IMG/VR virus record: IMGVR_UViG_2595698333_000001
Span: 1-64,000 of that record
Strand: one strand, 5' to 3'
Length of the DNA: 64,000 bases
Source of the DNA: a virus
Taxonomy: Duplodnaviria > Caudoviricetes
Part shown: one piece after another, positions 1 through 64,000 of the stretch
Position numbering within the stretch: the stretch's first letter is position 1
How the letters are laid out: each line of letters starts with the position of its first letter
The notes under the pieces: model-generated
What the model saw: the letters and a program-made list of their open reading frames with translations, nothing else
Database searches by the model: none
What the model was told of the DNA's origin: nothing
Position numbers and translations under genes: made by a program

Positions 1-740
1 TTCTCCTGTTCTCTGGGGGCGCTCGCTGAGCACTAGACCTCGAGAACGTGCCTGGGTACCCGGGCGTACACGTCGAACAGCTTGATTTCCCTCGCCACCC
101 ATCTCTGCCTGGAGAACGGCGAGAGACGCCGCCGAGACCACGCAGACGTCCTCCACGTCGAGACCGGTTTCCCCCTGGTTTTTCGGGGTTGGTGCGCACG
201 GGGAGCTTGATTCCTGCACGTCCTATCTACCACCCAGAGAGCGGGGTATCTGCCGGGGTCTCCACGTTGTCTCTCGGCCATGGGAGAACGGCGTAAGAGG
301 CGATTCTCGAGGGCAGGTCCGACGATGAGGTTTGATTCTCTACGTGCGAGAATCTCTGCTGTCTCCACGTCAGAGACCGGGGTATATGCAGGGTATCTGT
401 GTGTCTGCTACAGAGGGATTTCTGCTGTGCTGCTGATGCTGCTGTGCGACGACGACGTCTCCATGAACAGGTAGCAGGAAGTCTCACAGACGGGGTTCTC
501 CACGCGGAGACACAGAGAGGATTCTCGAACGTGCGCGACGATGGACCCTTCTATTCCGAAATCTCCCCGAACCGGATATTTAGATATCCTCGTTTTCAGA
601 ATGAGACCAAATCTGCGCATAGACCCCACCGTATGTCGAAAACCGGATTCCACCACACCACCCTCTCTGGCACTAGTGTCGCGCGGGGGACCGCTCGACA
701 GCACCTACTGCGAGACCTTTTTCCTGCGACCTCCCGTCTC
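1..740. other. Probable left genome end / terminal-repeat region, apparently non-coding
   Basis: No ORF with acidic halophile-type composition; recurring short motifs (TCTCCACG, GATTCTC, GGGTATCTG). Related haloviruses have direct terminal repeats, but the other end is not visible here. Confidence 0.35.
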
Positions 741-747
741 CCTGCGT

Positions 748-1128
748 ATGGGACAGTTCCCGCATGACGACGAACCGGACGGAGACCGACTCGCCCCGCA
801 CCACTTCCTCCAGGGCTCGTGGGCGTTCGGTCTACTGAGCATCAACCTCCACACACCCGCCCTTCTCGTCCCGATAGCCGTCGCTCTCTTCGGTTGGTAC
901 CATGCGTGGTACATCTACCCTCGACTCGGTGCCTCCCTCGTTCTCGTCGGGTTGTGCGCGTCGCTCGTCGCGTTGACGATGACCGCGAGTGTCGGGATAA
1001 TCGGGACGATTCTCCTGCTCATCTGCCTCGCTGTCGCGTTCGACGACGCGGTGTCTCATGCGTTCGGCGTGTGGACTCCGCTCGACTGGACCTGGAAAAC
1101 GTATCTGCACGACTTACTGACGGGGTAG
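748..1128 (+). CDS. Multi-pass membrane protein
   Basis: Start MGQFPHDD inside the 541..1128 ORF; about 4 hydrophobic helices. Confidence 0.65.
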   Translation: MGQFPHDDEPDGDRLAPHHFLQGSWAFGLLSINLHTPALLVPIAVALFGWYHAWYIYPRLGASLVLVGLCASLVALTMTASVGIIGTILLLICLAVAFDDAVSHAFGVWTPLDWTWKTYLHDLLTG

Positions 1129-1143
1129 AAAGAAACCTCGCGT

Positions 1144-1308
1144 CTACCGACGCCCGCCGATACTAACGCGACCGTTCCGCTGCGCCCCCGTGTTCTCGCT
1201 CTCCAGAACCTTCTTGCAGTTCGCGCACTTGCGGTGCTTAAGACCCGGCATCACGAGGTACCAGGTAGAATCCTCGCACCCGCACTCGGGACAGTCCTCG
1301 TCGCTCAT
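1144..1308 (-). CDS. Small Zn-finger protein (54 aa)
   Basis: Hand translation MSDEDCPECG...KCANCKK; ATGA overlap with the upstream gene. Confidence 0.65.
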   Translation of the reverse strand: MSDEDCPECGCEDSTWYLVMPGLKHRKCANCKKVLESENTGAQRNGRVSIGGRR

Positions 1309-1595
1309 GCGTCTGCCTCCTCGACCATCGCCATGCCCTTCAGGACCGCGTCACGCCCGCGTCCGTTCGAGTTGTACCGGGGCTTGACGCGCATGCTGCC
1401 GTCCTCGTACATCAGGACGTCCATCCCGCACCGCGACTTCGAGGTGTGCGCCTTGACCTTCGGCGTTCCCATGACCTCGCTCTCGTCCTGCTGGGTGGTG
1501 TTGTACTCGACGGTGACCTCCAGCGTCTTCGTCTCGCCGTCGTCTCTCTCGCACTCAACCTCGACCGTGTCGCCCGCGTTGACCGTGTATGCCAT
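1305..1595 (-). CDS. Hypothetical protein
   Basis: Acidic ORF with GAGGAG RBS and a conserved promoter motif upstream. Confidence 0.7.
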   Translation of the reverse strand: MAYTVNAGDTVEVECERDDGETKTLEVTVEYNTTQQDESEVMGTPKVKAHTSKSRCGMDVLMYEDGSMRVKPRYNSNGRGRDAVLKGMAMVEEADA

Positions 1596-1631
1596 CTCTG
1601 TTCTCCTCACTTCAGTCAACGAGTGCCGCTA

Positions 1632-1661
1632 ACATATAACCTGGCTGCGGGGTGAAAGTGG
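1632..1661 (-). promoter_or_regulatory. Viral promoter: CCACTTTCACCCCG element plus TTATATG TATA box
   Basis: Same motif and similar spacing recur near 2150, 13165, 27890, 29525, 32265 and 42405. Confidence 0.65.
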
Positions 1662-1675
1662 AGAGAACGCCTCTA

Positions 1676-1828
1676 CTACGCTTCTGGCAAATCGACACCC
1701 GAGAAAGTAATCTCACATCTCGGGCACCGGTGGGCGGGTACGTCGGCGTCGCCCATGACGAGACCTGGTTTCGTGAGGTCCGTCTCTCGTTCAACCTTCG
1801 TTCCGCAGTCGGGACAGATGTAGGTCAT
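1676..1828 (-). CDS. Small Zn-finger protein (50 aa)
   Basis: MTYICPDCG...RCPRCE; overlapping start/stop. Confidence 0.65.
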   Translation of the reverse strand: MTYICPDCGTKVERETDLTKPGLVMGDADVPAHRCPRCEITFSGVDLPEA

Positions 1829-2106
1829 TTCTCGCGTACCTCGAGGTTCTCGATGAGTGGGTGACTCTCCGGGTTGTCGGGGTCGATACGAACACCGTCC
1901 AGCATCGGGACGTAGGTCTCGTACATCTCCTCCTTGCTCTCCTCGGTGAGCAGGAGCAGGACGCCTGTCTCATCCTCCTCGAACGCGAACATCTCCGCCT
2001 CGACGGTGAAGTAGTAGTTCGCGGCGGCGTTCGAGTGACCGACGACTCGGTGCTCGACCTCGTACACCCGTCCCGGGTATGGGTCTTGCTTTGCTTGTCC
2101 TTCCAT
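1825..2106 (-). CDS. Hypothetical protein
   Basis: Acidic ORF starting MEGQAKQ, with a promoter motif upstream. Confidence 0.65.
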   Translation of the reverse strand: MEGQAKQDPYPGRVYEVEHRVVGHSNAAANYYFTVEAEMFAFEEDETGVLLLLTEESKEEMYETYVPMLDGVRIDPDNPESHPLIENLEVREK

Positions 2107-2131
2107 GCGTCTCCAACGACGAAGTGCGTCC

Positions 2132-2323
2132 TCATATATTCTCGGAGCACGGTGAAAGTGAATCGGTGTATAACGTCCAGAACTCATCTTCTTGAAATAT
2201 AACCCACACCTTGTAGTGCGTCTCGAGCTCGTAGGCAGTGTTGCCTTTCGGGCGTTTCCACCAGGCGTAGTAGTCGTATGCGCCCGGGTTCTCGTCTTCG
2301 TAGTCAGCAGGGTCCTTCGTCAT
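2132..2323 (-). CDS. Small protein with FW motif (EDEFWTLY)
   Basis: ORF track; translationally coupled. Confidence 0.6.
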   Translation of the reverse strand: MTKDPADYEDENPGAYDYYAWWKRPKGNTAYELETHYKVWVIFQEDEFWTLYTDSLSPCSENI

Positions 2324-2457
2324 GGCATCCTCGCGTCCCAGAACGATTCTTCGTAGTAGTATCGCCAGCAGCGATTCAACGACCTGTCCGATGCTTCGCG
2401 GTGTGACCGGTAGACAACGTCTGCCTCGGCAACGGGTTCACCGAGCAACTCCTTCAC
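2320..2457 (-). CDS. Small protein with FW motif (EESFWDAR), 45 aa
   Basis: Hand translation; GTG start with 4-nt start/stop overlaps on both sides. Confidence 0.6.
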   Translation of the reverse strand: MKELLGEPVAEADVVYRSHREASDRSLNRCWRYYYEESFWDARMP

Positions 2458-2591
2458 GCACACCACCTGTCCCAGAACTCCTCCTCGTGGAAGATACGCC
2501 AGGTGGAACGTGTCGTGGGTCCTGTGAGCGCACCCTCCGTCTTCACGTAGTTGTACCGGACAATCGCCGCGTCGTCCTTACAGTCGCTCAT
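2454..2591 (-). CDS. Small protein with FW motif (EEEFWDRW)
   Basis: Start MSDCKDD. Confidence 0.6.
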   Translation of the reverse strand: MSDCKDDAAIVRYNYVKTEGALTGPTTRSTWRIFHEEEFWDRWCA

Positions 2592-2811
2592 CGAGGTATT
2601 TCCTCCAGAATTGCTCCTCCTGCGCGGGGATGAGCCAGTTGTGCGCCGACCCACTCATACGACGGAACCACTGCCTGTACGTTGCTGTTCCACCGTAGCG
2701 TTCGGTATCGGGACGGCAGAACATCTCGTCGTACTCCTCCCACGGCCAGTCGTCCTCGAGGTTGACCGTGCGTCCCCATCCGTCGCCTTCAGTGAGTATT
2801 CTTTCCTGCAA
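2578..2811 (-). CDS. Small protein with FW motif (EEQFWRKY)
   Basis: 3' part of the 2578..3021 ORF; start uncertain (TTG at 2811 assumed). Confidence 0.5.
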   Translation of the reverse strand: MQERILTEGDGWGRTVNLEDDWPWEEYDEMFCRPDTERYGGTATYRQWFRRMSGSAHNWLIPAQEEQFWRKYLDERL

Positions 2812-3001
2812 AGTACAACCCCCAGAACACTTCGTCTCTTGGTGTCTCGACCCAGGCGACGTGAGCATGGGTATAGCGATTCCCGCACGACTGACACTCA
2901 ATCTGCCCCGTCTCAGGGAACGACGTGGTGCCGTACTCGCACGCCGGGCAGTTGTGCAGGATTTTGTCTGCTTTCGAGAGGCGATACTCGTCGTCTGCCA
3001 T
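2789..3001 (-). CDS. Zn-ribbon protein with FW motif (DEVFWGLY)
   Basis: CPAC...CQSC; GAGGT RBS before MADDEY. Confidence 0.65.
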   Translation of the reverse strand: MADDEYRLSKADKILHNCPACEYGTTSFPETGQIECQSCGNRYTHAHVAWVETPRDEVFWGLYFAGKNTH

Positions 3002-3089
3002 ACCTCGACGTTGAACGGCATCCGTGGTCAACGTTCGTAGCCAGAGAACCCGCGTTCTTAGATGACTCAGATACCCCGATTGAAAACCG

Positions 3090-3387
3090 CCTGCCAGCGA
3101 CGTAGTTTGATAATTGGCAAATTACGAAAGTAGCGACGAAGAGAGTGCGAACTCCGACGAACTGACGTGGACTCTCCGGGCAGAAATATGGAGCAAAGCT
3201 ATCTTCGCCCATCGCCGGTCAGCGGTCCTTGAGCCGGCTGCGTCCATTACAGCTTCGCTGTAATGGACGTAGATAGCTATGCCCCATACGACCTGATAGA
3301 AACCGAGCTCTGACGCACTCTGAAACGAGGTCAAAAGGCGAGGGTACGACGTGGGAGCGTGTGACGGTTCGCACGCCGTCCCTCGCG
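3090..3387 (-). ncRNA. Candidate structured non-coding RNA
   Basis: Own TTTTTATG box (~3410-3417); hairpin 3338-3386; multibranch domain closed by 3142-3149/3314-3321; inner long stem 3187-3204/3271-3288; perfect hairpin 3241-3269. Confidence 0.5.
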
Positions 3388-3437
3388 TTCGCTATTCGAC
3401 CGCAGACGACATAAAAATATCGCAGCCGGCGACGGGA

Positions 3438-3698
3438 TTACTGGGTAGACGATTCAACGAGCGTCCACTCATGCAGGTCCTCGGGTTGACCGACGTACTC
3501 GACACCGAGCCCGTGTTCCGCGAGCACCTGGAGCGTGCCCGGGTGCAGCGTCATGTTGGGCGTACACAGGCGGAGCGTGTAACCACCGCCGAACTCTTCC
3601 GCGTCCTCGCTGGCGCGAAGAAGGAGCGGCGTCTCACGCAGTTCCGCGTAGCGTTCGCGCAGTTCCTCGATGGTGTCCTCGTGGGCGTAGTCGGTCAT
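3438..3698 (-). CDS. Hypothetical protein
   Basis: Acidic, translationally coupled ORF. Confidence 0.65.
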   Translation of the reverse strand: MTDYAHEDTIEELRERYAELRETPLLLRASEDAEEFGGGYTLRLCTPNMTLHPGTLQVLAEHGLGVEYVGQPEDLHEWTLVESSTQ

Positions 3699-3883
3699 CG
3701 GTATGCCTCCATGTCAACGACAGGCGCTTCGTCGCTGTTCAGCTCGGCCTCGGGGTGCAGGTCGCGCTCGCACACCGCGCAGGTGTGGACGCCGCCCAGC
3801 TCGTCCATGATTCCGAACGAGACGCGGGTGACGCCACCGCACTTGCGGCACGTCAGCGAACCGTTCCGACGAGCAGCGCTCAT
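3695..3883 (-). CDS. Small Zn-finger protein
   Basis: MSAARR...CRKCGG...CAVCE. Confidence 0.6.
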   Translation of the reverse strand: MSAARRNGSLTCRKCGGVTRVSFGIMDELGGVHTCAVCERDLHPEAELNSDEAPVVDMEAYR

Positions 3884-4116
3884 CAGTCGTACCTCCCTTT
3901 GGGGTTGACGTCTATCTGGAACTTCGTCGAGGTCGTCATGCGAACGTCGATGAGCCCGCCGCACGCGCCGTCTGCACGCTCGTACATCTTCTCCGCACTG
4001 CTCGGGTCGTACACGTTGACGATGCCGCCCAAGTCGTGACGCGCTTCCGCGTTGTACCCGACTGACTGGAGTGCCTGTGCAACCGCGTCCGTCCGTTCCG
4101 CCTCGGTCTCGCTCAT
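3883..4116 (-). CDS. Hypothetical protein
   Basis: GAGGAG RBS; TTTTATG promoter at ~4154-4160. Confidence 0.65.
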   Translation of the reverse strand: MSETEAERTDAVAQALQSVGYNAEARHDLGGIVNVYDPSSAEKMYERADGACGGLIDVRMTTSTKFQIDVNPKGRYD

Positions 4117-4475
4117 TTCTTTTCTCCTCACTAGCGTCTACACGACCCGGTAACATAAAAGTACGGGTTGTAACGCTACACGCACGCGAGACGTGTTCTC
4201 TCTCGATAGTAAGATTTGGTACGGACTTTCTCAGACGAAGAGACTCGGTGTCTAAGCAATTCCTTACCAGGTAGGATGTATGCCCAGACCTCGAGAACAA
4301 AAGGATGGGTATAAACTTTTGCACTGGAAAAGCGCCCAACACTCACAACCCCCACCACCATAAAAGTATGCCATGGAGTATCTCCCGACCTAATCTCCCA
4401 CGCGCTTCTGGACCCGCAGCTATATCACCCCAGTCGCGTTAGCTGTAACCGAGCGGAGGGAGTATTAGCATCAGT

Positions 4476-4778
4476 ATGGATGACGACATTATAGACACGC
4501 TTAGGTATGCTCAACGTAGTAGACGTAAGCAGAGGACGAACCATCACTACGGAAAGTCGATAATTCAGACGGCGAGGAAGAACACGAAGCAGTATCGCCG
4601 TCTAAGGGGAACGACGACTGACTTCGCCTGGACACCCGAACCCGAGACATACGATAACCCGTGGGACGCTCCTATCTGGCGTAAGTGGATGGGACGTGCT
4701 GAGGAGTTCTGGGATGCTCGCCTGCAAGGACGTATCTTCTGGGAGCAGAGTAAAAACGGGTCAACCCGTACCGATTGA
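4476..4778 (+). CDS. Basic protein with FW motifs (EEFWDAR, IFWEQ)
   Basis: ORF track; first gene of a rightward unit. Confidence 0.6.
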   Translation: MDDDIIDTLRYAQRSRRKQRTNHHYGKSIIQTARKNTKQYRRLRGTTTDFAWTPEPETYDNPWDAPIWRKWMGRAEEFWDARLQGRIFWEQSKNGSTRTD

Positions 4779-4782
4779 TACC

Positions 4783-4992
4783 ATGGAGTTCAACATGAAC
4801 GGGTTGAACGTCGAGGTAGAGGGGGTCGACCGGGAGGACCTTCCTGCGGCGTTCGACTTCGGTGAGGTCATGCAAGTGTACGACGACGGCGGAGACGTGG
4901 AAGATGCCACCAAGCACGTTCATCGTCAGGTGTGGCGGAAGTCCCATCGTCCGACCCTGTTCTGGGACGCATGGATAGACAGAAGCGCGTGA
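4783..4992 (+). CDS. Small protein with FW motif (LFWDAW)
   Basis: Start MEFNMNG. Confidence 0.6.
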   Translation: MEFNMNGLNVEVEGVDREDLPAAFDFGEVMQVYDDGGDVEDATKHVHRQVWRKSHRPTLFWDAWIDRSA

Positions 4993-5189
4993 CCATTAAC
5001 GTCGAGGTCAACGTATCGCCTGACGAGATGGACCGGGCGAAGCGGTTGCTACAAGAGAACCTGGCGGAACACGTCAACTGCCGGTCGTCTGTAGTTCCCC
5101 AGGTAGAAGGCGGCAAACCCGTGTGGGATGCCCAGAGAGTTACGTCGTTCTGGGACGCATACTTCATTAGGGTCACGAACGATGGTTGA
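4989..5189 (+). CDS. Small protein with FW motif (SFWDAY)
   Basis: GTGA overlap; alternative start at 4971. Confidence 0.6.
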   Translation: MTINVEVNVSPDEMDRAKRLLQENLAEHVNCRSSVVPQVEGGKPVWDAQRVTSFWDAYFIRVTNDG

Positions 5190-5245
5190 CTTGGTTGGCC
5201 TGTGCTGGCCCGAGTTCCGGTCGCTGGCACGGTCGCTGAAACGAG

Positions 5246-5572
5246 ATGACGACGAAGACACTACCGATGAACGGGTACGAGAAAGCGTCGAAGGCGAGGG
5301 ACGAGGACACGCTGCTTCCCAGTCTCGACCCCAGCGACGACGTTAAACTGGACGTCTGGCGCGAGTATCACCAGAATCGGTTCTGGGCCGCGTACATGGA
5401 CACCGGAGCGGACAGTTGTCCGTCATGTCGCTCCTCGAGCTACACGGAGGAGGAGAAGCAGCTCGACATAAGCGGAATCGACTACGACACCGTTCTCGTT
5501 TGTTACCGGTGTCAGCGGTGCGGACAACGATGGAAGAACGAACGACCGACAACTCACAAATATGAACCGTAA
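5246..5572 (+). CDS. Zn-ribbon protein (TFS-like CxxC..CxxC) with RFWAAY motif
   Basis: CPSC...YRCQRCGQRW. Confidence 0.65.
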   Translation: MTTKTLPMNGYEKASKARDEDTLLPSLDPSDDVKLDVWREYHQNRFWAAYMDTGADSCPSCRSSSYTEEEKQLDISGIDYDTVLVCYRCQRCGQRWKNERPTTHKYEP

Positions 5573-5954
5573 CGAAGACGAGGGCGTCATAATCACCGTC
5601 CACAAAACGGAAGCACAGCACGGCGTCGTACACGCCGAACCTTGCGACTGCCACGAGCACATCCAGGTAGGCGCAGAGCAGAAGCGCGTACTCGCGGTCA
5701 TCGACCAGTTCCTCGGAGACCTCGCCTCTCAGCACAACGCTGTCGTGGTCGGGTGTAGCGACTGCGGGTGGGAAGGTTTCCTCGGACCTGGAGATAAGGC
5801 CGCCAACAAGGGGAATAAGGCGGTAGTTGACGAAGGTAGTTGTCCGGAGTGTGAGGGTGACCTCATCGACCTGACGCGCGACGAGTGCGAGCATGAAAAC
5901 CCCGCGCTCGAACCGTTCTACGATGAGGAAGAAATCCTCCCCGACGACTCGTAA
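5562..5954 (+). CDS. Zn-finger protein
   Basis: CSDCGW...CPEC; acidic. Confidence 0.7.
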   Translation: MNRNEDEGVIITVHKTEAQHGVVHAEPCDCHEHIQVGAEQKRVLAVIDQFLGDLASQHNAVVVGCSDCGWEGFLGPGDKAANKGNKAVVDEGSCPECEGDLIDLTRDECEHENPALEPFYDEEEILPDDS

Positions 5955-5956
5955 GC

Positions 5957-8938
5957 ATGCCACAGGATACACTCGAAGCCGAGGACGTTGTGCTGCCCGC
6001 GAAACGACAAGACGAACCGACGCTCAGGGAGCGGATGAGCGAGAACGCCTACCAGAACATCATGCCGGCGAGGTACCAGCGCCGGAACGAGGATGGTGAA
6101 CTGGTCGAGGAGCAGGAGGAAGTGTTCGAGCGCGTAGCGCAGAACATCGCTCTGGGCGACGTGCCTCACATGGACGGGATTATCGAGGTGGGTCCGAGCG
6201 AGTATCGCCCGGAGTTCCTCAGCGAGTTCCCCGACGGTGAGCACCAAGTCGAGGTGACCGAGGACAACGTGCGCTACCTCGACTACGAAAGCGTCGCAGA
6301 GGTCCTCGCTCCCGAAGCGCGACGTGAACTGGAGAACACCGCGGAGGAGTTCCAGACGCTGATGGAGCATCTCGCGTTCATGCCGAACACCCCGACGCTC
6401 ATCAACGCCGGCGACGAACTACAGCAACTGTCGGCGTGTTTCGTGGATTCGCCCGCTGACGACATGGACGACATCCACGACACTGCCCGGGAAGCGGCGA
6501 AGATTTTCCAGTCGGGCGGCGGCATGGGGTACGCCTTCTGGAAACTGCGTCCTTACGGTGATAAGGTCGGTTCGACGGGCGGCATCGCTTCTGGCCCTAT
6601 CACGTTCATGCGCACCTACGACCAGATGTGTAAGACCATCGCTCAGGGTGGTACGCGACGGGGTGCGCAGATGGGCGTCATGCGCGTCTCCCACCCGGAC
6701 GTAATAGAGTTCATCCACGCCAAGAACAAGGACGTTTCCCTCGCGGTGGCACTGGGTCTGAACGACCCGAAGGACCCGACAAACAACTCGTTCGCTGAGG
6801 CGCTCGAAGAGGCGCGTGACCTCATCAACGAGAACGGGAAGGTTCCCAAGCACCTGCGGAACGCGGTCGAACGTCACCTCTCGAACTTCAACATCTCGGT
6901 CGGCGTCACGCACGACTTCATGGACGCCGTGCAGAACAAGGGGGAGTTCACGTTCACCAACCCGCGGAACGACGAACCGCATATCGCCACCGAAGAAACG
7001 AAGGAACTGTGGGGTCGATACGACCTCGGACACCACGTCAGCGTCGGAGAGCCCCTGTCTGTCCCCGCGGAGGAAGTGTGGGAGCACATTATCGAGGGCG
7101 CCTACGAAAACGGAGAGCCCGGCGTTATCTACCTCGACACGGTGAACGACGAGCACTCCTTCGACGTGGACGAGCATCCTGACCACGAGATTCTCGCTAC
7201 GAACCCCTGCGGTGAGCAGCCTCTGGAGGAGTACGAGGCCTGTAACCTCGGGCATATCAACCTCTCGACCCTCGTGACCGAGGACGCGCCTGACTGGCGT
7301 GAGTACGACGGTGACGTGGATTCGTTCCTGAGTGACGCCATCGACTGGCAAGAGTTCGACCGACGTATCTACTCGGGCACGCACTTCCTGGACAACGTCG
7401 TCACCATGTCCGACTTCCCGATTCCGGAAATCGAGGAGAAGGTCACGTCCATGCGAAAAATCGGGCTCGGTATCATGGGGTACGCGCAGATGCTCATCCA
7501 ACTCGGTATCCCGTATGGGTCCGACCTGGGGAACGACGTGGCTCGTCGTCTCATGGCGTACATCAATCACGAGAGCAAGGCGGAATCTCACCACCTGGCG
7601 CAGGAACGAGGTGCGTTCGACGAGTGGGACAAGTCGAAGTACGCGAACCCGACGGAGTACCCGTCCTGGTTCGAGGAGCACACTGGAGAGAACCCGTTCG
7701 ACTGGGAAGACGGGTTCCCGGTACGGAACCACAACACTACGACCATCGCTCCCACTGGAACGACCAGCATGATTGGGAACACTTCGGGCGGCTGCGAACC
7801 GCTACACAACGTCGCGTTCCTCAAGAATGTCAGTCAAGACATCCAAGGCGAGGACGAGCTCGTGGAGTTCGACGACTACTTCCTGCGCGTTCTCGAAGCG
7901 AACGACGTAGATGTCCAGGCTGTCAAACGCCAGGCGGCGCGTCAAATGCAGGACCCGTCGCTTGAGTTTAAGGGTACTGATTCTCTCGACGAAGTGCCTG
8001 ATAGCATCGGGTCACTATTCGTTACTACTGGTCAGCTTAGCGGTCGTGAGCATGCGTCGGTTCAGTGCGCTTTCCAGGAAGGTGTGGACAGCGCTATCTC
8101 GAAGACGGTGAACTTCCCCTCGACGGCAACGCGCGGCGACGTGCGCGAGGTGTACGAGTACATCTACGAGCATGGTGGCAAGGGTGTCACCGTGTACGTT
8201 GATGGCTCGCGTCAGAAGTCGGTCATCTCGACGTCTGCGCATGACGCTGATGAAGAGGACACGGACACCGAGGAACCGCAGAGCACGCAAGAGACGACGC
8301 AGACGACGAAGCAGGTTGCCGACGACTTCCTCATCGACGAGTACGGTGTCAGCGTCGAGTGGCTCGATGCCGTGATGAACGACGAGGAGGTTCCGACGAC
8401 GGGCACGCCACGCCCGCGCGAACGTCCTGCTGTCCTCGACTCGACCGTCTACCCGGTGCGCACGGGATACGGCGAGCTCAACGTCTTCGTCAACGAGGAC
8501 AACCAAGGTCGCCCGTTCGAGGTCTTCGCGGAAATCGGGAAGTCGGGTGGGTTCACTCACTCGTTCACCGAGGCAGTCGGTCGCCTCACGTCGCTCGCTC
8601 TCCGTAGCGGGATTCCCGTGGACGAAGTCATCGACCAACTCGACGGAATCCGGTCGCCGAAGACGGGATGGCACAACGGCGGTCATCAGATTCAGTCGAT
8701 TCCGGACGCGGTCGCGTATGCGCTCGAACAGCATGACGCGGACCCCGATTCCGAACCCGAGGACCCCACACCTGAACCCGCCGAAACCCCCGTCCAGAAG
8801 GGGAATCAGCAGGAGTCAGAGGGTGGCGCTCTCGCGCACGGCGAAAACCCAGAATGCCAGGAGTGCGGAGCGATGGCGCTGACGTACAGCGAGGGTTGTA
8901 AGAAGTGCGAAGCGTGCGGGTGGAGCGAGTGCGGTTGA
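5957..8938 (+). CDS. nrdJ: Class II (adenosylcobalamin-dependent) ribonucleotide reductase
   Basis: FMPNTPTLINAG, SACFV, TNPCGEQPL, TTIAPTGT, DSAISKTVN; C-terminal SIPD-type domain and Zn ribbon; no intein seen. Confidence 0.97.
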   Translation: MPQDTLEAEDVVLPAKRQDEPTLRERMSENAYQNIMPARYQRRNEDGELVEEQEEVFERVAQNIALGDVPHMDGIIEVGPSEYRPEFLSEFPDGEHQVEVTEDNVRYLDYESVAEVLAPEARRELENTAEEFQTLMEHLAFMPNTPTLINAGDELQQLSACFVDSPADDMDDIHDTAREAAKIFQSGGGMGYAFWKLRPYGDKVGSTGGIASGPITFMRTYDQMCKTIAQGGTRRGAQMGVMRVSHPDVIEFIHAKNKDVSLAVALGLNDPKDPTNNSFAEALEEARDLINENGKVPKHLRNAVERHLSNFNISVGVTHDFMDAVQNKGEFTFTNPRNDEPHIATEETKELWGRYDLGHHVSVGEPLSVPAEEVWEHIIEGAYENGEPGVIYLDTVNDEHSFDVDEHPDHEILATNPCGEQPLEEYEACNLGHINLSTLVTEDAPDWREYDGDVDSFLSDAIDWQEFDRRIYSGTHFLDNVVTMSDFPIPEIEEKVTSMRKIGLGIMGYAQMLIQLGIPYGSDLGNDVARRLMAYINHESKAESHHLAQERGAFDEWDKSKYANPTEYPSWFEEHTGENPFDWEDGFPVRNHNTTTIAPTGTTSMIGNTSGGCEPLHNVAFLKNVSQDIQGEDELVEFDDYFLRVLEANDVDVQAVKRQAARQMQDPSLEFKGTDSLDEVPDSIGSLFVTTGQLSGREHASVQCAFQEGVDSAISKTVNFPSTATRGDVREVYEYIYEHGGKGVTVYVDGSRQKSVISTSAHDADEEDTDTEEPQSTQETTQTTKQVADDFLIDEYGVSVEWLDAVMNDEEVPTTGTPRPRERPAVLDSTVYPVRTGYGELNVFVNEDNQGRPFEVFAEIGKSGGFTHSFTEAVGRLTSLALRSGIPVDEVIDQLDGIRSPKTGWHNGGHQIQSIPDAVAYALEQHDADPDSEPEDPTPEPAETPVQKGNQQESEGGALAHGENPECQECGAMALTYSEGCKKCEACGWSECG

Positions 8939-8983
8939 CGTAGCGGGACGACTCCTTTTGCTCCGTGGTTGTTGTTCTATCGT

Positions 8984-9256
8984 ATGGACGAGCATCTGCT
9001 CGGCGCTGTTTCGCGTGCGCTCGATAAAGGCGTTGACGACGAAGAGGACCGCGAAGAGACGGACGACGACTTCAACCCAGGGAACACGCCTGACAACCTC
9101 GACCAGCATCCCTACGACGAGGAGGAGTGGCAGGAGGACTACGATGCTGAGTACGGGGACGACGAGGATGAGAAGGAGAAGGAGTGCGACCACACCGACC
9201 ACCGCGGTCGTCCCCTCGATGAGGACGAGTGTCCGTGGTGCAGTGAGGAGGAGTAA
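8984..9256 (+). CDS. Highly acidic hypothetical protein
   Basis: D/E-rich ORF ending CPWC. Confidence 0.6.
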   Translation: MDEHLLGAVSRALDKGVDDEEDREETDDDFNPGNTPDNLDQHPYDEEEWQEDYDAEYGDDEDEKEKECDHTDHRGRPLDEDECPWCSEEE

Positions 9257-9258
9257 TC

Positions 9259-9528
9259 ATGCCTGAGAACAACGACAATCCTGACCAGGAATCGGGAGAG
9301 ACGCAAAGCACGCAGTCGAGACACTGGCTCACGAACGATGGCCTCGCTTACCTCCTGAACATCTCGCTCGTCGGTGTCCTCGCTGCAAGCGCCGCGGGAT
9401 ACCAGGTCGAGCTGTCGGGCACGCTCCTCACCGTCTACGCGGCATCTATCGCTCTTGCGAACCTCTGGGCGTTCGGGTCCCAGGCGGCGAGCAAGCTGGG
9501 CGACATGATGAGCGGCCCGGGTGCGTGA
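9259..9528 (+). CDS. Two-TM membrane protein (holin-like size)
   Basis: Two hydrophobic segments. Confidence 0.6.
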   Translation: MPENNDNPDQESGETQSTQSRHWLTNDGLAYLLNISLVGVLAASAAGYQVELSGTLLTVYAASIALANLWAFGSQAASKLGDMMSGPGA

Positions 9529-9529
9529 G

Positions 9530-9697
9530 GTGCCTGAGAACGTCGAGTTAGCACGGTGCGACAACTGCGGCACAGGCGTTTGTGTCGCGCTCGCGTGGGA
9601 GGGTGCGGAGCCGATTCTCGTCTTCTCGTGCGACTGCTACGGACTGCGTGTCACCGACAGCCTAGAACCCGACGCTACGCCACCGCGGTGGAAGTAA
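9530..9697 (+). CDS. Small Cys-rich protein
   Basis: GTG start; CDNCG...CDC. Confidence 0.45.
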   Translation: MPENVELARCDNCGTGVCVALAWEGAEPILVFSCDCYGLRVTDSLEPDATPPRWK

Positions 9698-9814
9698 AAA
9701 CACGCGGTACGTAGCGTCTCTGCGTCGTCTGTTCGGACCCACCGACCACTTTTGCTTCGCTACGCACTTTTATGTTACTGGGTACTGTACGATTAGTCGG
9801 AGGTCGAAGAGAAA

Positions 9815-10966
9815 ATGGCGACGAACGCAGACGACAACGGCGATGGCAACGAGCGGATGAACAGCAACGTGGAAGTCAACGCGGTGCCGCTGGACGCAGT
9901 CAGCGACGCTGACGAGGATGCGGAGGTTCTCGGGTTCGCGGTCATGTCGACCACGGGCGAGGTCGTCGTTCCTCGTGACTGGTTGCAGGCGCAGTGGGAG
10001 GAGTACAACCTGCCCGAAGAAATCATGCCCAGCGAGACGTGGAATTCGAGTGCGTACAAGCGCGCCATGTTCCACCTCCTCGACCAGGGCAACGATGAAC
10101 AGTACGTGAAGACGTCCGCGGGCACGCAGAAGGTCACGCTCGACACCAAGGACGGCAGCGGGAATCAGAAGCACGTTCTCGCCAACGTCTGGTTCGACGA
10201 CGACCACCCGAACGCGGAGCAGTTGGACATCGAGGCAGGCGGCGAGTGGCGGCAGACGACGCTCGGTGTCACCAACTACGACGCCGAGGAGCAGGACGTG
10301 CGTATCACTCAGCGGATTGACGACGAGCACCCCCTGTCCGACGTCTGGCAGAACCTCGTCGCTCGTATCCGTGAGCTGTTCGAGACGCACAAGGTCTCGC
10401 ACAACGGCGACGACATGAGGGACGTCCTGTACGACTTCACGCGCTACTACAGTGACAGCATCCCGCTGCGCGACGGCGGCGCGGTGTACTTCATCCCCGC
10501 GAACGAGAAGGACACCATCGAGGCGCTCGCGGAAATCTGGGACAAGATGGACGACGAGTTCAAGCTGCGCGGGCGCGAGACGGAGATTCAGACGATTCCC
10601 GTCGTCTCCGACACGGAGCGCAAGGAGCTGGTCGAGAAGCGCGCGGCGAAGGTCGTCCGCGACGAGATTGACCGCGTCCTGGAGGACGCCTTCGAGACGG
10701 CTGACGACCCGGACGACGAGACGCCCGAGGACGAGATAGTCAGCACCATCGAGGACGCGCTCGGTGACCACGCGCAGACCGCCGAGGTCTACAACGCTCT
10801 GGTTGACGCGCGGATTGACATCCGCGACGTTCTCAAGGAGTTCGCTCGTGACGTGTCCTCGGAGGCGCAGCAGGACCTCATCGAGAGCACCCTGGAGCGC
10901 CTGGACGCGGACGAGGTCGCTACCGACGGCGGGCAAGAGCGTGACGAGAACGGGCAGTTCGTCTGA
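9815..10966 (+). CDS. Conserved phage protein (DUF6744-like)
   Basis: PLRDGGAVYFIP motif; strong codon bias; TTTTATG promoter at 9768-9774. Confidence 0.7.
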   Translation: MATNADDNGDGNERMNSNVEVNAVPLDAVSDADEDAEVLGFAVMSTTGEVVVPRDWLQAQWEEYNLPEEIMPSETWNSSAYKRAMFHLLDQGNDEQYVKTSAGTQKVTLDTKDGSGNQKHVLANVWFDDDHPNAEQLDIEAGGEWRQTTLGVTNYDAEEQDVRITQRIDDEHPLSDVWQNLVARIRELFETHKVSHNGDDMRDVLYDFTRYYSDSIPLRDGGAVYFIPANEKDTIEALAEIWDKMDDEFKLRGRETEIQTIPVVSDTERKELVEKRAAKVVRDEIDRVLEDAFETADDPDDETPEDEIVSTIEDALGDHAQTAEVYNALVDARIDIRDVLKEFARDVSSEAQQDLIESTLERLDADEVATDGGQERDENGQFV

Positions 10967-10984
10967 ACCTGCCTGAATCGTCAC

Positions 10985-11045
10985 TCTCGTCGGGCCATAC
11001 TCGCGGAGGCCCCTGACGAGCCGGGTGAGGTCCGGCGAAACGAGG
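10985..11045 (+). ncRNA. Type III hammerhead ribozyme (HHR1)
   Basis: CTCGT-C^ GGGCC[ATACTCGCGGA]GGCCC CTGACGA GCCGG[GTGAGGT]CCGGC GAA ACGAG: complete core, three stems, GUC cleavage after 10991, loop I CTCGC complementary to loop II GTGAG. Confidence 0.92.
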
Positions 11046-11055
11046 TCAAACAGAA

Positions 11056-11646
11056 ATGGGACGAACCCACATAGAGGTCGAGGACGACCGCGCTTTCGAG
11101 CGTGCGCGAGACATGCTCAACGCGGCGGACATCGACCCCGAGGCGGTGTCGTACATCGAGATAAGTGTCGTCTATACGGACGAGGAGGACACCGACGAGA
11201 GCACGTCGCTCACGCCCGAGGAGGACGAAGAGGATGAATCACCCACGGGCGACGACGAACCCGACGAGACGACGGAGACGCGCGAACGTGAGGCACCTAC
11301 GGGCGGAGGCGGTCCTGCGCCTGGTCAGGTGTACGAAGGTGAGCGCTATGAGGGTGCAGTGATGCCAGGCACTCACCGTGCGCGTGTTCTCAACGTCCTG
11401 CTCGACCACGAGGGCGAGTGGATGGACGCGCGTCAGGTGTTCGAGGAGGTCGAGCATCCGGACACCGACTACGACCAGGCGAAAGGTGCACTGTCGGGCC
11501 TGTCCAACAAGACGCCGTACCTGAGGAAGCGCGAGAAGAGCGACTACGGTCACCGCGAACCGCGTAACGAGTATCAAGCGAACGAGGCAGGAGAGCAGGC
11601 GCTTGCGGCAGGTCGAGAACTCGCCGCAGGCGAGAAGATGACGTAG
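11056..11646 (+). CDS. Putative winged-helix DNA-binding protein with acidic linker
   Basis: C-terminal wHTH-like pattern (RVLNVLL..EWMDARQV..KGALSGL..YLRKR..EYQANEAG). Confidence 0.7.
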   Translation: MGRTHIEVEDDRAFERARDMLNAADIDPEAVSYIEISVVYTDEEDTDESTSLTPEEDEEDESPTGDDEPDETTETREREAPTGGGGPAPGQVYEGERYEGAVMPGTHRARVLNVLLDHEGEWMDARQVFEEVEHPDTDYDQAKGALSGLSNKTPYLRKREKSDYGHREPRNEYQANEAGEQALAAGRELAAGEKMT

Positions 11647-11662
11647 GCGAGCGCCTGCTCGT

Positions 11663-11743
11663 CCTCGTCGGACACGCCCGCGAAAGTGTCCCTGATGAGC
11701 GCGTGAGCGCCATCGGACCCGGTCGGGTCGGGTCGAAACGAGG
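11663..11743 (+). ncRNA. Type III hammerhead ribozyme variant (HHR2) with a 17-nt insertion
   Basis: CCTCGT-C^ GGACAC[GCCCGCGAAA]GTGTCC CTGATGA (GCGCGTGAGCGCCATCG) GACCCG[GTCGGGT]CGGGTC GAA ACGAGG; cleavage after 11669. Confidence 0.75.
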
Positions 11744-11779
11744 CGACAACCTATGAAGGACGCAACCGAGGTGTGACCC

Positions 11780-13096
11780 ATGGCGAGTGGCATGGGTAAC
11801 GCTGACGACGAGATGAACCGCCGGGCGCTTCGGCAGCAGGAGCGCCTGAATCAGATGTCCACGCAGTCCCCAGCGGTCGGTCGGAGCAGTCCCGACGACG
11901 ACGGTGAGGTTTCCACGACTGACACGGACGCGGCGGCGATGCTCGAACACTACAACAGCAACGGAGAAGGCAGCATGACCAAGGAAAAGAAGAAACTCAA
12001 GTCGCCGAGGTACAGTGACGTTCCATCATACACGCTCGAAGCGCTCGACACGGACACGCTCAAGGACGACGTGTTCCCCGCCCTCGACTTCAGCGAGGCA
12101 GAACGCCAGGCAGCAGGTGCGCTCGTTCGCTACGCGGACCAGGACCTGACGCAGGCGGAGGTCGCTGAGAAGGCAGGCGTGTCGAGTACGACCATCAGCC
12201 GGACGCGGCGTTCGCTGACCACCTCGCGCAACCCCGACGAGGACAAGCGCGAGATTCTGCGGTACGCACGGGAGAACCCGGACGCGAGCAACAGTGAGAT
12301 TGCCGACAAGTTCGGCACCGCGTCCTCGAACGTGAAAGCGATGCTCCGCGAGTATCGGCACGCGCGTATCGTCTGCGAGGTCGAGGTTGAGGAGACGACC
12401 GACGACGACGAAAGCACGACCGGAGAGACGACGGGCGACGACGAGCAGGATGTCTCGGACGGAGATGACGACGACACGCAGAGCGACGAAGCTGACGCGG
12501 TACAGAAGGACCTGTCTGGTGACGGGGACGTGACGTACAAGTACGACCCGAAGGACAAGTCGAAGAAGCAGACGCGAGGAGGGCAGTCGCTGAAGAGCGT
12601 GCGCGACCAGTCGCACCTCATCTCGCTGTTCCGCGAGCTCGACCGTCGCCTGCGCGAGGTCGAGAACAACGGCGTCGAGGCAGATGTCCCGTCGGCGTTC
12701 AAGGGTCGCGTCTCCTCCCTGGAGAGTCAACTCGAAGGTGTGCAGTCGGTCGTTGACCGTATCGAGAACCAGCAGTCGAACCTGGAGCGGTTCGTCGAAG
12801 ACGAGTTGGACACGTCGTCTGACTTCGAGGCTCTGGAGCAGGACGTGCAGGACCTCAAGGAGCAGTGTCAGGGCATCGTCGAGGCGACGGAGCAGGACTG
12901 GGAAGAGACGACGCTCGGGCAGCGGGTCGACCGTATCGAGGAGTCGCTATCGTCGCACAAGGAGGCCATCCAGGACCTCCGCGAGTCGGGCGGTGGCGGC
13001 ACGTCGTTCTCCACGGAGGAGAAACGGAAAGTCATCGTCGCGCTCGCTGAGAACGGGCAAGACGAGCTCATCGACCGGGTCTTGGACGAGTTCTAA
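11780..13096 (+). CDS. Tandem-HTH plus coiled-coil protein
   Basis: LTQAEVAEKAGVSSTTISR and ASNSEIADKFG HTHs; C-terminal heptad repeats. Confidence 0.8.
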   Translation: MASGMGNADDEMNRRALRQQERLNQMSTQSPAVGRSSPDDDGEVSTTDTDAAAMLEHYNSNGEGSMTKEKKKLKSPRYSDVPSYTLEALDTDTLKDDVFPALDFSEAERQAAGALVRYADQDLTQAEVAEKAGVSSTTISRTRRSLTTSRNPDEDKREILRYARENPDASNSEIADKFGTASSNVKAMLREYRHARIVCEVEVEETTDDDESTTGETTGDDEQDVSDGDDDDTQSDEADAVQKDLSGDGDVTYKYDPKDKSKKQTRGGQSLKSVRDQSHLISLFRELDRRLREVENNGVEADVPSAFKGRVSSLESQLEGVQSVVDRIENQQSNLERFVEDELDTSSDFEALEQDVQDLKEQCQGIVEATEQDWEETTLGQRVDRIEESLSSHKEAIQDLRESGGGGTSFSTEEKRKVIVALAENGQDELIDRVLDEF

Positions 13097-13233
13097 GACA
13101 ACCCGGTCTACTTGTAATCCGCGAGTACAAACGCAGAGCGTTGTCCTTTTGCGCACCCGTTGACCACTTACACCCCGGTACGTACTTATATGGTACTACC
13201 CCGTGTACGACGATACGCGGAGGACGAAAAGAC

Positions 13234-13638
13234 ATGAGCGATTCCACGAAGACGGTCGAAGTGTTCCAGCCCCGGAGTACCGAGCAGTTCTACGACAGCG
13301 ACGAGGACGAGGTCCTCGATGAGGAGATGTTCTACGACCTGCGCGACCTGCGCAGCGGGTTCGTTGACGCCGAGGACCTCGACTTCGAGACGTTCGCTCG
13401 CTGCTACAACCTGGTCGGCGGCGAGAAGGTCGAGGCGGACGACGAGAGCGAGGCGCTCAACGTCATCTTCGACACCTGGCAGAACAAGCCCGCCGGCGCG
13501 GGTCGTCCCGTCAGTGGGGCGTTCCGCGAGTCGAACAGTCAGGAGCGCGCTACCTCGCTGAGCACCGGAGACATCGTTCGCGTTGACGGCACCGCGTACC
13601 TGTGCGAGAGCGTCGGATGGTCGGAGGTGTCGCTGTGA
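13234..13638 (+). CDS. YodL-like domain protein
   Basis: SLSTGDIVRVDGTAYLCESVGW resembles the YodL C-terminal motif. Confidence 0.6.
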   Translation: MSDSTKTVEVFQPRSTEQFYDSDEDEVLDEEMFYDLRDLRSGFVDAEDLDFETFARCYNLVGGEKVEADDESEALNVIFDTWQNKPAGAGRPVSGAFRESNSQERATSLSTGDIVRVDGTAYLCESVGWSEVSL

Positions 13639-13781
13639 TGGCGACCGAGTGTTTCGAGCTCGAGGACCCGAGCGCTGACCCGACTCTGCCTGACGGCATG
13701 GACGGGTGGTTCGAGGTGTACGACAGCGACGAGGAGGAGGCGTGGGTCGCCTCCGACACGACCATGGAGGTCCGCCGATGA
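13638..13781 (+). CDS. Small acidic protein (47 aa)
   Basis: Coupled ORF MATECFEL...AWVASDTTMEVRR. Confidence 0.6.
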   Translation: MATECFELEDPSADPTLPDGMDGWFEVYDSDEEEAWVASDTTMEVRR

Positions 13782-14062
13782 CTGAGTACGACCGCGCGGG
13801 TCGTTTCAACCTCGACGCCGACAACGGCGACCGCGTCTGCCTGTGCTACGTCGCGTCCACGAGCGGGACGATTCAGCAGGTCGTTGGCGAGGTCACCGAC
13901 TACGGCAATCTCACGGAGTTCACCGAGGTCACCGAGGACGAGACGGGCGACGTGTACCGGATGTGCGGCACGGGTCTCGCCGACCGCGAGCTGGGCGAGG
14001 TCATGCGCGACGGTCGGAAGGTCGGAGAGTTCGACTCGGCATGGGAGGTGAGCAGCCGATGA
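13778..14062 (+). CDS. Hypothetical protein
   Basis: ATGA overlap; GGAGG RBS. Confidence 0.65.
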   Translation: MTEYDRAGRFNLDADNGDRVCLCYVASTSGTIQQVVGEVTDYGNLTEFTEVTEDETGDVYRMCGTGLADRELGEVMRDGRKVGEFDSAWEVSSR

Positions 14063-14361
14063 GCGAGTACCTGGACATCTGGATTCACAGCGTCAGCGAG
14101 ACAGCACGCTCGCGCGACGGTGTTGACGGTCTCGAGGTGTCGCTGATGGTGCAGGTCGCTGAGAAGGAGGCCCGCACGTTCACCGGGCTCGTCTACCCGG
14201 GCGTGGCCATCGAGCTCAAGTGCGACCCTGACGACGCCAACCTGCACTCGGACGACCTGCGTGACCTGATGGGCCAGGCAGCGGACGACTGGAATCAGCA
14301 GTTCGGTGACTGGGAGACAGACATCCTCAGTCGAGACGCTCCCGTAGGGGGTGAGAAGTAA
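14059..14361 (+). CDS. Hypothetical protein
   Basis: ATGA overlap; GGAGGTG RBS. Confidence 0.65.
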   Translation: MSEYLDIWIHSVSETARSRDGVDGLEVSLMVQVAEKEARTFTGLVYPGVAIELKCDPDDANLHSDDLRDLMGQAADDWNQQFGDWETDILSRDAPVGGEK

Positions 14362-14606
14362 TGAGCGACTACACCCGCCTCGCCTACGCACCGTCGAGCG
14401 ATGCCATCCACGTCTGGGAAATCCAGAACGGCGGAGAGAAGGAGCATCTGTTCGCGTGCGACGAGGTCTGTGACGGTGACCACTGTGTCGGACCCGACGA
14501 CTTAACGCGAGAGCGCGAGGTCTCTGTCGGAGACGTCGAAGTCGAACGGAAGGGCGACACCGTGACCGTTCGCCTCGTGGACGTGGCGTCCGAGCCGGAC
14601 GAGTAA
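14361..14606 (+). CDS. Hypothetical protein
   Basis: Coupled acidic ORF. Confidence 0.65.
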   Translation: MSDYTRLAYAPSSDAIHVWEIQNGGEKEHLFACDEVCDGDHCVGPDDLTREREVSVGDVEVERKGDTVTVRLVDVASEPDE

Positions 14607-14658
14607 CGACTTTTCTTCGCGGCGTGACTGTTTTGTAGGCACGGTTGATATTGTTGGT

Positions 14659-15150
14659 ATGCACGAGTTCTGGCGAAAAGTTGACCGTGGAGATACCGAT
14701 GAGTGCTGGGAGTGGCAGGCTTCGGTCGCAGGTGGTGGATACGGTCATTACATCTACGAAGGTGAAGACTACCGAGCTCATAGATTTGCATACGAGCTCG
14801 AGTATGAGGACCCGCAAGATAAGCTCGTTCTTCACCAGTGTGATAACCGAGTATGTGTCAATCCTGACCATCTTTACCTCGGAGACTACACAGATAATCT
14901 CAACGACGCATACGGAAGGACGCGAGACCCACTTAGAGGTGAAGAGAACCCTGCTACATCGCTTTCAGAGCAAGAAGTAGGGGAAATAAAATGGTTGCTC
15001 GAAAACACTGATGAAACTCAGGAACAGATAGCTAAGTTGTATCCTGCTGGACAATCGACCATCAGCCATATTTCTTCGGGTGAGACGTGGGCTGACGTTG
15101 ACCCGAAGAAACCTCTTCCGCTATTTTCTGCTTCGTCATCTAATCTCTGA
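14659..15150 (+). CDS. HNH homing endonuclease with C-terminal HTH
   Basis: CWEWQ..YG..AHR..VLHQCDNRVCVNPDHL; lower GC. Confidence 0.9.
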   Translation: MHEFWRKVDRGDTDECWEWQASVAGGGYGHYIYEGEDYRAHRFAYELEYEDPQDKLVLHQCDNRVCVNPDHLYLGDYTDNLNDAYGRTRDPLRGEENPATSLSEQEVGEIKWLLENTDETQEQIAKLYPAGQSTISHISSGETWADVDPKKPLPLFSASSSNL

Positions 15151-15235
15151 CGTATCTCTCGTCCGAGAGTTGATAAGGTCGGACAACGATAGTTCCGATA
15201 ATGTCCATGCTACCCGGGCAGAGTGGAAGGATACC

Positions 15236-16465
15236 ATGACGGACTACGACCTTACCGACCGGCAGAAAGAACTCGTATCGTACCTCTCGAAAGGCGGCGC
15301 GGACACAGGCGACCTCGCTTCTCGCATGAACCTCACCAAATCGGGAGTCAAATCCCTGATTGGGAGGACGCGAGATAGCGGTGTCAGTATCCGCTACGAC
15401 CGCGAGGCAGGTGTCTATCACCTGGTCGATGAACCCGAAGCACGCCGCCTCTCGACGAAGGCGAAAGGCACCATCACTCGGGACGCGAACGAGTTCCGAA
15501 CCGAACAGGAGGACGCTGTTCTTCGTCGCCTGAAACGAAAGGACCCGCTCGTTGCTAAGCAGGACCCAGCGAAGGGGAACGAGGACATGGTCGTGGCGAT
15601 GGGAGACGTTCATATCGGGGACGTGGTCGAGGACGAACGAGGACGCGAGGTCTATAATCCCAAAATCGCTGCGGCGTCGGTGCAGCACGTCACGCAGAAA
15701 GTCCTCAACCTCAAGAAATTCCAGGAGCAGCTCGTTGACTTCGACTCGTGCCACCTGCTCTGGATTGGGGACATGCTGACGGGCGAGGGCATCTACGACG
15801 GGCAGGCGTATCATACGAAGCTGCAACTCGCTGACCAACTCTCACTCACTGTCGAAGTCCTACTCCAGCAGGCGGAATCGCTCGCGCAAGAATTCGACAC
15901 GCTCCACATTTCTGCGGTACCCGGCAATCACGGTAGAATCCGCTCGTCGTACACGAGTGGGCAGGCGAATATGGACCTCGTCGCGTATCGTTGGGTCACC
16001 GACCGTCTCATCGACCGAGGATACGACAACATCCAGTTCAACGTCGGCGAGGCGAAACACTACAGGAATCACCCCATGCGAGGTGGGAAGTGGAACCTGC
16101 ACGTTCGGCACGGGCATGACGAGCAGATTCACGTTGACGCGACGGCTCGTTCTCAGGCAGACGCTCGCGGGATGGTGCACAAGCATCAACTGGATGGCAT
16201 CGTTCGAGGTCACTACCACACTCATCGAGAGGAAGATATCCTCAATCAGTACCCAGCAATCACACTCCCGTCCGGGAAACCAGGGGATGAGTTTGCGGAG
16301 CGTATCGGTCGACCCGACTGTTCTGACAAGCGGAAACTCGCCGTCACCTGGAGAACGTCAGACAAACGATTCAAGACGGGGAGCTACGTCATAGACGACC
16401 TCGACCTCGACATGGAGACGGTGGACGTGCCGAGCATCGAGGACATCCGCGCACGAGCAATCTGA
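15236..16465 (+). CDS. HTH plus metallophosphoesterase (calcineurin-like)
   Basis: GDVHIG, IGDM, PGNHG, RHGH, GHYH motifs; N-terminal HTH. Confidence 0.85.
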   Translation: MTDYDLTDRQKELVSYLSKGGADTGDLASRMNLTKSGVKSLIGRTRDSGVSIRYDREAGVYHLVDEPEARRLSTKAKGTITRDANEFRTEQEDAVLRRLKRKDPLVAKQDPAKGNEDMVVAMGDVHIGDVVEDERGREVYNPKIAAASVQHVTQKVLNLKKFQEQLVDFDSCHLLWIGDMLTGEGIYDGQAYHTKLQLADQLSLTVEVLLQQAESLAQEFDTLHISAVPGNHGRIRSSYTSGQANMDLVAYRWVTDRLIDRGYDNIQFNVGEAKHYRNHPMRGGKWNLHVRHGHDEQIHVDATARSQADARGMVHKHQLDGIVRGHYHTHREEDILNQYPAITLPSGKPGDEFAERIGRPDCSDKRKLAVTWRTSDKRFKTGSYVIDDLDLDMETVDVPSIEDIRARAI

Positions 16466-16524
16466 GGAAAGGTTTACTGTCAGCATCGTCGTCTCCGCGC
16501 GTGCTTCGTTGCTCTCTGCGTTCT

Positions 16525-16908
16525 TCAGTGACCGCCCAGGATATTGGTGGTCTCGTGTTCTATCGCTATCTCGTAAGCACGCTTGCGCTCAGCGTCCTTT
16601 CTCTGATTGACCCCACCTTCGACAGGCACGAGGTCGTACAGGCCAACAACGTCAAAGCGGTCATCCTCGTTCAGGTAGATTCGTTCGAGAAAACTGTCAC
16701 CGTCTTTCTGAACCGATACAGTCATCTCAGACGCACAGTTCGAGTGAACGCGAAGACGCTTCTCCAACTGCGTTGTCTCACCGACGTAGAACCAGGTAGT
16801 GTCGTCGGTACTTCGCTTTAGAACGAGGACGTAGACGTACCCGCTGGTTGAGAAATCGTAGGAATCATGTTCCCAATACTTCTGCGGGTCGAGGGTATCG
16901 AGGTTCAT
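16525..16908 (-). CDS. GIY-YIG endonuclease
   Basis: GYVYVL...FYVGET..LEKRLRVH. Confidence 0.8.
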   Translation of the reverse strand: MNLDTLDPQKYWEHDSYDFSTSGYVYVLVLKRSTDDTTWFYVGETTQLEKRLRVHSNCASEMTVSVQKDGDSFLERIYLNEDDRFDVVGLYDLVPVEGGVNQRKDAERKRAYEIAIEHETTNILGGH

Positions 16909-16909
16909 G

Positions 16910-17491
16910 CTACAGGTCGTCTGTATCGAGGATGAGTTCCACCACGTCAGCGACCGAGTCAACGCGGTACACGTTCGACCGTTCCTCAACGTCCTGATTC
17001 CATGGTCGGTCGATGAGGAACTGCACCTGCTCGTCCGAGATGTTGTCAGCGAGGTGCGGCTTGTCGTCTATGAAGTAGTGATAGTCGAGGTCTGCCTTCG
17101 TCTCCTGCGGTGGGATACTGCGGAACTGCGACGTGAACCGGATGATGTCTTTCGCGTTGAGCCAGAACCTCATCTCATGCTCGACACCGACACGCGCAGT
17201 CACTATCTCGACGATGTAGTCGACCGCGAGCTCCTCGACAGCATCCTGGAGTTCGTCCTCCGGGTCGCACGTTGGAATCGTCATCCACTCGTCTTCCCAG
17301 GCGTGGTGGACGATGGACATGAACTCCCCGAAGTCACGTTCCTCCTGCGAAACCCAGTCCCAGTCATCGACCTCGTGATACTCGTACCGTCGTCCGTACC
17401 GCTCGTTGAGCTCCTCGATGTAGACCTGGTGCGTGTCAGCGAGAACGCTCTCGAGGTCGAGCGATACGCGGGGAGGATGTACGTCTGTCAT
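16910..17491 (-). CDS. HAD-family 5'(3')-deoxyribonucleotidase (NT5C-like)
   Basis: DLESVLAD, IVTAR, FIDDKP, RPWN. Confidence 0.85.
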   Translation of the reverse strand: MTDVHPPRVSLDLESVLADTHQVYIEELNERYGRRYEYHEVDDWDWVSQEERDFGEFMSIVHHAWEDEWMTIPTCDPEDELQDAVEELAVDYIVEIVTARVGVEHEMRFWLNAKDIIRFTSQFRSIPPQETKADLDYHYFIDDKPHLADNISDEQVQFLIDRPWNQDVEERSNVYRVDSVADVVELILDTDDL

Positions 17492-18213
17492 GGTGCCAGT
17501 CGATTCTTCCGATGAACCATCTCTTCAACTAACGTTTCTCGTTCTTCGTATTGCATTTTGATGTCTGCTGGCATTTCTTGGTCACCTACGACGATGTAGG
17601 TGGTGTCCGGGTGCTGTTCGATAAATCTTTGCGCTTTTTCGATTGAATGCTCATCCGCGTATCCTTTCACTTCGATTATTGTATCACCAACTCGGAAGTC
17701 GGGGTAGTAGTTGATTCCATCCAGGTCGTACAATTCAGGCTCATACTCGTACTCGATTCCAGCACGAACGAGGAGCAAAGCGACCTCCTTCTCCCAACTC
17801 GAACGGACGATATGGTCAAGTTCGTCATGGTGGATGATGTTAGGACCTCGAGGTTCATGTCCTTCTGCTGCTTCGGACATTTTCTCGATGGATTCTTCAG
17901 TATGCTCTCGTCCGTACCACGGGTGGTCCTCGGAGGCTACATCCTTCCACGGAGCATTTTCACTGCACGCCTCACTCCGCTTTTGTTTCTCTTCGTCGCT
18001 CATTGCTCCACGGTTAGTGAATTCTTCACTTTCTGTGTACGACTCTCTATTCTCATCCCACGCACGTTTGTTTCCCTCACTGACCTTCTTGCGGTGAGAT
18101 TCGGGGAGCGACGCTTCGATGTCCAGCGTCTCTCCGTGCTTGAGTTTATGATGGATTTTGAGTCCTCGTTTGGTATCGGATTCGTCCTCACACCCCGGAT
18201 ACGGGCATTTCAT
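17488..18213 (-). CDS. Homing-type endonuclease: C2H2 finger, NUMOD3-like repeat and PD-(D/E)xK domain
   Basis: CPYPGC..H..H; GREHTEESIEKMS; RSSWE..YYPDF..IIEVKG; lower GC. Confidence 0.85.
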   Translation of the reverse strand: MKCPYPGCEDESDTKRGLKIHHKLKHGETLDIEASLPESHRKKVSEGNKRAWDENRESYTESEEFTNRGAMSDEEKQKRSEACSENAPWKDVASEDHPWYGREHTEESIEKMSEAAEGHEPRGPNIIHHDELDHIVRSSWEKEVALLLVRAGIEYEYEPELYDLDGINYYPDFRVGDTIIEVKGYADEHSIEKAQRFIEQHPDTTYIVVGDQEMPADIKMQYEERETLVEEMVHRKNRLAP

Positions 18214-18251
18214 CGATTCTACTTAGGATGCCTTTGGCCTTAAAGTCCTGG

Positions 18252-19019
18252 TCAGGGTGCTAATCTGTTTTTGCGGTGTATCATTTCTTCACGGTAAAAT
18301 CCAAAAGTCAGCGGCATCCACTCCTCCGCGAGGTCGAGCACCTCGCCGGTCAGTTCTCGAATCTCCCACTGCGCGTCTGCCTGCGCCCTCATGTCTGCTA
18401 TGTGCATGAGAGTCCTCGCGTTGAGGGTCATGTAGATGTTGACCTTCGACCCGATGGGCAAAACGAAGCGCGCGTCCTCGGGAGGCCATCCGAGGGCGAC
18501 GAGGTTCCTGTACGCCTGCACCGAGTCGTTGATGGCCTTCACGAACGTCGCCTGTGCTTCCTCGAACTGCTGTCCCACGGGGACGCCCGTGCGCTCCTGC
18601 ACCTCCTCAGGCGTCGGAGTGTCCGGGTTTCGACCGACGTGTTCTCGGTCGGTGCAGGACTTCGGTTCGACGACCAGTTCCTCCGCGTCCGTGTCCGTGA
18701 AGTCCACGTATCTCTGACTCTGGATGTCGAACGTGATTCCCGTTCGGTGGCGCGTCAGTTGCGCCATGAGCGAACGCGAGACACCCTCGATGGCGAAGGT
18801 AATCTGCGGATGCTCGAACGGGCCGAAGTGACCCTTCTTCATCAGGCGCTTGAGGAACGCTTCGAGCTGCTGTTCCCAGTTACCTTCGTCCTCGCGGATG
18901 GACGCTATCAGTTCGTCGTTCGTCTTGTCGGCCACCCAGGATTCCATGTAGTCGTTCTTCGCCGCTCGTGCGACATGGAATTCCGGCTGGTCAGTTGAGC
19001 GTTCTACCTCGACTCGCAT
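18252..19019 (-). CDS. thyX: Flavin-dependent thymidylate synthase
   Basis: GHFGPFEH, QLTRHR..FDIQSQRYV, EDARFVLP, AQWEIR. Confidence 0.95.
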   Translation of the reverse strand: MRVEVERSTDQPEFHVARAAKNDYMESWVADKTNDELIASIREDEGNWEQQLEAFLKRLMKKGHFGPFEHPQITFAIEGVSRSLMAQLTRHRTGITFDIQSQRYVDFTDTDAEELVVEPKSCTDREHVGRNPDTPTPEEVQERTGVPVGQQFEEAQATFVKAINDSVQAYRNLVALGWPPEDARFVLPIGSKVNIYMTLNARTLMHIADMRAQADAQWEIRELTGEVLDLAEEWMPLTFGFYREEMIHRKNRLAP

Positions 19020-19381
19020 ACACGTCTCTGTTCGAGTTTCCAAGTGGTATAGGTACGGAGATAGAGACGCGGGTGTTCTTGGGCGATAGATATTTGTCAC
19101 CTCCTCGCATAGCACGAGACGCACAGAGATACAACGAAGGCAGGCGGTAAAAGCCATCCTGCCCGTCCACAGCACCCGTTGGCGTTCGAGTCGTCATCCC
19201 TCCCACTCGTCCTCACGGGGGCGCAAAAACGTCGCCGTGGTGGACGAGACCCACGTTCCTAGAGAACAAAGAGACACGCGGAGACAGCGGTTCGTTTCTC
19301 GTCCGATACATCGTAGGCGTTCGGCCCAGAGGTCGAGACAGTCCGGAAGCTCTTGCGCGAGAGAAGGAGCTGAGGGCGACC

Positions 19382-20122
19382 CTATCGTCGAGACGCGCGG
19401 TTCGAGGTCGGGTCGCGTGGAATGTCGTCCTTGACCTGCGAATAGCGAGATATGTACGAGTGAACCGTAGATTCGGAGAATCCCGTCGCTTCTGCCAAGA
19501 TATGGTGGTCTGTACCCCATTCTCGGGCGATATGCCAGGTGGTTGCGAGGGTTTTCCTCCCCTCCCTCTTACGGTTTTCGTAGGAGAAGTCGTCCTCCTC
19601 CCACACCATGTCCCGGACAGTTTGCGGTTTCAACCCGAGACGACGGGATGCTCGCTCGATATCCAGGCAGTAGTACGCGGCATCGTTGAGCCAATCGAGG
19701 CGTTTGTCCCGTAATTCCGACCTGACCTGCCGATTGACCGACGGTGAGCAGTGTTTCTGGTGGGAATTCTTGTGCTGCGTGCCTCCGAACGACGCTCCAC
19801 AGTTGGGACACGTCACAGCGATGTCCGAATAGGACCTGGCATCGGGGTTCGTCGGGTTCACCCACCAGTTCTTGCCCGACATAGGCGAACGCCACGCGCC
19901 GAGCATGTTCATAATCTCCTCAGACACACCGTAGACCTCGCGTTCGTCGTCCACAACGTCCTTCAACTTGAACGTGAGGATGAGCTTGTCCTGTCCGTTC
20001 TCCTCCCAACCCTCGAACGACGAACGAATCTTCGCCATCAGCTCGAACGGGTCATAGACGCGACTACGATACGGGAGAAGGAAGTTGTGGACATCCTCGC
20101 GCCCGAGCTGACGGTCACTCAT
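19382..20122 (-). CDS. Zn-finger/HTH protein
   Basis: CPNCG..H...H; two HTH-like segments. Confidence 0.65.
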   Translation of the reverse strand: MSDRQLGREDVHNFLLPYRSRVYDPFELMAKIRSSFEGWEENGQDKLILTFKLKDVVDDEREVYGVSEEIMNMLGAWRSPMSGKNWWVNPTNPDARSYSDIAVTCPNCGASFGGTQHKNSHQKHCSPSVNRQVRSELRDKRLDWLNDAAYYCLDIERASRRLGLKPQTVRDMVWEEDDFSYENRKREGRKTLATTWHIAREWGTDHHILAEATGFSESTVHSYISRYSQVKDDIPRDPTSNRASRR

Positions 20123-20124
20123 GG

Positions 20125-20697
20125 TTACTCCTCGTCGTACTCGTCGAGGTTTTTCTCGTTGATACCGTCCAGCCGGCGTTTGAACTCTGCCTTCTTCGAG
20201 CGTGCGTGCTTCACTGCGTCACCGGAGAAGTCGTAGTCACCGTCCGTGCCGAGGGGATACCCGAACGTCTCCATGTCCTCGTAGGTGACCTTCGACCCGT
20301 CCTCCTCAGCGAAGTACGCGAACAGCTCGATGGGGAACAGGAACGCGCGGTCCTCCTCCCAACCCATGCGAGATTCTGGGTCGCCACGCGCTTCGAGCGC
20401 GACGAACATATCTCGACCCGACACCTCACCGTACTCCATCTGCCGCTCGATTTGGTCGGGGTCGTAGTTCCCGTTGAAGTAGAAGCGATACTTCGAGTTG
20501 ATGGTCTTGCACTCGATGCCGATGTAGTACGCCTCCTCGGGTGAGTCAACGAGCAGGTCGCCTGTGACCTGGTCGGCCTGGAAACCGTGTCCTGCTCGCG
20601 CACTGAACGACTGTCGCCGTAGGAGGACAACACCGGCATCGCCAACCGCGTCCTCGAGCGAGTGCCATATCTTATCTTCAAAGTCCTTACCAGCCAT
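20125..20697 (-). CDS. Holliday junction resolvase-like PD-(D/E)xK nuclease
   Basis: GKDFE...GDLLV...GIECKT. Confidence 0.75.
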   Translation of the reverse strand: MAGKDFEDKIWHSLEDAVGDAGVVLLRRQSFSARAGHGFQADQVTGDLLVDSPEEAYYIGIECKTINSKYRFYFNGNYDPDQIERQMEYGEVSGRDMFVALEARGDPESRMGWEEDRAFLFPIELFAYFAEEDGSKVTYEDMETFGYPLGTDGDYDFSGDAVKHARSKKAEFKRRLDGINEKNLDEYDEE

Positions 20698-20698
20698 G

Positions 20699-21184
20699 TC
20701 AGTTCACCTCCTCTGCTGCCTCGACGTGCTCCCACGTCGCACCGCGCGAGATTTCTCCGATTGCTTCACGACTCACTCCGTACTCGTCCGCTATCTCCTT
20801 TTGAATCATGTCGGTGTTTTCGAGTTTCCACTTGATGACTGCTACGTCGTCGTTCGACAGCGAGGAGCGTGGATGGTCCTCGCCTACAGGGTATTCGTAA
20901 TCTCTTCTCTCCTGCCAATCGTCCATGTTATCCTGCTGAGTCCCGATGTAGAGGTGGTCAGGATTGACGCAGGCAGGATTATCACAGTGATGGAGAACGT
21001 ACTGACTGCCCGGGCTGTTACCGCGGAGCATCAGGACGACGCGGTGTGCCAGTTCGACACGCCCTTCGTACCCGAACTGACCATACCCGTCGTCGTTCCT
21101 GTGATACTGCCATTCCCAGCAGTCGTCCTCATCACCGCGGTCAACCTTATCCCAGAACCGTCTCGCTGCTGATTGACCGTCCAT
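20699..21184 (-). CDS. HNH homing endonuclease
   Basis: VLHHCDNPACVNPDHL; paralog of the 14659 ORF. Confidence 0.9.
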   Translation of the reverse strand: MDGQSAARRFWDKVDRGDEDDCWEWQYHRNDDGYGQFGYEGRVELAHRVVLMLRGNSPGSQYVLHHCDNPACVNPDHLYIGTQQDNMDDWQERRDYEYPVGEDHPRSSLSNDDVAVIKWKLENTDMIQKEIADEYGVSREAIGEISRGATWEHVEAAEEVN

Positions 21185-21186
21185 CG

Positions 21187-21453
21187 TCAGATGTCCTCCT
21201 CCTTGTGAACCGTGTAACGTTCGCTGTCGGTGACCTCGATGAGCTGAATCTTCTTCTGGAACGGCGTGACGACGATACGCTCAGCGAGAGCGTTGTTGAC
21301 CTCCTCGCCACCTGCCTGCCCCATCCCGTGACGAACCATCACGCGGAAGTCACCGTCGCACCAGATGAGCGTCTGAACCGTGTACTCGCCTTCTGGATAT
21401 CGCTTCTCCGCCTCACGTCGCGCCAGTCGAAGCGCGTCTTGGTAGTCTCTCAT
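21187..21453 (-). CDS. Hypothetical protein
   Basis: Coupled ORF. Confidence 0.6.
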   Translation of the reverse strand: MRDYQDALRLARREAEKRYPEGEYTVQTLIWCDGDFRVMVRHGMGQAGGEEVNNALAERIVVTPFQKKIQLIEVTDSERYTVHKEEDI

Positions 21454-21764
21454 CAGTATTCCTTCCCGTGTTTGTACTCGCGTTCCTCGTTGATTTCCAT
21501 CTTCCGCTCGACCTCTGCCTCCAAGTCGATTCCTTCCGTTCCGGCGTGGTCGAGGACACGGATGACGATGTCCGCGAGTTCCTCCGCGTAGAGTTCATCG
21601 TCACCCTCACGGTCGGCTTCGAGTGCCTCGGACACTTCCGAGTGGATGAGTGCGAGGATTTTGGCACGACTGCGCTCGTCCTCGCCCACCTCGTCGCCTT
21701 CGTGGAAACCGCTGTCTTCTGCTATCGCCCATGCGAGTGATTGGAGTTCGTGTAGGTGTGTCAT
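21453..21764 (-). CDS. MazG-like nucleotide pyrophosphohydrolase
   Basis: LIHSEVSEALEA...EELADIVIRVLD...KMEINEER. Confidence 0.9.
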   Translation of the reverse strand: MTHLHELQSLAWAIAEDSGFHEGDEVGEDERSRAKILALIHSEVSEALEADREGDDELYAEELADIVIRVLDHAGTEGIDLEAEVERKMEINEEREYKHGKEY

Positions 21765-22081
21765 TTCTTGTACTTGGCGTCGATGAGACTGGTGATTTGA
21801 TTGCTGTGCCGCGAGACAAACCCGTGGTCGTACTCCTGCTCGAACAGGATGTCCGCCGTCGCCTCATCGCCGAGGGTCATACGCATGGTCAGGAGTGAAG
21901 TGCTCTCGACTGCGAACTGACCGAGACGGAACGGGTTCACCGCCACCACCTCACGAGGAGGAGGATTGCCATGATTCCGAAGACGGTCGCTGCTGCGACC
22001 TCCCACGGAATTCGGTATGACGGTATCTCGTCGTCTGTCATTCTTCTCCTCCGTGGAGTTGACGGTGAATCGACTTCGCAC
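21761..22081 (-). CDS. Hypothetical protein (start uncertain)
   Basis: ORF filling the gap with coupled ends. Confidence 0.45.
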   Translation of the reverse strand: MRSRFTVNSTEEKNDRRRDTVIPNSVGGRSSDRLRNHGNPPPREVVAVNPFRLGQFAVESTSLLTMRMTLGDEATADILFEQEYDHGFVSRHSNQITSLIDAKYKK

Positions 22082-22724
22082 GTTTCTCTCCTATCCCGTC
22101 AATCTGCTGTAGGTCCTCCACGTCACTTTCAAGTGCGGAGGATAGTGACCTATACCTTTGCTCCAAGACGCGAGCGGTCTCTGGCCCCACACCGTCGAGT
22201 GCACCGAAAGCGCGACGAACGAAAGGAGCGTCCTTCTCTACGACAGACGCCTGTAGCGACGATGCTGACGGGTCCTCCTTGTGTTTCCTTGCGAGGCGTA
22301 TCGCCATGTCTACGAGCCCATCAGCGTCGGAGCAGAAACGTACACCGTCGAGATATCGCACGTCGGTCGAGGCGACGCTTCCGACGAGTGACGATGCCGA
22401 GATATTCGTGCCGGTCAGTGAACGAAAGTCCTCCTGATTCCCCTCGATGAGGATGTACGCGGGTCCGTCGAAGTCGACCAGTTTCTGAATCTGCTCGTCG
22501 AGACGGGTGCCCTCCTTGCCCATCAACGTGCCTGCGTAGTCGCTGGGCGTCTTCCGCTCGAACACCACGGTGAGGTCGCTGTCGTCGAAGGTGAGTTGCA
22601 GGTCGCCTTCGTCGAGCGCGGCGAGTTTCCAATCCTCAACGTCCGGGTGGTCGCTGAGGGCGGTTAGCATCTGCGGTGCGTCCTGCTCGTGTACGTCGAG
22701 TTTGACTGTGACTTTCTCTTTCAT
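22038..22724 (-). CDS. ERCC4/XPF-family nuclease with tandem HhH
   Basis: LDVHE, EGDL, FERKTPSD, GVGPETA, GIGEKRA. Confidence 0.9.
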   Translation of the reverse strand: MKEKVTVKLDVHEQDAPQMLTALSDHPDVEDWKLAALDEGDLQLTFDDSDLTVVFERKTPSDYAGTLMGKEGTRLDEQIQKLVDFDGPAYILIEGNQEDFRSLTGTNISASSLVGSVASTDVRYLDGVRFCSDADGLVDMAIRLARKHKEDPSASSLQASVVEKDAPFVRRAFGALDGVGPETARVLEQRYRSLSSALESDVEDLQQIDGIGEKRAKSIHRQLHGGEE

Positions 22725-22858
22725 TCTGACCACCTGAGCATGAGGTGGAGTGCGATATTCGTAAGCGCTTCTGCCAGGCAGAAGATGATGCGCATGAACG
22801 CGAAGAACATGAGCGTCCCGAGGACGATGGCGAGTAGGAGGACAGGTTCAGATACCAT
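22721..22858 (-). CDS. Small membrane protein (45 aa)
   Basis: Hand translation MVSEPVLLLAIVLGTLMFF...; ATGA overlap. Confidence 0.55.
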   Translation of the reverse strand: MVSEPVLLLAIVLGTLMFFAFMRIIFCLAEALTNIALHLMLRWSE

Positions 22859-23000
22859 CGGATGTACTGAGTCCTCCTGCTTCCTCGCCTACGGTGTTCG
22901 TCGAGCAGTCGGGGCAGGCGTGTACGACTCCATCGTTGTCGCCCATGACGCGAGCGAACTCCGCGGAGACGTGACCGTCGCAACCCTGACACTCAGGCAT
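22848..23000 (-). CDS. Small haloarchaeal Zn-finger protein
   Basis: MPECQGCDGHVSAEFARVMGD...ACPDC. Confidence 0.75.
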   Translation of the reverse strand: MPECQGCDGHVSAEFARVMGDNDGVVHACPDCSTNTVGEEAGGLSTSDGI

Positions 23001-23253
23001 CGTCCTCCTCCCGAGTGCTCTCGGTGTCGAACTCTGCTGCCTGCCTGTCCTCAACGTTGCCCTCCAGCATGTTCTCGAAGTCGTGGTACACGCGGTCGGG
23101 CTCGTGACCGAGGTTCCGCAACTTACCCTCGTAGGCGACGAGACGCCGGTTGACGTGTCGCACGACCGCTTTCTTCTCGTACCACTGCCACAACGCCACC
23201 AACGCGAAGATGACGCAGAGCACCGCAAGCACGAGGGAGACGATACTATACAT
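22993..23253 (-). CDS. Single-TM protein
   Basis: N-terminal hydrophobic helix. Confidence 0.65.
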   Translation of the reverse strand: MYSIVSLVLAVLCVIFALVALWQWYEKKAVVRHVNRRLVAYEGKLRNLGHEPDRVYHDFENMLEGNVEDRQAAEFDTESTREEDDA

Positions 23254-23503
23254 CCTCGGGCACCTCGTCGGGCAACTTGTATCGTTTCCGTCGTCCCCCC
23301 TCCTGTTCGTCCTCGCAGAAGTACTGGAGTGCCTCGCGCACTCGAATCTCGTTGTGCTTACTCGACTCCACGTCCATCGTATTACAGACGTCCACGACAG
23401 TTGCCGTCTGGCGAAGGTCGCAGTGCTTCCGCAGGAAACGGTGCACGAGGACGCCTGCGCGGTCGTATGTGAGCTTGTCGTCCTCTTCGTAGAACTGACT
23501 CAT
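23246..23503 (-). CDS. Hypothetical protein (wHTH-like)
   Basis: Coupled ORF. Confidence 0.6.
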   Translation of the reverse strand: MSQFYEEDDKLTYDRAGVLVHRFLRKHCDLRQTATVVDVCNTMDVESSKHNEIRVREALQYFCEDEQEGGRRKRYKLPDEVPEDV

Positions 23504-23964
23504 GCGAGGTCCCTCCGTTCGAGGAGAATCTGCTCGTCCTCACCTTTCACGTATCGCACCTTGCTACTGCTCTTCGACTGAACGTGGATGCCCTCTGGCA
23601 CGGCCTCGTCGGTGTCGTCACGCGCGTCCATCAACTCCTCGTAGGAGTCGAACCGCTCCTGCACCACGGGGATGCCGCGCCGGTTGCCCGACTCGGTCAG
23701 GTCCTCCTTGAGCGTGACGAAAACCCACCAGAACTTCTCCTGGTCGAGCGACGCGAACAGCGACGTGGGCGTCTGCGCCCACTCCTCATCAGCGAGACCT
23801 TCGTCGTCCTCGACCTCCTCACCCATGGTGTCTACCTCGTCGTAGTCCTCCTTGACGCCGACTGGGTCGAGCGGGTCCTGTTCATCGTCCTGGGTGGTGT
23901 CGTTCTGTTCGTCCTCTACCTCGTCCACTATCGTCGGTTTGCTTGAGAATGGGTTCTCACTCAT
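23500..23964 (-). CDS. Acidic hypothetical protein (N-terminal NPF)
   Basis: Start MSENPFSS. Confidence 0.65.
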   Translation of the reverse strand: MSENPFSSKPTIVDEVEDEQNDTTQDDEQDPLDPVGVKEDYDEVDTMGEEVEDDEGLADEEWAQTPTSLFASLDQEKFWWVFVTLKEDLTESGNRRGIPVVQERFDSYEELMDARDDTDEAVPEGIHVQSKSSSKVRYVKGEDEQILLERRDLA

Positions 23965-24346
23965 GTATTTTCTCCTCCAGCATGGCGTCGTCCATGATAT
24001 GAACTTCCGCCTCGATAACGCGCTTCTCGGTGTTGTTCTCGACAACTGTGCCGGTCGACTCGAAGTCCTCTGCCCACCTGTCGAGATACAGCGACCAGTC
24101 GTTCAGTTTCCGCTCGTACATCCGACCTACCCGCCATCGCTTGTACGGGATACGCACGAGGATGCTGTCGTTATCGCTCTCCAGGAGCGCGTGGAAGTGC
24201 GTTCCTGCTGACTGCGCCTCGTACTCCATGCGGTAGCAATCCTGCGTCAAGTGACGCTCTCGGATTTGCATGGGGATGTTAAGGTAGTTCGACGGTGGGA
24301 GGTGAACTTCGGTCGTGTATTCGTCAGCGTCCTCCTGCCCGAACAT
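23957..24346 (-). CDS. Hypothetical protein
   Basis: Coupled ORF. Confidence 0.6.
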   Translation of the reverse strand: MFGQEDADEYTTEVHLPPSNYLNIPMQIRERHLTQDCYRMEYEAQSAGTHFHALLESDNDSILVRIPYKRWRVGRMYERKLNDWSLYLDRWAEDFESTGTVVENNTEKRVIEAEVHIMDDAMLEEKIHE

Positions 24347-24825
24347 TACGCCTCACCCGGTTTCTCGGGTTCGACGTCTGTCCAGTTACGACCTGACGAG
24401 ATATGTCCTACTGCACCTGTTGTCACGCCGTACCCTTCTGCTATTTCACTGAGTGTCTCATCAGTATTCTCGATTTTCCACTTTATTTCTTGCACCTCTG
24501 TTTTGTGAAGACGGGCATTACCATGCTCCTCGCCTGTCGCCGTTCGACCACGTTCATCCCGGTCCTTGATGTTGTCTTCTTGCGTTCCGAGATAGAGGTG
24601 GTTCGGGTTGACGCAGGAGCGATTATCACACTTATGAAGCACATTTGAACCGTCTGGGTCCTCGACCTCGAGACGATACGCTACACGGTGTGCTCCTTCT
24701 GCTGATGACCGTTCGGTCCTGATACGCCCGTACCCGTACTCGTCTTCTGCTCCCTTCCACTCCCAGCACTCATCTTCCTCACCCATATCAACCTTGGAAC
24801 GGAAACGGTAGAGGAAGTCCATCAT
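24346..24825 (-). CDS. HNH homing endonuclease
   Basis: VLHKCDNRSCVNPNHL; third paralog. Confidence 0.9.
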   Translation of the reverse strand: MMDFLYRFRSKVDMGEEDECWEWKGAEDEYGYGRIRTERSSAEGAHRVAYRLEVEDPDGSNVLHKCDNRSCVNPNHLYLGTQEDNIKDRDERGRTATGEEHGNARLHKTEVQEIKWKIENTDETLSEIAEGYGVTTGAVGHISSGRNWTDVEPEKPGEA

Positions 24826-25259
24826 TACACCTCCTTCAGAATCTCGTGTACGCGCCGCCCCAGGTCAGACCTGAAGTCATCATGCACTTCCTCGGGTGCA
24901 GTTCTGAGGAAGTTGCGATATGCGTTATATCGCCCGGACGACGTTTTGTAAATCAGAATCTCTGCCTCCCGGAGCTGCTTCGGGAGAATCGAGAACATGA
25001 ACGACCATGTCCCCGTAACCTGATACGGGATAACGTACTTGTCCCGTTCGAGTTTACGCTCGACTGCCTTCTCCAGAGCGACCTTGTCCACGTTGTGCGA
25101 ACTGAAGTTCCACACTACAGTCCCATCAACGACGTGCGGATTCGCAACTCGCCCGCGGATGAAGTCCTGTACTTCGTCGAGCGAAGTGCTCTCGTCCACG
25201 AGGAGCGCGTCGTCCGCGTATGCCGTGCCGAACGATTTCTTTTCGTTGTTGTCTGCCAT
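24825..25259 (-). CDS. Hypothetical protein
   Basis: GGAGG RBS before MADNNEKK. Confidence 0.65.
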   Translation of the reverse strand: MADNNEKKSFGTAYADDALLVDESTSLDEVQDFIRGRVANPHVVDGTVVWNFSSHNVDKVALEKAVERKLERDKYVIPYQVTGTWSFMFSILPKQLREAEILIYKTSSGRYNAYRNFLRTAPEEVHDDFRSDLGRRVHEILKEV

Positions 25260-25305
25260 CTTTTCTTGCCTCCGTATTTCTATCATGGCGCCCGGCGGCG
25301 CTAGA

Positions 25306-25380
25306 TTGTCCCCGCGAGATTTGAACTCGCGTCCTGGGCTCCAAAGGCCCAGAGGATTGGCCAAACTACCCCAGGGGACT
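25306..25380 (-). tRNA. tRNA-Gln (anticodon TTG), no encoded CCA
   Basis: AGTCCCC TG GGGT..TCCT C TGGGC CT-TTG-GA GCCCA GGAC GCGAG TTCAAAT CTCGC GGGGACA A; TATAAA upstream at ~25429-25434. Confidence 0.93.
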
Positions 25381-25606
25381 GCTCGCGTGTCACGGCGCGA
25401 CCCGTGCCTCACACATTATCCCGTACCATTTATAGTTCCTTCGGTTGTCCGAAGGCTCAGGCGTTCTCTCTAGGTTCTCTCATCCTCCTCGTCCCAGATA
25501 TTCACGTTCATTAGCCGAAGCTCCCACTTCCACACTCCGACGGTCAGGAGTGAACCTCCGTCACGTCGAGTGGAGAAGTTGATAACGTCAATCGAGATTC
25601 TGGTCA

Positions 25607-27838
25607 TCAGAACATCACCTCGTTGACGAGGTTCCGAAGCGACCCGAGGATGTCCCCGTTCTGCGGGACCTGAGTCGTGCGGTCGTACCCCGGATTGCCG
25701 TAGGAGTTGCCGCCGATTTCCACGCCCAGAACCGGGAAGTTGCACTCCCCGACCTGCTTGGCGAACTGGTTCCCGTCGTCGGGTCGTCCGTCGGTTATGA
25801 CGAGCATGAAGCGCGTCGTCGTCGCGTGCTGATTGATACGGTGACGACAGAGGTACGTCGCCTGAGACAGCGGCGTACTCCCGCCCGTCGACTCGGTGAA
25901 GATGACGTTCTTCTGGTCCTCGACCTTCCCGCCGAACGGGACCTCCAGGACCGCCTCGTTCGAGTCAACGGACACCATGCTGACGTTGACGCCGACGCCT
26001 TGCAGCGACATGAGGAGCGCGCCTGCCGCGCGTTCCGCCTGACGCACCAACTGACCGCTCATCGAGGACGAACGGTCGAGGACGACGATACACTCGTAGT
26101 CCTTCTGGTCGGGGGTGTTCCGCGTCTTGAACACCTTGGTCGAGCGTCCCGAGCGGTGCATGCTGCGCGAGTCAGGCGACCCGAAACGCTTGCCGCGCTT
26201 GACCTTCGTCTTCTGCTCCTGACGCAGTTTCTGCTCCCAGAGACGCTTGAGCGCGCGACTGTCGTTCTTCGCCTGACGGAATCGGTCGGTGTTGAAGTCG
26301 TCCGATTCCGGAATCACGAGCTTCATGTTCTCGTCGGGCATATCACCCGACTCGTCGCCGCCCTTGAGGACCTCGAGGAACTCCTCGGCCTCGTCGAGCA
26401 TGTCGTCGCCGCCGACCTCCTCTGCCTCGCGGGAAATCTCGTCGTTGTACCGACGCTGAACGCGGTCCTCTGCCTCCTTGAGGCCGTCACCGCCCGACCC
26501 ACGAGCGTCGCCGTCTGCGTCGTCTCCGCCGTCGCCTTCGTCGCCTTGCTCGCTGTCGTCGTCACCGCCCTCATCACCGTCGTCGCCCTGCTCATCACCG
26601 TCGTCGTCTCCGTCGTTGTCTGCGTCGCTCTCGCCTTCGTCGTCGTCCCTGTCGTCTCCATCGGACCCGTCGCCTTCCCCGTCAGCGTCGTCCTGCTGCT
26701 CGTCGTCTCCGCCTGCACCGTCCTCGTCACCATCTTCGTCCTCGCCTTCGTCCTCGTCACCGTCACCGAGGCCCCAACCGTCAGCGTCGTCGTCCTGTTC
26801 GTCACCACCGTCACCGTCGTCGTCTTCGTCGGCGCCTTCGAGACTTCCGCCCGCGTCAACCTCGATAACGATGGTGTCTCCGTCGAGGTCGTCAGCGTCA
26901 CGCGACGAGTCACCGATACCCGGTTGCGCGTCGTCAGGCATCCCGTTCTCGCCGCCTCCGCTGTCGGAGAGCGGGCGCTTGCCGGTGACCTGAGAGTCGT
27001 CCATGAGGTCCTGGAAATCCTCCCAGAACTCCCACGTCCGCTTGTTACGCTTGCGGGCCTTCGGTTGCGTGAGCATGTCCTCGACGTAGTCCTCAATCGT
27101 CGGGAGGAAGTCGCGGAACAGGTCCTCGTCGTCGGGCGAACCGAAGATGTGCTCTTCGTCGTTCGGGTCGAGCAACGCCTGGAGCGTGCCGCTCGCCTCG
27201 TCGTACAACTCCTCCTGCCAGAGGTCGAGGATGGCGGTGATGACCGCGTGCGCCATCGGGAACTTGTAGAACGAGTCGTCGTTGTTCTGGTCGAGCGAGT
27301 CCTGCTCGATACCGAACCCACCGGGCTGCGCCTCGTGCAGGTTCGCGTACAGGACCTTGAAGTCGTCGCGCACGTTGAACTCCGAGGTAATCTGGCGCTC
27401 AATCGCACCGTCCTCGGCGGCGTTCCAGATGTGCTTGAACAGGTGACGACTGTTCATGTCCACCCGATTCATGTAGCGCTCGAACGACGGCCAATCCGAG
27501 AACAAGATGTGACCGCACTCGTGCATGGTCAGAACCTCCTGCACCAGGAGGTCGTACTCGTCCTCGGAAATGTCGGTCACGTCCTGCTCGTGCTTCTCGC
27601 CGGTGACGTTGATTTCCGGCGTGTCCTTGTTGAGCTTGACGTGCGCACCCTGCCCGCGAACGTACAGAACGAGGTCCGTCAGCGAGACGAGACCTGCGAT
27701 TTTCTGAAGGTACGACTCGCGGCGCGAGGAGTTGCGCAACTTCTCGCCTGCGCCGACCCCGATACGCTTACGCAGCTCGTCAGGGTCGGTGTCCGGCGAG
27801 ATTCGCGTGCCGGTCGTATTGTAGAGTTTCTCTTTCAT
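25607..27838 (-). CDS. vWA-domain protein (CobT-like) with HExxH motif and long acidic linker
   Basis: MHECGHIL, NAAEDGAIE, DRSSSM MIDAS, GGSTP, ITDGRP. Confidence 0.9.
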   Translation of the reverse strand: MKEKLYNTTGTRISPDTDPDELRKRIGVGAGEKLRNSSRRESYLQKIAGLVSLTDLVLYVRGQGAHVKLNKDTPEINVTGEKHEQDVTDISEDEYDLLVQEVLTMHECGHILFSDWPSFERYMNRVDMNSRHLFKHIWNAAEDGAIERQITSEFNVRDDFKVLYANLHEAQPGGFGIEQDSLDQNNDDSFYKFPMAHAVITAILDLWQEELYDEASGTLQALLDPNDEEHIFGSPDDEDLFRDFLPTIEDYVEDMLTQPKARKRNKRTWEFWEDFQDLMDDSQVTGKRPLSDSGGGENGMPDDAQPGIGDSSRDADDLDGDTIVIEVDAGGSLEGADEDDDGDGGDEQDDDADGWGLGDGDEDEGEDEDGDEDGAGGDDEQQDDADGEGDGSDGDDRDDDEGESDADNDGDDDGDEQGDDGDEGGDDDSEQGDEGDGGDDADGDARGSGGDGLKEAEDRVQRRYNDEISREAEEVGGDDMLDEAEEFLEVLKGGDESGDMPDENMKLVIPESDDFNTDRFRQAKNDSRALKRLWEQKLRQEQKTKVKRGKRFGSPDSRSMHRSGRSTKVFKTRNTPDQKDYECIVVLDRSSSMSGQLVRQAERAAGALLMSLQGVGVNVSMVSVDSNEAVLEVPFGGKVEDQKNVIFTESTGGSTPLSQATYLCRHRINQHATTTRFMLVITDGRPDDGNQFAKQVGECNFPVLGVEIGGNSYGNPGYDRTTQVPQNGDILGSLRNLVNEVMF

Positions 27839-27909
27839 CCTCTGCGTCCTGTGCTTCGGCGGTCGTCGTCTTAATACCTCGTAGCCGAGTGAAAGTGGAG
27901 AGAGGCGTT

Positions 27910-28098
27910 CTACTGCGCCTCGAACTCCACCCAGGTAGCAAACTCGTGCAGTTCGCTGTTCAACTCGCTACGTGCCATGCGGTCTCTCGGCACGACCACG
28001 AGTTTCACTCCCTGGTCTCCATGCTCGACAGTCACCGATTCTACGCGCTTGTCACTACGCAGTTTGTCTGCTTCTGCGTTGGCGATTGCTTGTTCCAT
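27910..28098 (-). CDS. Small hypothetical protein
   Basis: ORF track. Confidence 0.45.
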   Translation of the reverse strand: MEQAIANAEADKLRSDKRVESVTVEHGDQGVKLVVVPRDRMARSELNSELHEFATWVEFEAQ

Positions 28099-28125
28099 GA
28101 TAGCGAAAAAGGCGAGCGTCTCAGG

Positions 28126-29463
28126 TCAGAAGACCTTGTCTATGATGCCCTCGATGGCGCTCACGTCCTCCGGGTTCGCCGCGTTCTTGAAGATGCTCTT
28201 GGCGGCCTGGTTCGGGTCCATCAGCTTCGTCTTGCGACCGACCTTGATGAGGTCACGAGTGCCGATGGGCGAGTAGATGTCACCGCCCTCGTCGTCGAAC
28301 ATGCTGAGCTTGCGCTTCGACCCCTCGGGCAGCGCCGACCGAGGTCCTGCGAGGCGAGCGCGAATCCGGTTCGCCGTCTTGACGATGCTCTCGGCGTCAC
28401 CGTCACTCAGCGGCGTGCGCGACACGAGCAGGCGCTTCTCAGCGTCCCACTCCATGTACGGAATCCACTCCTCGTAGAAGCGGTTCCGGGTCGCGTCGTT
28501 CATGTTCTGCGTCCCCGCGTAGGAGGACGGGTTGATGGTTGCGACGAACGAGAACTCGGGGTGGATGTACTGCCCGACGTGCTCCTCGTTGTCCCACTTC
28601 TCGACCCGTGCGTAGTGCGCAGCGAGCGCCTTGTCCTCCGGCATCTCGAGGTCGTGTTTATCGGCGGCGTCGGAAATCTCGCCGTTCTCAACGGGCAGGT
28701 CACGCAGGACCTCGCCGCGCTCCTCGATGGACAGGAACCGCTTGCCCTCCTCCTCGAGAAGGCCGTGCAGCGGCATCGTCGCCTCGCCGCCTGCGCCGTT
28801 AAACTCGTCGGCGATGAACGTCCCGCCGTAGCGAGCGCACCACGTCAGGAGACCGTCCTGCCACGTCCACCCCGAACCGTCCTGCTCCGGGACCCACATG
28901 CCGACGACCTTCTCCTTGTTGGTTTCGAGACCGAAGTTGACACGCACCGCGGGACGATTGGTCGACCCGCAGACGTGCGTGACGAGAGCGTTCTTGCCCG
29001 TCCCGGTGTGACCCTTGAGCATGGTGTAGAACTCGGGGTCGCTCATGTCAAACGCGACCGTCCGGATGTCCGAGACGCCGCCTTCGAGCTCGCGCTTGTA
29101 GTACCCGTGCAGGGAGTCGGGGACGAGCGGGTGGTCGGGGTTGTCGAGGACGTCTAAGTACTCCTCGAACTTGTCGCCCGTCGGGAGACCCGCGGGCACC
29201 TCGAGAGAAACGATTTTGGACAGGTTGTCCACGTCGTCTCCCCGACTCTGCGTCTCCCCCGGCGTGTCCTTCATGCCGAGAATGACCTTTTCACCGTGCG
29301 CGTCCGTGTCGGTCTCGCAGTAATCCCAGACGTAGGATTCAGCGGTGACCTTCTGAACGTCCTGCTGTTCCATCAACGATTCCACAGTCGGCTCGAACGG
29401 AAGCTCCCCGTCGCCGCTGTCGGCGAACATCTCGGAGAGCTGCTTCCTTGCTGCTTTTGACAT
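28126..29463 (-). CDS. MoxR/CobS-type AAA+ ATPase
   Basis: GHTGTGKN, FIADEFN, VATINPSSYAG, ATRNRF. Confidence 0.9.
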   Translation of the reverse strand: MSKAARKQLSEMFADSGDGELPFEPTVESLMEQQDVQKVTAESYVWDYCETDTDAHGEKVILGMKDTPGETQSRGDDVDNLSKIVSLEVPAGLPTGDKFEEYLDVLDNPDHPLVPDSLHGYYKRELEGGVSDIRTVAFDMSDPEFYTMLKGHTGTGKNALVTHVCGSTNRPAVRVNFGLETNKEKVVGMWVPEQDGSGWTWQDGLLTWCARYGGTFIADEFNGAGGEATMPLHGLLEEEGKRFLSIEERGEVLRDLPVENGEISDAADKHDLEMPEDKALAAHYARVEKWDNEEHVGQYIHPEFSFVATINPSSYAGTQNMNDATRNRFYEEWIPYMEWDAEKRLLVSRTPLSDGDAESIVKTANRIRARLAGPRSALPEGSKRKLSMFDDEGGDIYSPIGTRDLIKVGRKTKLMDPNQAAKSIFKNAANPEDVSAIEGIIDKVF

Positions 29464-29539
29464 TTTCTTTTCGACCTCTCGCGTCCTCTACTTCACACCC
29501 CGGGACCATAAACGTCAGCAGCGGGGTGAAAGTGGTCTA

Positions 29540-29992
29540 TCACTCGTCTTCGAGCAGTACGTCTCGCATACGCTCGAAGTCTAACCGGTACGTCTCGTCG
29601 TCAACGTCGAACGTGACGGGCAGTTCTCTATCTCCGCTACCCAGGTCGTGGAACTCCTCGGGTTCGAGGTCGAGATATTCGAGGATGACCACCAGTTCGT
29701 TGGTCAGGTCCCACATCTCAGGCGGGGACATCTGGGTCATTATCCGGCGCCCGTCGTCCGTCTCGACACCGATTCCTACGCGCACGTTGTCGAGGGATTC
29801 GTCCTCCTCGAAGATAGGATACTCCCCGGATTCTGTTTCGAGCGTCGTCCCGACGACTTCGCCCATCGTCTGATACTCCTCCTTCTTGAGCACCCGGAGC
29901 TTCGCCTCGAACTTCTGCACGTCGTCGTCAGAAGTCATGTCCTCGAATCTGAATATCCATCGTTGTTTCTCATACAGGCGCGTTCGGGTCAT
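29540..29992 (-). CDS. Hypothetical protein
   Basis: Acidic ORF; start may be 29939. Confidence 0.6.
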   Translation of the reverse strand: MTRTRLYEKQRWIFRFEDMTSDDDVQKFEAKLRVLKKEEYQTMGEVVGTTLETESGEYPIFEEDESLDNVRVGIGVETDDGRRIMTQMSPPEMWDLTNELVVILEYLDLEPEEFHDLGSGDRELPVTFDVDDETYRLDFERMRDVLLEDE

Positions 29993-30392
29993 TTCTGAGC
30001 ATCACTACCTGCTCTGCGAGCCATTCTGCCTCGTCCTCTGCCTCCTCACGCGACACAGCTCGCTCGTGACCGACACGAACCTCGACCCAGCCCGCGTCAG
30101 TATCCCAGATGTCCGACTCGAACATCTGCTGAGCTCGAGTCATCACGTCGTCGGGCCAGTCGACTTCGACACCTGCCACCCAGAATTTCTGCTGGGAAGC
30201 AGTGATGCTGTCATGCTCACGAGCTACGACTTCCGTCTTACGCACGCGACACTGAACGCCTGAGTACTGGAACAGGTCGCCGCGTACAGAATCGACCACG
30301 TCCTCCAGGTCGTCGTCGGTGAACCCCATGTCCAAACCGTCGAGGTCGAGGTCCTTGAAGTCCTCTGCTGGGTCGGGCACCTCGTTGCTCAT
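29970..30392 (-). CDS. Hypothetical protein
   Basis: Acidic coupled ORF. Confidence 0.65.
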   Translation of the reverse strand: MSNEVPDPAEDFKDLDLDGLDMGFTDDDLEDVVDSVRGDLFQYSGVQCRVRKTEVVAREHDSITASQQKFWVAGVEVDWPDDVMTRAQQMFESDIWDTDAGWVEVRVGHERAVSREEAEDEAEWLAEQVVMLRNDPNAPV

Positions 30393-30613
30393 ACGAGGTC
30401 CTCCATGCGGTCTTCGAGGATTGCCCCGTTCGTATCCTGGTGTCTAGCTACGTGGTCGTGCGTTGTCGGGTAGTTCCCGAACCAATTGTGCAGAGCATCC
30501 TTGCAGTCGTCGCACAACTTCCAGAGACTGTTACCGACGACAACCTCGTGCTCTGCCTGCACAAACTCGTTCGCGTGAATCTCGTGCCTGTCGCAGTATC
30601 CTCCGCTCATCAC
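30389..30613 (-). CDS. Small Zn-binding protein
   Basis: CDRH...LCDDC. Confidence 0.6.
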   Translation of the reverse strand: MMSGGYCDRHEIHANEFVQAEHEVVVGNSLWKLCDDCKDALHNWFGNYPTTHDHVARHQDTNGAILEDRMEDLV

Positions 30614-31035
30614 TGTACCTCCTTCTTACGATGGTATCTCATGTGTTCTCCAGGGTCCATTATTTCTAAGTTCTCGGGTCTGTTATCCCACGGTATCTCG
30701 TTCTTATGATGGACGTCCGAACCAGCAACCTCATCAAGCCCGTAGATTGCTATCGCCAGCATCCTACTAACCGGGATTGACCGCTTGTTCTTAATAGATG
30801 GGTCGTACACTTTCATCATCTCACGACCGTCCTGCTCAGTCATAAGATTTGGAGGACGAAACCCGGCTGATTCCTGGAATCCTTCGCGTTTCGACCTACG
30901 AGGGATACCATGACGTTCCATCCAGTCAAGAACTGTCGTCTCGTGCACTCCGAAACGGCAGCCAATCTCTTCCAACGACAAACCACGGTCATGGTAGAGA
31001 TATTCGAGCGTCTTTTCATCGGTGTATGGTTTCAT
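30610..31035 (-). CDS. HTH-HNH homing endonuclease
   Basis: LEYLYHDRGLSLEEIG..; VHHKNEIPWDNRPENL. Confidence 0.88.
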   Translation of the reverse strand: MKPYTDEKTLEYLYHDRGLSLEEIGCRFGVHETTVLDWMERHGIPRRSKREGFQESAGFRPPNLMTEQDGREMMKVYDPSIKNKRSIPVSRMLAIAIYGLDEVAGSDVHHKNEIPWDNRPENLEIMDPGEHMRYHRKKEVQ

Positions 31036-31036
31036 G

Positions 31037-31480
31037 CTACCCGTGCATTACCAACTGCTCGCAAACCCACTCCACCTCGTCGCGGATGTCTGCGAGGTCA
31101 GGTTCTTCGCCATCAACCAGTTGCAGGTGCAGGGTGTCGAACCCGACGTAGCGCCCGCGCTTGACGAGCCCGTTCGGTTGGTCGACCTCGAGAACATCGT
31201 TCAGGCGCTCAGCCGTCGCGTCTGCGATACTCTCCGGTCCTTCGACGACGCCGATGTACGACTCGGTCATCAGTTCCTCCTCGGCATCTTCGTCGTCTGC
31301 CGCCTTTCTGTACCACTTCTTCTCCTCGACCACGCACGTCATTCCGTTCTTCTCCCAACGGTCGACCGGGTCGCAGACGACCCACTCCTCGTAGTCGTCG
31401 TCCACGCTCTCGAGGTCGAGTCGCTTCGGGTCCTCGTCGTTCTGTACGTCGCCGGGCGTCAGCATGTCGTCAGTGCTCAT
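31037..31480 (-). CDS. Hypothetical protein
   Basis: Start MSTDDML; YVGFDTLH. Confidence 0.6.
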   Translation of the reverse strand: MSTDDMLTPGDVQNDEDPKRLDLESVDDDYEEWVVCDPVDRWEKNGMTCVVEEKKWYRKAADDEDAEEELMTESYIGVVEGPESIADATAERLNDVLEVDQPNGLVKRGRYVGFDTLHLQLVDGEEPDLADIRDEVEWVCEQLVMHG

Positions 31481-31533
31481 CTGTTGTGTCCTCGTTGGTT
31501 TCGTTTGTCGTCGGTGATAATATCGGTGTGGTT

Positions 31534-32250
31534 CTAGAACTCGGTGCGTCTCTCGGTCCAACGCGGGTGATTCTTCGCCGGCGGGTCGGTCATCACGACC
31601 CACGACTTTTCACTACAGTTCGCGCAGTAGGACATATGACGCTCCGGGTCCTTGACCTTCTTCGACTTCTTCTGCCTCCACAGCACGAGACCGCACCCGT
31701 CGCAGACGATGAAGTACCGCGGGTCGGGTTCATCGTAGCGCGAGATGTTGGTCACGTCGAGGCGCTTCGCTTCCTGGATGAACGTCGGGCCGTGTCCCAT
31801 GTAGCCGTACTCGACGAAGGTGGAAGCGTGCACCAGTTCGTGCTTGACCGTGTTCCGCAGACGCTCCCACTCGTACCCGCGCTTCTTGTAGGCGTCCCAC
31901 GACAGGATGACTTCCACGTCGTAGGGTTCGTTCTCGTCACAGCGACCGAGCAGGCGCGTCATACGACCGCTCTCACGCATGGTCACCATGTCACGAGTGA
32001 GGACCTCGAACCCGTACTCCTCGAACACCCACTCCATGTACGCCTCCGCGTACTGCATGAAGCGGTCACGAGTTTGCGGGTCCTTTTCCCACTCCTGCTG
32101 ACCGGCCTGTGCTTCCTTCGTCGCGTTCGCGTCCACGCCGTCCATCGTCAGCGACTTCTTCTCAAACGGGTTCGCTCCTGAACCCGGGCAGTGTTCGCAC
32201 ATATCTATTTTGACCTCTGCGCCTGATGCTACGCACACCCTCCTCATCAA
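31534..32250 (-). CDS. SprT-like zinc metalloprotease
   Basis: RLLGRC, KHELVH, GHGPTF, C-terminal CxxC/CxxC. Confidence 0.85.
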   Translation of the reverse strand: MMRRVCVASGAEVKIDMCEHCPGSGANPFEKKSLTMDGVDANATKEAQAGQQEWEKDPQTRDRFMQYAEAYMEWVFEEYGFEVLTRDMVTMRESGRMTRLLGRCDENEPYDVEVILSWDAYKKRGYEWERLRNTVKHELVHASTFVEYGYMGHGPTFIQEAKRLDVTNISRYDEPDPRYFIVCDGCGLVLWRQKKSKKVKDPERHMSYCANCSEKSWVVMTDPPAKNHPRWTERRTEF

Positions 32251-32504
32251 ACCTCGTAGCCGAGTGAAAGTGGAAATCGGCCAGATATACTACGATTAAT
32301 AGCCCCTTACGCCCATCCGTCACCGAGATACGAAACGTCAAGTAGACAAAGTCTCTCTCCTGTCAGCATGTTGCTTACGCTCGTATATCTACCTCATAAC
32401 AATATGCAGACCTCCCGTGCGTACATATGCGGCGCGACGAAGAACGGTGCACCCGAGAACAGAAACGCACCGCAAGACGCTCCGAGCGCCGCAGGACAGA
32501 AAAG

Positions 32505-33206
32505 ATGTCCCAGCAAGAAATCACGGAACTCGACCAGCGACGGAACGAACTGCTCGACAAAGAACGCCTGACCGACAAGCAGGCGGCGATACTCGCGGCG
32601 TTCGAGGAGAACCCGCAGGCGTCATACGCGGACATCGCCGACCTGGCGACCGAGCTGCTCCCCGAAGACGAAAGCGTCACGGGGTCATACGCGGGCGAGC
32701 AAATCAAGCAGCGCCGCCCGCAGTGGTTCGACGACCGCGGCAGGCGTCGTCGCCCTCAGGACATGGAGGGCGAGGAAGAGGTCACCGAGGAACAGGTCGA
32801 AGAGGACGACGTTGACGCGCAAGAGCGCGTGAGTGATGAAGTGCAGGCGCTCGCAGGCGGCGAGACGGTCGACATGGACGCGCCGGACGAAACGACGGAC
32901 GAGGAGGAATCCACCGAGGAAGTCGAGATAGACGAAGGTCGCGTGGCGACGCTCGCTGACTGGTACGACGTGCGCGAGTCACAGGCGAGAGCGATGGCGC
33001 GTGCCGAGGTCGTCTCGGGAGTCGAATTCTCGGGACGCGAAGGAATCGAGACGCCTGAGGTCGAAGGCGTCGGCGTCGGGATGGAGGAGGACGACTGGCT
33101 ACGCCTCGTCGCGTTCCTGCACCTGTTCGCGGACACGGACGCAGGTCAGAAGCACGAAGAGCGTATCATGGAAATCGCAGGTGAGATAACGAGACAGGCG
33201 TTGTAG
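32505..33206 (+). CDS. HTH transcriptional regulator-like protein
   Basis: LTDKQAAILAAFEENPQASYADIA. Confidence 0.75.
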   Translation: MSQQEITELDQRRNELLDKERLTDKQAAILAAFEENPQASYADIADLATELLPEDESVTGSYAGEQIKQRRPQWFDDRGRRRRPQDMEGEEEVTEEQVEEDDVDAQERVSDEVQALAGGETVDMDAPDETTDEEESTEEVEIDEGRVATLADWYDVRESQARAMARAEVVSGVEFSGREGIETPEVEGVGVGMEEDDWLRLVAFLHLFADTDAGQKHEERIMEIAGEITRQAL

Positions 33207-33230
33207 AATCGGCCGCTTGCCTCCGTATTT

Positions 33231-33455
33231 CTATCTCATCTTCGCGACTGTTTCTCGTTCGAGGCGTCGTAGCGTGATACCGAGCGCCTCATCGACTCGT
33301 TCATCGTCGTTGAGCACGCCTTCGAGATACGTTCGTGCGACGGCGCACGCGACGTTTGCTCGTTTGCCGTGCCCGTGACGGGTCGCGCGTTCGACCGCGT
33401 TCTGTGCCCGCGTCTCTGCGCGTTCTGCGGCATCATGTACGTTCATCATGGTCAT
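33231..33455 (-). CDS. Small hypothetical protein
   Basis: ORF downstream of an AT-rich promoter region. Confidence 0.45.
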   Translation of the reverse strand: MTMMNVHDAAERAETRAQNAVERATRHGHGKRANVACAVARTYLEGVLNDDERVDEALGITLRRLERETVAKMR

Positions 33456-33598
33456 CAGATACGTGATTATTCACGCACGAACGACTGTGTGTACGCTGTG
33501 ATTATATATTTTGTGCGAGCGTCATACGCACGTCATACAGGAATTATTCTCCTGTTAAAACGTTTCTATGCGTGGCGTATGATACGATTATACACCGT

Positions 33599-33793
33599 CT
33601 AATCGTCGTTCTCGACCGCGTTACGACAGGAACCGCACACCTCGCGTCCTTTCACGAGACCTACTTGGTGAATACCCGCGACCTCCATCCGCATGAGCGT
33701 TTCACCCGCCTCCTCGCCGCAGTACGTCTCGTCGTCGCTCTCCTTGATATGCGCTACGGCCGCACCGTCGCTGAATCGGAATGTCTCGACCAT
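33599..33793 (-). CDS. Small Zn-binding protein
   Basis: H..TYCG...CGSC. Confidence 0.6.
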   Translation of the reverse strand: MVETFRFSDGAAVAHIKESDDETYCGEEAGETLMRMEVAGIHQVGLVKGREVCGSCRNAVENDD

Positions 33794-33802
33794 GTTCGTT
33801 GT

Positions 33803-34963
33803 TTAGAACTCCAGTACGTTGTCGCTTTCGCCGTTGAACCAACCGTTCTCCCACCGCGTGCGAATCTGAAGCGCCCAGTGCATGACAGAGCGCTCGTATG
33901 CCTCGAAGTTACGGTTGCTGACGATGTCTGGGTCAACGAGGTGCGACCCAGCAACGTCGCGCGACCGTGGGAACGCTCCTGACTGATACAGGTCGCTGTC
34001 CTCGGGTTCGCCCATCACGTCGAGCGACGGGTTCTCGAACTTCCAGTCGTGTCCCGACCAGTAGCGATTGGCGACGTTCGCCATCTTGTTGATAGCGTTG
34101 CCGTCAATCGAGACGATGTCTTCACCGAACTCTCGTATCATGTCCATCTGCTTCGCAGGCGCACCTCCGAGCAGGTGCATATCCCGACCATGATAGTCGA
34201 TGAGCTCGCCTTCTGCCGCGCCGTAGGTCGTCGGGACGCTGTATCCCACGACCGCCCACTCAGGAACGTGGTCGACCTGGTTCGACCCGTGCGGGACGAC
34301 GATAACGTTCTCGCTGAACTGCGCGAGTTTCTCCGCGCGTTCGTTGATGAGCGAGATGTTCGAGTCGGGGTGAGACGGGTCGTGCTTCGTGTAGTCACCG
34401 CCGACGATGTACTCGGGTTCGTACTTCTTCGCCGCCTCAACGAGACGGTCGAACTCCGGGTTGTGCCAATCCATGTCTATGAAGTGGATTGGGATGCCAT
34501 CGACCGCGAGACGGTCGATATTGTCCAGTCGACCGCCCGTCTTGAACCCGTACTCGTAGGCGATTCTCATGTGCTCGTGCCCCGCAGTCGTGATAACGTC
34601 GAACGACAGTTCCTCCATCCAGTCAGGCGCCTCGTCGAACGGCGCGGGATTCTCCTCGTCGTACTCCCATCCACCGTCGTCGTATCGCACCATCGACTGG
34701 TTCGGCATCTTCCCCGCAGCGAGCGTAGCGTCGAACAGGTACTCATGCGCGGGTTGACGCTCGGGCAGGTCAACGTCCTCGACCTCAGAGACGTCGTCAG
34801 ATTCGTCGCTCTCGTCGTCGTCAACGAGGAGGTCCTCTTGCACCTCCTCATCCTCCACGCCTGGCACGTCGTCGTCTGCGTCGTCACGCGCGAAGTCAGC
34901 GGTCGACTCGTCACTGAACGGGTTGCTGTTGTCGTCGCCCGCTGTGAAGACCTCCTCTGCCAT
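33803..34963 (-). CDS. Putative DNA 7-deazaguanine transglycosylase (DpdA-like, TGT fold)
   Basis: MHLLGG...IVSIDGN matches the TGT/DpdA H-x-L-G and S-x-D motifs; directly downstream of folE in the que cluster. Confidence 0.7.
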   Translation of the reverse strand: MAEEVFTAGDDNSNPFSDESTADFARDDADDDVPGVEDEEVQEDLLVDDDESDESDDVSEVEDVDLPERQPAHEYLFDATLAAGKMPNQSMVRYDDGGWEYDEENPAPFDEAPDWMEELSFDVITTAGHEHMRIAYEYGFKTGGRLDNIDRLAVDGIPIHFIDMDWHNPEFDRLVEAAKKYEPEYIVGGDYTKHDPSHPDSNISLINERAEKLAQFSENVIVVPHGSNQVDHVPEWAVVGYSVPTTYGAAEGELIDYHGRDMHLLGGAPAKQMDMIREFGEDIVSIDGNAINKMANVANRYWSGHDWKFENPSLDVMGEPEDSDLYQSGAFPRSRDVAGSHLVDPDIVSNRNFEAYERSVMHWALQIRTRWENGWFNGESDNVLEF

Positions 34964-34965
34964 GT

Positions 34966-35595
34966 CTATTCCCCCGTCCTCAGCATCTGGAAGAACTCGT
35001 CCTTGATATGCGGTTCCTCACGCGCCTGACCACGAAGTGCTGTCGTTCGCGTCGCCGAGTGCGCTTCCTCGATGCCGCGGCACGACATACACTCGTGCTC
35101 CGCGCGGACGAACACCACGACTGCCTGCGGTTCGAGTTCTTCGTGGATGGCGTCTGCGATTTGGTTCGTCAGGCGCTCCTGCACCTGCGGGCGACGAGCG
35201 TATCCCCGCACGACTCGCGCCAGTTTCGACAGGCCCACGACTTCCTCGTCCGGGATATACCCGACGTGAGCGCGTCCTCGGAACGGGAGGAAGTGGTGCG
35301 CACACATGCTCTCCACCTGGATGTTGTCAACGATAACGAACTGGTCGCTGACCGACTCGTTGTCCTCGAACGTGCGCTCCAGATGCTCTCGCGGGTCCTG
35401 TCTCAACCCCTCGAACAGTTCGTAGGCGCGACTCTTCGCCAGGCGCGTCGGCGTTCCTTTCAGATGCTCGTTGTCGAGGTCGAGGCCCAGTGCCTCGATG
35501 AAGTCCTCCGCCGCCTGCACTGCGGCGTCGTAGTCGACCTCGGATGCTTTCATGTCGTCGTCCATCACGGATTCTCCTTCTCGTTGTTGTGACAT
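34966..35595 (-). CDS. folE: GTP cyclohydrolase I
   Basis: TPTRLAK, SMCAHHFLPF, GLSKLAR, PQVQERLT, HECMSCRG. Confidence 0.97.
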   Translation of the reverse strand: MSQQREGESVMDDDMKASEVDYDAAVQAAEDFIEALGLDLDNEHLKGTPTRLAKSRAYELFEGLRQDPREHLERTFEDNESVSDQFVIVDNIQVESMCAHHFLPFRGRAHVGYIPDEEVVGLSKLARVVRGYARRPQVQERLTNQIADAIHEELEPQAVVVFVRAEHECMSCRGIEEAHSATRTTALRGQAREEPHIKDEFFQMLRTGE

Positions 35596-35901
35596 AGTTT
35601 ACTTCGTCTATTCCTCGTCGTTCTCTGGCTCGGGAATCGGGATGGGTTCACCGTACCCGTGTTCTTCTACCTTCTCTCGCAACTCGTCTGCCTGCTCACC
35701 GCGCAGACCCGACATGGCGATGAAGGTGTCCAGTGCGCCTTCGTCGTCGAACTTGATGTACCGTTGTCCTTCGTCTTCAGTCATCGTCTCTCCGTTCTTC
35801 TTCGCAGTCTTCACAGTAGTTCCCCTTGTAGCGCATGGGCGTCCGGCCTCGACTCTCGCCCTTCTGAAACTCAGCACCGCAGTCGAGACACGTCGCCATC
35901 G

Positions 35902-36687
35902 TCACACCCCCGTCGCCTGGTCCCAGGTGGTGACTTGCAGTCGAGGAGTGAAGTCCCAGACGCGGTCCTTGCACAGTTCCGCGACGATGGGATACGTCTC
36001 CGCGAGTTGCTCGCGTGTCTGACCGGCAGGCATGAGCGAGATTCTGTCGTCGGGAATCTCGTACTCCTCGACGATGCTCAGAATCTCGTCCACGTCCTCC
36101 TCACGCGAGACGACGAACTTGAACTTGCTCGTCGGGTTGTTGGCGTGGAAGTCGAGCGCGTCGTCCTTGAGTCGCGTGTCCTCGTCCATCCCGCTGTTCG
36201 ACAGTTTGAGCGAGACGTTGTAGAGGTTGATGTACGGACGCAGTTGCTCGTTGGGAACGAGCGTACCGTTCGTCTCGACCTCGATGAACGGTTTGCCGCG
36301 CTTCCGACGACGGAGCATCTCCGCGACGAGTGCGACGATTTGGTCCTGCCGGGCGGGGAGGAGTGGTTCGCCTCCGGTGAGGATGAGATGGGCGCCATCA
36401 GGCGTCATCTTGTCCCACCACCCCTCATCCTCCCACGTATCGAGCAGGTCAGACGGCGTCGTTGTGAAGTCGGGGTCACGCCAGACGTCAATCGTATCGC
36501 AGACCCACGTCGCGTCACCCTTCGGTTCGTCACCGGATTCGTACTCCTCGAGGTCAGAATCCCACCCGCAGGTCAGGTTACACCCCGCGAAACGCAGGAA
36601 AACCGACGGGACACCTGCGTAAGGACCTTCACCTTGCACCGAGTAGAACTGCTCTGCCACGGGGAGTTGTGTGCTTACGTCGTTCAT
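35902..36687 (-). CDS. queE: 7-carboxy-7-deazaguanine synthase (radical SAM)
   Basis: [19 protein letters not shown]...CDT, LTGGEPL, VETNG. Confidence 0.95.
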
Positions 36688-36950
36688 GCTTTCTCCTCGT
36701 TAACGGCCATCGGTTCGTCCTCGATAGCGAAGTCGTCAGCAGGTTCTGCTTCTTCATCGAGGGCACTGTACTCGACTATCTCAACCGATGAGACACGACC
36801 TCGCTCGATACGTGCCTCAGTTCCTGGCATGTTACGTCGCTTCTCCTCCATGAACTCTCGGACCACGTTGTAGTGAACCGACCAGTCGGAACGCATGGTG
36901 AGGCCTGCACGTTCCCACACTACTCGATAGACAACGATGCTGTCAGTCAT
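36684..36950 (-). CDS. Hypothetical protein within the que cluster
   Basis: Coupled [13 protein letters not shown]. Confidence 0.55.
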
Positions 36951-37076
36951 CGTCGTCCTCCTCGACTTCCAGCACGTCAACGCGCACTACGTCGTCGCGC
37001 TCACGGAGTTCGTCGGCAACGTCCTCCGCGTCCTCCTCAGGACCGAGCGCGACGAGGAGCGAGTTGATGGATGCCA

Positions 37077-37538
37077 TTATTCCTCGTTGAAGGCGTCGGG
37101 GTACGCAGACGCCATGGCGTACTTCTGCGTCTCCTTGATTTCCACGCGGGCACGGTCGACGTTCTCGAACGTATCGACCAGTTCCTGAGCGACGACCTGA
37201 CTGACGAGTTCCGTCGTCGGGTCACCGTCGAACGTGTAGACCTCGCCCAGGACCTCCGTGACGAGCGACGTTCCTCCCTGCTCTTCGAGTGCACGCAGGA
37301 GCGGGTCGTCGTTGTTGAGGAGGATGGCGTGGTCGTACTTGTCGAAGACGCCCGAGACATCCTTGAAGTCGACCGCCATCTGATGCTCCTCGTTCGGGAC
37401 GCGCACCTTGAGACGCGCGTTCCACTCCATGTTGTGCCCGTGGATGTTGTTACATGCCCCGTCGTAGTGCATGAGACGGTGTGCGGTGCTTGTGCTGTGA
37501 CCTTCGACTTCGAGTGTACGGATGTTGTTGTTGCTCAT
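37077..37538 (-). CDS. queD: 6-carboxy-tetrahydropterin synthase
   Basis: AHRLMHYDGACNNIHGHN, VDF, YDH, PTTE, IKET. Confidence 0.95.
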   Translation of the reverse strand: MSNNNIRTLEVEGHSTSTAHRLMHYDGACNNIHGHNMEWNARLKVRVPNEEHQMAVDFKDVSGVFDKYDHAILLNNDDPLLRALEEQGGTSLVTEVLGEVYTFDGDPTTELVSQVVAQELVDTFENVDRARVEIKETQKYAMASAYPDAFNEE

Positions 37539-38299
37539 CGGTGACTGACCTCCTCCAGGATGTTCTTCCACTGTTCAGGACTGTTCCGCTTGACCGCGTC
37601 CGGCGTTCCGAACGGGTCGGTGACGCGGGCGAGGTGGAACGCCTCTCCTCGCTCGATACACGCGGGACACTGCCCGCACGGTTCGGGGTCCTCGTCCTCG
37701 ATTGCTTCGTAGCACGAGTACGTGTACTCCCACGGAACGCCGAGGTCCTCACCCTGCTGAATCACCTGAACCTTCTCGCGGTGCAGGAGCGGCGCACGCA
37801 GGGTGATACTCTCGTTGTCCGCGAGCGAGGCGTTGATGGCGTTCTCTGCTGCCGTGACGAACGGAGCGCGACAGTCAGGGTACGACTCCTCGTCGCCACC
37901 CTGCACGCCGATGTAGATGGCATCGCCGTCCGTCACGTCAGCAACGCCTGCGCCGGTCGCCAGGAGATGAAGGTTCCGCATGGGCACGTATCCCGTCGAG
38001 CGCCCATCGTCCTCCTCCAGGTCGCCGTCGTCGGTGACGAACGAGTCGCGGTCAGACGCGACACCACGCCCGAAGACCTCGAACACCGACTCGTAGTCGA
38101 TGGTCGTGACCGGGTGGACGCTGTGTCCCTCGTCACGGAAGTGAGTTGCGAGGTTGACCGCCTGCTGCTCCTCGAACTCCGCCGTCTGCTGACCGTAGTT
38201 GTAGTGCACCGGCTGCACCTCGTCGTAGTGTTTCACTGCGAGAGCGAGGCACGTAGCCGAGTCGATTCCTCCCGAAAGTAGTACGATTGCTTTCGTCAT
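37535..38299 (-). CDS. queC: 7-cyano-7-deazaguanine synthase
   Basis: LLSGGIDS, YVPMRN, YPDCR, TYSCY..CGQCPAC. Confidence 0.97.
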   Translation of the reverse strand: MTKAIVLLSGGIDSATCLALAVKHYDEVQPVHYNYGQQTAEFEEQQAVNLATHFRDEGHSVHPVTTIDYESVFEVFGRGVASDRDSFVTDDGDLEEDDGRSTGYVPMRNLHLLATGAGVADVTDGDAIYIGVQGGDEESYPDCRAPFVTAAENAINASLADNESITLRAPLLHREKVQVIQQGEDLGVPWEYTYSCYEAIEDEDPEPCGQCPACIERGEAFHLARVTDPFGTPDAVKRNSPEQWKNILEEVSHR

Positions 38300-38356
38300 C
38301 TGCGTTTGTGTGTATGACCGGAACTGGTTATCAAACTTTCCATCTATCGGAACCGT

Positions 38357-38791
38357 CTATTTTAGCTCGTGTCCGCAGTTCGGGCAGACGTCCGTATGCC
38401 AACCTTCCTGGTGTCGTGACGCATGGTCGGATGGTGTTTCGAGGGTAAGGTTCGACGGGCGGTTATCCCACTTGACTCCTGTCTTGTGGTGAACCTGATT
38501 CCCGCATACCGCCTCGAATCCGAACTGAGCGACAGCGACAAGCCGATGAACGAGGACGCTTTTCGTAGTCTTCTCGTCACCGTCCCATGCCTGCCACAGT
38601 TCGTATCCATCCTCGGTAGTCGAAAACGAAGCGCGGTTGACCTCACGTTGCTCACGCTCGATACCGAGTTTCTCCATCCAATTGTATATCGTCTGCGCGG
38701 TCACGTCATACCTATCTGCGATTTGACCACCGCTCAGGCCTTCTTCGCAGTAGAGACGACGCAGTGTTTCTTCGTCGCGGTATTCTGCCAT
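38357..38791 (-). CDS. HTH-HNH homing endonuclease
   Basis: VHRLVA..VHHKTGVKWDNRPSNL; paralog of the 30610 ORF. Confidence 0.88.
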   Translation of the reverse strand: MAEYRDEETLRRLYCEEGLSGGQIADRYDVTAQTIYNWMEKLGIEREQREVNRASFSTTEDGYELWQAWDGDEKTTKSVLVHRLVAVAQFGFEAVCGNQVHHKTGVKWDNRPSNLTLETPSDHASRHQEGWHTDVCPNCGHELK

Positions 38792-38851
38792 TACATCTAT
38801 GACTTCGAGTATAGATGTAAAGGTATGACGTGGAGACACGAGCATTTTCTG

Positions 38852-39268
38852 CTACTGGAACCCGACGCGACCTGACCCTCCTTCGAGCGGGTCGTCAGAC
38901 CCGAACATTCCGCCCATCTGGTCCATCATCTCCTCCATCATCTCCTCGCGTTCCTCCTGGCGTTCTTGCAGCCAGGCAGTCATCTCAGGACCGTAGATTT
39001 CCAGGCCGACCTGCGTGCCGATACTGCCCATGACCTGAGACAGTCCCGCAGTCGACTGCTCGGCGGCCATCTCGATTTCTTTGTTCCAGGCGACGTGCAG
39101 GAGCGTGAGCGCCTCAGCACGAGTGAGGTCTACGCTCACAGGACGGTCCTCCTCCGTCTCACCGGCGCACTCGTCGCACGCCTCGTTCTCTCCGCACGTA
39201 CAGTCAGTCCCGTCCGATTCATCCTCCACGTCGTCGAACCGCTCAGCGTCGTTGTCTCTGTCGCTCAT
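38852..39268 (-). CDS. Acidic Cys-containing hypothetical protein
   Basis: CTCGENEACDEC. Confidence 0.65.
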   Translation of the reverse strand: MSDRDNDAERFDDVEDESDGTDCTCGENEACDECAGETEEDRPVSVDLTRAEALTLLHVAWNKEIEMAAEQSTAGLSQVMGSIGTQVGLEIYGPEMTAWLQERQEEREEMMEEMMDQMGGMFGSDDPLEGGSGRVGFQ

Positions 39269-39483
39269 TACCCTTCCCTCGAGATGTGGATGAAGCGTTC
39301 GCCGTGGATGGTCAGAACGCGCTTGTCGTCTGCGTACACGTCGAGGAGCGGCGGCTCGTTGTCAGGCGAGATGGTCTCACCGTGGGTCTCGACACGCGGG
39401 TAGGACGAGGACTGGAACCGCTTCGACTGCACCTCGCCCTCGACCGTGCGCCACTTCGCCACGTAAGATTCTTCCTTCGACAT
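39268..39483 (-). CDS. Hypothetical protein
   Basis: Start MSKEESY; coupled. Confidence 0.6.
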   Translation of the reverse strand: MSKEESYVAKWRTVEGEVQSKRFQSSSYPRVETHGETISPDNEPPLLDVYADDKRVLTIHGERFIHISREG

Positions 39484-39487
39484 GGGA

Positions 39488-39808
39488 TTACTCCTCGTCA
39501 GTCTCCGACTCAGTTTCGTCGTCCGTTTCATCCTCGGTGTCCTCGGACAGGTCGTACCCGACACTGATGCTGAGACGGTCCTCGTACATCGAGACGTCCA
39601 CGTTGTCGGGTTCGTGGTCGGGGTCGAGCTTGTTCTCTACGATGTCTCGCGCGCCGTCGAGCTGTTCGAGGATGTCTCGGTCGTCGTCCTCCCACTCGAG
39701 ACGATACTCCGCCTTGTCGTCCCAGAGAGACACGTTCACCGTGTCGCACCCGAACCGCTCTTCGAGCGACGCCGCGAAGTCGCGGAGGTCCTGCGCTTCG
39801 TCGTACAT
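39488..39808 (-). CDS. Acidic hypothetical protein
   Basis: Start MYDEAQ coupled to the queF stop. Confidence 0.6.
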   Translation of the reverse strand: MYDEAQDLRDFAASLEERFGCDTVNVSLWDDKAEYRLEWEDDDRDILEQLDGARDIVENKLDPDHEPDNVDVSMYEDRLSISVGYDLSEDTEDETDDETESETDEE

Positions 39809-40269
39809 CACTGGATACCTCCGACCCACGTCTGCGACGAGATGCCACCGCGCGGATTCACGTCGAAGGCGACGTGGAGTCGCTTCTGCGCTTCGTCCTC
39901 ATCGAGGTCCGGGTACAGGATTTCCGCGAGGTCCTGCCACACCTTCGCGGTGACCTCTTCGTGCGAGATACGAGCGTCCTCGAACGACATGAGGTAGTAC
40001 TTCAGCGACTTCAGTTCGACGATGTAGTCCTCGGGCACGTACTCGATTTCTATCTCGCCGTAGTCGCGCACTCCTTCGCTCTCGACTTCATCGTCCTCGG
40101 CGTCAGGGTCAACGCCGTAGTCGACCGGACAGTTGGTTGAGAATTCCTTGGCGACGTGCCGGTCAGTCCTCTCCGTGTCAGGACGCGGGTTGGGCACTGC
40201 CTGGAGCACTTCACTGTTGATTGGGTCGTAATCCGGGTTGAACCGGAAGTTGACTTCGTTGTCTCCCAT
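39808..40269 (-). CDS. queF: NADPH-dependent preQ0 reductase (type I QueF)
   Basis: EFSTNCP (catalytic Cys), RDYG (Asp), QueF motif ELKSLKYYL, SHEE, PRGG. Confidence 0.9.
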   Translation of the reverse strand: MGDNEVNFRFNPDYDPINSEVLQAVPNPRPDTERTDRHVAKEFSTNCPVDYGVDPDAEDDEVESEGVRDYGEIEIEYVPEDYIVELKSLKYYLMSFEDARISHEEVTAKVWQDLAEILYPDLDEDEAQKRLHVAFDVNPRGGISSQTWVGGIQ

Positions 40270-40343
40270 CTGCGAATAGACGTTACTGACGGGAGGACGT
40301 ATAGGAAACGACCCAGAAAAGGGGTGATTCTTGGACCGAGGCG

Positions 40344-41261
40344 TCAGTTGGCGAAGACCGCCATGTCGTCAGGCAGGTCGTCCTCGCCGTCACTGTCGCA
40401 CCCGGACGAACCTCCGCTCTCACCCGAGACGGGCAGGAGCGAGGCGTACTCCTCGGCGACGCTGACCTTGTAGCCGTTCTCCGTCAGGGTGTTGACGAAC
40501 TGACGGACGGCCTCGGTCGTGCGGTCGAGGACCCAGTCATCGCCGTCGTAGGTACAGTGCGTGTCGTCCCACGACATCTCGCTGCTCAGGTCCTCGCCCT
40601 TCGACGAGAGCAGGTTGTACGTGTCACCGCTCAGCGTCAGCTTCTGACCGTACTTGTCGCGCTTCGCGCCGGAAATCTGAACCGCGCCGTCGGACATCTT
40701 GCCCGCGTGCGTGGCGCCGTTGACCTCAACGACCACGTCGTCCTCGCTCTCAGGGTAACGGACAGCGAACCGGATGACGCTCAGGGGGACCGACTCGCTC
40801 TTGAACGAGTCACGGTCATCGGTCGGCGCCGTGCCGGGACCGGGCTTCTCGCTGTTGTCGTGCCAGTTGAACGCCTTGCGGCGAATCTTCCGCGCGGCCT
40901 TGCTGTTCAGGCCACCGCGCGAGTTGTTGATACGAGCGGCGGACGTGACGCGGCCGATGGCGTCACTCGTCTTGATACCCTCGTCAACGAACAGCGCCTT
41001 GCCGCTCGGGGAGACGCTGTCGGGCTTGATGAAGAACCACTCACCCCAGACACCGAACGCCTCGTTGCCCCACCAGGTCGAATCCAGGCGGACGAGAACT
41101 GCGTCGGTCTCCTGCATGACCTCCTTGACCGCCGCGAGCGTGTCCGGGTCAGCCGAGCGGGTCGCCTCCGCCAGCGCCGCGTCGTCCTCAGCGTCGAGGA
41201 CCTCGGGGTTGAAGTTGTCCTGCGCGTTGCCACCGTCGTCCGCGTTCGCGTTCGAGCTCAT
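40344..41261 (-). CDS. Hypothetical protein (probably highly expressed)
   Basis: Strong codon bias; own TTTTATT promoter and GGAGG RBS. Confidence 0.8.
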   Translation of the reverse strand: MSSNANADDGGNAQDNFNPEVLDAEDDAALAEATRSADPDTLAAVKEVMQETDAVLVRLDSTWWGNEAFGVWGEWFFIKPDSVSPSGKALFVDEGIKTSDAIGRVTSAARINNSRGGLNSKAARKIRRKAFNWHDNSEKPGPGTAPTDDRDSFKSESVPLSVIRFAVRYPESEDDVVVEVNGATHAGKMSDGAVQISGAKRDKYGQKLTLSGDTYNLLSSKGEDLSSEMSWDDTHCTYDGDDWVLDRTTEAVRQFVNTLTENGYKVSVAEEYASLLPVSGESGGSSGCDSDGEDDLPDDMAVFAN

Positions 41262-41792
41262 CTCTTTTCTTCCTCCGCACTCGGTAGTACATCACCCGGG
41301 ATAATAAAAGTATGGGAATACCACGTAGCGCGTTGTATGGTTACAACCTCGGAATAGCCCGTACCGCGTCTAACGAAGCAGACGCGGTTCTGAGCGCATG
41401 GAGGGTAGCTCCGATACATCGTAGGGACCCCGACCGACAAAAGGAGGGATATAACTATGGTGTTCAGACTACCGAGCAATCACACAACGCCCGATACCAT
41501 AAAAGTATGGGTTATCCTCGTACCGAAGCATAAAGAAAAAGCCCTCGGGCGCGCTACCCGAAGGCTCTATTTCTCACGCCGTTCGCCGTTCATCTCATCC
41601 CAGAAGTGCTCGTAGTCGTTCGGGCCATCAGGCCTCATCCTCATGGCGCCGATAACGTTGCCGCACTCGGGACAGTCGTAGCCGAGGTCTCGACGACCCG
41701 CGGCATGCTGGGAAGGCCCTTGATAGTCACACCGTCCATGTTATCAGTCGAACCTACCCACCCGCAGTCGTAGCACTCGTACTCTTTCTCGC

Positions 41793-42269
41793 TCATGCTT
41801 CGTCCGGGTTGACTGCCACTATGCAGTCGATACGAACGTGCGACTTCATCTCTCCGCTGAGCAGGCCTCCGCGGTCGATGTTGTTGCCGCTTCCCAGTTC
41901 GAGGTGGTCTTCCGTCCAGATGCTCTCCTTCGCAGGACGCGGCATCTCGAAGCCGGGCAGCTTGCGCACGTACCCAGTTGACAGGTAGGCGTTCTCGTTC
42001 GTCGGCGGACCCGTCCAGTACAGGACCTCGACGCCGAGCGAGATTTGGTCGAGCGCCTCGTCGGAACTCAGGCATCCACAGGCCTCGTACACCTCGTCCG
42101 GGTACTCGCCTGCCGCGGAAAAGAACTTCGAGTACTGAGGCACCATGCCCGTGTCCTCGTTGACTTCCTCCACGTCAGGGTCCCGGGTCCACTTCGAGCG
42201 GTAATCCTCGAAGACGGATTTGTCGTAGGTCGAGACCACTTCGCCGTTGACTTCGTATGAGTCACTCAT
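41793..42269 (-). CDS. Hypothetical protein
   Basis: Start MSDSYEV. Confidence 0.65.
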   Translation of the reverse strand: MSDSYEVNGEVVSTYDKSVFEDYRSKWTRDPDVEEVNEDTGMVPQYSKFFSAAGEYPDEVYEACGCLSSDEALDQISLGVEVLYWTGPPTNENAYLSTGYVRKLPGFEMPRPAKESIWTEDHLELGSGNNIDRGGLLSGEMKSHVRIDCIVAVNPDEA

Positions 42270-42297
42270 GTCTGTTGTCTCCTTGTTGGCGCGGGCG

Positions 42298-42369
42298 TAC
42301 ACCAGAACGGATATTGACGCCGGAGCGCAGGGGTCCGTTCCTGGGAGGCGGGCGTCCCTCCTCCGTGTA
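42298..42369 (-). ncRNA. Candidate three-way-junction leader RNA with kissing loops
   Basis: TACAC/GTGTA, GGAGG/CCTCC and CAG(G)AACGGA/TCCGTTCTG stems; loops carry GACGCC and GGCGTC. Confidence 0.4.
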
Positions 42370-42443
42370 GTACAACGGCCCCCGAGACCATAATGGTAAG
42401 TAGCGGGGTGAAGGTAAAGAGAAGGCGTGTACCGCGAGGATTC

Positions 42444-43697
42444 TTAGAAATCGAGGACTGACTGACTTTTCGACTCGTACTCTTGCACACTGGAGTCCTC
42501 TCCCGTCGCCCAATCCTCGTAGGCGTTCTTGTCGAGGTCGAGGACCTCAAGTTCGTCTCCCTCAAGACGATGCTGGAGGGCGATTTGCCGACGTTCCTCT
42601 ACGTCGAGGTCGCGTAGCAGGTCGAGCATGACATTCTTGAAGTGGATGAACGACCCGCTGAACTTGTATGTCGTCCCGTCGTAGTCCTTGAGCTTACGAT
42701 AGACGCGAGCAGTCGCGGTGTCTCCCGATGCTTTGTCTAGGCTGTGCCTGTACCACTCCGGGAACAGGCCCGGGATGTAACCCGAGTACGCTTCGGTCAA
42801 ACGCACCTCAGGAACCATCCGTGCGAGCGCACCCGCGTATTTCCAGTACCTGTAGTTTCGAGTCGACTGCGCACGTCCCAACCACTTATCGGCTCGTGCG
42901 AGGCAGTCGTAGGCGACTCCCGCCTCGAGACCTCGGAACTCCTTCGCCACCGCCTGGTCGAGCCAGATAACGAGTTGGTCGGGCGAGATGTTGTTGCCGG
43001 CGTACTTGTCGCCACCCAGGATTTCCGGGATGGCGTCGAACTCTCCTTCGTCCCACTCACGGTCGTCGAAACCGAGCGGAACATCGCTCTCCGCCATCAT
43101 CTGTAGGTCGTTGATGGCAGAACGCAGGTCAGGACGCTGAGCGAGGCGTTCCTCGTCATGCTCGTCCAGTTCGACGCCCTCCTTCTCAGCGATTTCTCGA
43201 ATCTTGGCGGCACGCGACCGCTTCCCGAGTTTGAAGTCCTCGGAGTTCACCCGATTCTTGATGCCGTCCGGCACGTCATACTCCTCGTTCGCCGTGAGGA
43301 TAATCGGATTCGCGGGAGAATCGAGAGCGTCGTACAGCGGTTGCTTGTTAGCAGCGTGATGCCACCCGTCCACCTCGTCGAGAAGGACGAGTTGACGATT
43401 ACCGTCCGCCGGCGACGCCTCGATGCTCGCCGCCATGTCGCGGATATCGTCCGTCTTCCGCGCAGACGAGGCGTTGATTTGATTGAGCGGCATCCCGAGC
43501 TGGTCAGAGACGACGTATGCCGTAGTCGTCTTGCCCGTGCCCGGAGGTCCGACGAGCAACTGCCCCTGGTCACCGGGTTCCCACTCGTCCGCCCACTCAC
43601 GGATACGCTTGAGAGCGGCGTTGTTTCCTTGCAGTTCTGAGAACGACTGCGGTCGGTGCTTTTCAACCCAACTGTTTGATGAGGTGTTCTGTGTCAT
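42444..43697 (-). CDS. rfcL: Replication factor C large subunit (clamp loader)
   Basis: WVEKHRP, GPPGTGKT, INASS, LDEVD, DLRSAINDLQ; C-terminal QSVLDF. Confidence 0.93.
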   Translation of the reverse strand: MTQNTSSNSWVEKHRPQSFSELQGNNAALKRIREWADEWEPGDQGQLLVGPPGTGKTTTAYVVSDQLGMPLNQINASSARKTDDIRDMAASIEASPADGNRQLVLLDEVDGWHHAANKQPLYDALDSPANPIILTANEEYDVPDGIKNRVNSEDFKLGKRSRAAKIREIAEKEGVELDEHDEERLAQRPDLRSAINDLQMMAESDVPLGFDDREWDEGEFDAIPEILGGDKYAGNNISPDQLVIWLDQAVAKEFRGLEAGVAYDCLARADKWLGRAQSTRNYRYWKYAGALARMVPEVRLTEAYSGYIPGLFPEWYRHSLDKASGDTATARVYRKLKDYDGTTYKFSGSFIHFKNVMLDLLRDLDVEERRQIALQHRLEGDELEVLDLDKNAYEDWATGEDSSVQEYESKSQSVLDF

Positions 43698-44133
43698 AGT
43701 GCCTCCGTCCTGCATTTCCGAGCATTTCTCCCACGTCCTCCCTGCACTGGACGAGTGAACGATACTCCTCTTCGGTACGCCCCTGCGACTGTGTATTCCC
43801 GTCCCAGTCCTCCTCGAGAATACGCTGTGCGATAGGGCGTTTTTCCCGCAAGTACGGTTCGACTTTCTCGATGACCACGAGCGCACTCTTGCCGTTGACC
43901 TGCGTATCGTCCCACTCGTCCTTGCCGTTTGAGAGAGTGTCGAAGTGGGACGAACAGTCGAGTTCGTTCACCAATTCTCGGAACAGGTCGTGGCGGGTCG
44001 AACCACCCGAAACCGTGATTTCCGGGGCGATGTAGAACCCGTGCTTCGCTCTGTCTACCTTCTGAACACCGACACGGATTGAACCGTCGGCGTCGATTAT
44101 CCCTGCTAAGTAGTGCAGGTCTTCGTCCTCCAT
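43663..44133 (-). CDS. Single-motif LAGLIDADG homing endonuclease
   Basis: YLAGIIDADGSI; PYLREKR. Confidence 0.9.
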   Translation of the reverse strand: MEDEDLHYLAGIIDADGSIRVGVQKVDRAKHGFYIAPEITVSGGSTRHDLFRELVNELDCSSHFDTLSNGKDEWDDTQVNGKSALVVIEKVEPYLREKRPIAQRILEEDWDGNTQSQGRTEEEYRSLVQCREDVGEMLGNAGRRHYDTEHLIKQLG

Positions 44134-44171
44134 GTTTCCTTGTTGAGGGTAGAATCATATCAATACCTCGG

Positions 44172-45023
44172 TCAGAAATCCAATACATCTGTGGCTTGGG
44201 TGTCGAACGACGCTTCATCCGGGTTAAAATTCATCACTAGCCTTTCTACATTCTGAGAAGAATCCATGGAAGAAGAATACCGGCGTTTTTTCTCAGACAC
44301 AAACCAGGTTTTATCTATTTTCGTCTCGAGAACATCGGGCAGTTCATCATAGCTAATAACAACATCTCCATCTACATCAGTAATCAGCTCAGCGAACCGA
44401 GCGTGGTCAAAGTCATTTCCAACTGCGTAGTACTTATTGCCGGACCTATCACCCACGTATGGAGGGTCACAGTAGAACAAACAGTTTGTAGAATCGTACT
44501 TCGTCACGACCTCCTCAAAATCAAGATTCTCAATTATAACCTCCTTGAACCGGTCAGCTACACGAGAAACCTGTTCCTTTGACTTTTCGTACTTGTGGGT
44601 TGTTTCATCAGCAGGACTTCTTGCAGTCGTGTTAATACGAAACCCACCGTTAGGTTTCGCAGAAAACGAAGTCGTTTGAAGGTAGAAGAACCTACCTGCT
44701 CTTGCTACCTCATCGTCTGGCTCTTTACCATCCTCCAAATCTTGCGAGTATTCCTCGTATAGTTCACGAGAGTACGGTGTCATCTCGAGCCATTCTCGTA
44801 ACTCATCTCCACGGTCACGACAGACCTCGAAGTAGTTGACTACCCGCCCGTAAACATCGTTGTAAACCTCTATCGTAGAACGGGGTTTGTTGAACAGGAC
44901 AGATGCTGACCCTCCGAACGGTTCGACGTAACACTCATGTTCTGGGAAGTGACTGATTATCCACGGAGCGAGTGTCGTCTTTCCGCCTGGGTAGTTGACC
45001 GTCCCTGTGTTTTTCTTGGGCAT
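44172..45023 (-). CDS. D12-class DNA adenine methyltransferase
   Basis: YPGGK, YVEPFGGSASV, YND, YCDPPY; markedly lower GC. Confidence 0.93.
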   Translation of the reverse strand: MPKKNTGTVNYPGGKTTLAPWIISHFPEHECYVEPFGGSASVLFNKPRSTIEVYNDVYGRVVNYFEVCRDRGDELREWLEMTPYSRELYEEYSQDLEDGKEPDDEVARAGRFFYLQTTSFSAKPNGGFRINTTARSPADETTHKYEKSKEQVSRVADRFKEVIIENLDFEEVVTKYDSTNCLFYCDPPYVGDRSGNKYYAVGNDFDHARFAELITDVDGDVVISYDELPDVLETKIDKTWFVSEKKRRYSSSMDSSQNVERLVMNFNPDEASFDTQATDVLDF

Positions 45024-45025
45024 GG

Positions 45026-45523
45026 TCAGAAGTCGAGCGGGTCCTCCACGGTGTAGTCAGGTTCCAGTTCACGCTCGTACACCGTCATGCGATTGCCGCG
45101 GTCGGTGTAGTAGTAATCGACTGCCTGGAACCCGTTGTCCAACCAGAATTCTTCGAGGTCGGCGGTCGAGAGAACGTCAGCGACCATGACCTCCTTCCCA
45201 CGTTCCTCGGCGTACGCCACCGCCTCGTCGAGCAACTCTGAACCGTGCCCCTCGTGACGGTCCCGAGCAGCGACAGCGATGTTACGGAGACACGCTTCCT
45301 CACGGGACAGGATGTCTGACTCGGCCCAAACCATGCACGCGCCAGACACGCGGTCTCCGCGCAGGAAATACAGCAGACGCCTGTCCTCCCGACGGGCACA
45401 ACGCTCGACGTTCTCCCGTCGCACGAACCAGTACAGGTCCTGAGTGATTTCCACGTCGTCGAAGAACGCTTCTATCTCCTCGAGACGTTCATCGTCGGGT
45501 TCTGCGACCTTTATTTCTACCAT
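45026..45523 (-). CDS. GNAT-family acetyltransferase
   Basis: LRNIAVAARDRHEGHGSELL (motif A); FWLDNGF (motif B). Confidence 0.9.
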   Translation of the reverse strand: MVEIKVAEPDDERLEEIEAFFDDVEITQDLYWFVRRENVERCARREDRRLLYFLRGDRVSGACMVWAESDILSREEACLRNIAVAARDRHEGHGSELLDEAVAYAEERGKEVMVADVLSTADLEEFWLDNGFQAVDYYYTDRGNRMTVYERELEPDYTVEDPLDF

Positions 45524-48258
45524 GAGAGGACACCTCCCTGTCCGTCGTCGTCACCATCGTCGTCACTCCCGCCTGCGAACGGGTTGCTGTTGTCGTTGTC
45601 CTCCAGTTCGACACCCTGCGTCTGCGCACCTGCCGCCAGTTCGTCGAAGTCCCAACCGACCTCCTTGAGCATGGGACGTAGCGGACGGTCGAGCGTTTTC
45701 TCGATATGCTTCTCAGCGTCGAGCTCGAAGTCGTCCGGAATGTCGTCCCACCACTCCAACGCGAGAACGTCGGTGTTGGGTTTCATCGCCGGCGTCTTGC
45801 GGATGTAGTAAATCCACGGTTGGTCACCGTGCGACCAGTCGTATCCGAGATGCTCGTTCGAGTAGATGGCAGCACGCACCGACAGCGTAGGCGACGAGTA
45901 CGAGTCAATCGGGTCGTTGATGGTGCCCGGTTTTGCGATTTTCCGCAACTCGATATCTTGATTCCGGATGTCGTCGCACAGGCCTTTGATGTACTCGCTG
46001 ACCTGCTCGAACGACTGCGCGTCCAGAATCCGCTTGATGACTTCGGGCTGTGCCTCCTCAGTTAGTTCGGGCGAGTCGCTACGCTCGCTCTCGTACCCGG
46101 TGATGTCTGGTTTCGGGACGATGTTACCGTTCTCGTCCTTGATGTACTTGCCCTCCTTCCAGATGATGCCGCCCGCGTACCGCTTTTTCTTCCCATGCTG
46201 GAAGAAGCGACGGTACAGTTTCTCAAACTCGAACGCCCACGCATGATTCTCGTCGTCGGGTAGGTTGTGCGGGAGCGTCGAGAGGTCGAGGAACGGGTGG
46301 TCATCACCGAGACCTATGTCGTCTGCTGCACGCCCGACCTCCTCGTTGATACGACGCTCGACCTCCTTCCCGCGTTCGACTACCTCCTGCATGGCGTCCT
46401 GCTCGTCCATGTCGTCGAGTTCTCCTGGGTCAGCGAGTGACACCATCACCGAGTCGGTGTCCCCGTAGATGACCTCGAACCCGAGTTCTTGGCAGATTTC
46501 TACGCCTGTCCACAGGATGAAGCGCGACAGTCCCGTGATGGTGTCGCCCAGTTCGGGAGACGCCAGGCGGTAATATTTGTTGTTGCTGACGCCGAAGAAG
46601 GAGTTCATAATGACCTTCACCGCACGCTGCTTGTGGTCCCACACCTGATACATCGGAGTGTCCGGGTCATACCGATTCCGGTTGTCCTTCATCTCCTCGC
46701 GCTCGCTGAAGAGCAACTTGAGGTACTTGGGCATGATGCCCTCCTGGTCGAGTTTGAGACCTTGACCCTTCTTGGCGTCGAACTCCAGATGTTCGCGCTC
46801 GATGTTACCGCCGAAGTCGTCCTCTTTCACCGGCATCCACGGGACGACAACGTCTGCCTCCTGGTTGTCGTCGGTCATCGTCTCCTTCGAGATGTTCGCC
46901 GTGATAATCGAGGACGGGTAGAGTGACTTCAGGTCAATCACTCCGACCCACTCGCTGATGCCGGACGACGGGTTCAGGACGAGACCTCCTGCCGCGTTGT
47001 CTACCTCGACACCCTCCGCGTTCGGGAGAATCTCGTTGTCGGTGCGCCGGGACATGACGAACCCGTCCACGAGACGCATGGCGGAGAACGTGTCGTAAAT
47101 CGGGACACCGGTGAGGTCCGACAGTTGGTAGAAGAACCCGTGGATGTCCGCCATGTCGTCGAGAGCGACGAGCAACTGCGTGTCTATGATGTTATACGCT
47201 GTGAGGCGACTACGATTCTTCTCGTACCCTTCGCGGATGTTGATGTCTTCGACCTTGCCGACGCCCAGTTCCTCCTGAGCAACGTAGTCGAGCGCCTTCG
47301 ACCGCCAGTCGCTGAACACCATCTGGTCGCAGTACGCCCTCATCATGTCGAACCCTGGCAACCCGTCAATCCGCGCGACGGTCGTCTCCAAGTCGTTCCG
47401 GTAGTTGTGGGTCAACCCACCGATGTCCGACATACGCCAGCGGTCGACTCCGTTGACCTTCTCCATGCGATTGAGGAGGTATCGGTGGTCGAAGTCCTCC
47501 CAATTCCATCCCGACAGGAGGTCTGGACGCACGTCCTCGATGTACGAAAGGAACGAGTTGAGGAGCGACGATTCCGAGTCAGCAATCGTCATGTCTATGT
47601 CCGCGTTGACGAACTGCGACGCCAACTCGTGCCCGTTCCAGTGGTCGCCCAGGTAGTGTTTCACGTCCTTCCCGTCCACGTCACGGTCAGGGTCGAGAAC
47701 CCAGACGTCGTACTTCTCCTCCCGTGTGTCGTAGGCGGATATCATTATGACCTCACCGGGCGCTTCTTCGGTGAAGTCCTGGAATCCCATCTCGTAGTCG
47801 GGCAGTGCCTCGATGTCCGCCATGACCACGCGAGGAGTGATGGAGTCGACTTCCTCCTCGTCAATATCCGTCTCGACCTCGGAAATATCGCAGTGTTTCC
47901 TATCCGGCACGCGGATGTAACCCGACAACCCGTAGTCGACCGAGACGCGACGAGTGAACGGGATGTCCGCCTCGTAGGTCACCGAGAAGTCGTCACGGAT
48001 ACTGCTGACGTGCTTCGGGAGTTTCGTCACGACCTTCTTGAGAGGTCGTCCGTCGTACCCTTCGTACCCGTCCTCCGTGCGTACCACGCAGTCCTGCGAG
48101 GCACTCTCGTGAGGCGGGACGAAACAGTACGGTTCTGTACCACCGATTATCGTTAGGTTTCGTTCATCGTCTTCGTCGCGTCCGACGACTCTGACGACTA
48201 CTTCACCGTCGTTCTCCTTGTAGTCGAGGTCCGTTACACGGACGAGTTTATCGCTCAT
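45517..48258 (-). CDS. polB: Family B DNA polymerase
   Basis: DIE exo I, GWNWEDFD, DLKSLYPS, KVIMNSFFG, YGDTDS, KKRY; no intein seen. Confidence 0.98.
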   Translation of the reverse strand: MSDKLVRVTDLDYKENDGEVVVRVVGRDEDDERNLTIIGGTEPYCFVPPHESASQDCVVRTEDGYEGYDGRPLKKVVTKLPKHVSSIRDDFSVTYEADIPFTRRVSVDYGLSGYIRVPDRKHCDISEVETDIDEEEVDSITPRVVMADIEALPDYEMGFQDFTEEAPGEVIMISAYDTREEKYDVWVLDPDRDVDGKDVKHYLGDHWNGHELASQFVNADIDMTIADSESSLLNSFLSYIEDVRPDLLSGWNWEDFDHRYLLNRMEKVNGVDRWRMSDIGGLTHNYRNDLETTVARIDGLPGFDMMRAYCDQMVFSDWRSKALDYVAQEELGVGKVEDINIREGYEKNRSRLTAYNIIDTQLLVALDDMADIHGFFYQLSDLTGVPIYDTFSAMRLVDGFVMSRRTDNEILPNAEGVEVDNAAGGLVLNPSSGISEWVGVIDLKSLYPSSIITANISKETMTDDNQEADVVVPWMPVKEDDFGGNIEREHLEFDAKKGQGLKLDQEGIMPKYLKLLFSEREEMKDNRNRYDPDTPMYQVWDHKQRAVKVIMNSFFGVSNNKYYRLASPELGDTITGLSRFILWTGVEICQELGFEVIYGDTDSVMVSLADPGELDDMDEQDAMQEVVERGKEVERRINEEVGRAADDIGLGDDHPFLDLSTLPHNLPDDENHAWAFEFEKLYRRFFQHGKKKRYAGGIIWKEGKYIKDENGNIVPKPDITGYESERSDSPELTEEAQPEVIKRILDAQSFEQVSEYIKGLCDDIRNQDIELRKIAKPGTINDPIDSYSSPTLSVRAAIYSNEHLGYDWSHGDQPWIYYIRKTPAMKPNTDVLALEWWDDIPDDFELDAEKHIEKTLDRPLRPMLKEVGWDFDELAAGAQTQGVELEDNDNSNPFAGGSDDDGDDDGQGGVLSW

Positions 48259-48279
48259 CTAATCACCTGTTGTCGGTCG

Positions 48280-48576
48280 TCAGTAATCAAGTACGTCATC
48301 CACGTCAACTTCGTCTATGGCTTCGGGGTCGGGACACTCGATTCTACCTGTCTCGACGAGTCGATGGTGCGTCTTGCACAGGGTGATGAGGTTGTCCCGG
48401 GTGTGGGCGTTGTCAGGGTCGTCGAACTTCTTGACCTTGACGACGTGGTGAACGTGCAGGGGTTCGACGATGCTCTGCCCCTTCCCGCAGATTCGGCACT
48501 CGTAGTTGTCGCGTTCGAGCGCCTCCTCTCGTTTCTCTTGCCACGTTTCTCCGTAGTCACGTCGTTCGTATCCCAT
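48280..48576 (-). CDS. HNH endonuclease
   Basis: RDNYECRICG..HVHH..NLITLCKTHH; tail DDVLDY. Confidence 0.9.
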   Translation of the reverse strand: MGYERRDYGETWQEKREEALERDNYECRICGKGQSIVEPLHVHHVVKVKKFDDPDNAHTRDNLITLCKTHHRLVETGRIECPDPEAIDEVDVDDVLDY

Positions 48577-48579
48577 GCC

Positions 48580-49383
48580 TCAGTATTTCTCGTAACTGAC
48601 GTTCGCCATGCTCGTGTCCTGTGCCGGGCAGACGTACTCGTACTCACAGAACGAGCAGTGACCGCCTGTCTTCGCCGGGAACTCTCCCGAACCCATCGCT
48701 TGCAGGAGGGCGCGTGCGTACTGCTTCATCTGCCCCCACTGCTCCTCGTCGGGATACCGCACGCGAACGTTACCGTCACCGAGGTAGACGAACTTGACGT
48801 ACTCCGGGTGCTCTCCGTACTTGTTGAGGTACGCGCCTGCGTACACCATCCCCTGAATCAGTTCGTCGCGTTTCCGGTAGTCAGCGATTTCTCCGTCGCT
48901 GTTCTTCGCGTCCCCCGTCTTCCAGTCGACCAGTCCTTTGTCGGTGACGATGTCCATCTTCGCGTTGAAGTCGGTGTTGACCTCGCCGCCGACATGATAC
49001 TGATGCTCGACCTCGATGCCGCGCAGTTCCTCGCCTTCGAGATGCTCGCTGGCAACGAACTTCGCCGCGTTGTCACAGCAGTCGAGGCCATCGTCGTACA
49101 TCCGTTCCGAGATGTCCGGGTCCTCGACGGTGCGATAGTGATGCTTGAACTTGTGCGCGAGCGTCCCGGCGTCTCGAATCTCTGGGTGCTCCAGCAGGAC
49201 CTCCTCGATGGAGTTGTGAACTGCCGTCCCCTTCTCGAGATACCCGGCACTCGGTTTCTTCCTATGCTCGTCCTTCGCGTAGTCGAACCACCACGACAGC
49301 GGACACTGCGCGAATTTCTTAACCCTCGTCGCTGAGAGTTTGTCGTCGAAAAGTTTGTCTGGTACAGGTCGTGTTTCAGTCAT
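48580..49383 (-). CDS. Cas4/RecB-like PD-(D/E)xK exonuclease (4Fe-4S)
   Basis: CPLSW, GTAVH, KMD..DWKTG, QGMVY, CSFCEYEYVCP. Confidence 0.9.
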   Translation of the reverse strand: MTETRPVPDKLFDDKLSATRVKKFAQCPLSWWFDYAKDEHRKKPSAGYLEKGTAVHNSIEEVLLEHPEIRDAGTLAHKFKHHYRTVEDPDISERMYDDGLDCCDNAAKFVASEHLEGEELRGIEVEHQYHVGGEVNTDFNAKMDIVTDKGLVDWKTGDAKNSDGEIADYRKRDELIQGMVYAGAYLNKYGEHPEYVKFVYLGDGNVRVRYPDEEQWGQMKQYARALLQAMGSGEFPAKTGGHCSFCEYEYVCPAQDTSMANVSYEKY

Positions 49384-49693
49384 TCTCGCTCCACCTCATC
49401 TTTGCTCGTTCCTCCGCAGCAGCGTCCTTGAGCGTGCGACCTCCTGCGGCGTCCATGTTCGTACCGTACTTCTCCATGAGGTTGACGTTCTCGGACAAGC
49501 CAAGCGAGGTGTCAATCTTGGACGTCCAGTCGGTCACCTCGTAGTACACCGCCGCGCCCTTGACGACCTGCCACTGAATCAGCGTCAGGTTGTCGTCATG
49601 CTGGTTGCCCATCGGGAGACGACGTATCTCGTCGTCGGTCAACCGCGCCTGACCGATGGGAATCTCGTGTCCACAGCAGGGGCACGTCGGCAT
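49376..49693 (-). CDS. Hypothetical protein
   Basis: N-terminal CPCCG; coupled. Confidence 0.65.
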   Translation of the reverse strand: MPTCPCCGHEIPIGQARLTDDEIRRLPMGNQHDDNLTLIQWQVVKGAAVYYEVTDWTSKIDTSLGLSENVNLMEKYGTNMDAAGGRTLKDAAAEERAKMRWSEND

Positions 49694-49695
49694 GG

Positions 49696-49884
49696 TTACT
49701 GGATATCGTCGTCGAACGTGTCCATCTCGTCGTACATCTCGTCTATCTCATCGAGTTTCGCCATCGCTTGCTCCTCGGTCAACTCGTGGACTTTGACGAG
49801 ATGCTTCGCTGCCTCCTTCCGAGAGTCGAAGTCGGTGCCGTGGTCGAAGCAGTAGTACCGACTGAAGTCACCGGACGGTTTCAT
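49696..49884 (-). CDS. Small C2H2-like protein
   Basis: CFDH...HLVKVH. Confidence 0.6.
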   Translation of the reverse strand: MKPSGDFSRYYCFDHGTDFDSRKEAAKHLVKVHELTEEQAMAKLDEIDEMYDEMDTFDDDIQ

Positions 49885-50864
49885 CGCTCGTATCCCTCCA
49901 GCGAAAGGTACCGTGCGACGTGCAGGTCCGCGAGGAGCGAGTGGAACTGGACGTGCGGGTTCGCACCGCGCATGGCACGCCAGTTCGTCTCCGCCACCTT
50001 GTCGAGCATCTTCGCCTTCACGTCACCGGGTAGGTCCTGCTTCTTGATGACTCGCAGGAACGAGTCACACAGTTGGTTCGCCGGGACGCCTTCCTTGAGC
50101 ACCTCTACGTCGAGTTGCCGCATGGCGTCGTCGAGGTCGCCTTCGACTGCGGTGTTGACGATTTGCTCCACGAGCGCGTCGTCCACGGTCGAGACGACGA
50201 CGTTGACCCCGTTCGCGTCAATCTCACCCTCGTACACCGCCGCCTGCATGCTGTTGATGAGTTTGCGAGCGTCCCCGTCTGCCGCGTTCACCATCAGCGT
50301 GAGCGTGTCGTCCTCGATGGCGATGCCCTCTTCCTCGGCGACGTTCTTCCCGATTTGGAACAGGTCGTCGTCCGTCAGCGGCGAGATGCTGAACGGGGCA
50401 CACCGCGACTGGATGGGGCCGATAATCTGCGACAGGTAGTTGCAGGACAGGAAGAAGCGCGTCACGTCCGCGTGGTCCTCCATGATACGTCGCAGCGCTG
50501 TCTGAGCATCTTTCGTGAGCTGGTCAGCCTCATCGAGGAAGACGATTTTGTACTGATGGTCGCCAATCGTCCCCTGCACCGCGTAGTTCTTCACCTTGTC
50601 GCGGATGGTGTCAATCCCACGCTCGTCGGAGGCGTTCAGTTCGAGGATGTTATTCCGCCAGTTGTCCACCCCGTACTTCTCCTTGGCGAACGCCTGGATG
50701 ATTGCCGTCTTGCCGATTCCCTGCTTCCCGGCGAAGACGACGTGAGGCACGTCTTCGGTATCGAGGAACTTCCTCATGCGCTTTACTACTTCTTCGTGCC
50801 CGACTATGTCGTCGAGCGTCTGAGGGCGGTACTTCTCGACCCAGATTTTATCGCTGACACTCAT
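49881..50864 (-). CDS. rfcS: Replication factor C small subunit
   Basis: WVEKYRP, GKQGIGKT, LNASDERG, LDEAD, IQSRC. Confidence 0.96.
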   Translation of the reverse strand: MSVSDKIWVEKYRPQTLDDIVGHEEVVKRMRKFLDTEDVPHVVFAGKQGIGKTAIIQAFAKEKYGVDNWRNNILELNASDERGIDTIRDKVKNYAVQGTIGDHQYKIVFLDEADQLTKDAQTALRRIMEDHADVTRFFLSCNYLSQIIGPIQSRCAPFSISPLTDDDLFQIGKNVAEEEGIAIEDDTLTLMVNAADGDARKLINSMQAAVYEGEIDANGVNVVVSTVDDALVEQIVNTAVEGDLDDAMRQLDVEVLKEGVPANQLCDSFLRVIKKQDLPGDVKAKMLDKVAETNWRAMRGANPHVQFHSLLADLHVARYLSLEGYER

Positions 50865-50930
50865 GCTTCGTATGTTGTTGACCGCAAAGGGTTATCAGTT
50901 GTTTCGTCGAGAGAACGGGTCGTTCTTAGC

Positions 50931-51113
50931 TCAGAACGATTCCGTCTCGGAGTGGTCGTACTCGTCGTTCTCCCGCATGATACGCGCCAGGTTCTCGAAC
51001 GCCTCGGGCAGCGTATCGCCGTATGCCTTGATTTCCACCTTCTGCCTGTCGAGGTACGCCACACCGACCTCGCGCTCGTTCATCGGACTTCGGATGATTT
51101 CTATGTGTTCCAT
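50931..51113 (-). CDS. Solo HicB-like small protein
   Basis: AYGDTLPEAFENL resembles the HicB N-terminal motif. Confidence 0.5.
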   Translation of the reverse strand: MEHIEIIRSPMNEREVGVAYLDRQKVEIKAYGDTLPEAFENLARIMRENDEYDHSETESF

Positions 51114-51114
51114 G

Positions 51115-51702
51115 TCAGAGTTCCTCCTCGACGATAGCGAGGACCTCCTCGCGCACGTCCTTCTTCGACTGTTCTCCATCGACCACCCGGTACGTCGGGT
51201 CGTCCACGTCACGGTTGATGAGATACTCGTAGTTCTCCTTGACCTGTTCGAGCGTCTCGCGCTTCTCGTACTTCTCCTCCTTGTCGGCGCGTTCGAGCGC
51301 GGTGTCCACCGACACGTCGAGGTAGATGGTCAGGTCAGGCATGAATTTCCACGGCGCCATCACGTCGCTCATCCACTCGACGGGATTCTCCAGTTCGTCC
51401 TGCAACTGCACAGGTTGGTACGCGAGAGTCGAGTCGGAGAATCGGTCACTGACGACGAGTTGACCGTTCTCGACTTTCGGTTTGATGAACTCTTCTATGT
51501 GGTAGTGCCTGTCCGCCATGAACAGGAAGAAATCGGTGAACGCCGGCGTCTCGCTGCGTAGCGCCTTGCGCACCTGCTTCCCCGTCCAGAACTCGGACGG
51601 CTCGCACGTCGTCTCAGCGTCGAACTTCCGCTTGATTGCTTTGACGACGAGTGTCTTGCCCGCTCCGTCGAGTCCTTCGACGGTGATGAAGTGCCCGGGC
51701 AT
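51115..51702 (-). CDS. tmk: Thymidylate kinase
   Basis: EGLDGAGKT, ADR, SDRFSDSTLAYQ, PDLTIYLD. Confidence 0.95.
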   Translation of the reverse strand: MPGHFITVEGLDGAGKTLVVKAIKRKFDAETTCEPSEFWTGKQVRKALRSETPAFTDFFLFMADRHYHIEEFIKPKVENGQLVVSDRFSDSTLAYQPVQLQDELENPVEWMSDVMAPWKFMPDLTIYLDVSVDTALERADKEEKYEKRETLEQVKENYEYLINRDVDDPTYRVVDGEQSKKDVREEVLAIVEEEL

Positions 51703-51705
51703 GAT

Positions 51706-52158
51706 TCAGAACCCGAGCACGTCGTCGCCTGTGACCTCAGACGCAGGCTCTCCGAGGTTGTCGAGGAGTCGTTCTCCTTCCTCGGTGATGTAGTAGTACG
51801 AGCGTCGTCCTTCCTTGCGCTCGTTCGCGTACCCTGCCTTGAGCAGTGCCGCCGCAGCGGGACCTGGAGCGAACGAGTCACCCGCGGTCAGGTCGAGGAT
51901 GTCCACACTACTGAGCATCCTCTCCGGCGCGTTCGCCTCGTGCTTGCTCAGGAGGTACAGGTACCGGTGAGTCGGGTCGTTGTCCTTCACCGGAAGGTCG
52001 GGGTTGTACGAGGTCTCCTCAGCATCGCTGAGGTCCCGTGGTTCGGGGTCACCCTCGCGTTCCAGAACGCGCAGGTCACCGTCGAAGTCGGGGTTGTCGT
52101 ACAGGAACGATACCGCTTCGTCCGTCGTCTCGAAGGTTTTGACTTGTTCTTGAGTCAT
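51706..52158 (-). CDS. Winged-helix protein
   Basis: ALLKAGY..RSYYYITEEGERLL; tail DDVLGF. Confidence 0.75.
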   Translation of the reverse strand: MTQEQVKTFETTDEAVSFLYDNPDFDGDLRVLEREGDPEPRDLSDAEETSYNPDLPVKDNDPTHRYLYLLSKHEANAPERMLSSVDILDLTAGDSFAPGPAAAALLKAGYANERKEGRRSYYYITEEGERLLDNLGEPASEVTGDDVLGF

Positions 52159-52160
52159 GG

Positions 52161-53309
52161 TTACTCTATCCACTCCGCTTTGCCACCCGACCAACCGAAG
52201 GTCGAGCACTCCTCGGGTTCCTCCTTTCGCGTGCAGAGACCCAGCGACTGAATCGACTGGCACGACATATCGGAGTACCCGCGGTTGTGTATCTGATTGA
52301 GGAACTTGCGTGTCTTCTTCCGGTCGGCGTCAACCCACCCGAGCGACATGAACATCTCCTCAATCTCCTGCTTGGTGAATCCCGCGTTGAACAGGAGCAC
52401 CGCGCAGTTGAACCGAACCATGTGGTGCGGGTTCGGCTGTACGATACGCTCGTACATACAGGGCATCTGGAGTAGTTCTTTCAGCATCTGCAAGATACCC
52501 TGTCGTTCGTAATTCTCAACGTCAATCTCGACCTCGACCTCACCTCGAACCGTCGCCCGTTCCTCCAGGTAGTCATCGTACACCTGCATTTCCGGACGCT
52601 CCTGTTCGGGCAGAGGAATCTGCCTCGGTGACTCCGACGCCTGCATGAGGCGCTCGGGAGTGACCGTCTGCAACTCGTGACGAGTCATCGGGATGGTGTA
52701 GAGGTTACACGCCATCGTATGCGTGTCCTCGGTAATCGACTCGCCTCGCTCGGAGTCAACGTACACCCGTCGCACGTTCGGTATGCGCAGGATACGCTGA
52801 ACGTCACCGATGAGTTGGATGTCTAGTGTGTTCAGGTCGAGAATGTCGAGGTAGCGTCTAACCGTCGTAGCGAGGTGCTGACGCGCCTGCAACTGTTCCT
52901 GGTGTAGAAGGTGGATGTGTATCCCGAACCCGGAGAAAACGCCTACGACCGGTATCTGTTCGCGTTCTGCTTGCTTGGCGATTTTCCGAGCGTCCTCGCA
53001 CACCTCACCCAGAACCTCGTCCGCGAGGTCCTCGTCCTCACGCATGAGCATGACCTTCTCATCGTCACGCTCGGTTCGTGGGAACGCTGCTTCTTTCATG
53101 GGTGAGTCGAGGTCAATCGAGATTTTGTCCGATACGACGCCGCCACCTTCCGTCAGGTCGAAGTGCGAGATGGTCGCGTACAGGTTCCGTTCTCCCTCGC
53201 ACTCCTCGATGACTGCGTCCAGTTCACTCTCGCTATGGACGGGCCACTGAACCGGGTTACCGACCCGACGTGGGAACTTGCCGTACAGCAGTTTTTGAAC
53301 CGGGTCCAT
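52161..53309 (-). CDS. Archaeo-eukaryotic primase with fused PriL-like Fe-S domain
   Basis: IDLD, FSGFGIHIH, D..RILRIPN; MPC..HHMVR..SC..LC..C. Confidence 0.88.
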   Translation of the reverse strand: MDPVQKLLYGKFPRRVGNPVQWPVHSESELDAVIEECEGERNLYATISHFDLTEGGGVVSDKISIDLDSPMKEAAFPRTERDDEKVMLMREDEDLADEVLGEVCEDARKIAKQAEREQIPVVGVFSGFGIHIHLLHQEQLQARQHLATTVRRYLDILDLNTLDIQLIGDVQRILRIPNVRRVYVDSERGESITEDTHTMACNLYTIPMTRHELQTVTPERLMQASESPRQIPLPEQERPEMQVYDDYLEERATVRGEVEVEIDVENYERQGILQMLKELLQMPCMYERIVQPNPHHMVRFNCAVLLFNAGFTKQEIEEMFMSLGWVDADRKKTRKFLNQIHNRGYSDMSCQSIQSLGLCTRKEEPEECSTFGWSGGKAEWIE

Positions 53310-53323
53310 AGCGAGTCAGGCGC

Positions 53324-54181
53324 TTAGTTCTTGTTGACCGGACCGATAACGTTCCGGAGCACCTGACCTTCGTACTCGTCCTGGACGACGCAGATGGGGA
53401 GGTCCTCCTGCGTCTCGATACGGACACCGCCCGAGAGCGTGCCGAAGAGTTCCTCGAACCCCTGATTGTACTCGTTCGACAGGTCGGGACCTTCGACGCT
53501 ATCCGCGTTGAGCGCACCCCACGCGGCGTTCCGTCGCTCGTCCTTCCCGACACTCAGGTACAGTTCACCGTCCTGGATGGTAATCGGGTAGAACTTCGTG
53601 TCGTCGTCGTCGTTGACGATGTCCACGATACGGTTGATTTCTCGAACGTCCGTCTCGATGGTCGCCTCCATCGGTTCGCCGTCGCCGGTCAGGAACGAGT
53701 GCGTGTCCTGGTCGAACCGACCCACGGCGTCGAGCGGAACCTCGTCGAGGTTCGACTCGCTCGCGGGCAGCATGACGCGCGTCTGAATCGCTCCGTGGAA
53801 CTGGAGCGCGTGACAGAGGCGGTCGTCCTCGTTGCCGAGGAGCGTCAGTTCGACCGTACTGCTCGGGTCGTCCTGCGCGTAGTTGAGATACGTGAGGAAG
53901 TCCTCGACGTTGATAATCGCCTCCGCTGTCCCGTTGTTGTCCTCCACGAGGAGGTCCTGGTCGACCTCCGTGGAGTCGAGGAACCCGGCGCCGAACGTCG
54001 AGTACGAGATGACGCTGTTGTTCTGCTTGGACGCGAGGAACCGCGCCTCACCGCCGCCCACGTTGACGTACACCTCGGAGTGCACCGCGTCACCCGAAGA
54101 AGCCTTCAGAGACGCCTTCTTAATCATCTGTTCGAGTCGATTCGCCTTCGCCGTGATGGTCGCTTTCGTGACTTCAGTCAT
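53324..54181 (-). CDS. DNA sliding clamp (PCNA-like)
   Basis: Two-domain beta/alpha repeat pattern ending LPI..VIGP; replication context with RFC. Confidence 0.75.
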   Translation of the reverse strand: MTEVTKATITAKANRLEQMIKKASLKASSGDAVHSEVYVNVGGGEARFLASKQNNSVISYSTFGAGFLDSTEVDQDLLVEDNNGTAEAIINVEDFLTYLNYAQDDPSSTVELTLLGNEDDRLCHALQFHGAIQTRVMLPASESNLDEVPLDAVGRFDQDTHSFLTGDGEPMEATIETDVREINRIVDIVNDDDDTKFYPITIQDGELYLSVGKDERRNAAWGALNADSVEGPDLSNEYNQGFEELFGTLSGGVRIETQEDLPICVVQDEYEGQVLRNVIGPVNKN

Positions 54182-54671
54182 CGTTGTTGTCGTCGTTGTT
54201 GTCCGCACTAAGTTCGTTGTCGAGCATGTCCCGTAGGTCCTCGGAGCTAATCTCGCCCAGGTATTTCTCCAGCACGTCGAGCGCAGTGACGTTCTCCCCG
54301 GCGAGAGAGTTCACGTCCGTATGCACGTCCTCCTCGACGTACACCGAGACGTACTCGTCCTCGGGAATCTCCATGCGGTGCTCGTCCACGTCGTCGGGAA
54401 GGAGAACACGTAGCGCGTCGCTGAGCGTGTACTCCGTTCCGTCCACTGCCTCCTTCAGCGTCGTTCGCCAGTCGCGTGGGACGCGGATACCCTTGAGGTT
54501 CCGCTCCTCGGTGATTTCCATCTTCATCACCAGCCCGCGTCCGATGCCCTCGATGGACAGCAGGTCCTCGTCGTCCTCCTCGAGAACCTCCTCGGCGGAT
54601 TCGTACCCTGCGTCTCGCAGGATGCCCGCCGTCTTCGGACCCACGCCCGCGAGACGTTCGAGCTCAGTCAT
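54174..54671 (-). CDS. HhH-domain DNA-binding protein
   Basis: GVGPKTA..AGY..IEGIG. Confidence 0.75.
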   Translation of the reverse strand: MTELERLAGVGPKTAGILRDAGYESAEEVLEEDDEDLLSIEGIGRGLVMKMEITEERNLKGIRVPRDWRTTLKEAVDGTEYTLSDALRVLLPDDVDEHRMEIPEDEYVSVYVEEDVHTDVNSLAGENVTALDVLEKYLGEISSEDLRDMLDNELSADNNDDNNDD

Positions 54672-56214
54672 CGCTCCACCGTCCCGGGTTACCTTCGACG
54701 ACTCGCACGTCGCCGTCCAGCACTTCTTCGAGCATCGGGTCCTTGCCTTCCTCTTCGAGGTCGCGGATTTCCTCGCAGACCTGCTCGTGCTTGTCGAACG
54801 TGGGGTACCGCAGACCCGTGTAACTGTACTTCGACAGCCCGTTCTTCTGAAGTTGACCGACGGGTTCGCCGTCAGGACCTTCGACGAACCGCAGGACCTG
54901 GTCGACCTTGTAGGCGTTGTCTCGCTCGCCCACAGGTTTCTTCGGGTTCCCTTCGTCACCCTCCATGATGGCCTCGTAGTCGTCCGTCTGCATGGCCGTC
55001 CAGTAGAAGTGGAACGGGGTGTCAATCATTACCTCACGGAACCTCTTGTTGTGGTACCGCTTGATGACTTTCCAGTCGCTCTCACCCGAGCGTCCCATGT
55101 TGGACGACAGGTTGACTTCGTCGAGCGTCTTCCCCTGGTACGCCTTGCTGACGTACTTCTGCTTCGACCACTCCCACATCTCGCTCATCGAGTCGACTAC
55201 GATGGTGCCGCGGTGGCCTTCCTCGAGGTAGCGGTGAAGCACGGAGATGGCCTCGTTGAGCGCCTCTCGCGCCTCGTCGTAGTCGTCGGGTTGCCAGATG
55301 TACGTGACCTTATCCTCGAACTTCGAGGCGAGGTTGTGCGCCTTGCCCTCCGTGTCTATGATACAGACAGGTTGGGGCATGGTGAACCCGAAGTGGGTCT
55401 TGCCCTTGCCGGGTTCTGCCCACCCGAGGATACGCCAGAGGTACGGTTGCTCTGCTGCCTCGTCGGTGTCCATGGCGTTCGGAGCAACGTCTCCGATGTC
55501 CACGGCCCCGATGCTGCTCACGTCGTCGTCTACCGAAGCAGTTTGCGTCGTCTCGGGTTCGTCGTCCTGCTCGGTCGTGTCGGACGTGTCCTCGTCGGCG
55601 AGGTTGTCTACCCCAATCTCGTCGAGTTCATCGGGGTCGACTTCATCGACCGCGTCGTCCACCTCATCCTGAGTCGCTCCGTCGTCCTCGTCGTCCATGC
55701 CCCACCCGCCGCTGTCGTCGGTCGACTCGTCGTCGGATGTCTCGTCCTGCGTCTCGTCGTCCTGCGTAGTAGAGGTAGACGTCTCGTCGTCCTCGTTCTG
55801 CGAGGTGGCGTCGGAGTCGTTTCCCGCGTCCTCATCAGCATCGTCCTCGACCTGATTCAGACGACGCTCGTACACTTCCTGTGCGGACGAGCGCGTGTCC
55901 TGCTCCATCGCTTCGCGCAGAACGTCGGCGTCGTCGAGCTCCTTGTACTTGTCCTCGATGGTGGACACAGTGATGCTCTCGACGTTCTCCGCGTCAACGA
56001 CCGACGCGAACTGCTGCGCGAACCCGAGTTCTTCCTCGGTTTCGTCGTCGCGGTCATCACCGTCAGCGAGGTCCTGCACGTCAGAACCCCATCCTCCAGC
56101 GTCGTCAGACGTGTCCTCGGTGGTGTCCCCCTCCACCTCGGTCGTTTCCTCGTCGGCATCGTCTGCCTCGAGGTCCTCTGCCTCCAGTTCGTCGTCGTCC
56201 ATTCCCCAGCTCAT
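54664..56214 (-). CDS. AAA_24/Sak4-like ATPase with long acidic N-terminus
   Basis: AEPGKGKT, IIDTEG, IVVDSMSE. Confidence 0.8.
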   Translation of the reverse strand: MSWGMDDDELEAEDLEADDADEETTEVEGDTTEDTSDDAGGWGSDVQDLADGDDRDDETEEELGFAQQFASVVDAENVESITVSTIEDKYKELDDADVLREAMEQDTRSSAQEVYERRLNQVEDDADEDAGNDSDATSQNEDDETSTSTTQDDETQDETSDDESTDDSGGWGMDDEDDGATQDEVDDAVDEVDPDELDEIGVDNLADEDTSDTTEQDDEPETTQTASVDDDVSSIGAVDIGDVAPNAMDTDEAAEQPYLWRILGWAEPGKGKTHFGFTMPQPVCIIDTEGKAHNLASKFEDKVTYIWQPDDYDEAREALNEAISVLHRYLEEGHRGTIVVDSMSEMWEWSKQKYVSKAYQGKTLDEVNLSSNMGRSGESDWKVIKRYHNKRFREVMIDTPFHFYWTAMQTDDYEAIMEGDEGNPKKPVGERDNAYKVDQVLRFVEGPDGEPVGQLQKNGLSKYSYTGLRYPTFDKHEQVCEEIRDLEEEGKDPMLEEVLDGDVRVVEGNPGRWSDD

Positions 56215-57254
56215 AGGCTTTGCGTCTCCGTTCCGTGGTCATCGTCGTCGTTACCGCCGTTGTTGCCGTAGTTGTCGTCTATCGGCATCGAGATGTACGG
56301 GACGATTCCGACCACGTTCATCTGAATCTGCCCCTTGTTGTCTCCACTGTCCTCGCGCGTGATTGTTCCGTAGAAGTCACACTGCGAGTCGTTTCCGTAC
56401 TCCATCAGGTCCGGTTGCGTCCAGCACGTCAGACCTGCGTTCCGGTCGTCGCCACCGGTAATCTCCTCGCGGAGGTCGTTCGGGTCTACCACCGTGTCGT
56501 CGAGAATGTTGTAGATACCGAACGGGTTGCCGTTCTTCGACTCACCCTGATAGTGGTCGACCACGTACCCGCTGATACGCTTGAGGTCTCCCTCGTGCGA
56601 GAAGTCATCGCTGTCCCCGACGGACAGGTGGTCACCGAGGTCCGCGAGCGTCGCCGCGTCCTCGATTTGGTTGTTGATGACTTTCCGCTTGCCCTCCTTG
56701 CTGCTCGGCAGGTCGTCGAAGTCGCCTTCTTCTGCCTTCGTCTTGTCCGACGACCAGCAGACGTAGATGGGCGTGGGTTCGGGGTCGCCCGTCGCCTTCA
56801 CGTCACCCTCCTCGATGGACGTCCAGACCTTCAGTTCGTTGAGCGGGCGGAACTTCGCCTTCATGTCGCCCAGGTCAACGCCATCCGTCTCGTCGAAGAT
56901 GAACACCCCGATACCTACCGGGGAGTCGTGCGGGTTGACGATACCGTAGGCGAACAGAACGTCTCGCTCCTCGGTGTTCGGGTTGTTACGTCCCCAACGT
57001 CGCACGCCGCCGTGACCGAGTGCGAGCGTCGGAACCTCCTCGACCTCGCCTTGGAACGACGACGTGCGGTCCTGACGCATGATTTCCGAGCGCACCATGC
57101 GCACCGCGAAGGACTTGATGGCGTCCTCGTTCAGGTCGTCTTCCGCGTTCTCCTTCGCGTCCTGAAGTTTGTTTTGGTATCGCTCCTTCAGGTCCGACAC
57201 GTCCTTCCCGGTGTCGTCTGCGATTTTCTGGAGTTCCTGTGCCACGTCCGTCAT
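56211..57254 (-). CDS. Putative OB-fold ssDNA-binding protein
   Basis: Beta-rich, acidic tail, first gene of the replication operon; family inferred from context. Confidence 0.5.
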   Translation of the reverse strand: MTDVAQELQKIADDTGKDVSDLKERYQNKLQDAKENAEDDLNEDAIKSFAVRMVRSEIMRQDRTSSFQGEVEEVPTLALGHGGVRRWGRNNPNTEERDVLFAYGIVNPHDSPVGIGVFIFDETDGVDLGDMKAKFRPLNELKVWTSIEEGDVKATGDPEPTPIYVCWSSDKTKAEEGDFDDLPSSKEGKRKVINNQIEDAATLADLGDHLSVGDSDDFSHEGDLKRISGYVVDHYQGESKNGNPFGIYNILDDTVVDPNDLREEITGGDDRNAGLTCWTQPDLMEYGNDSQCDFYGTITREDSGDNKGQIQMNVVGIVPYISMPIDDNYGNNGGNDDDDHGTETQSL

Positions 57255-57488
57255 AGCGTATCTCCTCGCTTCATCTGCGTCTTTTCGTTTACCGTACCCC
57301 TCCGTAAAGGTGCGGTTCTAAGTCCGCCCGCAAGAATAGGTCCAGCATCAACCCGTGTCTGGACACTAAGCGTTAATACCCACTCCGCGTTACTTATCTT
57401 TGAACATGGCTGTAGTAGGGAAGAGGGAGTTAAGGGCTGACCCTATTTTACAGCAGTAGACGGTTGCTACGACGGAGACATACTACCC

Positions 57489-58400
57489 ATGGAAGTAACT
57501 GACCTTACAGGAGTCGGACAGGTAACGTACAACGACAAGCTGAAGCCAGCCGGATTTGACAGCATAGACAAGATAGCGAAGGCTACGGTGGATGAGCTGG
57601 TCGATGAAGCAGGACTGACTGAAGGAAAGGCTGAGAAGATACACCAACGAGCGAACAGGGAAGCGGTGATACTTCAGTCAGGTACGGACGTGCAGGACGA
57701 GTACGACAACAAGAGCTACGTGACGACGGGGATGGAGAAGCTCGATGAGATGCTGGGTGGGGGATGGGAGGAAGGATTCCTGATTACCCTGTCGGGCGAA
57801 GCAGGTTCGGGGAAGACACAGGTCGCGTTCAACTCGATGGTTCACGCTGTGGAGCAGGAGAACGCACCCGCCGTCTACATCGAGACGGAGCCTAACCGTT
57901 ATCGCCCAGAACGTCTCCGTTCGCTGGCGAACGACGAGGACACTCAGCAGAACATATACCGTATAAAGGCATACGACCTCGAAAAGCAGAAGCTCGCCTA
58001 CGAGAAGGTCAAGGAGGCCTTTGATGAGGTGTCTCTCGTTGTGGTCGACTCGTTCACCGCGCGTTTCCGCCTCGCTGAGCAATTCGACGGACGAGGTTCA
58101 CTCAGTCAACGGTCGGAGGAGATGGGTGCTCATCTACGTCGTCTCGAACGTCTCTGCGAAGACCTCGGCGCACCCGTCCTCCTCACCGCACAGGTGTACG
58201 GTAATCCCAGCGGGTTCGGCGCAGGAGACGCTGTCTACGGGGGTTCGCTCATGCAGCACACCGTCTCGTGTTTCGTCAACATGAAGTCGTCGAGCGGGAA
58301 CCTGAAGGAGGCACAACTGCGCGGTCATCCTGGGCAGGCTGATGAGGAGGTCTACGTCAATATCGGCGAGAATCAGCTCGAAGCGATGAATAACGTCTAG
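57489..58400 (+). CDS. radA: RadA recombinase
   Basis: N-terminal HhH; LDEMLGGG, GEAGSGKT, YIETE, VVDS. Confidence 0.93.
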   Translation: MEVTDLTGVGQVTYNDKLKPAGFDSIDKIAKATVDELVDEAGLTEGKAEKIHQRANREAVILQSGTDVQDEYDNKSYVTTGMEKLDEMLGGGWEEGFLITLSGEAGSGKTQVAFNSMVHAVEQENAPAVYIETEPNRYRPERLRSLANDEDTQQNIYRIKAYDLEKQKLAYEKVKEAFDEVSLVVVDSFTARFRLAEQFDGRGSLSQRSEEMGAHLRRLERLCEDLGAPVLLTAQVYGNPSGFGAGDAVYGGSLMQHTVSCFVNMKSSSGNLKEAQLRGHPGQADEEVYVNIGENQLEAMNNV

Positions 58401-58549
58401 TAGCGACCGTAACCCGTCCGTCTCCGACTTTTCCTCTCGAAGTGTCGAAGTGCGACGTACACGAGCATCGTTAGCCACAGGCCTCCTAAGAAGATGACTA
58501 ACGACAGCATGACCATCATCTGGACCTCGGCGAGCGCTGACTCGAACAT
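58397..58549 (-). CDS. Membrane microprotein (50 aa)
   Basis: Hand translation: one TM plus basic tail. Confidence 0.55.
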   Translation of the reverse strand: MFESALAEVQMMVMLSLVIFLGGLWLTMLVYVALRHFERKSRRRTGYGRY

Positions 58550-58551
58550 GG

Positions 58552-58665
58552 TCAGAACGGGACGCCGAGACCGCCCGCGACGCTCGCGGTGATGGCGATG
58601 CCGAACAGCAGGAGCATCACCAACGCCCAGACGAGCGCGCCGACGCGGACGAGAGTGTGGTTCAT
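58552..58665 (-). CDS. Membrane microprotein (37 aa)
   Basis: MNHTLVRVGALVWALVMLLLFGIAITASVAGGLGVPF; GAGGTGA RBS. Confidence 0.6.
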   Translation of the reverse strand: MNHTLVRVGALVWALVMLLLFGIAITASVAGGLGVPF

Positions 58666-59002
58666 CTCTAGGTCACCTCACACATGGTAGTACACAGGTC
58701 GCGCATAAATACTTGGCGGAGAAAATACCGTACTAAAACAGAGTGCGGGTAGTAGCAAAACACGAACCGCCTTTAGAAGCGCCTATGCAACCGAGAACCG
58801 AGAGTACGGGGTTATGCAGTAAGCGACAGGTTGACAGAGTATCCGTACCGTACTACTGAAACCCCCGAGAACAGGTCTACCGCCCGTCAACCGTCTTTAG
58901 AGGCATTATACTGAGTGCCGGTATTCGTGCTATCTCGGTCGGTCAAATTCTCTGCGGGATGTTGAAGGTCGCGTGACGGGAAGTCGATAACGAGAGAACC
59001 TC

Positions 59003-59665
59003 ATGCCAGGTGGTAAACCCAAGTTCCGTAAGAAGGAAACCCGCGTAGAAGTTGCCCTCGCCAAGTACTACGGGCTCGGCGACGAAGAACCGTGGGACCT
59101 CGACAGAATAGCGGAGTACCTCAACGTATCCCGCTCGACCATCGAGGACTACGTGTATAACTCGGAGATGGCGGAGGAAGTGGAGCGTGCGGCTGCTGAG
59201 GCGCAGGCACGCACGCGCATGGAAATCGTCGTCAAACTGAAGAACGAGCTACAGAAGCTCGAAGAAATCGAGGAGGAGCTCCTTCAGGCGAAAGACACCG
59301 TCATCTCGTCGTACACACCGAAGCACGTCGAGGTCAAGGTCAACTCCCCGGAAGGGGTCCACTTCGACGACGACGCCGATTCTCCGACCGTCTCCACGCA
59401 GATACCCGTACCTCACGACTACAAGGAGGTCCCGGACACGTCGAAGCTGAAGAACGTCTGGATTCAAAAGCGCAAAATCATCCAAGACATCGAGGACCTC
59501 ATGGGACTCGAGGCACCCGACAAGGTGGAGCAGGAGAGCAAATCCGTCCACCTGGAGAAGAAGGTGTACGAGGTGCGAGACCAGGGTAACTTCCCGGAAG
59601 CGGACGTCTCGCACGTCAACGAGGACCCAGCAGAAATCGAGGTTGAGCCCACAGACGACGCATGA
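59003..59665 (+). CDS. Probable terminase small subunit
   Basis: N-terminal HTH, helical core, LMGLEAP tail motif; upstream of TerL. Confidence 0.75.
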   Translation: MPGGKPKFRKKETRVEVALAKYYGLGDEEPWDLDRIAEYLNVSRSTIEDYVYNSEMAEEVERAAAEAQARTRMEIVVKLKNELQKLEEIEEELLQAKDTVISSYTPKHVEVKVNSPEGVHFDDDADSPTVSTQIPVPHDYKEVPDTSKLKNVWIQKRKIIQDIEDLMGLEAPDKVEQESKSVHLEKKVYEVRDQGNFPEADVSHVNEDPAEIEVEPTDDA

Positions 59666-60306
59666 GTGAGACGTGTCCTACGTGTGGTGACGGGTTCGAG
59701 AGTGAGGTGGGTATGAAAAGTCATCACACTCAGGAACACGGAGAATCGCTTGTTCGGAGGGAGAGTGGGTGTAAGCACTGTGGCGACACGTTCGAGTGGT
59801 ATCCTCGTGAGGCGGCGAAGGACGAGGAACGGCGGACGTGTCCTGAGTGCTACCAAAAAGGACGGCGTGACGACGGTGATGACCACCCTCTTCGGAAACG
59901 TGTTACTGTGAAGTGCGCGTGGTGTGGTGAGAGCCTCGACCTGCCACCGAACCGTGTTGAGAAATACAACTTCCACTTCTGCGACGAGAACGGGTGTCTG
60001 GCTGCTTGGCGTCGTGAGAATTGGACAGGTGAAGACGCTCCTGCTTGGAAAGGAGGATGGCGTGAGTATTACGGTTCGGACTGGGTTCAAAAGCGTAGTG
60101 AGATACGTGAGCGTGATGGTCACGAGTGTCGGGTGTGCGGTGTTACGAAGGAAGAACACGGACGCCATCTGGACGTTCACCACATCCGTTCTGTCCGTAC
60201 CTTCGACGACCCGAACGAAGCTCACTCACACGACAACATGATTCTCCTCTGTCCTGGATGTCACAAGAAAGCAGAATTCGGGAAAATCGAGGTGCCTGAG
60301 CCATGA
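59662..60306 (+). CDS. Zn-finger HNH endonuclease
   Basis: C2H2, CxxC repeats, LDVHHI..NMILLCPGCH. Confidence 0.88.
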   Translation: MSETCPTCGDGFESEVGMKSHHTQEHGESLVRRESGCKHCGDTFEWYPREAAKDEERRTCPECYQKGRRDDGDDHPLRKRVTVKCAWCGESLDLPPNRVEKYNFHFCDENGCLAAWRRENWTGEDAPAWKGGWREYYGSDWVQKRSEIRERDGHECRVCGVTKEEHGRHLDVHHIRSVRTFDDPNEAHSHDNMILLCPGCHKKAEFGKIEVPEP

Positions 60307-61748
60307 GCTCGAGTGAACCTGCTGCTTGGAGCTTCGACCCTTTTGGTAAGCAAGAAGAGTTCTTGAATTGTGACGACAGACAAGTTCTCTTGTCGGGTGC
60401 TTTCGGAACTGGTAAAACTTTAGCTGGCTGTGAGAAGGGGTACAGGTTCAATCAGATGTATCCCGGCAACCGCGGGCTCATCGTTCGTAAGACGTTCACT
60501 GACGTGAAGTCAACGACGGTCAATCAGACGCTCCTGGAGGACGTTATCCCGCCGTCGCATATCGTCGAGCACAACCGCTCGGAGCACGTCATAGAACACT
60601 ACACGGGCGAGAAGACGCCCGACGGTGAACCCGTCACGTCGGAGATATACTACCACGGGCTCGACTCGGGTCGTCAGACGGGTGACGACGACCTCCCGCG
60701 CAAGATTGGTGGGATGGAGTTCGGGTGGATATTTGTTGACGAGGCGTCCGAGCTGTCGAAAGGTGAGTGGACCCAGCTCATGGGTCGTCTTCGTTTCGAC
60801 GGACGGCGCGTCGGCAACTACAATTACCGCGTCCCGTTCCGCCAAATCTTCGCGGCGACCAACCCAGAACACCCGGGACACTGGATGTATAAGTGGTTCT
60901 TCGAGGACAACCGGGGCAAGCACTTCACGCTCCGGATGGACGATAATCCCCACCTGGCTGAGGACTACGTCCAGGACAACAAGGAGAACTACTCGGGCGT
61001 GTACTACGACCGTTACATCCTCGGGAAGTGGGTTGGTGCAGAGGGTCTCATCTACGACGAGTGGGATAGCGAGGTTCACAACCCGCGACCGCGTGACCTC
61101 CCCGGTGACTGGACGGTTCACCGCACCGAGGAGTACGAGGACGGCGAGGCGTACTTCGCCTCACCGCCTGACGATTGGCGCGTGTACCGAGCAATCGACT
61201 TCGGGTATCGTAACCCGTTCGTCTGTCAGTGGTGGGCGCGGGGGCCGGACGACCAGTTCGTCCTGTTCCGCGAACTCTACAAGACGGAGCATCTCGTCGA
61301 GGACCTGGCGAAAGAAATCAAAAAGCTCGACCCGCAGGGACACGTCATAGACCAGTCGTTCGCTGACTGGAACGCCGAGGACCGAGCGACGCTCCAACGT
61401 CACGGAGTGGACGTGGCTCGTGCGAATAAGGACGTGTCGCCTGGTATTCAAAGTGTGAAGTCGCGCCTCGTCAAGGACGAACGTGGGAAGCCAGGTCTCT
61501 ACATCATGCAGGGGGCTCGCGTACACGAGCCTGACGATAACCTGAGCGAGGACAACGACCCGGTTAAGACGGTGGGGGAAATAACTGGGTACAAGTGGAG
61601 CGACTCCGACAACGAGGACCGCCCGAAAAAGGAAGCTGACCACGGGATGGACGCACTCCGATATTTCGTCCATACGTTGGAGGCAAGGGGTCAAATGTCA
61701 CGCGAGGAGATGCAGGAGTGGTCCACGGTGGTGAACGACGCATGGTAG
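60303..61748 (+). CDS. terL: Terminase large subunit
   Basis: GAFGTGKT, FVDEA, ATNP, AIDFGYRNP, DHGMDALRY. Confidence 0.95.
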   Translation: MSSSEPAAWSFDPFGKQEEFLNCDDRQVLLSGAFGTGKTLAGCEKGYRFNQMYPGNRGLIVRKTFTDVKSTTVNQTLLEDVIPPSHIVEHNRSEHVIEHYTGEKTPDGEPVTSEIYYHGLDSGRQTGDDDLPRKIGGMEFGWIFVDEASELSKGEWTQLMGRLRFDGRRVGNYNYRVPFRQIFAATNPEHPGHWMYKWFFEDNRGKHFTLRMDDNPHLAEDYVQDNKENYSGVYYDRYILGKWVGAEGLIYDEWDSEVHNPRPRDLPGDWTVHRTEEYEDGEAYFASPPDDWRVYRAIDFGYRNPFVCQWWARGPDDQFVLFRELYKTEHLVEDLAKEIKKLDPQGHVIDQSFADWNAEDRATLQRHGVDVARANKDVSPGIQSVKSRLVKDERGKPGLYIMQGARVHEPDDNLSEDNDPVKTVGEITGYKWSDSDNEDRPKKEADHGMDALRYFVHTLEARGQMSREEMQEWSTVVNDAW

Positions 61749-62368
61749 AATGTCCGACTTGCAGTAAAGAACTCCGTACCGAGCACGGTTTGAAACAGCA
61801 TCATGCAAAAGTACATGGTGAGTCGCTTGCTTACAAGCAGTGTGAGCAGTGCGGTGATGAGTTCAAACCTACCTGGAACTCTGAGAAACAGCGTTTCTGC
61901 TCACAAGAGTGTTCATCGGAGCATCTTTCCAACGTGCGTTCCAAGGAGTGGCAAGGTGAAGGTCATCCGCAGTGGCAGGAACGTGACGACTGTGGGTGGT
62001 GTGGCGATGAACTACATCGCTCTGATATTCGTTTCTGTTCGCAGGACTGCGCAAACTCATGGCAATCGAGCGAGTGGGACGCACCGCGTGGCCCTGACCA
62101 CTGGAATTGGGAAGGAGGTCCCGTTGAGTACGGTTCTGATTGGAATGAAGTGAGAGAAGAAATCGTTGAACGAGACACAAGGTGTCAGAAGTGCGGGTGC
62201 GAAGATGGACTACTCGACGTTCATCATATCACCCCGCTTCGAGCGTTCGACGACGTGACTGAGGCGAACAGGCAAGACAATTTAATCCTTCTATGCCGTT
62301 CGTGTCACATGAAGGTTGAGAAAGGTGATGAACCATGTCCAACCCCAGACAAGAAGGTGATTAGCTAA
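61742..62368 (+). CDS. Zn-finger HNH endonuclease
   Basis: Paralog of the 59662 ORF; LDVHHI..NLILLCRSCH. Confidence 0.88.
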   Translation: MVECPTCSKELRTEHGLKQHHAKVHGESLAYKQCEQCGDEFKPTWNSEKQRFCSQECSSEHLSNVRSKEWQGEGHPQWQERDDCGWCGDELHRSDIRFCSQDCANSWQSSEWDAPRGPDHWNWEGGPVEYGSDWNEVREEIVERDTRCQKCGCEDGLLDVHHITPLRAFDDVTEANRQDNLILLCRSCHMKVEKGDEPCPTPDKKVIS

Positions 62369-64000
62369 TGGCAACGAGAATCGGTAAGGCAGTTCGGGGC
62401 GCGGTCACTCAAACCCTGGACAAACGTATCGCCGGCATGCTGTCGAAGTACGGAGTCGGTTATCCGTCCTTCTCTCGCGCGGAGCAACCGCGCGGACGTG
62501 AGCCGCAACCACCCTATCAGCGTCGCGTCAGCCCATCGTTCATCTACCGCCTTCGTCAGAACTCGACCCTGGTCAACAACGCCATCGAGGAGAAGGTATC
62601 GCAGACGTTTCGACGCGGGTTCACAGACATCGAGAAGAAGTGGGAGGCGAAGTGCCCGTCCTGCAAGGAAACCTACGAGACACTACAACCGTTCTACGAC
62701 GAACACTCGTGGCTCGAGGAAGGCGACGACGTTGACTTTAGCAAGGAACGTCGGTGTCCTGAGTGCGACGACCGCGTAGAGTTCAAGACGCCGTCGCGTG
62801 AGGACCGTTACCTTCTCGAGTCGTTCCTCGGGCAGGCGAACCTTCGCGCTCAGGTCAACAGCGACCTCGAACCGTCCGAGCAGAACTCGGTCGGACAGAC
62901 GCTCCTGGAAATCTTCAAGGAGGTCGGGTGGGACATCCAGTCGTTCGACGACGGGTGGCTCATCTTCGAGCGCGCATACACGACCGACGAGGACGGCAAA
63001 ATCCTCGACTACGACCTGAAAGGCGTCCACCGCGCACCGCCTGAGCTCATGCGTTACTCGGTGGACGAGAACGGCAACTTCGGGCAGGAATTCTACGTCT
63101 GCGTTGAGTGTCGTGCGACGAAGGGCGAGGCGTACACTCCGCAGCAGCACGGGGAGCACTGTGAGAACTGCGGGAATCACACCTATCCCGTGTACGCTGT
63201 TGGGCTCGAAGGCATGGGCCGTCAGAACAACGACAACCCAGAGAACTACTTCATCCGCGGAGAGTTCGTACACGCGAGCGAGTACGAGCCGTCGAAGTTC
63301 TACGGGTACTCGCCTATCCTCACGCTGTGGGACGAGGCGTCTACCCTGGAGAAAATGGACAACTGGTATCGGGAGGCGTACAAGGAGCGTCGCGCACCGC
63401 GTGGCGCCATGATTATCTCGTCCTCGAACAGCGAATCCACCCGCGCGTTCAACAAGGGCGAGATGGAGAAGCTTCGGAACGACCCGAACTACATCCCGAC
63501 GTTCATAGACGACTCTCAATCGGGCGAAGGCGGCAAGCCGATAGAGTTCATCAACCTGCTCGAAACGCCCGCCGCCATGCAGCACATGGAGATGCGTGAG
63601 TGGTTCCTCGACCGTATCTCCGCGAAGTACGGCGTCACCGCTGTGTTCCAGAGCGGGTCGCCTGAGAACGCGGGCCTGTCGCAGTCGATGGAGATTCAGG
63701 TCAGCAACCGTAGCGCTGACCGACTGCGCACCATCTTCAACAATACGTTCTTCCCGGCAATCCTCGGGCAGCTCGACGTTGAAGGTTGGGAGGTCAAAGT
63801 CGATACGGTCGAAGAGGAGGACGAGCAGGAAGAGGCGCAGCTCGTTCAGACGCAACTCAAGATGGCGAAACTCGCCCTGGAAATCGGCGCGGAGGTTGAG
63901 TGGACAGCGAACGACCGCGCAGACATCAAGGCGGGCAAGCTCGAGTCGCCGCAGGAGGAAGCGCAGCAAGGCATGGGCGGCGGCATGGGAGGTCTCGCTG
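62368..64000 (+). CDS. Portal protein (truncated at window end)
   Basis: Open frame from ATG 62368 (not in ORF track); FYGYSPI, APRGAMII, ISAKYGV portal-like motifs; follows TerL. Confidence 0.85.
   Translation, partial: MATRIGKAVRGAVTQTLDKRIAGMLSKYGVGYPSFSRAEQPRGREPQPPYQRRVSPSFIYRLRQNSTLVNNAIEEKVSQTFRRGFTDIEKKWEAKCPSCKETYETLQPFYDEHSWLEEGDDVDFSKERRCPECDDRVEFKTPSREDRYLLESFLGQANLRAQVNSDLEPSEQNSVGQTLLEIFKEVGWDIQSFDDGWLIFERAYTTDEDGKILDYDLKGVHRAPPELMRYSVDENGNFGQEFYVCVECRATKGEAYTPQQHGEHCENCGNHTYPVYAVGLEGMGRQNNDNPENYFIRGEFVHASEYEPSKFYGYSPILTLWDEASTLEKMDNWYREAYKERRAPRGAMIISSSNSESTRAFNKGEMEKLRNDPNYIPTFIDDSQSGEGGKPIEFINLLETPAAMQHMEMREWFLDRISAKYGVTAVFQSGSPENAGLSQSMEIQVSNRSADRLRTIFNNTFFPAILGQLDVEGWEVKVDTVEEEDEQEEAQLVQTQLKMAKLALEIGAEVEWTANDRADIKAGKLESPQEEAQQGMGGGMGGLA

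What the first reader, a model, noticed from the sequence alone, without database searches (positions are those of the whole stretch)
10985..11743. Two hammerhead ribozymes bracket one gene in a haloarchaeal DNA virus: programmed mRNA excision, possibly a circular mRNA
Seen: both intergenic gaps of the 9815-13096 operon hold type III hammerheads with full cores (CUGAnGA, GAAA, GUC site). They share stem III (CUCGU/ACGAG) but have different stem I and II sequences, with compensating loop-loop pairing (CUCGC/GUGAG in HHR1, GCCCG/CGGGU in HHR2). Cleavage after 10991 and 11669 would release a 678-nt RNA holding the whole wHTH ORF (11056-11646). Known: hammerhead products have 5'-OH and 2',3'-cyclic phosphate ends, the substrates of RtcB ligase, which archaea encode; retrozymes circularise this way. 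Inference: the virus cuts a polycistronic mRNA into separate units, or makes a stable circular mRNA. I know of no description of this in archaeal viruses but could not search.
Basis: partly seen in the sequence, partly recalled or inferred. Interest (0 to 1): 0.9.

Follow-up and report, generated by a model that had tools for sequence, protein, structure and literature searches.

The report
Two hammerhead ribozymes flank halovirus gene
Two self-cutting RNA motifs (hammerhead ribozymes) sit on either side of one small gene in a virus of salt-loving archaea and probably chop a three-gene message into single-gene pieces, a layout already described for phages in 2011.

Summary
Two type III hammerhead motifs lie on the + strand at 10985-11045 (cut after 10991) and 11663-11743 (cut after 11669). 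They are the only two in the 102,319-nt genome, and shuffled genomes give none to one. Both fall below Rfam's gathering score (35.7 and 22.1 against 48.5 bits), but relatives support them. HHR2 is the ancestral copy: HCTV-5, HCTV-16 and HCTV-1 each have one hammerhead in the same gap and lack the middle gene. HHR1 came with the inserted winged-helix gene. Its 55-nt core is identical to the single hammerhead of the unrelated virus HHTV-2, recurs four times in one metagenome contig, and sits in many contexts in other metagenome contigs. Stems I and III covary. HHR2 has a 17-nt insert after A9 that can pair with the catalytic core, so it may cut slowly or conditionally. The most likely function is processing a three-gene transcript. 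The circular-mRNA idea is possible but untested. Hammerheads in haloviruses, hammerheads flanking phage genes, and the circular-product idea were all published in 2011 (PMC3088659). This scan has noted similar halovirus hammerheads on other DNA. It is a new member of a known kind.

The parts
9767..9779 (+). TATA-like promoter motif CTTTTATGTTACT ahead of the three-gene unit
   Evidence: The motif CTTWTATGKTACT with up to 2 mismatches gives 5 matches in the window against 0.66 expected, and 0 of 100 shuffles reach 5. The only + strand matches are at 9767 and 13185, which flank the unit. Its role as a promoter is inferred.
9815..10966 (+). Gene A, 383 aa, DUF6744 family
   Evidence: ORF. Pfam PF20529, E 3e-19. 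Orthologues lie in HCTV-5, HCTV-16 and HCTV-1.
10985..11045 (+). HHR1, a type III hammerhead that would cut after C10991. The pseudoknot is 11000-11004 with 11025-11029.
   Evidence: Rfam RF00008 gives 35.7 bits. Found by the descriptor. Model R1 gives 91.3 bits, by construction. Positions 10988-11042 are 100% identical to HHTV-2. Covariation.
11056..11646 (+). Gene B, 196 aa: a conserved N-terminal stretch, an acidic disordered linker and a C-terminal winged-helix domain. It is absent from HCTV-5, HCTV-16 and HCTV-1.
   Evidence: No Pfam hit and no tblastn hit in 'phages'. Five metagenome homologues at 57-82% identity. The AlphaFold model has pLDDT 87-95 for residues 100-190 with H-H-H-strand-strand-H order. 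The best Foldseek matches are PadR/MarR winged helices at E 3.5e-3 to 3e-2. In one related contig, 20 of 27 listed differences fall on third codon positions.
11663..11743 (+). HHR2, a type III hammerhead that would cut after C11669. It is the orthologue of the single hammerhead of HCTV-5, HCTV-16 and HCTV-1.
   Evidence: Rfam gives 22.1 bits. The descriptor finds it only when an insert is allowed.
11699..11715 (+). 17-nt insert in HHR2 between A9 and G10.1: a 4-bp hairpin with GNRA loop GUGA, then the linker CAUCG
   Evidence: Descriptor insert length 17. HCTV-5 has a 17-nt insert of the same build (CCGC-GCGA-GCGG-CGUAG), while HCTV-16 and HCTV-1 have one U there. In the minimum-energy folds the linker pairs with core U4-G8. 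Related contigs read GAGA in the loop (11704 T>A).
11753..11776 (+). Conserved 7-codon mini-ORF and Shine-Dalgarno-like GAGGUG between HHR2 and gene C
   Evidence: Read by eye: MKDATEV*, MKENTEV*, MKPKTEV* and MKAKTEV*. A loose end gives MKVQTEV.
11780..13096 (+). Gene C, 438 aa, HTH domains plus a coiled-coil-like C-terminus
   Evidence: ORF. Pfam HTH_24, E 6.4e-11, among other HTH families. Orthologues at 55-75% identity in all 5 matching records, which stand for 3 viruses.
13130..13152 (+). Hairpin followed by a T-run, a possible end of the transcription unit
   Evidence: Terminator-like site. Three such sites were found against 2.7 expected, so this is weak on its own.

Best explanation
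Genes A (DUF6744), B (winged-helix protein) and C (HTH protein) are transcribed as one RNA from a promoter near 9767 (inferred). Two type III hammerhead ribozymes in the two gaps cut this RNA after C10991 and C11669. Because they are type III, each ribozyme body stays at the 5' end of the downstream piece. That piece starts with a 5'-OH and two stable hairpins, and each upstream piece ends in a 2',3'-cyclic phosphate. The result is three single-gene mRNAs whose stability and translation can differ. Cutting also frees the stem III 3' strand (ACGAGG), which looks like a Shine-Dalgarno site 9-10 nt ahead of the next AUG. HHR2 is the old, resident ribozyme of this virus group. HHR1 arrived together with gene B as an inserted 'ribozyme plus ORF' module of a kind that circulates among haloviruses. 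HHR2's 17-nt insert can fold back on the catalytic core, so HHR2 probably cuts more slowly or conditionally than HHR1. The motifs, their conservation and the insertion are shown. Co-transcription, cleavage, end chemistry and every downstream effect are inferred.
For: These are the only two type III hammerhead sites in the genome. Shuffled genomes gave 0 of 100 with a strict site and 0 of 100 with two sites, and Rfam matches both full-length. HCTV-5, HCTV-16 and HCTV-1 each have one hammerhead in the A-C gap and no gene B. Whole-record scans gave exactly one site each in HCTV-5, HCTV-16 and HHTV-2. The HHR1 family has 6 sequences (window, HHTV-2 and four in L026). With HCTV-16 and HCTV-1 added, 93.9% of 163 cells pair, 8 pairs change on both sides (0 of 500 shuffles reach this), stem I covaries at 5 of 5 pairs and stem III at 3 of 5, and slid controls give 26-51%. 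The loop I/loop II pseudoknot is kept in the HHR1 family. By eye, different letters keep it in HHR2 (GCCCG/CGGGU), HCTV-16 and HCTV-1 (CCCG/CGGG) and HCTV-5 (ACCC/GGGU). Many metagenome contigs match only 10988-11042 and then diverge on both sides. Of the 5 listed loose ends behind 11041-11046, 4 show an ATG within 20 nt. Other contigs bridge A-HHR1, HHR1-B and B-HHR2-C. TATA-like motifs on the + strand occur only before A and after C. Clustered hammerheads flanking phage genes do cleave in vitro, and a halovirus transcript 5' end maps within three nucleotides of a hammerhead cleavage site (PMC3088659).
Against: Both motifs score under Rfam's gathering threshold. No cleavage or RNA data exist for this virus. 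HHR2's core is interrupted by 17 nt, and its minimum-energy fold pairs U4-G8 with the insert, which is incompatible with catalysis. HHR1's minimum-energy fold (-28.0 kcal/mol) is not the hammerhead fold (-21.1 without the pseudoknot). Saltern hammerhead variants tested by Perreault et al. were nearly inactive under standard conditions. Co-transcription rests on a motif search alone. The alignment used for covariation was fitted to the model's structure, and four of its eight rows come from one contig.
Confidence: 0.65

Rival explanations
1. Only HHR1 cuts efficiently. HHR2 is a switchable or largely silent variant whose 17-nt insert locks the catalytic strand in a helix. The usual products would then be A and B-C, and the 678-nt unit would be released only under certain conditions, such as very high Mg2+ or a factor that opens the insert helix.
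For: In the minimum-energy folds of HHR2 and of the HCTV-5 orthologue, the linker (CAUCG or CGUAG) pairs with core U4-G8. The insert hairpin keeps its pairing through a G-C to C-G change, and its GNRA loop reads GUGA, GCGA or GAGA, so the insert is under selection. Core insertions in saltern hammerheads impaired cleavage and raised the Mg2+ requirement.
Against: All catalytic letters and all three stems are intact, and they are kept in environmental relatives. HCTV-16 and HCTV-1 carry the same ribozyme with only one extra U at that site. A one-nucleotide insert at this position also occurs in 3 of the 10 IMG/VR phage hammerheads that the descriptor recognised among 17 loci.
Confidence: 0.2
2. 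The excised 678-nt RNA is circularised into a stable circular mRNA for the winged-helix protein. Its 3' tail CCUCGUC>p pairs with ACGAGG of the HHR1 body and rebuilds a hammerhead around both ends. Host RtcB, or the reverse hammerhead reaction, then joins them.
For: The HHR2 5' strand forms 6 Watson-Crick pairs with the HHR1 3' strand, at least as good as native HHR1 with 6 pairs of which 5 are Watson-Crick. RtcB is found in the haloarchaeal control genome Haloferax volcanii above the family cut-off. That hammerhead products carry the ends RtcB joins is established chemistry, recalled here. Retrozyme RNAs of similar size circularise (PMC4918200 and PMC5680766; title and abstract seen in the listing).
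Against: There are no RNA data. In the four-hammerhead array of L026, the strands that would have to pair give only 2-4 pairs against 4-6 native, so compatible ends are not a general design. Here they may simply reflect how the insertion arose. The virus encodes no RtcB (PF01139) or RNA ligase (PF09414). Perreault et al. looked for circular or spliced products of clustered hammerheads and found none. The two ribozymes are not repeats of each other: model R1 gives 91.3 against 17.3 bits.
Confidence: 0.08
3. The hammerheads matter mainly as boundaries of exchangeable gene cassettes. Short shared ribozyme sequences (CTCGTC, GAAACGAGG) serve as recombination points between co-infecting haloviruses, and RNA cleavage is incidental or lost.
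For: Gene B plus HHR1 is an insertion relative to three relatives. The HHR1 core is identical in the unrelated HHTV-2, where it precedes an unrelated gene. The core lies in many different contexts in metagenome contigs. All four stem III strands in the window are interchangeable.
Against: Compensatory changes in stems I and III and the kept pseudoknot show selection on RNA structure, not only on DNA. The spacer alignments do not fix the insertion boundaries: 15-18 identities in 24-27 columns among the virus spacers, against 13-15 with the unrelated HHTV-2 spacer. The two roles do not exclude each other.
Confidence: 0.05
4. These are chance look-alikes with no function.
For: Both score below Rfam's gathering threshold. 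Rfam RF00008 also gives sub-threshold matches at E <= 1 in 3 of 14 control genomes.
Against: None of 100 shuffled genomes gave two sites. The motifs are conserved at the orthologous position and covary.
Confidence: 0.01

Closest known systems
Clustered hammerhead ribozymes flanking single genes or short gene blocks in prophage polycistronic transcripts (Perreault et al. 2011, PMC3088659; passages read)
   Same: Several hammerheads lie on one strand in the gaps of a viral operon and bracket a small, non-conserved gene. The proposed role is the same: processing into single-gene mRNAs. The same paper raises circular or spliced products as an alternative.
   Different: The host is an archaeal (Haloarcula) tailed virus of the HCTV-5 kind, not a bacterial prophage. 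Both ribozymes are type III. Relatives show that one is ancestral and the other arrived with the gene. Cleavage is untested here, whereas three bacterial arrays were shown to cut in vitro.
Halovirus HF1/HF2 hammerhead 'HHphage' and the saltern virome hammerheads 'HHmeta' (same paper, section 9 and discussion; also mentioned in PMC7230728)
   Same: These are hammerheads in tailed viruses of haloarchaea, placed a few nucleotides ahead of a start codon inside an early polycistronic transcript. Some carry core insertions that weaken activity.
   Different: Those variants carry 2-nt insertions near C3 and stem I. HHR1 here has a consensus core, and HHR2 has a 17-nt hairpin insert after A9. The L026 copies at 6733 and 4637 do have changes next to C3. 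BLASTN with HHR1 found no HF1 or HF2 record.
Type III hammerheads with a loop I/loop II pseudoknot (Rfam RF00008; pseudoknot described in PMC3088659)
   Same: The core letters, three-stem topology and a 4-6 bp pseudoknot between the loops of stems I and II all match.
   Different: The scores of 35.7 and 22.1 bits are below the family's gathering score of 48.5.
Retrozymes and viroid-like hammerhead circular RNAs (PMC4918200, PMC5680766; title and abstract seen in the listing)
   Same: A 600-1000-nt RNA is bounded by two hammerhead cleavage sites. After both cuts, one complete hammerhead can be rebuilt across the ends.
   Different: Those RNAs are non-coding, eukaryotic, flanked by repeats that carry the same ribozyme, and shown to be circular. 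Here the unit encodes a protein, the two ribozymes differ, and no circle has been seen.
Chrysanthemum chlorotic mottle viroid (+) hammerhead with an extra core nucleotide (De la Pena and Flores 2001, J Biol Chem 276:34586; only the title was seen, in the reference lists; that the extra base lies between A9 and G10.1 is recalled)
   Same: It is an insertion at the A9/G10.1 junction that is tolerated by an active natural hammerhead, like the single U of HCTV-16 and HCTV-1.
   Different: That insert is one nucleotide, not a 17-nt hairpin that can pair with the core.

Membership tests
Hammerhead ribozyme, type III (Rfam RF00008) | Conserved core letters C3 U4 G5 A6 N7 G8 A9, G12 A13 A14, the A15.1-U16.1 pair, and a cleavage nucleotide that is not G | tested here: met
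   Both motifs have CUGANGA, GAAA, the A-U pair and C17.
Hammerhead ribozyme, type III (Rfam RF00008) | Three helices around the core, with stem III open and stems I and II capped by loops | tested here: met
   The Rfam alignments cover model positions 1-54 for both. The descriptor gives stems of 5/7/6 and 6/8/6 pairs.
Hammerhead ribozyme, type III (Rfam RF00008) | Score at or above the curated gathering threshold (48.5 bits) | tested here: not met
   35.7 and 22.1 bits. HHTV-2's copy scores 38.1 and the first L026 copy 36.6.
Hammerhead ribozyme, type III (Rfam RF00008) | Helices supported by compensatory changes in homologues | tested here: met
   In 8 sequences, 93.9% of cells pair and 8 pairs change on both sides (0 of 500 shuffles reach this). 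Stem I covaries at 5 of 5 pairs and stem III at 3 of 5. Stem II hardly varies. The alignment was fitted to the model.
Hammerhead ribozyme, type III (Rfam RF00008) | Continuous core: G10.1 directly follows A9 | tested here: not met
   This is met for HHR1. HHR2 has 17 nt (11699-11715) between A9 and G10.1.
Hammerhead ribozyme, type III (Rfam RF00008) | Site-specific self-cleavage giving 5'-OH and 2',3'-cyclic phosphate ends | not testable with these tools
   No RNA run is listed for the region. This needs bench work.
Clustered hammerheads that process phage polycistronic transcripts (Perreault et al. 2011) | Two or more hammerheads on the coding strand in gaps of one gene block, flanking a gene | tested here: met
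   HHR1 starts 19 nt after the stop of gene A and ends 10 nt before the start of B. HHR2 starts 16 nt after the stop of B.
Clustered hammerheads that process phage polycistronic transcripts (Perreault et al. 2011) | The flanked genes lie on one transcript | tested here: inconclusive
   The TATA-like motif occurs on the + strand only at 9767 and 13185, and a T-run hairpin lies at 13130. There are no transcript data.
Retrozyme or viroid-like hammerhead circular RNA | Covalently closed RNA detected (junction reads, RNase R resistance) | not testable with these tools
   No RNA holder is listed.
Retrozyme or viroid-like hammerhead circular RNA | The unit is bounded by repeats carrying the same hammerhead | tested here: not met
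   The model built from the HHR1 family scores HHR1 at 91.3 bits and HHR2 at 17.3 bits. Only stem III is shared.

The most novel reading that the evidence does not exclude
The unit from cleavage site to cleavage site (10992-11669) is both a mobile cassette and a circular mRNA. After both cuts, its 3' tail CCUCGUC>p pairs with ACGAGG in the HHR1 body at its own 5' end and rebuilds a complete hammerhead around the two ends. Host RtcB, or the ribozyme's reverse reaction, seals them. The circle is then translated from the freed Shine-Dalgarno-like GAGGU ahead of the AUG, giving a long-lived message for a viral winged-helix regulator.
Probability: 0.08. Interest if true: 0.8.

Novelty: new member of a known kind. 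Interest (0 to 1): 0.35.

Why it matters
What genomic hammerheads do in prokaryotic viruses is still an open question (reviews PMC6765202, and PMC6155905). This locus offers a natural comparison for testing it. Close relatives carry one ribozyme and two genes, and this virus carries two ribozymes and three genes. One ribozyme has a consensus core, and the other has a selected 17-nt insert that can mask the core. The viruses and hosts are cultivable, harmless laboratory systems. The HHR1 family also shows that a near-identical ribozyme module sits ahead of unrelated genes in unrelated haloviruses. That fits the view of 'ribozyme plus ORF' units as exchangeable parts. If the excised RNA proved to be circular and translated, it would be a first for a prokaryotic virus, but nothing here shows that.

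Tried and rejected
RNA evidence: the look-up of sequencing runs listed no RNA holder, so expression, ends and circles could not be examined. Only DNA contigs of four coded runs were laid.

The one metagenome scan returned only a distant homologue, L026, at 31% identity. Contigs show HHR1-B and B-HHR2-C joined in environmental relatives, but none spans the whole unit.

Pattern scans that led nowhere:
The descriptor found no true hammerhead among them, only one weak hit in L057 that I judge spurious.
- The stem I pattern found only HHTV-2 in IMG/VR and nothing in genome contigs.
- The pattern gave 43 bacterial or archaeal loci and 2 IMG/VR loci. Apart from HHTV-2, none was an HHR1-type hammerhead: L189 showed none, and the one descriptor hit among the genome loci (L151, stems of 4, 5 and 4 pairs) I judge spurious.
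- (same stem III) gave 17 phage contigs. The descriptor recognised 10 as hammerheads. They are unrelated to the HHR1 family and show only that such ribozymes are common in viral contigs.

Rfam missed the HCTV-5, HCTV-16 and HCTV-1 hammerheads. Model R1 found HCTV-16 (31.4 bits) and HCTV-1 (29.1) but not HCTV-5, and scored HHR2 at only 17.3 bits (E 0.12).

MAFFT alignments of the mixed set were poor and were not used for counting. HHR2 and HCTV-5 were therefore left out of the covariation count and compared by eye and by folding only.

The spacers ahead of the cleavage sites were aligned to locate the insertion boundaries, and the result was uninformative. HHTV-2 gp78, downstream of its hammerhead, is unrelated to gene B (E 20).

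Literature limits:
- Sencilo et al. 2013 (RNA Biol 10:803) is cited by PMC6466107 for hammerhead motifs in haloarchaeal tailed viruses. It is not held, so I could not check whether it already reports the HCTV-1, HCTV-5 or HHTV-2 ribozymes.
- Supplements were closed and not requested. Dataset S1 of PMC3088659, with alignments of the saltern hammerheads, may already hold HHR1-family sequences.
- The GenBank records annotate nothing in these gaps.
- Searches for prior description were. The four papers listed hold HCTV-1 and HHTV-2 but have 0 occurrences of 'hammerhead'.

Rejected readings: chance motifs, and a separate promoter in the gaps (no TATA-like motif there; this is weak evidence).
Full report
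WHAT IS THERE. The window belongs to a complete 102,319-nt virus record with terminal repeats. Its nearest named relative is halovirus HCTV-5 (Druskaviridae), at 86.8% identity over the aligned parts of 9700-13200. HCTV-16 and HCTV-1 follow at about 74%.

Three + strand genes lie between 9815 and 13096:
- A (9815-10966) belongs to DUF6744, E 3e-19.
- B (11056-11646) has no Pfam hit.
- C (11780-13096) has several HTH families, the best being HTH_24 at E 6.4e-11.

The two gaps read as type III hammerheads.
- HHR1 (10985-11045): stem III CUCGU/ACGAG, C17 at 10991, stem I GGGCC/GGCCC, CUGACGA, stem II GCCGG/CCGGC, GAAA.
- HHR2 (11663-11743): stem III CCUCGU/ACGAGG, C17 at 11669, stem I GGACAC/GUGUCC, CUGAUGA, then 17 extra nucleotides (11699-11715), stem II GACCC/GGGUC, GAAA.

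The piece between the two cleavage sites is 678 nt and holds all of gene B.

MORE THAN CHANCE. Rfam's default scan of the window lists only a tRNA.
- With E-value reporting on 951 nt, RF00008 matches both motifs over model positions 1-54. The scores are 35.7 bits (E 8.4e-6) and 22.1 bits (E 0.061), against a gathering score of 48.5.
- Over the whole window only HHR1 is listed, at E 5.6e-4.
- Over the whole genome they are the only two matches, at E 2e-7 and 1.5e-3. Sub-threshold matches at E <= 1 also occur in 3 of 14 control genomes.
- A descriptor of my own required the core, GAAA, stems of at least 4, 3 and 4 pairs, and a cleavage base other than G. It finds exactly these two sites on both strands of the genome.
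- In 100 dinucleotide shuffles, 0 had a strict site. With an insert of up to 20 nt allowed, 3 had one site and 0 had two.

RELATIVES: ONE OLD RIBOZYME, ONE NEWCOMER. In HCTV-5, HCTV-16 and HCTV-1 the A and C orthologues are adjacent, 108-143 nt apart, and gene B is missing. Each gap holds one type III hammerhead. Whole-record descriptor scans gave exactly one site each in HCTV-5, HCTV-16 and HHTV-2; the HCTV-1 record was not scanned whole.

The sequence after HHR2 continues into the same leader as in the relatives, so HHR2 is the orthologue of their ribozyme. HHR1 plus gene B is therefore an insertion in this lineage. Metagenome contigs show both layouts in nature. Some bridge A-HHR1, HHR1-B and B-HHR2-C. 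One joins 10960 directly to 11765, and one continues from 10960 in the HCTV-5 manner.

THE HHR1 FAMILY. Positions 10988-11042 are 100% identical to the only hammerhead of HHTV-2 (Saparoviridae). That virus shares nothing else with this 3.5-kb stretch. The HHTV-2 gene downstream of it is unrelated to B.

A metagenome contig, L026, was found through a 30%-identical homologue of B. It carries four copies on one strand, each in a gap between ORFs, found with a covariance model built from the family:
- 1865-1923, core CCGACGA;
- 4637-4696, core CCAGAAGA, 12 nt after the stop of the B homologue;
- 6733-6792, with one extra A after C3;
- 8006-8066, with a consensus core.

In four coded metagenome runs, many short contigs match only 10988-11042 with 1-9 differences and then run on unlike the window on both sides. 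Of the 5 listed loose ends behind 11041-11046, 4 show an ATG within 20 nt. HHR1 is thus one member of a ribozyme module that sits just ahead of different genes in different haloviruses.

Exact-pattern scans found no further copies in IMG/VR beyond HHTV-2, and none in the representative prokaryote genomes.

COVARIATION. I used the model-fitted alignment of eight sequences: the window's HHR1, HHTV-2, four from L026, HCTV-16 and HCTV-1.
- 93.9% of 163 cells form standard pairs.
- 8 pairs change on both sides, and 0 of 500 shuffles reach this.
- Stem I covaries at 5 of 5 pairs, reading GGGCC, GGGGC, GCCCC, ACCCC and GGGCA with matching partners.
- Stem III covaries at 3 of 5 pairs.
- Sliding the partners gives 26-51% pairing. 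The four-sequence MAFFT alignment agrees at 92.9%.
- A loose end adds GGGAC/GUC...
- Stem II and both loops are almost invariant in the HHR1 family.
- The CUCGC/GUGAG pseudoknot is kept in 6 of 6 HHR1-family rows.

The HHR2 group has a pseudoknot in other letters, by eye: GCCCG/CGGGU in HHR2, CCCG/CGGG in HCTV-16 and HCTV-1, and ACCC/GGGU in HCTV-5.

Three caveats apply. The alignment leans towards the model. Four rows come from one contig. HHR2 and HCTV-5 could not be aligned well and were left out of the count.

THE HHR2 INSERT. HHR2 and the HCTV-5 ribozyme each carry 17 nt between A9 and G10.1. The insert is a 4-bp hairpin with a GNRA loop (GCGC-GUGA-GCGC or CCGC-GCGA-GCGG) followed by a 5-nt linker (CAUCG or CGUAG). 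HCTV-16 and HCTV-1 have a single U there.

The hairpin keeps its pairing through a G-C to C-G change. Environmental relatives read GAGA in the loop (11704 T>A).

In the minimum-energy folds of both RNAs, stems I, II and III form as in a hammerhead. The linker, however, pairs with core nucleotides U4-G8, or C3-G8 with a bulge in HCTV-5. That helix is incompatible with the catalytic fold.

The insert is therefore selected and can mask the core. Whether it acts as a brake, a switch or a harmless appendage cannot be decided here. A one-nucleotide insert at this site also occurs in 3 of the 10 IMG/VR phage hammerheads recognised by the descriptor. A viroid precedent exists (title seen; the position is recalled).

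For HHR1 the minimum-energy fold (-28.0 kcal/mol) is a non-hammerhead alternative to the hammerhead skeleton (-21.1, pseudoknot not counted).

TRANSCRIPTION UNIT AND GENE B. A TATA-like motif, CTTWTATGKTACT, occurs on the + strand only at 9767 and 13185, just outside the three genes. In all it gives 5 matches in the window against 0.66 expected. A hairpin with a T-run follows gene C at 13130. One transcript for A, B and C is thus plausible but not shown.

Gene B is a real gene.
- Five metagenome homologues at 57-82% identity share its start, MG(R/K)THIEVED.
- 20 of 27 listed differences in one related contig fall on third codon positions.
- The model of residues 100-196 is confident and has winged-helix order.
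- The Foldseek matches to PadR/MarR proteins are weak but consistent, E 3.5e-3 and upward.

HOW IT MOST LIKELY WORKS. Shown: the motifs, their conservation, and the insertion. Inferred: everything about RNA.

The A-B-C transcript is cut after C10991 and C11669. Because both ribozymes are type III, each stays on the 5' end of the downstream piece. That piece begins with a 5'-OH followed by two G+C-rich hairpins. Each upstream piece ends in a 2',3'-cyclic phosphate, by established hammerhead chemistry (recalled).

The three genes can then differ in stability and translation.

Cutting also frees the stem III 3' strand ACGAGG. This resembles a Shine-Dalgarno site and lies 10 nt before the AUG of B, and 9 nt before a conserved 7-codon mini-ORF that ends 3 nt before the AUG of C.

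HHR2 probably cuts more slowly than HHR1.

THE CIRCULAR READING. In favour: the 3' tail of the excised RNA (the HHR2 5' strand) forms 6 Watson-Crick pairs with the 3' strand of HHR1 at the other end of the same RNA. That is at least as good as native HHR1. A haloarchaeal control genome has RtcB.

Against:
- In L026 the corresponding cross-pairings give 2-4 pairs against 4-6 native.
- The virus has no RtcB or RNA ligase.
- The two ribozymes are not repeats.
- Perreault et al. looked for circular or spliced products of clustered hammerheads and detected none.
- No RNA data exist here.

I put this reading at about 8%.

WHAT IS KNOWN. Perreault et al. 2011 (PMC3088659; passages and section 9 read) reported several relevant things:
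- hammerheads in haloviruses HF1 and HF2, 13 nt ahead of a helicase gene in an early polycistronic transcript whose mapped 5' end lies within three nucleotides of the cleavage site;
- several hammerheads from saltern viral fractions, some with core insertions and low activity;
- the loop I/loop II pseudoknot;

Later reviews still call the function open (PMC6765202; PMC6155905). A 2019 review cites Sencilo et al. 2013 for hammerhead motifs in haloarchaeal tailed viruses. I could not read that paper. It describes HCTV-1, HCTV-5 and HHTV-2 (recalled), so these ribozymes may already be mentioned there. The deposited records annotate nothing in the gaps.

Earlier agents of this scan reported type III hammerheads in halovirus operons and hammerhead arrays in phage operons on other DNA, with the same verdict.

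VERDICT. The ribozyme and mRNA-processing reading is well supported by comparison but untested at the RNA level. The circular mRNA is an open, low-probability extra. The claim of no precedent is wrong.

This is a new member of a known kind, with three useful particulars: an ancestral and an acquired ribozyme side by side, a ribozyme-plus-ORF module shared between unrelated haloviruses, and a selected 17-nt core insert that can mask the catalytic strand.

Noticed in passing
window 11753-11776: A 7-codon mini-ORF (MKDATEV*) lies between HHR2 and gene C and ends 3 nt before the AUG of C. Its last codons spell the Shine-Dalgarno-like GAGGUG. The same mini-ORF is kept in HCTV-5 (MKENTEV*), HCTV-16 (MKPKTEV*), HCTV-1 (MKAKTEV*) and one metagenome contig (MKVQTEV). 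It may couple translation of C to ribozyme cleavage, or it may just be a conserved ribosome-binding site.
   Followed up: partly
With up to 1 mismatch, shuffles give 0.05 matches. No hammerhead surrounds it. An antisense RNA covering GAAA, stem III and the pre-start region of HHR1 is conceivable but marginal statistically.
   Followed up: partly
L026 1865-8066: Four HHR1-family hammerheads lie on one strand within 6.2 kb of a metagenome contig, three of them 12-14 nt after a stop codon. Three have non-consensus cores: U4 to C, an extra A after C3, and CCAGAAGA. These recall the saltern variants with insertions near C3 in PMC3088659. Two tRNA genes lie between them at 5747-5931.
   Followed up: partly
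window 11040-11045 and 11738-11743; L004 2554-2559: The 3' strand of stem III (ACGAGG; CGGAGG in HHTV-2) looks like a Shine-Dalgarno site 9-12 nt before the next start codon. It is paired until the ribozyme cuts and stem III falls apart.
   Followed up: no
protein P0004: The called N-terminal extension of this 210-aa homologue (MSSGEVRAKRRTKQ) resembles a read-through of the HHR1 stem II to GAAAC region; the window in that frame gives PGEVRRNEVKQK. This hints that an HHR1-type ribozyme precedes the gene on that 55-kb contig.
   Followed up: partly
window 25306-25380 (-): A tRNA gene, 43.1 bits, is the only Rfam match above gathering score in the window.
   Followed up: no
window 4149-4161, 4354-4366, 41493-41505 (-): Further copies of the TATA-like motif CTTTTATG(G/T)T... 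lie on the minus strand. They are probably promoters of leftward units.
   Followed up: no
L010, L017, L019 (IMG/VR contigs): Three of the ten recognised phage hammerheads have one extra U between A9 and stem II, as in HCTV-16 and HCTV-1, so this core variant is widespread in viral contigs.
   Followed up: no

Follow-up and report, generated by a model that had tools for sequence, protein, structure and literature searches.

In eukaryotes, maintenance methylation is coupled to replication by DNMT1, a cytosine methyltransferase whose canonical, N-terminal PIP box addresses the cellular clamp. The PIP box of archaea and eukaryotes (Qxx[LIM]xx[FY][FY]) also occupies the extreme C terminus of polymerases and large RFC subunits, where it follows a flexible linker; in Haloferax, the large RFC subunit and PolB1 both end in a box of the form QxxLxxFx (PMC7776575, in the part cited here), and the PCNA pocket is shallower and tolerates non-aromatic last residues (PMC2737543, likewise in part). 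Bacteriophage T4 supplies a viral precedent, its gp43, gp33 and gp55 proteins each ending, behind divergent linkers, in a hydrophobic-acidic clamp epitope that can be exchanged among them (PMC2988020, in the part cited here). Among DNA-modifying enzymes, the DUF6610 family has been named DpdA4, a subfamily of 7-deazaguanine DNA transglycosylases whose activity was predicted from HHpred; the authors report that they tested DpdA4 in E. coli without success (Hutinet et al. 2023, PMC10516641). In a related virus, HVTV-1, about 30% of guanines were measured to be replaced by preQ1 (PMC6884629). The main text of PMC10516641 contains no occurrence of 'PCNA', 'clamp' or 'replisome' and mentions no C-terminal motif, and our literature search found no published description of a shared clamp-tail system.

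The window analysed here comprises 64,000 nucleotides of a haloarchaeal virus of the Caudoviricetes (positions 1 to 64,000 of IMG/VR record IMGVR_UViG_2595698333_000001). As the initial annotation had claimed, seven proteins of unrelated families encoded in it end in a common C-terminal tail:

33803–34963, minus strand: predicted DNA guanine transglycosylase of the DpdA4 type (DUF6610), 386 aa, tail ...ESDNVLEF
42444–43886, minus strand: RFC-L, clamp-loader large subunit (Pfam AAA and Rad17), open reading frame of 480 aa, tail ...KSQSVLDF
44172–45023, minus strand: D12-class N6-adenine DNA methyltransferase, Dam-type (PF02086, E 2.8e-28), 283 aa, tail ...QATDVLDF
45026–45523, minus strand: GNAT acetyltransferase (Pfam Acetyltransf_1/10/7; GNAT E 7.4e-07), 165 aa, tail ...VEDPLDF
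45517–48258, minus strand: family B DNA polymerase, PolB (DNA_pol_B, E 2.4e-32, and exo1), 913 aa, acidic linker and tail ...GQGGVLSW
48280–48576, minus strand: small HNH nuclease (Pfam HNH, E 9.9e-09), 98 aa, tail ...DVDDVLDY
51706–52158, minus strand: protein of 150 aa, family unassigned, possibly winged helix-turn-helix (phrog_26211), tail ...TGDDVLGF

Pfam agrees with the labels first given to the DUF6610, AAA/Rad17, D12 methyltransferase, GNAT, DNA_pol_B and HNH genes. The match of the DpdA4 product to PF20314 is full-length (E 2.7e-56, profile positions 1–198 of 198), and its gene adjoins FolE/QueE/QueD/QueC/QueF-type genes, according to the annotation of the HCTV-5 orthologs. The ortholog of RFC-L in HCTV-5 is annotated as the RFC large subunit; since that protein has 414 aa, the true start of RFC-L is probably near 43688. 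The methyltransferase gene has a GC3 of 0.49, in a neighbourhood of about 0.75. For the last protein listed, the full reading frame is 51706–52263(-), with the true start probably at 52158; it has no Pfam match at E<=0.01, its phrog is one of unknown function, and an AF2 model was unusable (pLDDT 47), so that a winged helix, toward which weak leads point, is a possible assignment.

Beside the tail-bearing proteins, the virus encodes a clamp and a two-subunit clamp loader. The clamp and the small loader subunit do not carry the tail:

49881–50864, minus strand: RFC-S, clamp-loader small subunit (Pfam Rep_fac_C and AAA), 327 aa, ending ...LEGYER
53324–54181, minus strand: divergent PCNA-fold sliding clamp, 285 aa, recognised from an AF2 model and Foldseek

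The PCNA-like gene of the initial annotation proved to be real. Its 285-aa reading agrees with the start in homologs, of which a profile search returned 144 representatives, and the HCTV-16 ortholog has been named sliding clamp PCNA. The protein has no Pfam match at E<=0.01, the PCNA_N and PCNA_C models included; PF00705, found in all four archaea among the control genomes, is absent from the search of the viral genome, and a phmmer search of the PDB yielded nothing relevant. As modelled (pLDDT 75; 55–70 in the C-terminal half), the product is a two-domain PCNA fold: every one of the 46 Foldseek matches listed for ranks 1–50 against the PDB is a sliding clamp (PCNA in most cases, a 9-1-1 chain in a few), with a probability of 1.00, E values of 3e-12 and below and target-normalised TM scores up to 0.75.

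The tail reads [polar/acidic]-[V/P]-[L/M]-[D/E/G/S]-[F/Y/W]-COOH and follows a variable, mostly acidic linker. Across the whole 102,319-bp genome, [VP][LM]x[FYW] ends 7 of the 1412 six-frame reading frames of at least 20 aa, and [VP]Lx[FYW] ends exactly 7 of the 897 of at least 40 aa. The carriers are precisely the seven genes listed, all on the minus strand between 33.8 and 52.3 kb and all within the replication module, so that a PolB and non-polymerase proteins of one virus, belonging to six different Pfam families or to none, end alike. In the 147-gene set (29,641 aa), 7 of 23 occurrences of the four-residue motif lie at the exact C terminus, as do 7 of 8 for the stricter [DNSG][VP]L[DEGS][FYW]. 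Enrichment at C termini, proposed with the initial annotation as a check, is borne out: from composition alone, 0.097 tails are expected (binomial P(>=7) = 1.3e-11, for a motif defined post hoc), and in a motif-free comparison 34 gene pairs share at least three of their last four residues, where 1000 column shuffles of the termini gave 15.1 on average and never more than 28. It is the tail genes that have the most partners in that comparison. Within and between genomes, the tails are written with synonymous codons, are closed by all three stop codons and are followed by unrelated DNA; this variation, together with that of the linkers, indicates that selection acts on the peptide and not on the DNA.

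Orthologs keep the tail in HCTV-5, HCTV-1 and the distant relative G001, but the DpdA4 homologs of three hafunaviruses end in ...ESPAYL and so lack both the tail and a PIP box. Tails are found on 8 of 864 reading frames of at least 40 aa in HCTV-5, a second methyltransferase included, and on 6 of 797 in HCTV-1. In G001, whose clamp is 38% identical, four proteins carry them (PolB, RFC-L and two small proteins specific to that lineage), and the tail has been kept at 38–50% protein identity. The RFC-L tail is retained in all three viruses (TDVLDY in G001), and that of GNAT is identical in HCTV-5, HCTV-1 and L006. PolB is 88.5% identical to its HCTV-5 counterpart; in the G001 PolB (47.5% identity, BLASTP), an unrelated linker with 18 extra residues leads up to the ending NNPLEW. 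The HNH orthologs of HCTV-5 (203 aa, with an extra C2H2 zinc finger) and HCTV-1 end in DDVLDY and DDPLDY, respectively, and the orthologs of the 150-aa protein in DDVLGF (HCTV-5, L005, L007), ESVLEF (HCTV-1) or DDVLRF (L006). Of 12 close DpdA4 sequences, counting the window protein, 11 have an aromatic tail, V[LM]x(x)[FY], behind a changing linker, and one ends in NVLDA without the aromatic; three orthologs end in VLEDF, which shows that the spacing can vary. Seven remoter DUF6610 homologs (P0028–P0034) have neither tail nor PIP box, and together with the hafunavirus proteins they argue that DpdA4 is not generally a clamp client. Alignments of PolB, methyltransferase, RFC-L and DpdA4 C termini show a conserved tip behind linkers divergent in sequence and variable in length. 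The two HCTV-5 methyltransferases are 37% identical over 224 aa, and their C-terminal regions cannot be aligned, yet both end in [DN]VLDF, which argues that the tail arose independently.

We read the tail as a clamp-binding peptide, on evidence that is indirect but comes together from several sides: polymerase and RFC-L are classical clamp clients, relatives of PolB and of the methyltransferase have a PIP box at the same position, and T4 offers a precedent for one shared tail. It is likely a new variant of the PIP box, truncated and lacking the glutamine, that recruits DNA-modifying enzymes to the viral clamp. The resemblance lies, for most tails, in an aliphatic residue followed by an aromatic three positions on, and in the location: all four of the other haloviral PolBs examined end in a canonical box (QSGLGAFI, QSGLAQFM, QTGLGAFV, QTGLAAFC). 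Of the 120 nearest methyltransferases, counting the window protein, the tail is present in 5 and a canonical PIP box in 53; Qxx[LIVM]xx[FYW] falls in the last 16 residues of those 53, compared with 6 of 1947 internal windows, and 107 of the 120 have Q..[LIVMF] within their last 20 residues. Unlike a PIP box, the tail has no conserved glutamine and a single aromatic, which is the last residue, so that the second aromatic or hydrophobic residue at PIP position 8 is missing from every tail. With the V or P set at PIP position 4 and the aromatic at position 7, the spacing V...F/Y/W fits most tails; the three DpdA4 orthologs ending in VLEDF depart from it, and proline, unusual for a PIP box at position 4, stands there in GNAT, the HCTV-1 HNH protein and three of the G001 tails.

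The tail might instead be a degenerate PIP box for the host PCNA, or for both clamps, by which viral enzymes join host-type toolbelts. The fit to PIP positions 4–7, the tolerant Haloferax pocket (PMC2737543, in the part cited here), methyltransferase relatives whose ending ...QSSVDDF has the Q as its main difference from ...TDVLDF, and the QGGVLSW of the window PolB all speak for this. We nonetheless judge it unlikely. The PolB glutamine is coincidental; it is replaced by S in HCTV-5 and D in HCTV-1 and has no counterpart in the six other tails; apart from it, no called viral gene has a host-type C-terminal PIP box. Haloviruses examined that lack the divergent clamp keep the full QxGLxxFx or QxxLxxY, among them HCTV-2, a virus of the HCTV-5 host species that has no match to the divergent clamp and whose methyltransferase ends in QASLGGYANE. 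The truncated tail occurs, among the genomes examined, only where a clamp too divergent for the Pfam PCNA models is encoded; the pair was found in two lineages, the Druskaviridae and the G001/L010 type, and wider sampling added none.

In phage T7, gp2.5 and gp4 bind their polymerase through acidic tails that end in an aromatic residue, and an acidic linker followed by hydrophobic-x-aromatic-COOH is a generic shape for a C-terminal ligand. The tail could accordingly be read by another hub (a viral helicase, primase or single-strand-binding protein), by a PDZ-like domain, or by a protease for which it would serve as a timing degron; clamp binding is, after all, something we infer, and the hafunavirus homologs of DpdA4 manage without any clamp motif. 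Such a reader seems improbable to us, given the tail's presence on the polymerase and RFC-L and the PIP box at the same position in relatives; in the module proteins scanned, we noticed neither a PDZ nor a protease gene. Chance, or a by-product of a DNA signal at gene ends (terminator, promoter or ribosome site), is excluded as the origin of the tails, being refuted by the binomial test, the variation in codons and stops, the column shuffles and the persistence of the tail in G001, even though the stop codon of PolB and the start codon of GNAT overlap, which partly constrains the terminal W.

On balance, we favour the view that the tail docks the polymerase, RFC-L and accessory enzymes on the viral PCNA and thereby couples modification to replication. 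PolB and RFC-L would be tethered to the virus's own clamp by a PIP box stripped of its glutamine and ending at the first aromatic, and the same peptide would tether DpdA4, the Dam-type methyltransferase, GNAT, the small HNH nuclease and the small protein that possibly binds DNA. Once loaded at a viral fork, a clamp would take the modifying enzymes with it over newly synthesised duplex, and preQ1 would be inserted and adenines methylated soon after the DNA is copied. Binding to the clamp, the preference for the viral over the host clamp and the coupling itself are what we infer from these patterns. Both precedents invoked in the initial annotation, the C-terminal PIP box of archaeal PolB and RFC-L and the clamp epitope of the three T4 proteins, agree with the published descriptions in the parts cited above (PMC7776575, PMC2988020). 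As in T4, a virus encodes clamp and loader and places one short C-terminal peptide, after divergent linkers, on its polymerase and on non-replicative proteins, a likeness in the epitope's character as described in the part of that report cited; the additional clients of T4 are transcription factors, whereas in the present virus that role falls to enzymes that modify or cut DNA and to one possible DNA-binding protein. The proposal resembles DNMT1 in placing a DNA methyltransferase on a sliding clamp through a PIP-type peptide, and differs in that a viral Dam-type adenine methylase and a base-exchange enzyme would use a non-canonical, C-terminal one. To what has been described for DpdA4 (PMC10516641), the tail adds a proposed recruitment mechanism.

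A broader possibility, which we offer tentatively, is that the druskaviruses use an orthogonal clamp code, in which a divergent PCNA is paired with a private, glutamine-less tail and host PIP-box proteins are perhaps barred. The clients of such a network would be DpdA4, inserting dPreQ1; adenine methylases, among them recent low-GC acquisitions that gain the tail; a GNAT working with DpdA4, as GNAT–DUF6610 fusions found elsewhere suggest; the nuclease; and a small DNA-binding protein that, like T4 gp33 and gp55, could couple late transcription to replication.

If modifying enzymes do travel on the replication clamp, the virus would exemplify the evolution of a private clamp-and-peptide pair. 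We know of no earlier case in which a sliding clamp recruits a DNA base-exchange enzyme, and DpdA4 would be the first. Such recruitment would supply a mechanism for preQ1 at the level found in HVTV-1 (PMC6884629) and for methylation fast enough to evade host restriction. Among the Dam-type methylases of haloarchaea, most end in a canonical PIP box, which suggests that clamp-coupled methylation is common in these organisms and their viruses.

Seven proteins encoded on the minus strand of the window end in [VP][LM]x[FYW]-COOH, each C-terminus reading exactly as the initial annotation had written it. The labels given to six of them stand, being supported by Pfam; the seventh protein matches only a PHROG without an assigned function.

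33803-34963, minus strand: DUF6610 protein, of the family later named DpdA4 (Pfam)
minus strand: clamp-loader large subunit (RFC-L), AAA/Rad17 (Pfam)
44172-45023, minus strand: D12 N6-adenine methyltransferase (Pfam)
45026-45523, minus strand: GNAT protein (Pfam)
minus strand: family B polymerase, PolB (Pfam)
minus strand: HNH nuclease, 98 aa (Pfam)
51706-52158, minus strand: 150-aa protein (single match, the PHROG)

The winged-helix label that the 150-aa protein had received is a weak lead: the Pfam matches pointing to it lie at E 0.02-0.07, the Atlas score of 0.88 to PhiH1-repressor-like clusters is under the tool's bar of 0.9, and the helix-hairpin-helix pattern appears in an AlphaFold2 model with a pLDDT of 47, which is unusable.

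The tail is highly non-random, as six-frame counts, composition, and shuffling all confirm. Across the whole genome, 897 six-frame ORFs reach 40 aa or more and 7 of them end in [VP]Lx[FYW]; of the 1412 ORFs with 20 aa or more, 7 end in the broader [VP][LM]x[FYW], and these are exactly the seven genes. These counts are independent of the 147-gene set (29,641 residues), a heuristic selection on GC3 and acidity to which the low-GC3 methylase and the overlapping 51706 ORF were added by hand; in that set the 4-mer occurs 23 times, 7 of them exactly C-terminal, and a stricter 5-mer occurs 8 times, again with 7 C-terminal. The number of tails expected from composition is 0.097 (binomial P 1.3e-11, for a motif defined after being seen). 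In a motif-free test, 34 gene pairs have at least three of their last four residues in common, versus 15.1 pairs on average and never more than 28 in 1000 column shuffles of the termini, and the tail genes are the most connected in this count.

An eighth candidate, a 438-aa protein (11780-13096) ending RVLDEF, was rejected; it is without a linker, and its HCTV-1 ortholog ends RVLEEM. This protein combines two helix-turn-helix domains (HTH_24, E 6.4e-11) with a C-terminal half that resembles a coiled coil. The endings of the CobT/vWA protein (NEVMF) and of CobS (IDKVF) are conserved but fall outside the motif, and these were rejected as well.

The genome, a single contig with direct terminal repeats, is 102,319 bp long, and the window covers its first 64 kb; the same small ORF lies at either end (82-210 and 101816-101944), consistent with such repeats. 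PolB identity is 88.5% with Halovirus HCTV-5 and 82.6-82.7% with HCTV-1 and HCTV-16, all three being Haloarcula siphoviruses of the family Druskaviridae, and the GC content of about 59% and the acidic proteins are in line with haloarchaeal viruses.

Conservation of the tail in orthologs was borne out at several distances. In the first 100 kb of HCTV-5, which contains 864 ORFs of 40 aa or more, eight ORFs have the tail, namely the seven orthologs and a second D12 methylase (gene 48, GC3 0.37, ending NVLDF), and HCTV-1 has six among 797 ORFs. The HCTV-5 pair of methylases shares only 37% identity over 224 residues, and the C-terminal regions cannot be aligned, yet both proteins end [DN]VLDF. Among close DpdA4 sequences (54-100% identity, window protein included), 11 of 12 keep an aromatic tail (NVLEF, DVLDF, DVLGF, NVMQY, and, three times, NVLEDF), the odd one being NVLDA, and the residues directly preceding the tail vary. 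G001, a distant IMG/VR contig of 110,711 bp, has replication and structural modules in common with the window virus at roughly 30-65% protein identity (clamp 38%, RFC-L 49%, PolB 47.5%) and lacks orthologs of DpdA4, the methylase, GNAT, and HNH. It has four tails, on PolB (NNPLEW), RFC-L (TDVLDY), an 82-aa zinc-ribbon-like protein (LNPMEY), and a 102-aa protein of unknown family (QDPLEW); the linker of its PolB is 18 residues longer and of unrelated sequence, and the tip is kept.

At the DNA level the tails use synonymous codons that differ between genes and genomes, all three stop codons, and unrelated downstream sequence, showing that selection works on the peptide, with the caveat that in the window and in G001 alike the last TGG of PolB and the start ATG of the following gene overlap. 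The overlap reads TCATGGTAG at window positions 45517-45523 and GAATGGTAG at 72062-72070 of G001, so that the terminal tryptophan codon shares its TG with the downstream start. The HNH ortholog of HCTV-5 (48586-49197) is 203 aa long; it keeps the tail and carries an extra C2H2 zinc finger at its N-terminus.

Wider searches added few sequences, and neither the clamp alignment A2 nor alignment A4 contained a segment of sufficient conservation for searching. In the metagenome contig L014 (clamp identity 54%), no clean tails were found in the flanks of the clamp gene; the next ORF downstream of that gene (11004-11381) ends ...SDNVLGFIKDG, a tail-like peptide followed by four residues. Searching with protein P0036 returned G001 and the sampled contig L010 again and nothing further, and searches of viral contigs with P0040 and P0180 gave no match. 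Five loci, mostly short, were recovered from the metagenome collection with alignment A1, and four with the PolB alignment A5, these being three contigs already sampled and one short new fragment (L031).

The PCNA-like gene that the initial annotation placed at 53324-54181 (minus strand, 285 aa) is supported by fold. It has neither a Pfam match nor a relevant PDB sequence match, and PF00705, the model that detects the PCNAs of the four archaea among the control genomes, does not match it. An AlphaFold2 model built with 16 homologs (pLDDT 75; about 90 in the N-terminal half, 55-70 in the C-terminal half) retrieves sliding clamps in Foldseek at probability 1.00, accounting for 46 of 46 among the matches listed (ranks 1-50), mostly PCNA (African swine fever virus, Sulfolobus, yeast, Archaeoglobus) with a few 9-1-1 chains. 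A profile search found 144 representative homologs and thus a sizeable family of divergent clamps. Genes for RFC-L and RFC-S flank this region (Pfam). Recognition of such a clamp is not novel: the database name of the HCTV-16 ortholog is "sliding clamp PCNA," and a distant clamp homolog was reported in HVTV-1 (Kazlauskas et al. 2016; PMC4889955). Near the C-terminus, in an R-H-V-L-G/A-P segment, R276 shows conservation of 90% or more in 105 clamp-family sequences whose average column identity is otherwise 22%; speculatively, this arginine could recognize a C-terminal ligand by its carboxylate.

The strongest argument that the tail may be a clamp-binding peptide is its apparent positional equivalence to PIP boxes, the canonical peptides of this kind. 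In Haloferax the PIP box takes the form QxxLxxFx and is described for PolB1, PolD, the large RFC subunit, Fen1, and RNase H2 (PMC7776575; PMC2737543); our host consensus was taken from these accounts of Haloferax, and a contig scan with the viral ribonucleotide reductase returned bacterial loci alone. The PolBs of four other haloviruses (Hafunaviridae and Halomagnusviridae) end QSGLGAFI, QSGLAQFM, QTGLGAFV, and QTGLAAFC, which is the haloarchaeal box. The methylases can be compared in the same way. Among the 120 nearest sequences (window protein included), 5 have the druskavirus tail, 53 have Qxx[LIVM]xx[FYW] within the last 16 residues (versus 6 of 1947 internal 16-residue windows), a further 52 have Qxx[LIVMF], and 10 have no such motif; anchored on Q, the C-terminal consensus is Q-[SAQT]-[TGS]-L-x-[DAE]-[FY]. 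Several close relatives end ...QSSVDDF or ...QTSVGDF, so the druskavirus ...TDVLDF looks like the same peptide minus its Q; V then appears to occupy PIP position 4, and the terminal residue position 7. The methylase of HCTV-2, which has the same host species as HCTV-5, ends QASLGGYANE, and HCTV-2 has no match to the druskavirus clamp.

The tail differs from a PIP box in lacking the Q and the second aromatic residue, and it accepts proline at a position that is aliphatic in PIP boxes. Phage T4 provides a direct precedent for a shared clamp peptide. C-terminal PIP boxes of the host type are absent from all called genes of the genome save PolB (QGGVLSW), whose Q is replaced by S in HCTV-5 and D in HCTV-1. 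The tail is best read as a Q-less, shortened PIP-type peptide common to the replisome and DNA-modifying enzymes of a virus with its own divergent PCNA. We think it somewhat probable that the tail binds a clamp and, if it does, likely that the viral clamp is the partner, a preference over the host clamp that we infer solely from the co-occurrence of tail and clamp in two lineages. We found no published description of the shared tail in open-access main texts; the main text of Liu et al. (2021) contains none of "PCNA," "clamp," and "PIP." The finding is worth a test at the bench.

For DpdA4, a clamp tether would bring a base-exchange enzyme to newly made duplex at high density. Annotated genes of FolE, QueE, QueD, QueC, and QueF type adjoin the DUF6610 gene in HCTV-5 and HCTV-1, and the DNA of HVTV-1, another member of the Druskaviridae, is reported to carry dPreQ1 at about 30% of guanines and to resist all restriction enzymes tested (PMC6884629). 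Hutinet et al. (2023; PMC10516641) placed DUF6610 in DpdA4, a new subfamily, and made the case that replication precedes insertion; "PCNA," "clamp," and "replisome" are absent from the main text. In three hafunaviruses, Serpecor1, HRTV-5, and Hardygib1 (305 aa; L038, L039, and L040 638-1552), the DUF6610 protein ends ...EYRGESPAYL, and this conserved ...ESPAYL ending is distinct from both the PIP box and the druskavirus tail; seven remoter homologs (P0028-P0034) likewise have neither tail nor box. Given these tail-less proteins, DpdA4 is presumably a clamp client in this virus family alone.

The initial annotation had also proposed acetylation of nascent DNA, for which we found no support. Five protein clusters (P0028-P0032) fuse an N-terminal GNAT to a C-terminal DUF6610 and have no tail, and such fusions link the separate, tail-bearing GNAT and DpdA4 of the window to one pathway. 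The fused GNAT is weakly similar to that of the window (45026-45523; 22% identity, E 0.002).

Haloarchaeal Dam-type (D12) methyltransferases (P0178-P0297; also locus L041, 386-1201) have Q..[LIVMF] within the last 20 residues in 107 of 120 cases, so that the family appears almost always to carry a PIP-like C-terminal peptide, and some database records of homologs bear cellular names (Natrialba and Halorhabdus, for example). These endings suggest that clamp-coupled adenine methylation is widespread; we found no paper on it in the open-access literature. The window methylase has no match in HCTV-1 or HCTV-16 at E<=1e-20. GC3 is 0.49 in the tail-bearing methylase of the window (44172-45023) and 0.46 and 0.37 in those of HCTV-5 (among them 24224-25132), against about 0.7-0.8 in neighbouring genes; the low values fit recent acquisition, yet the tail is present.
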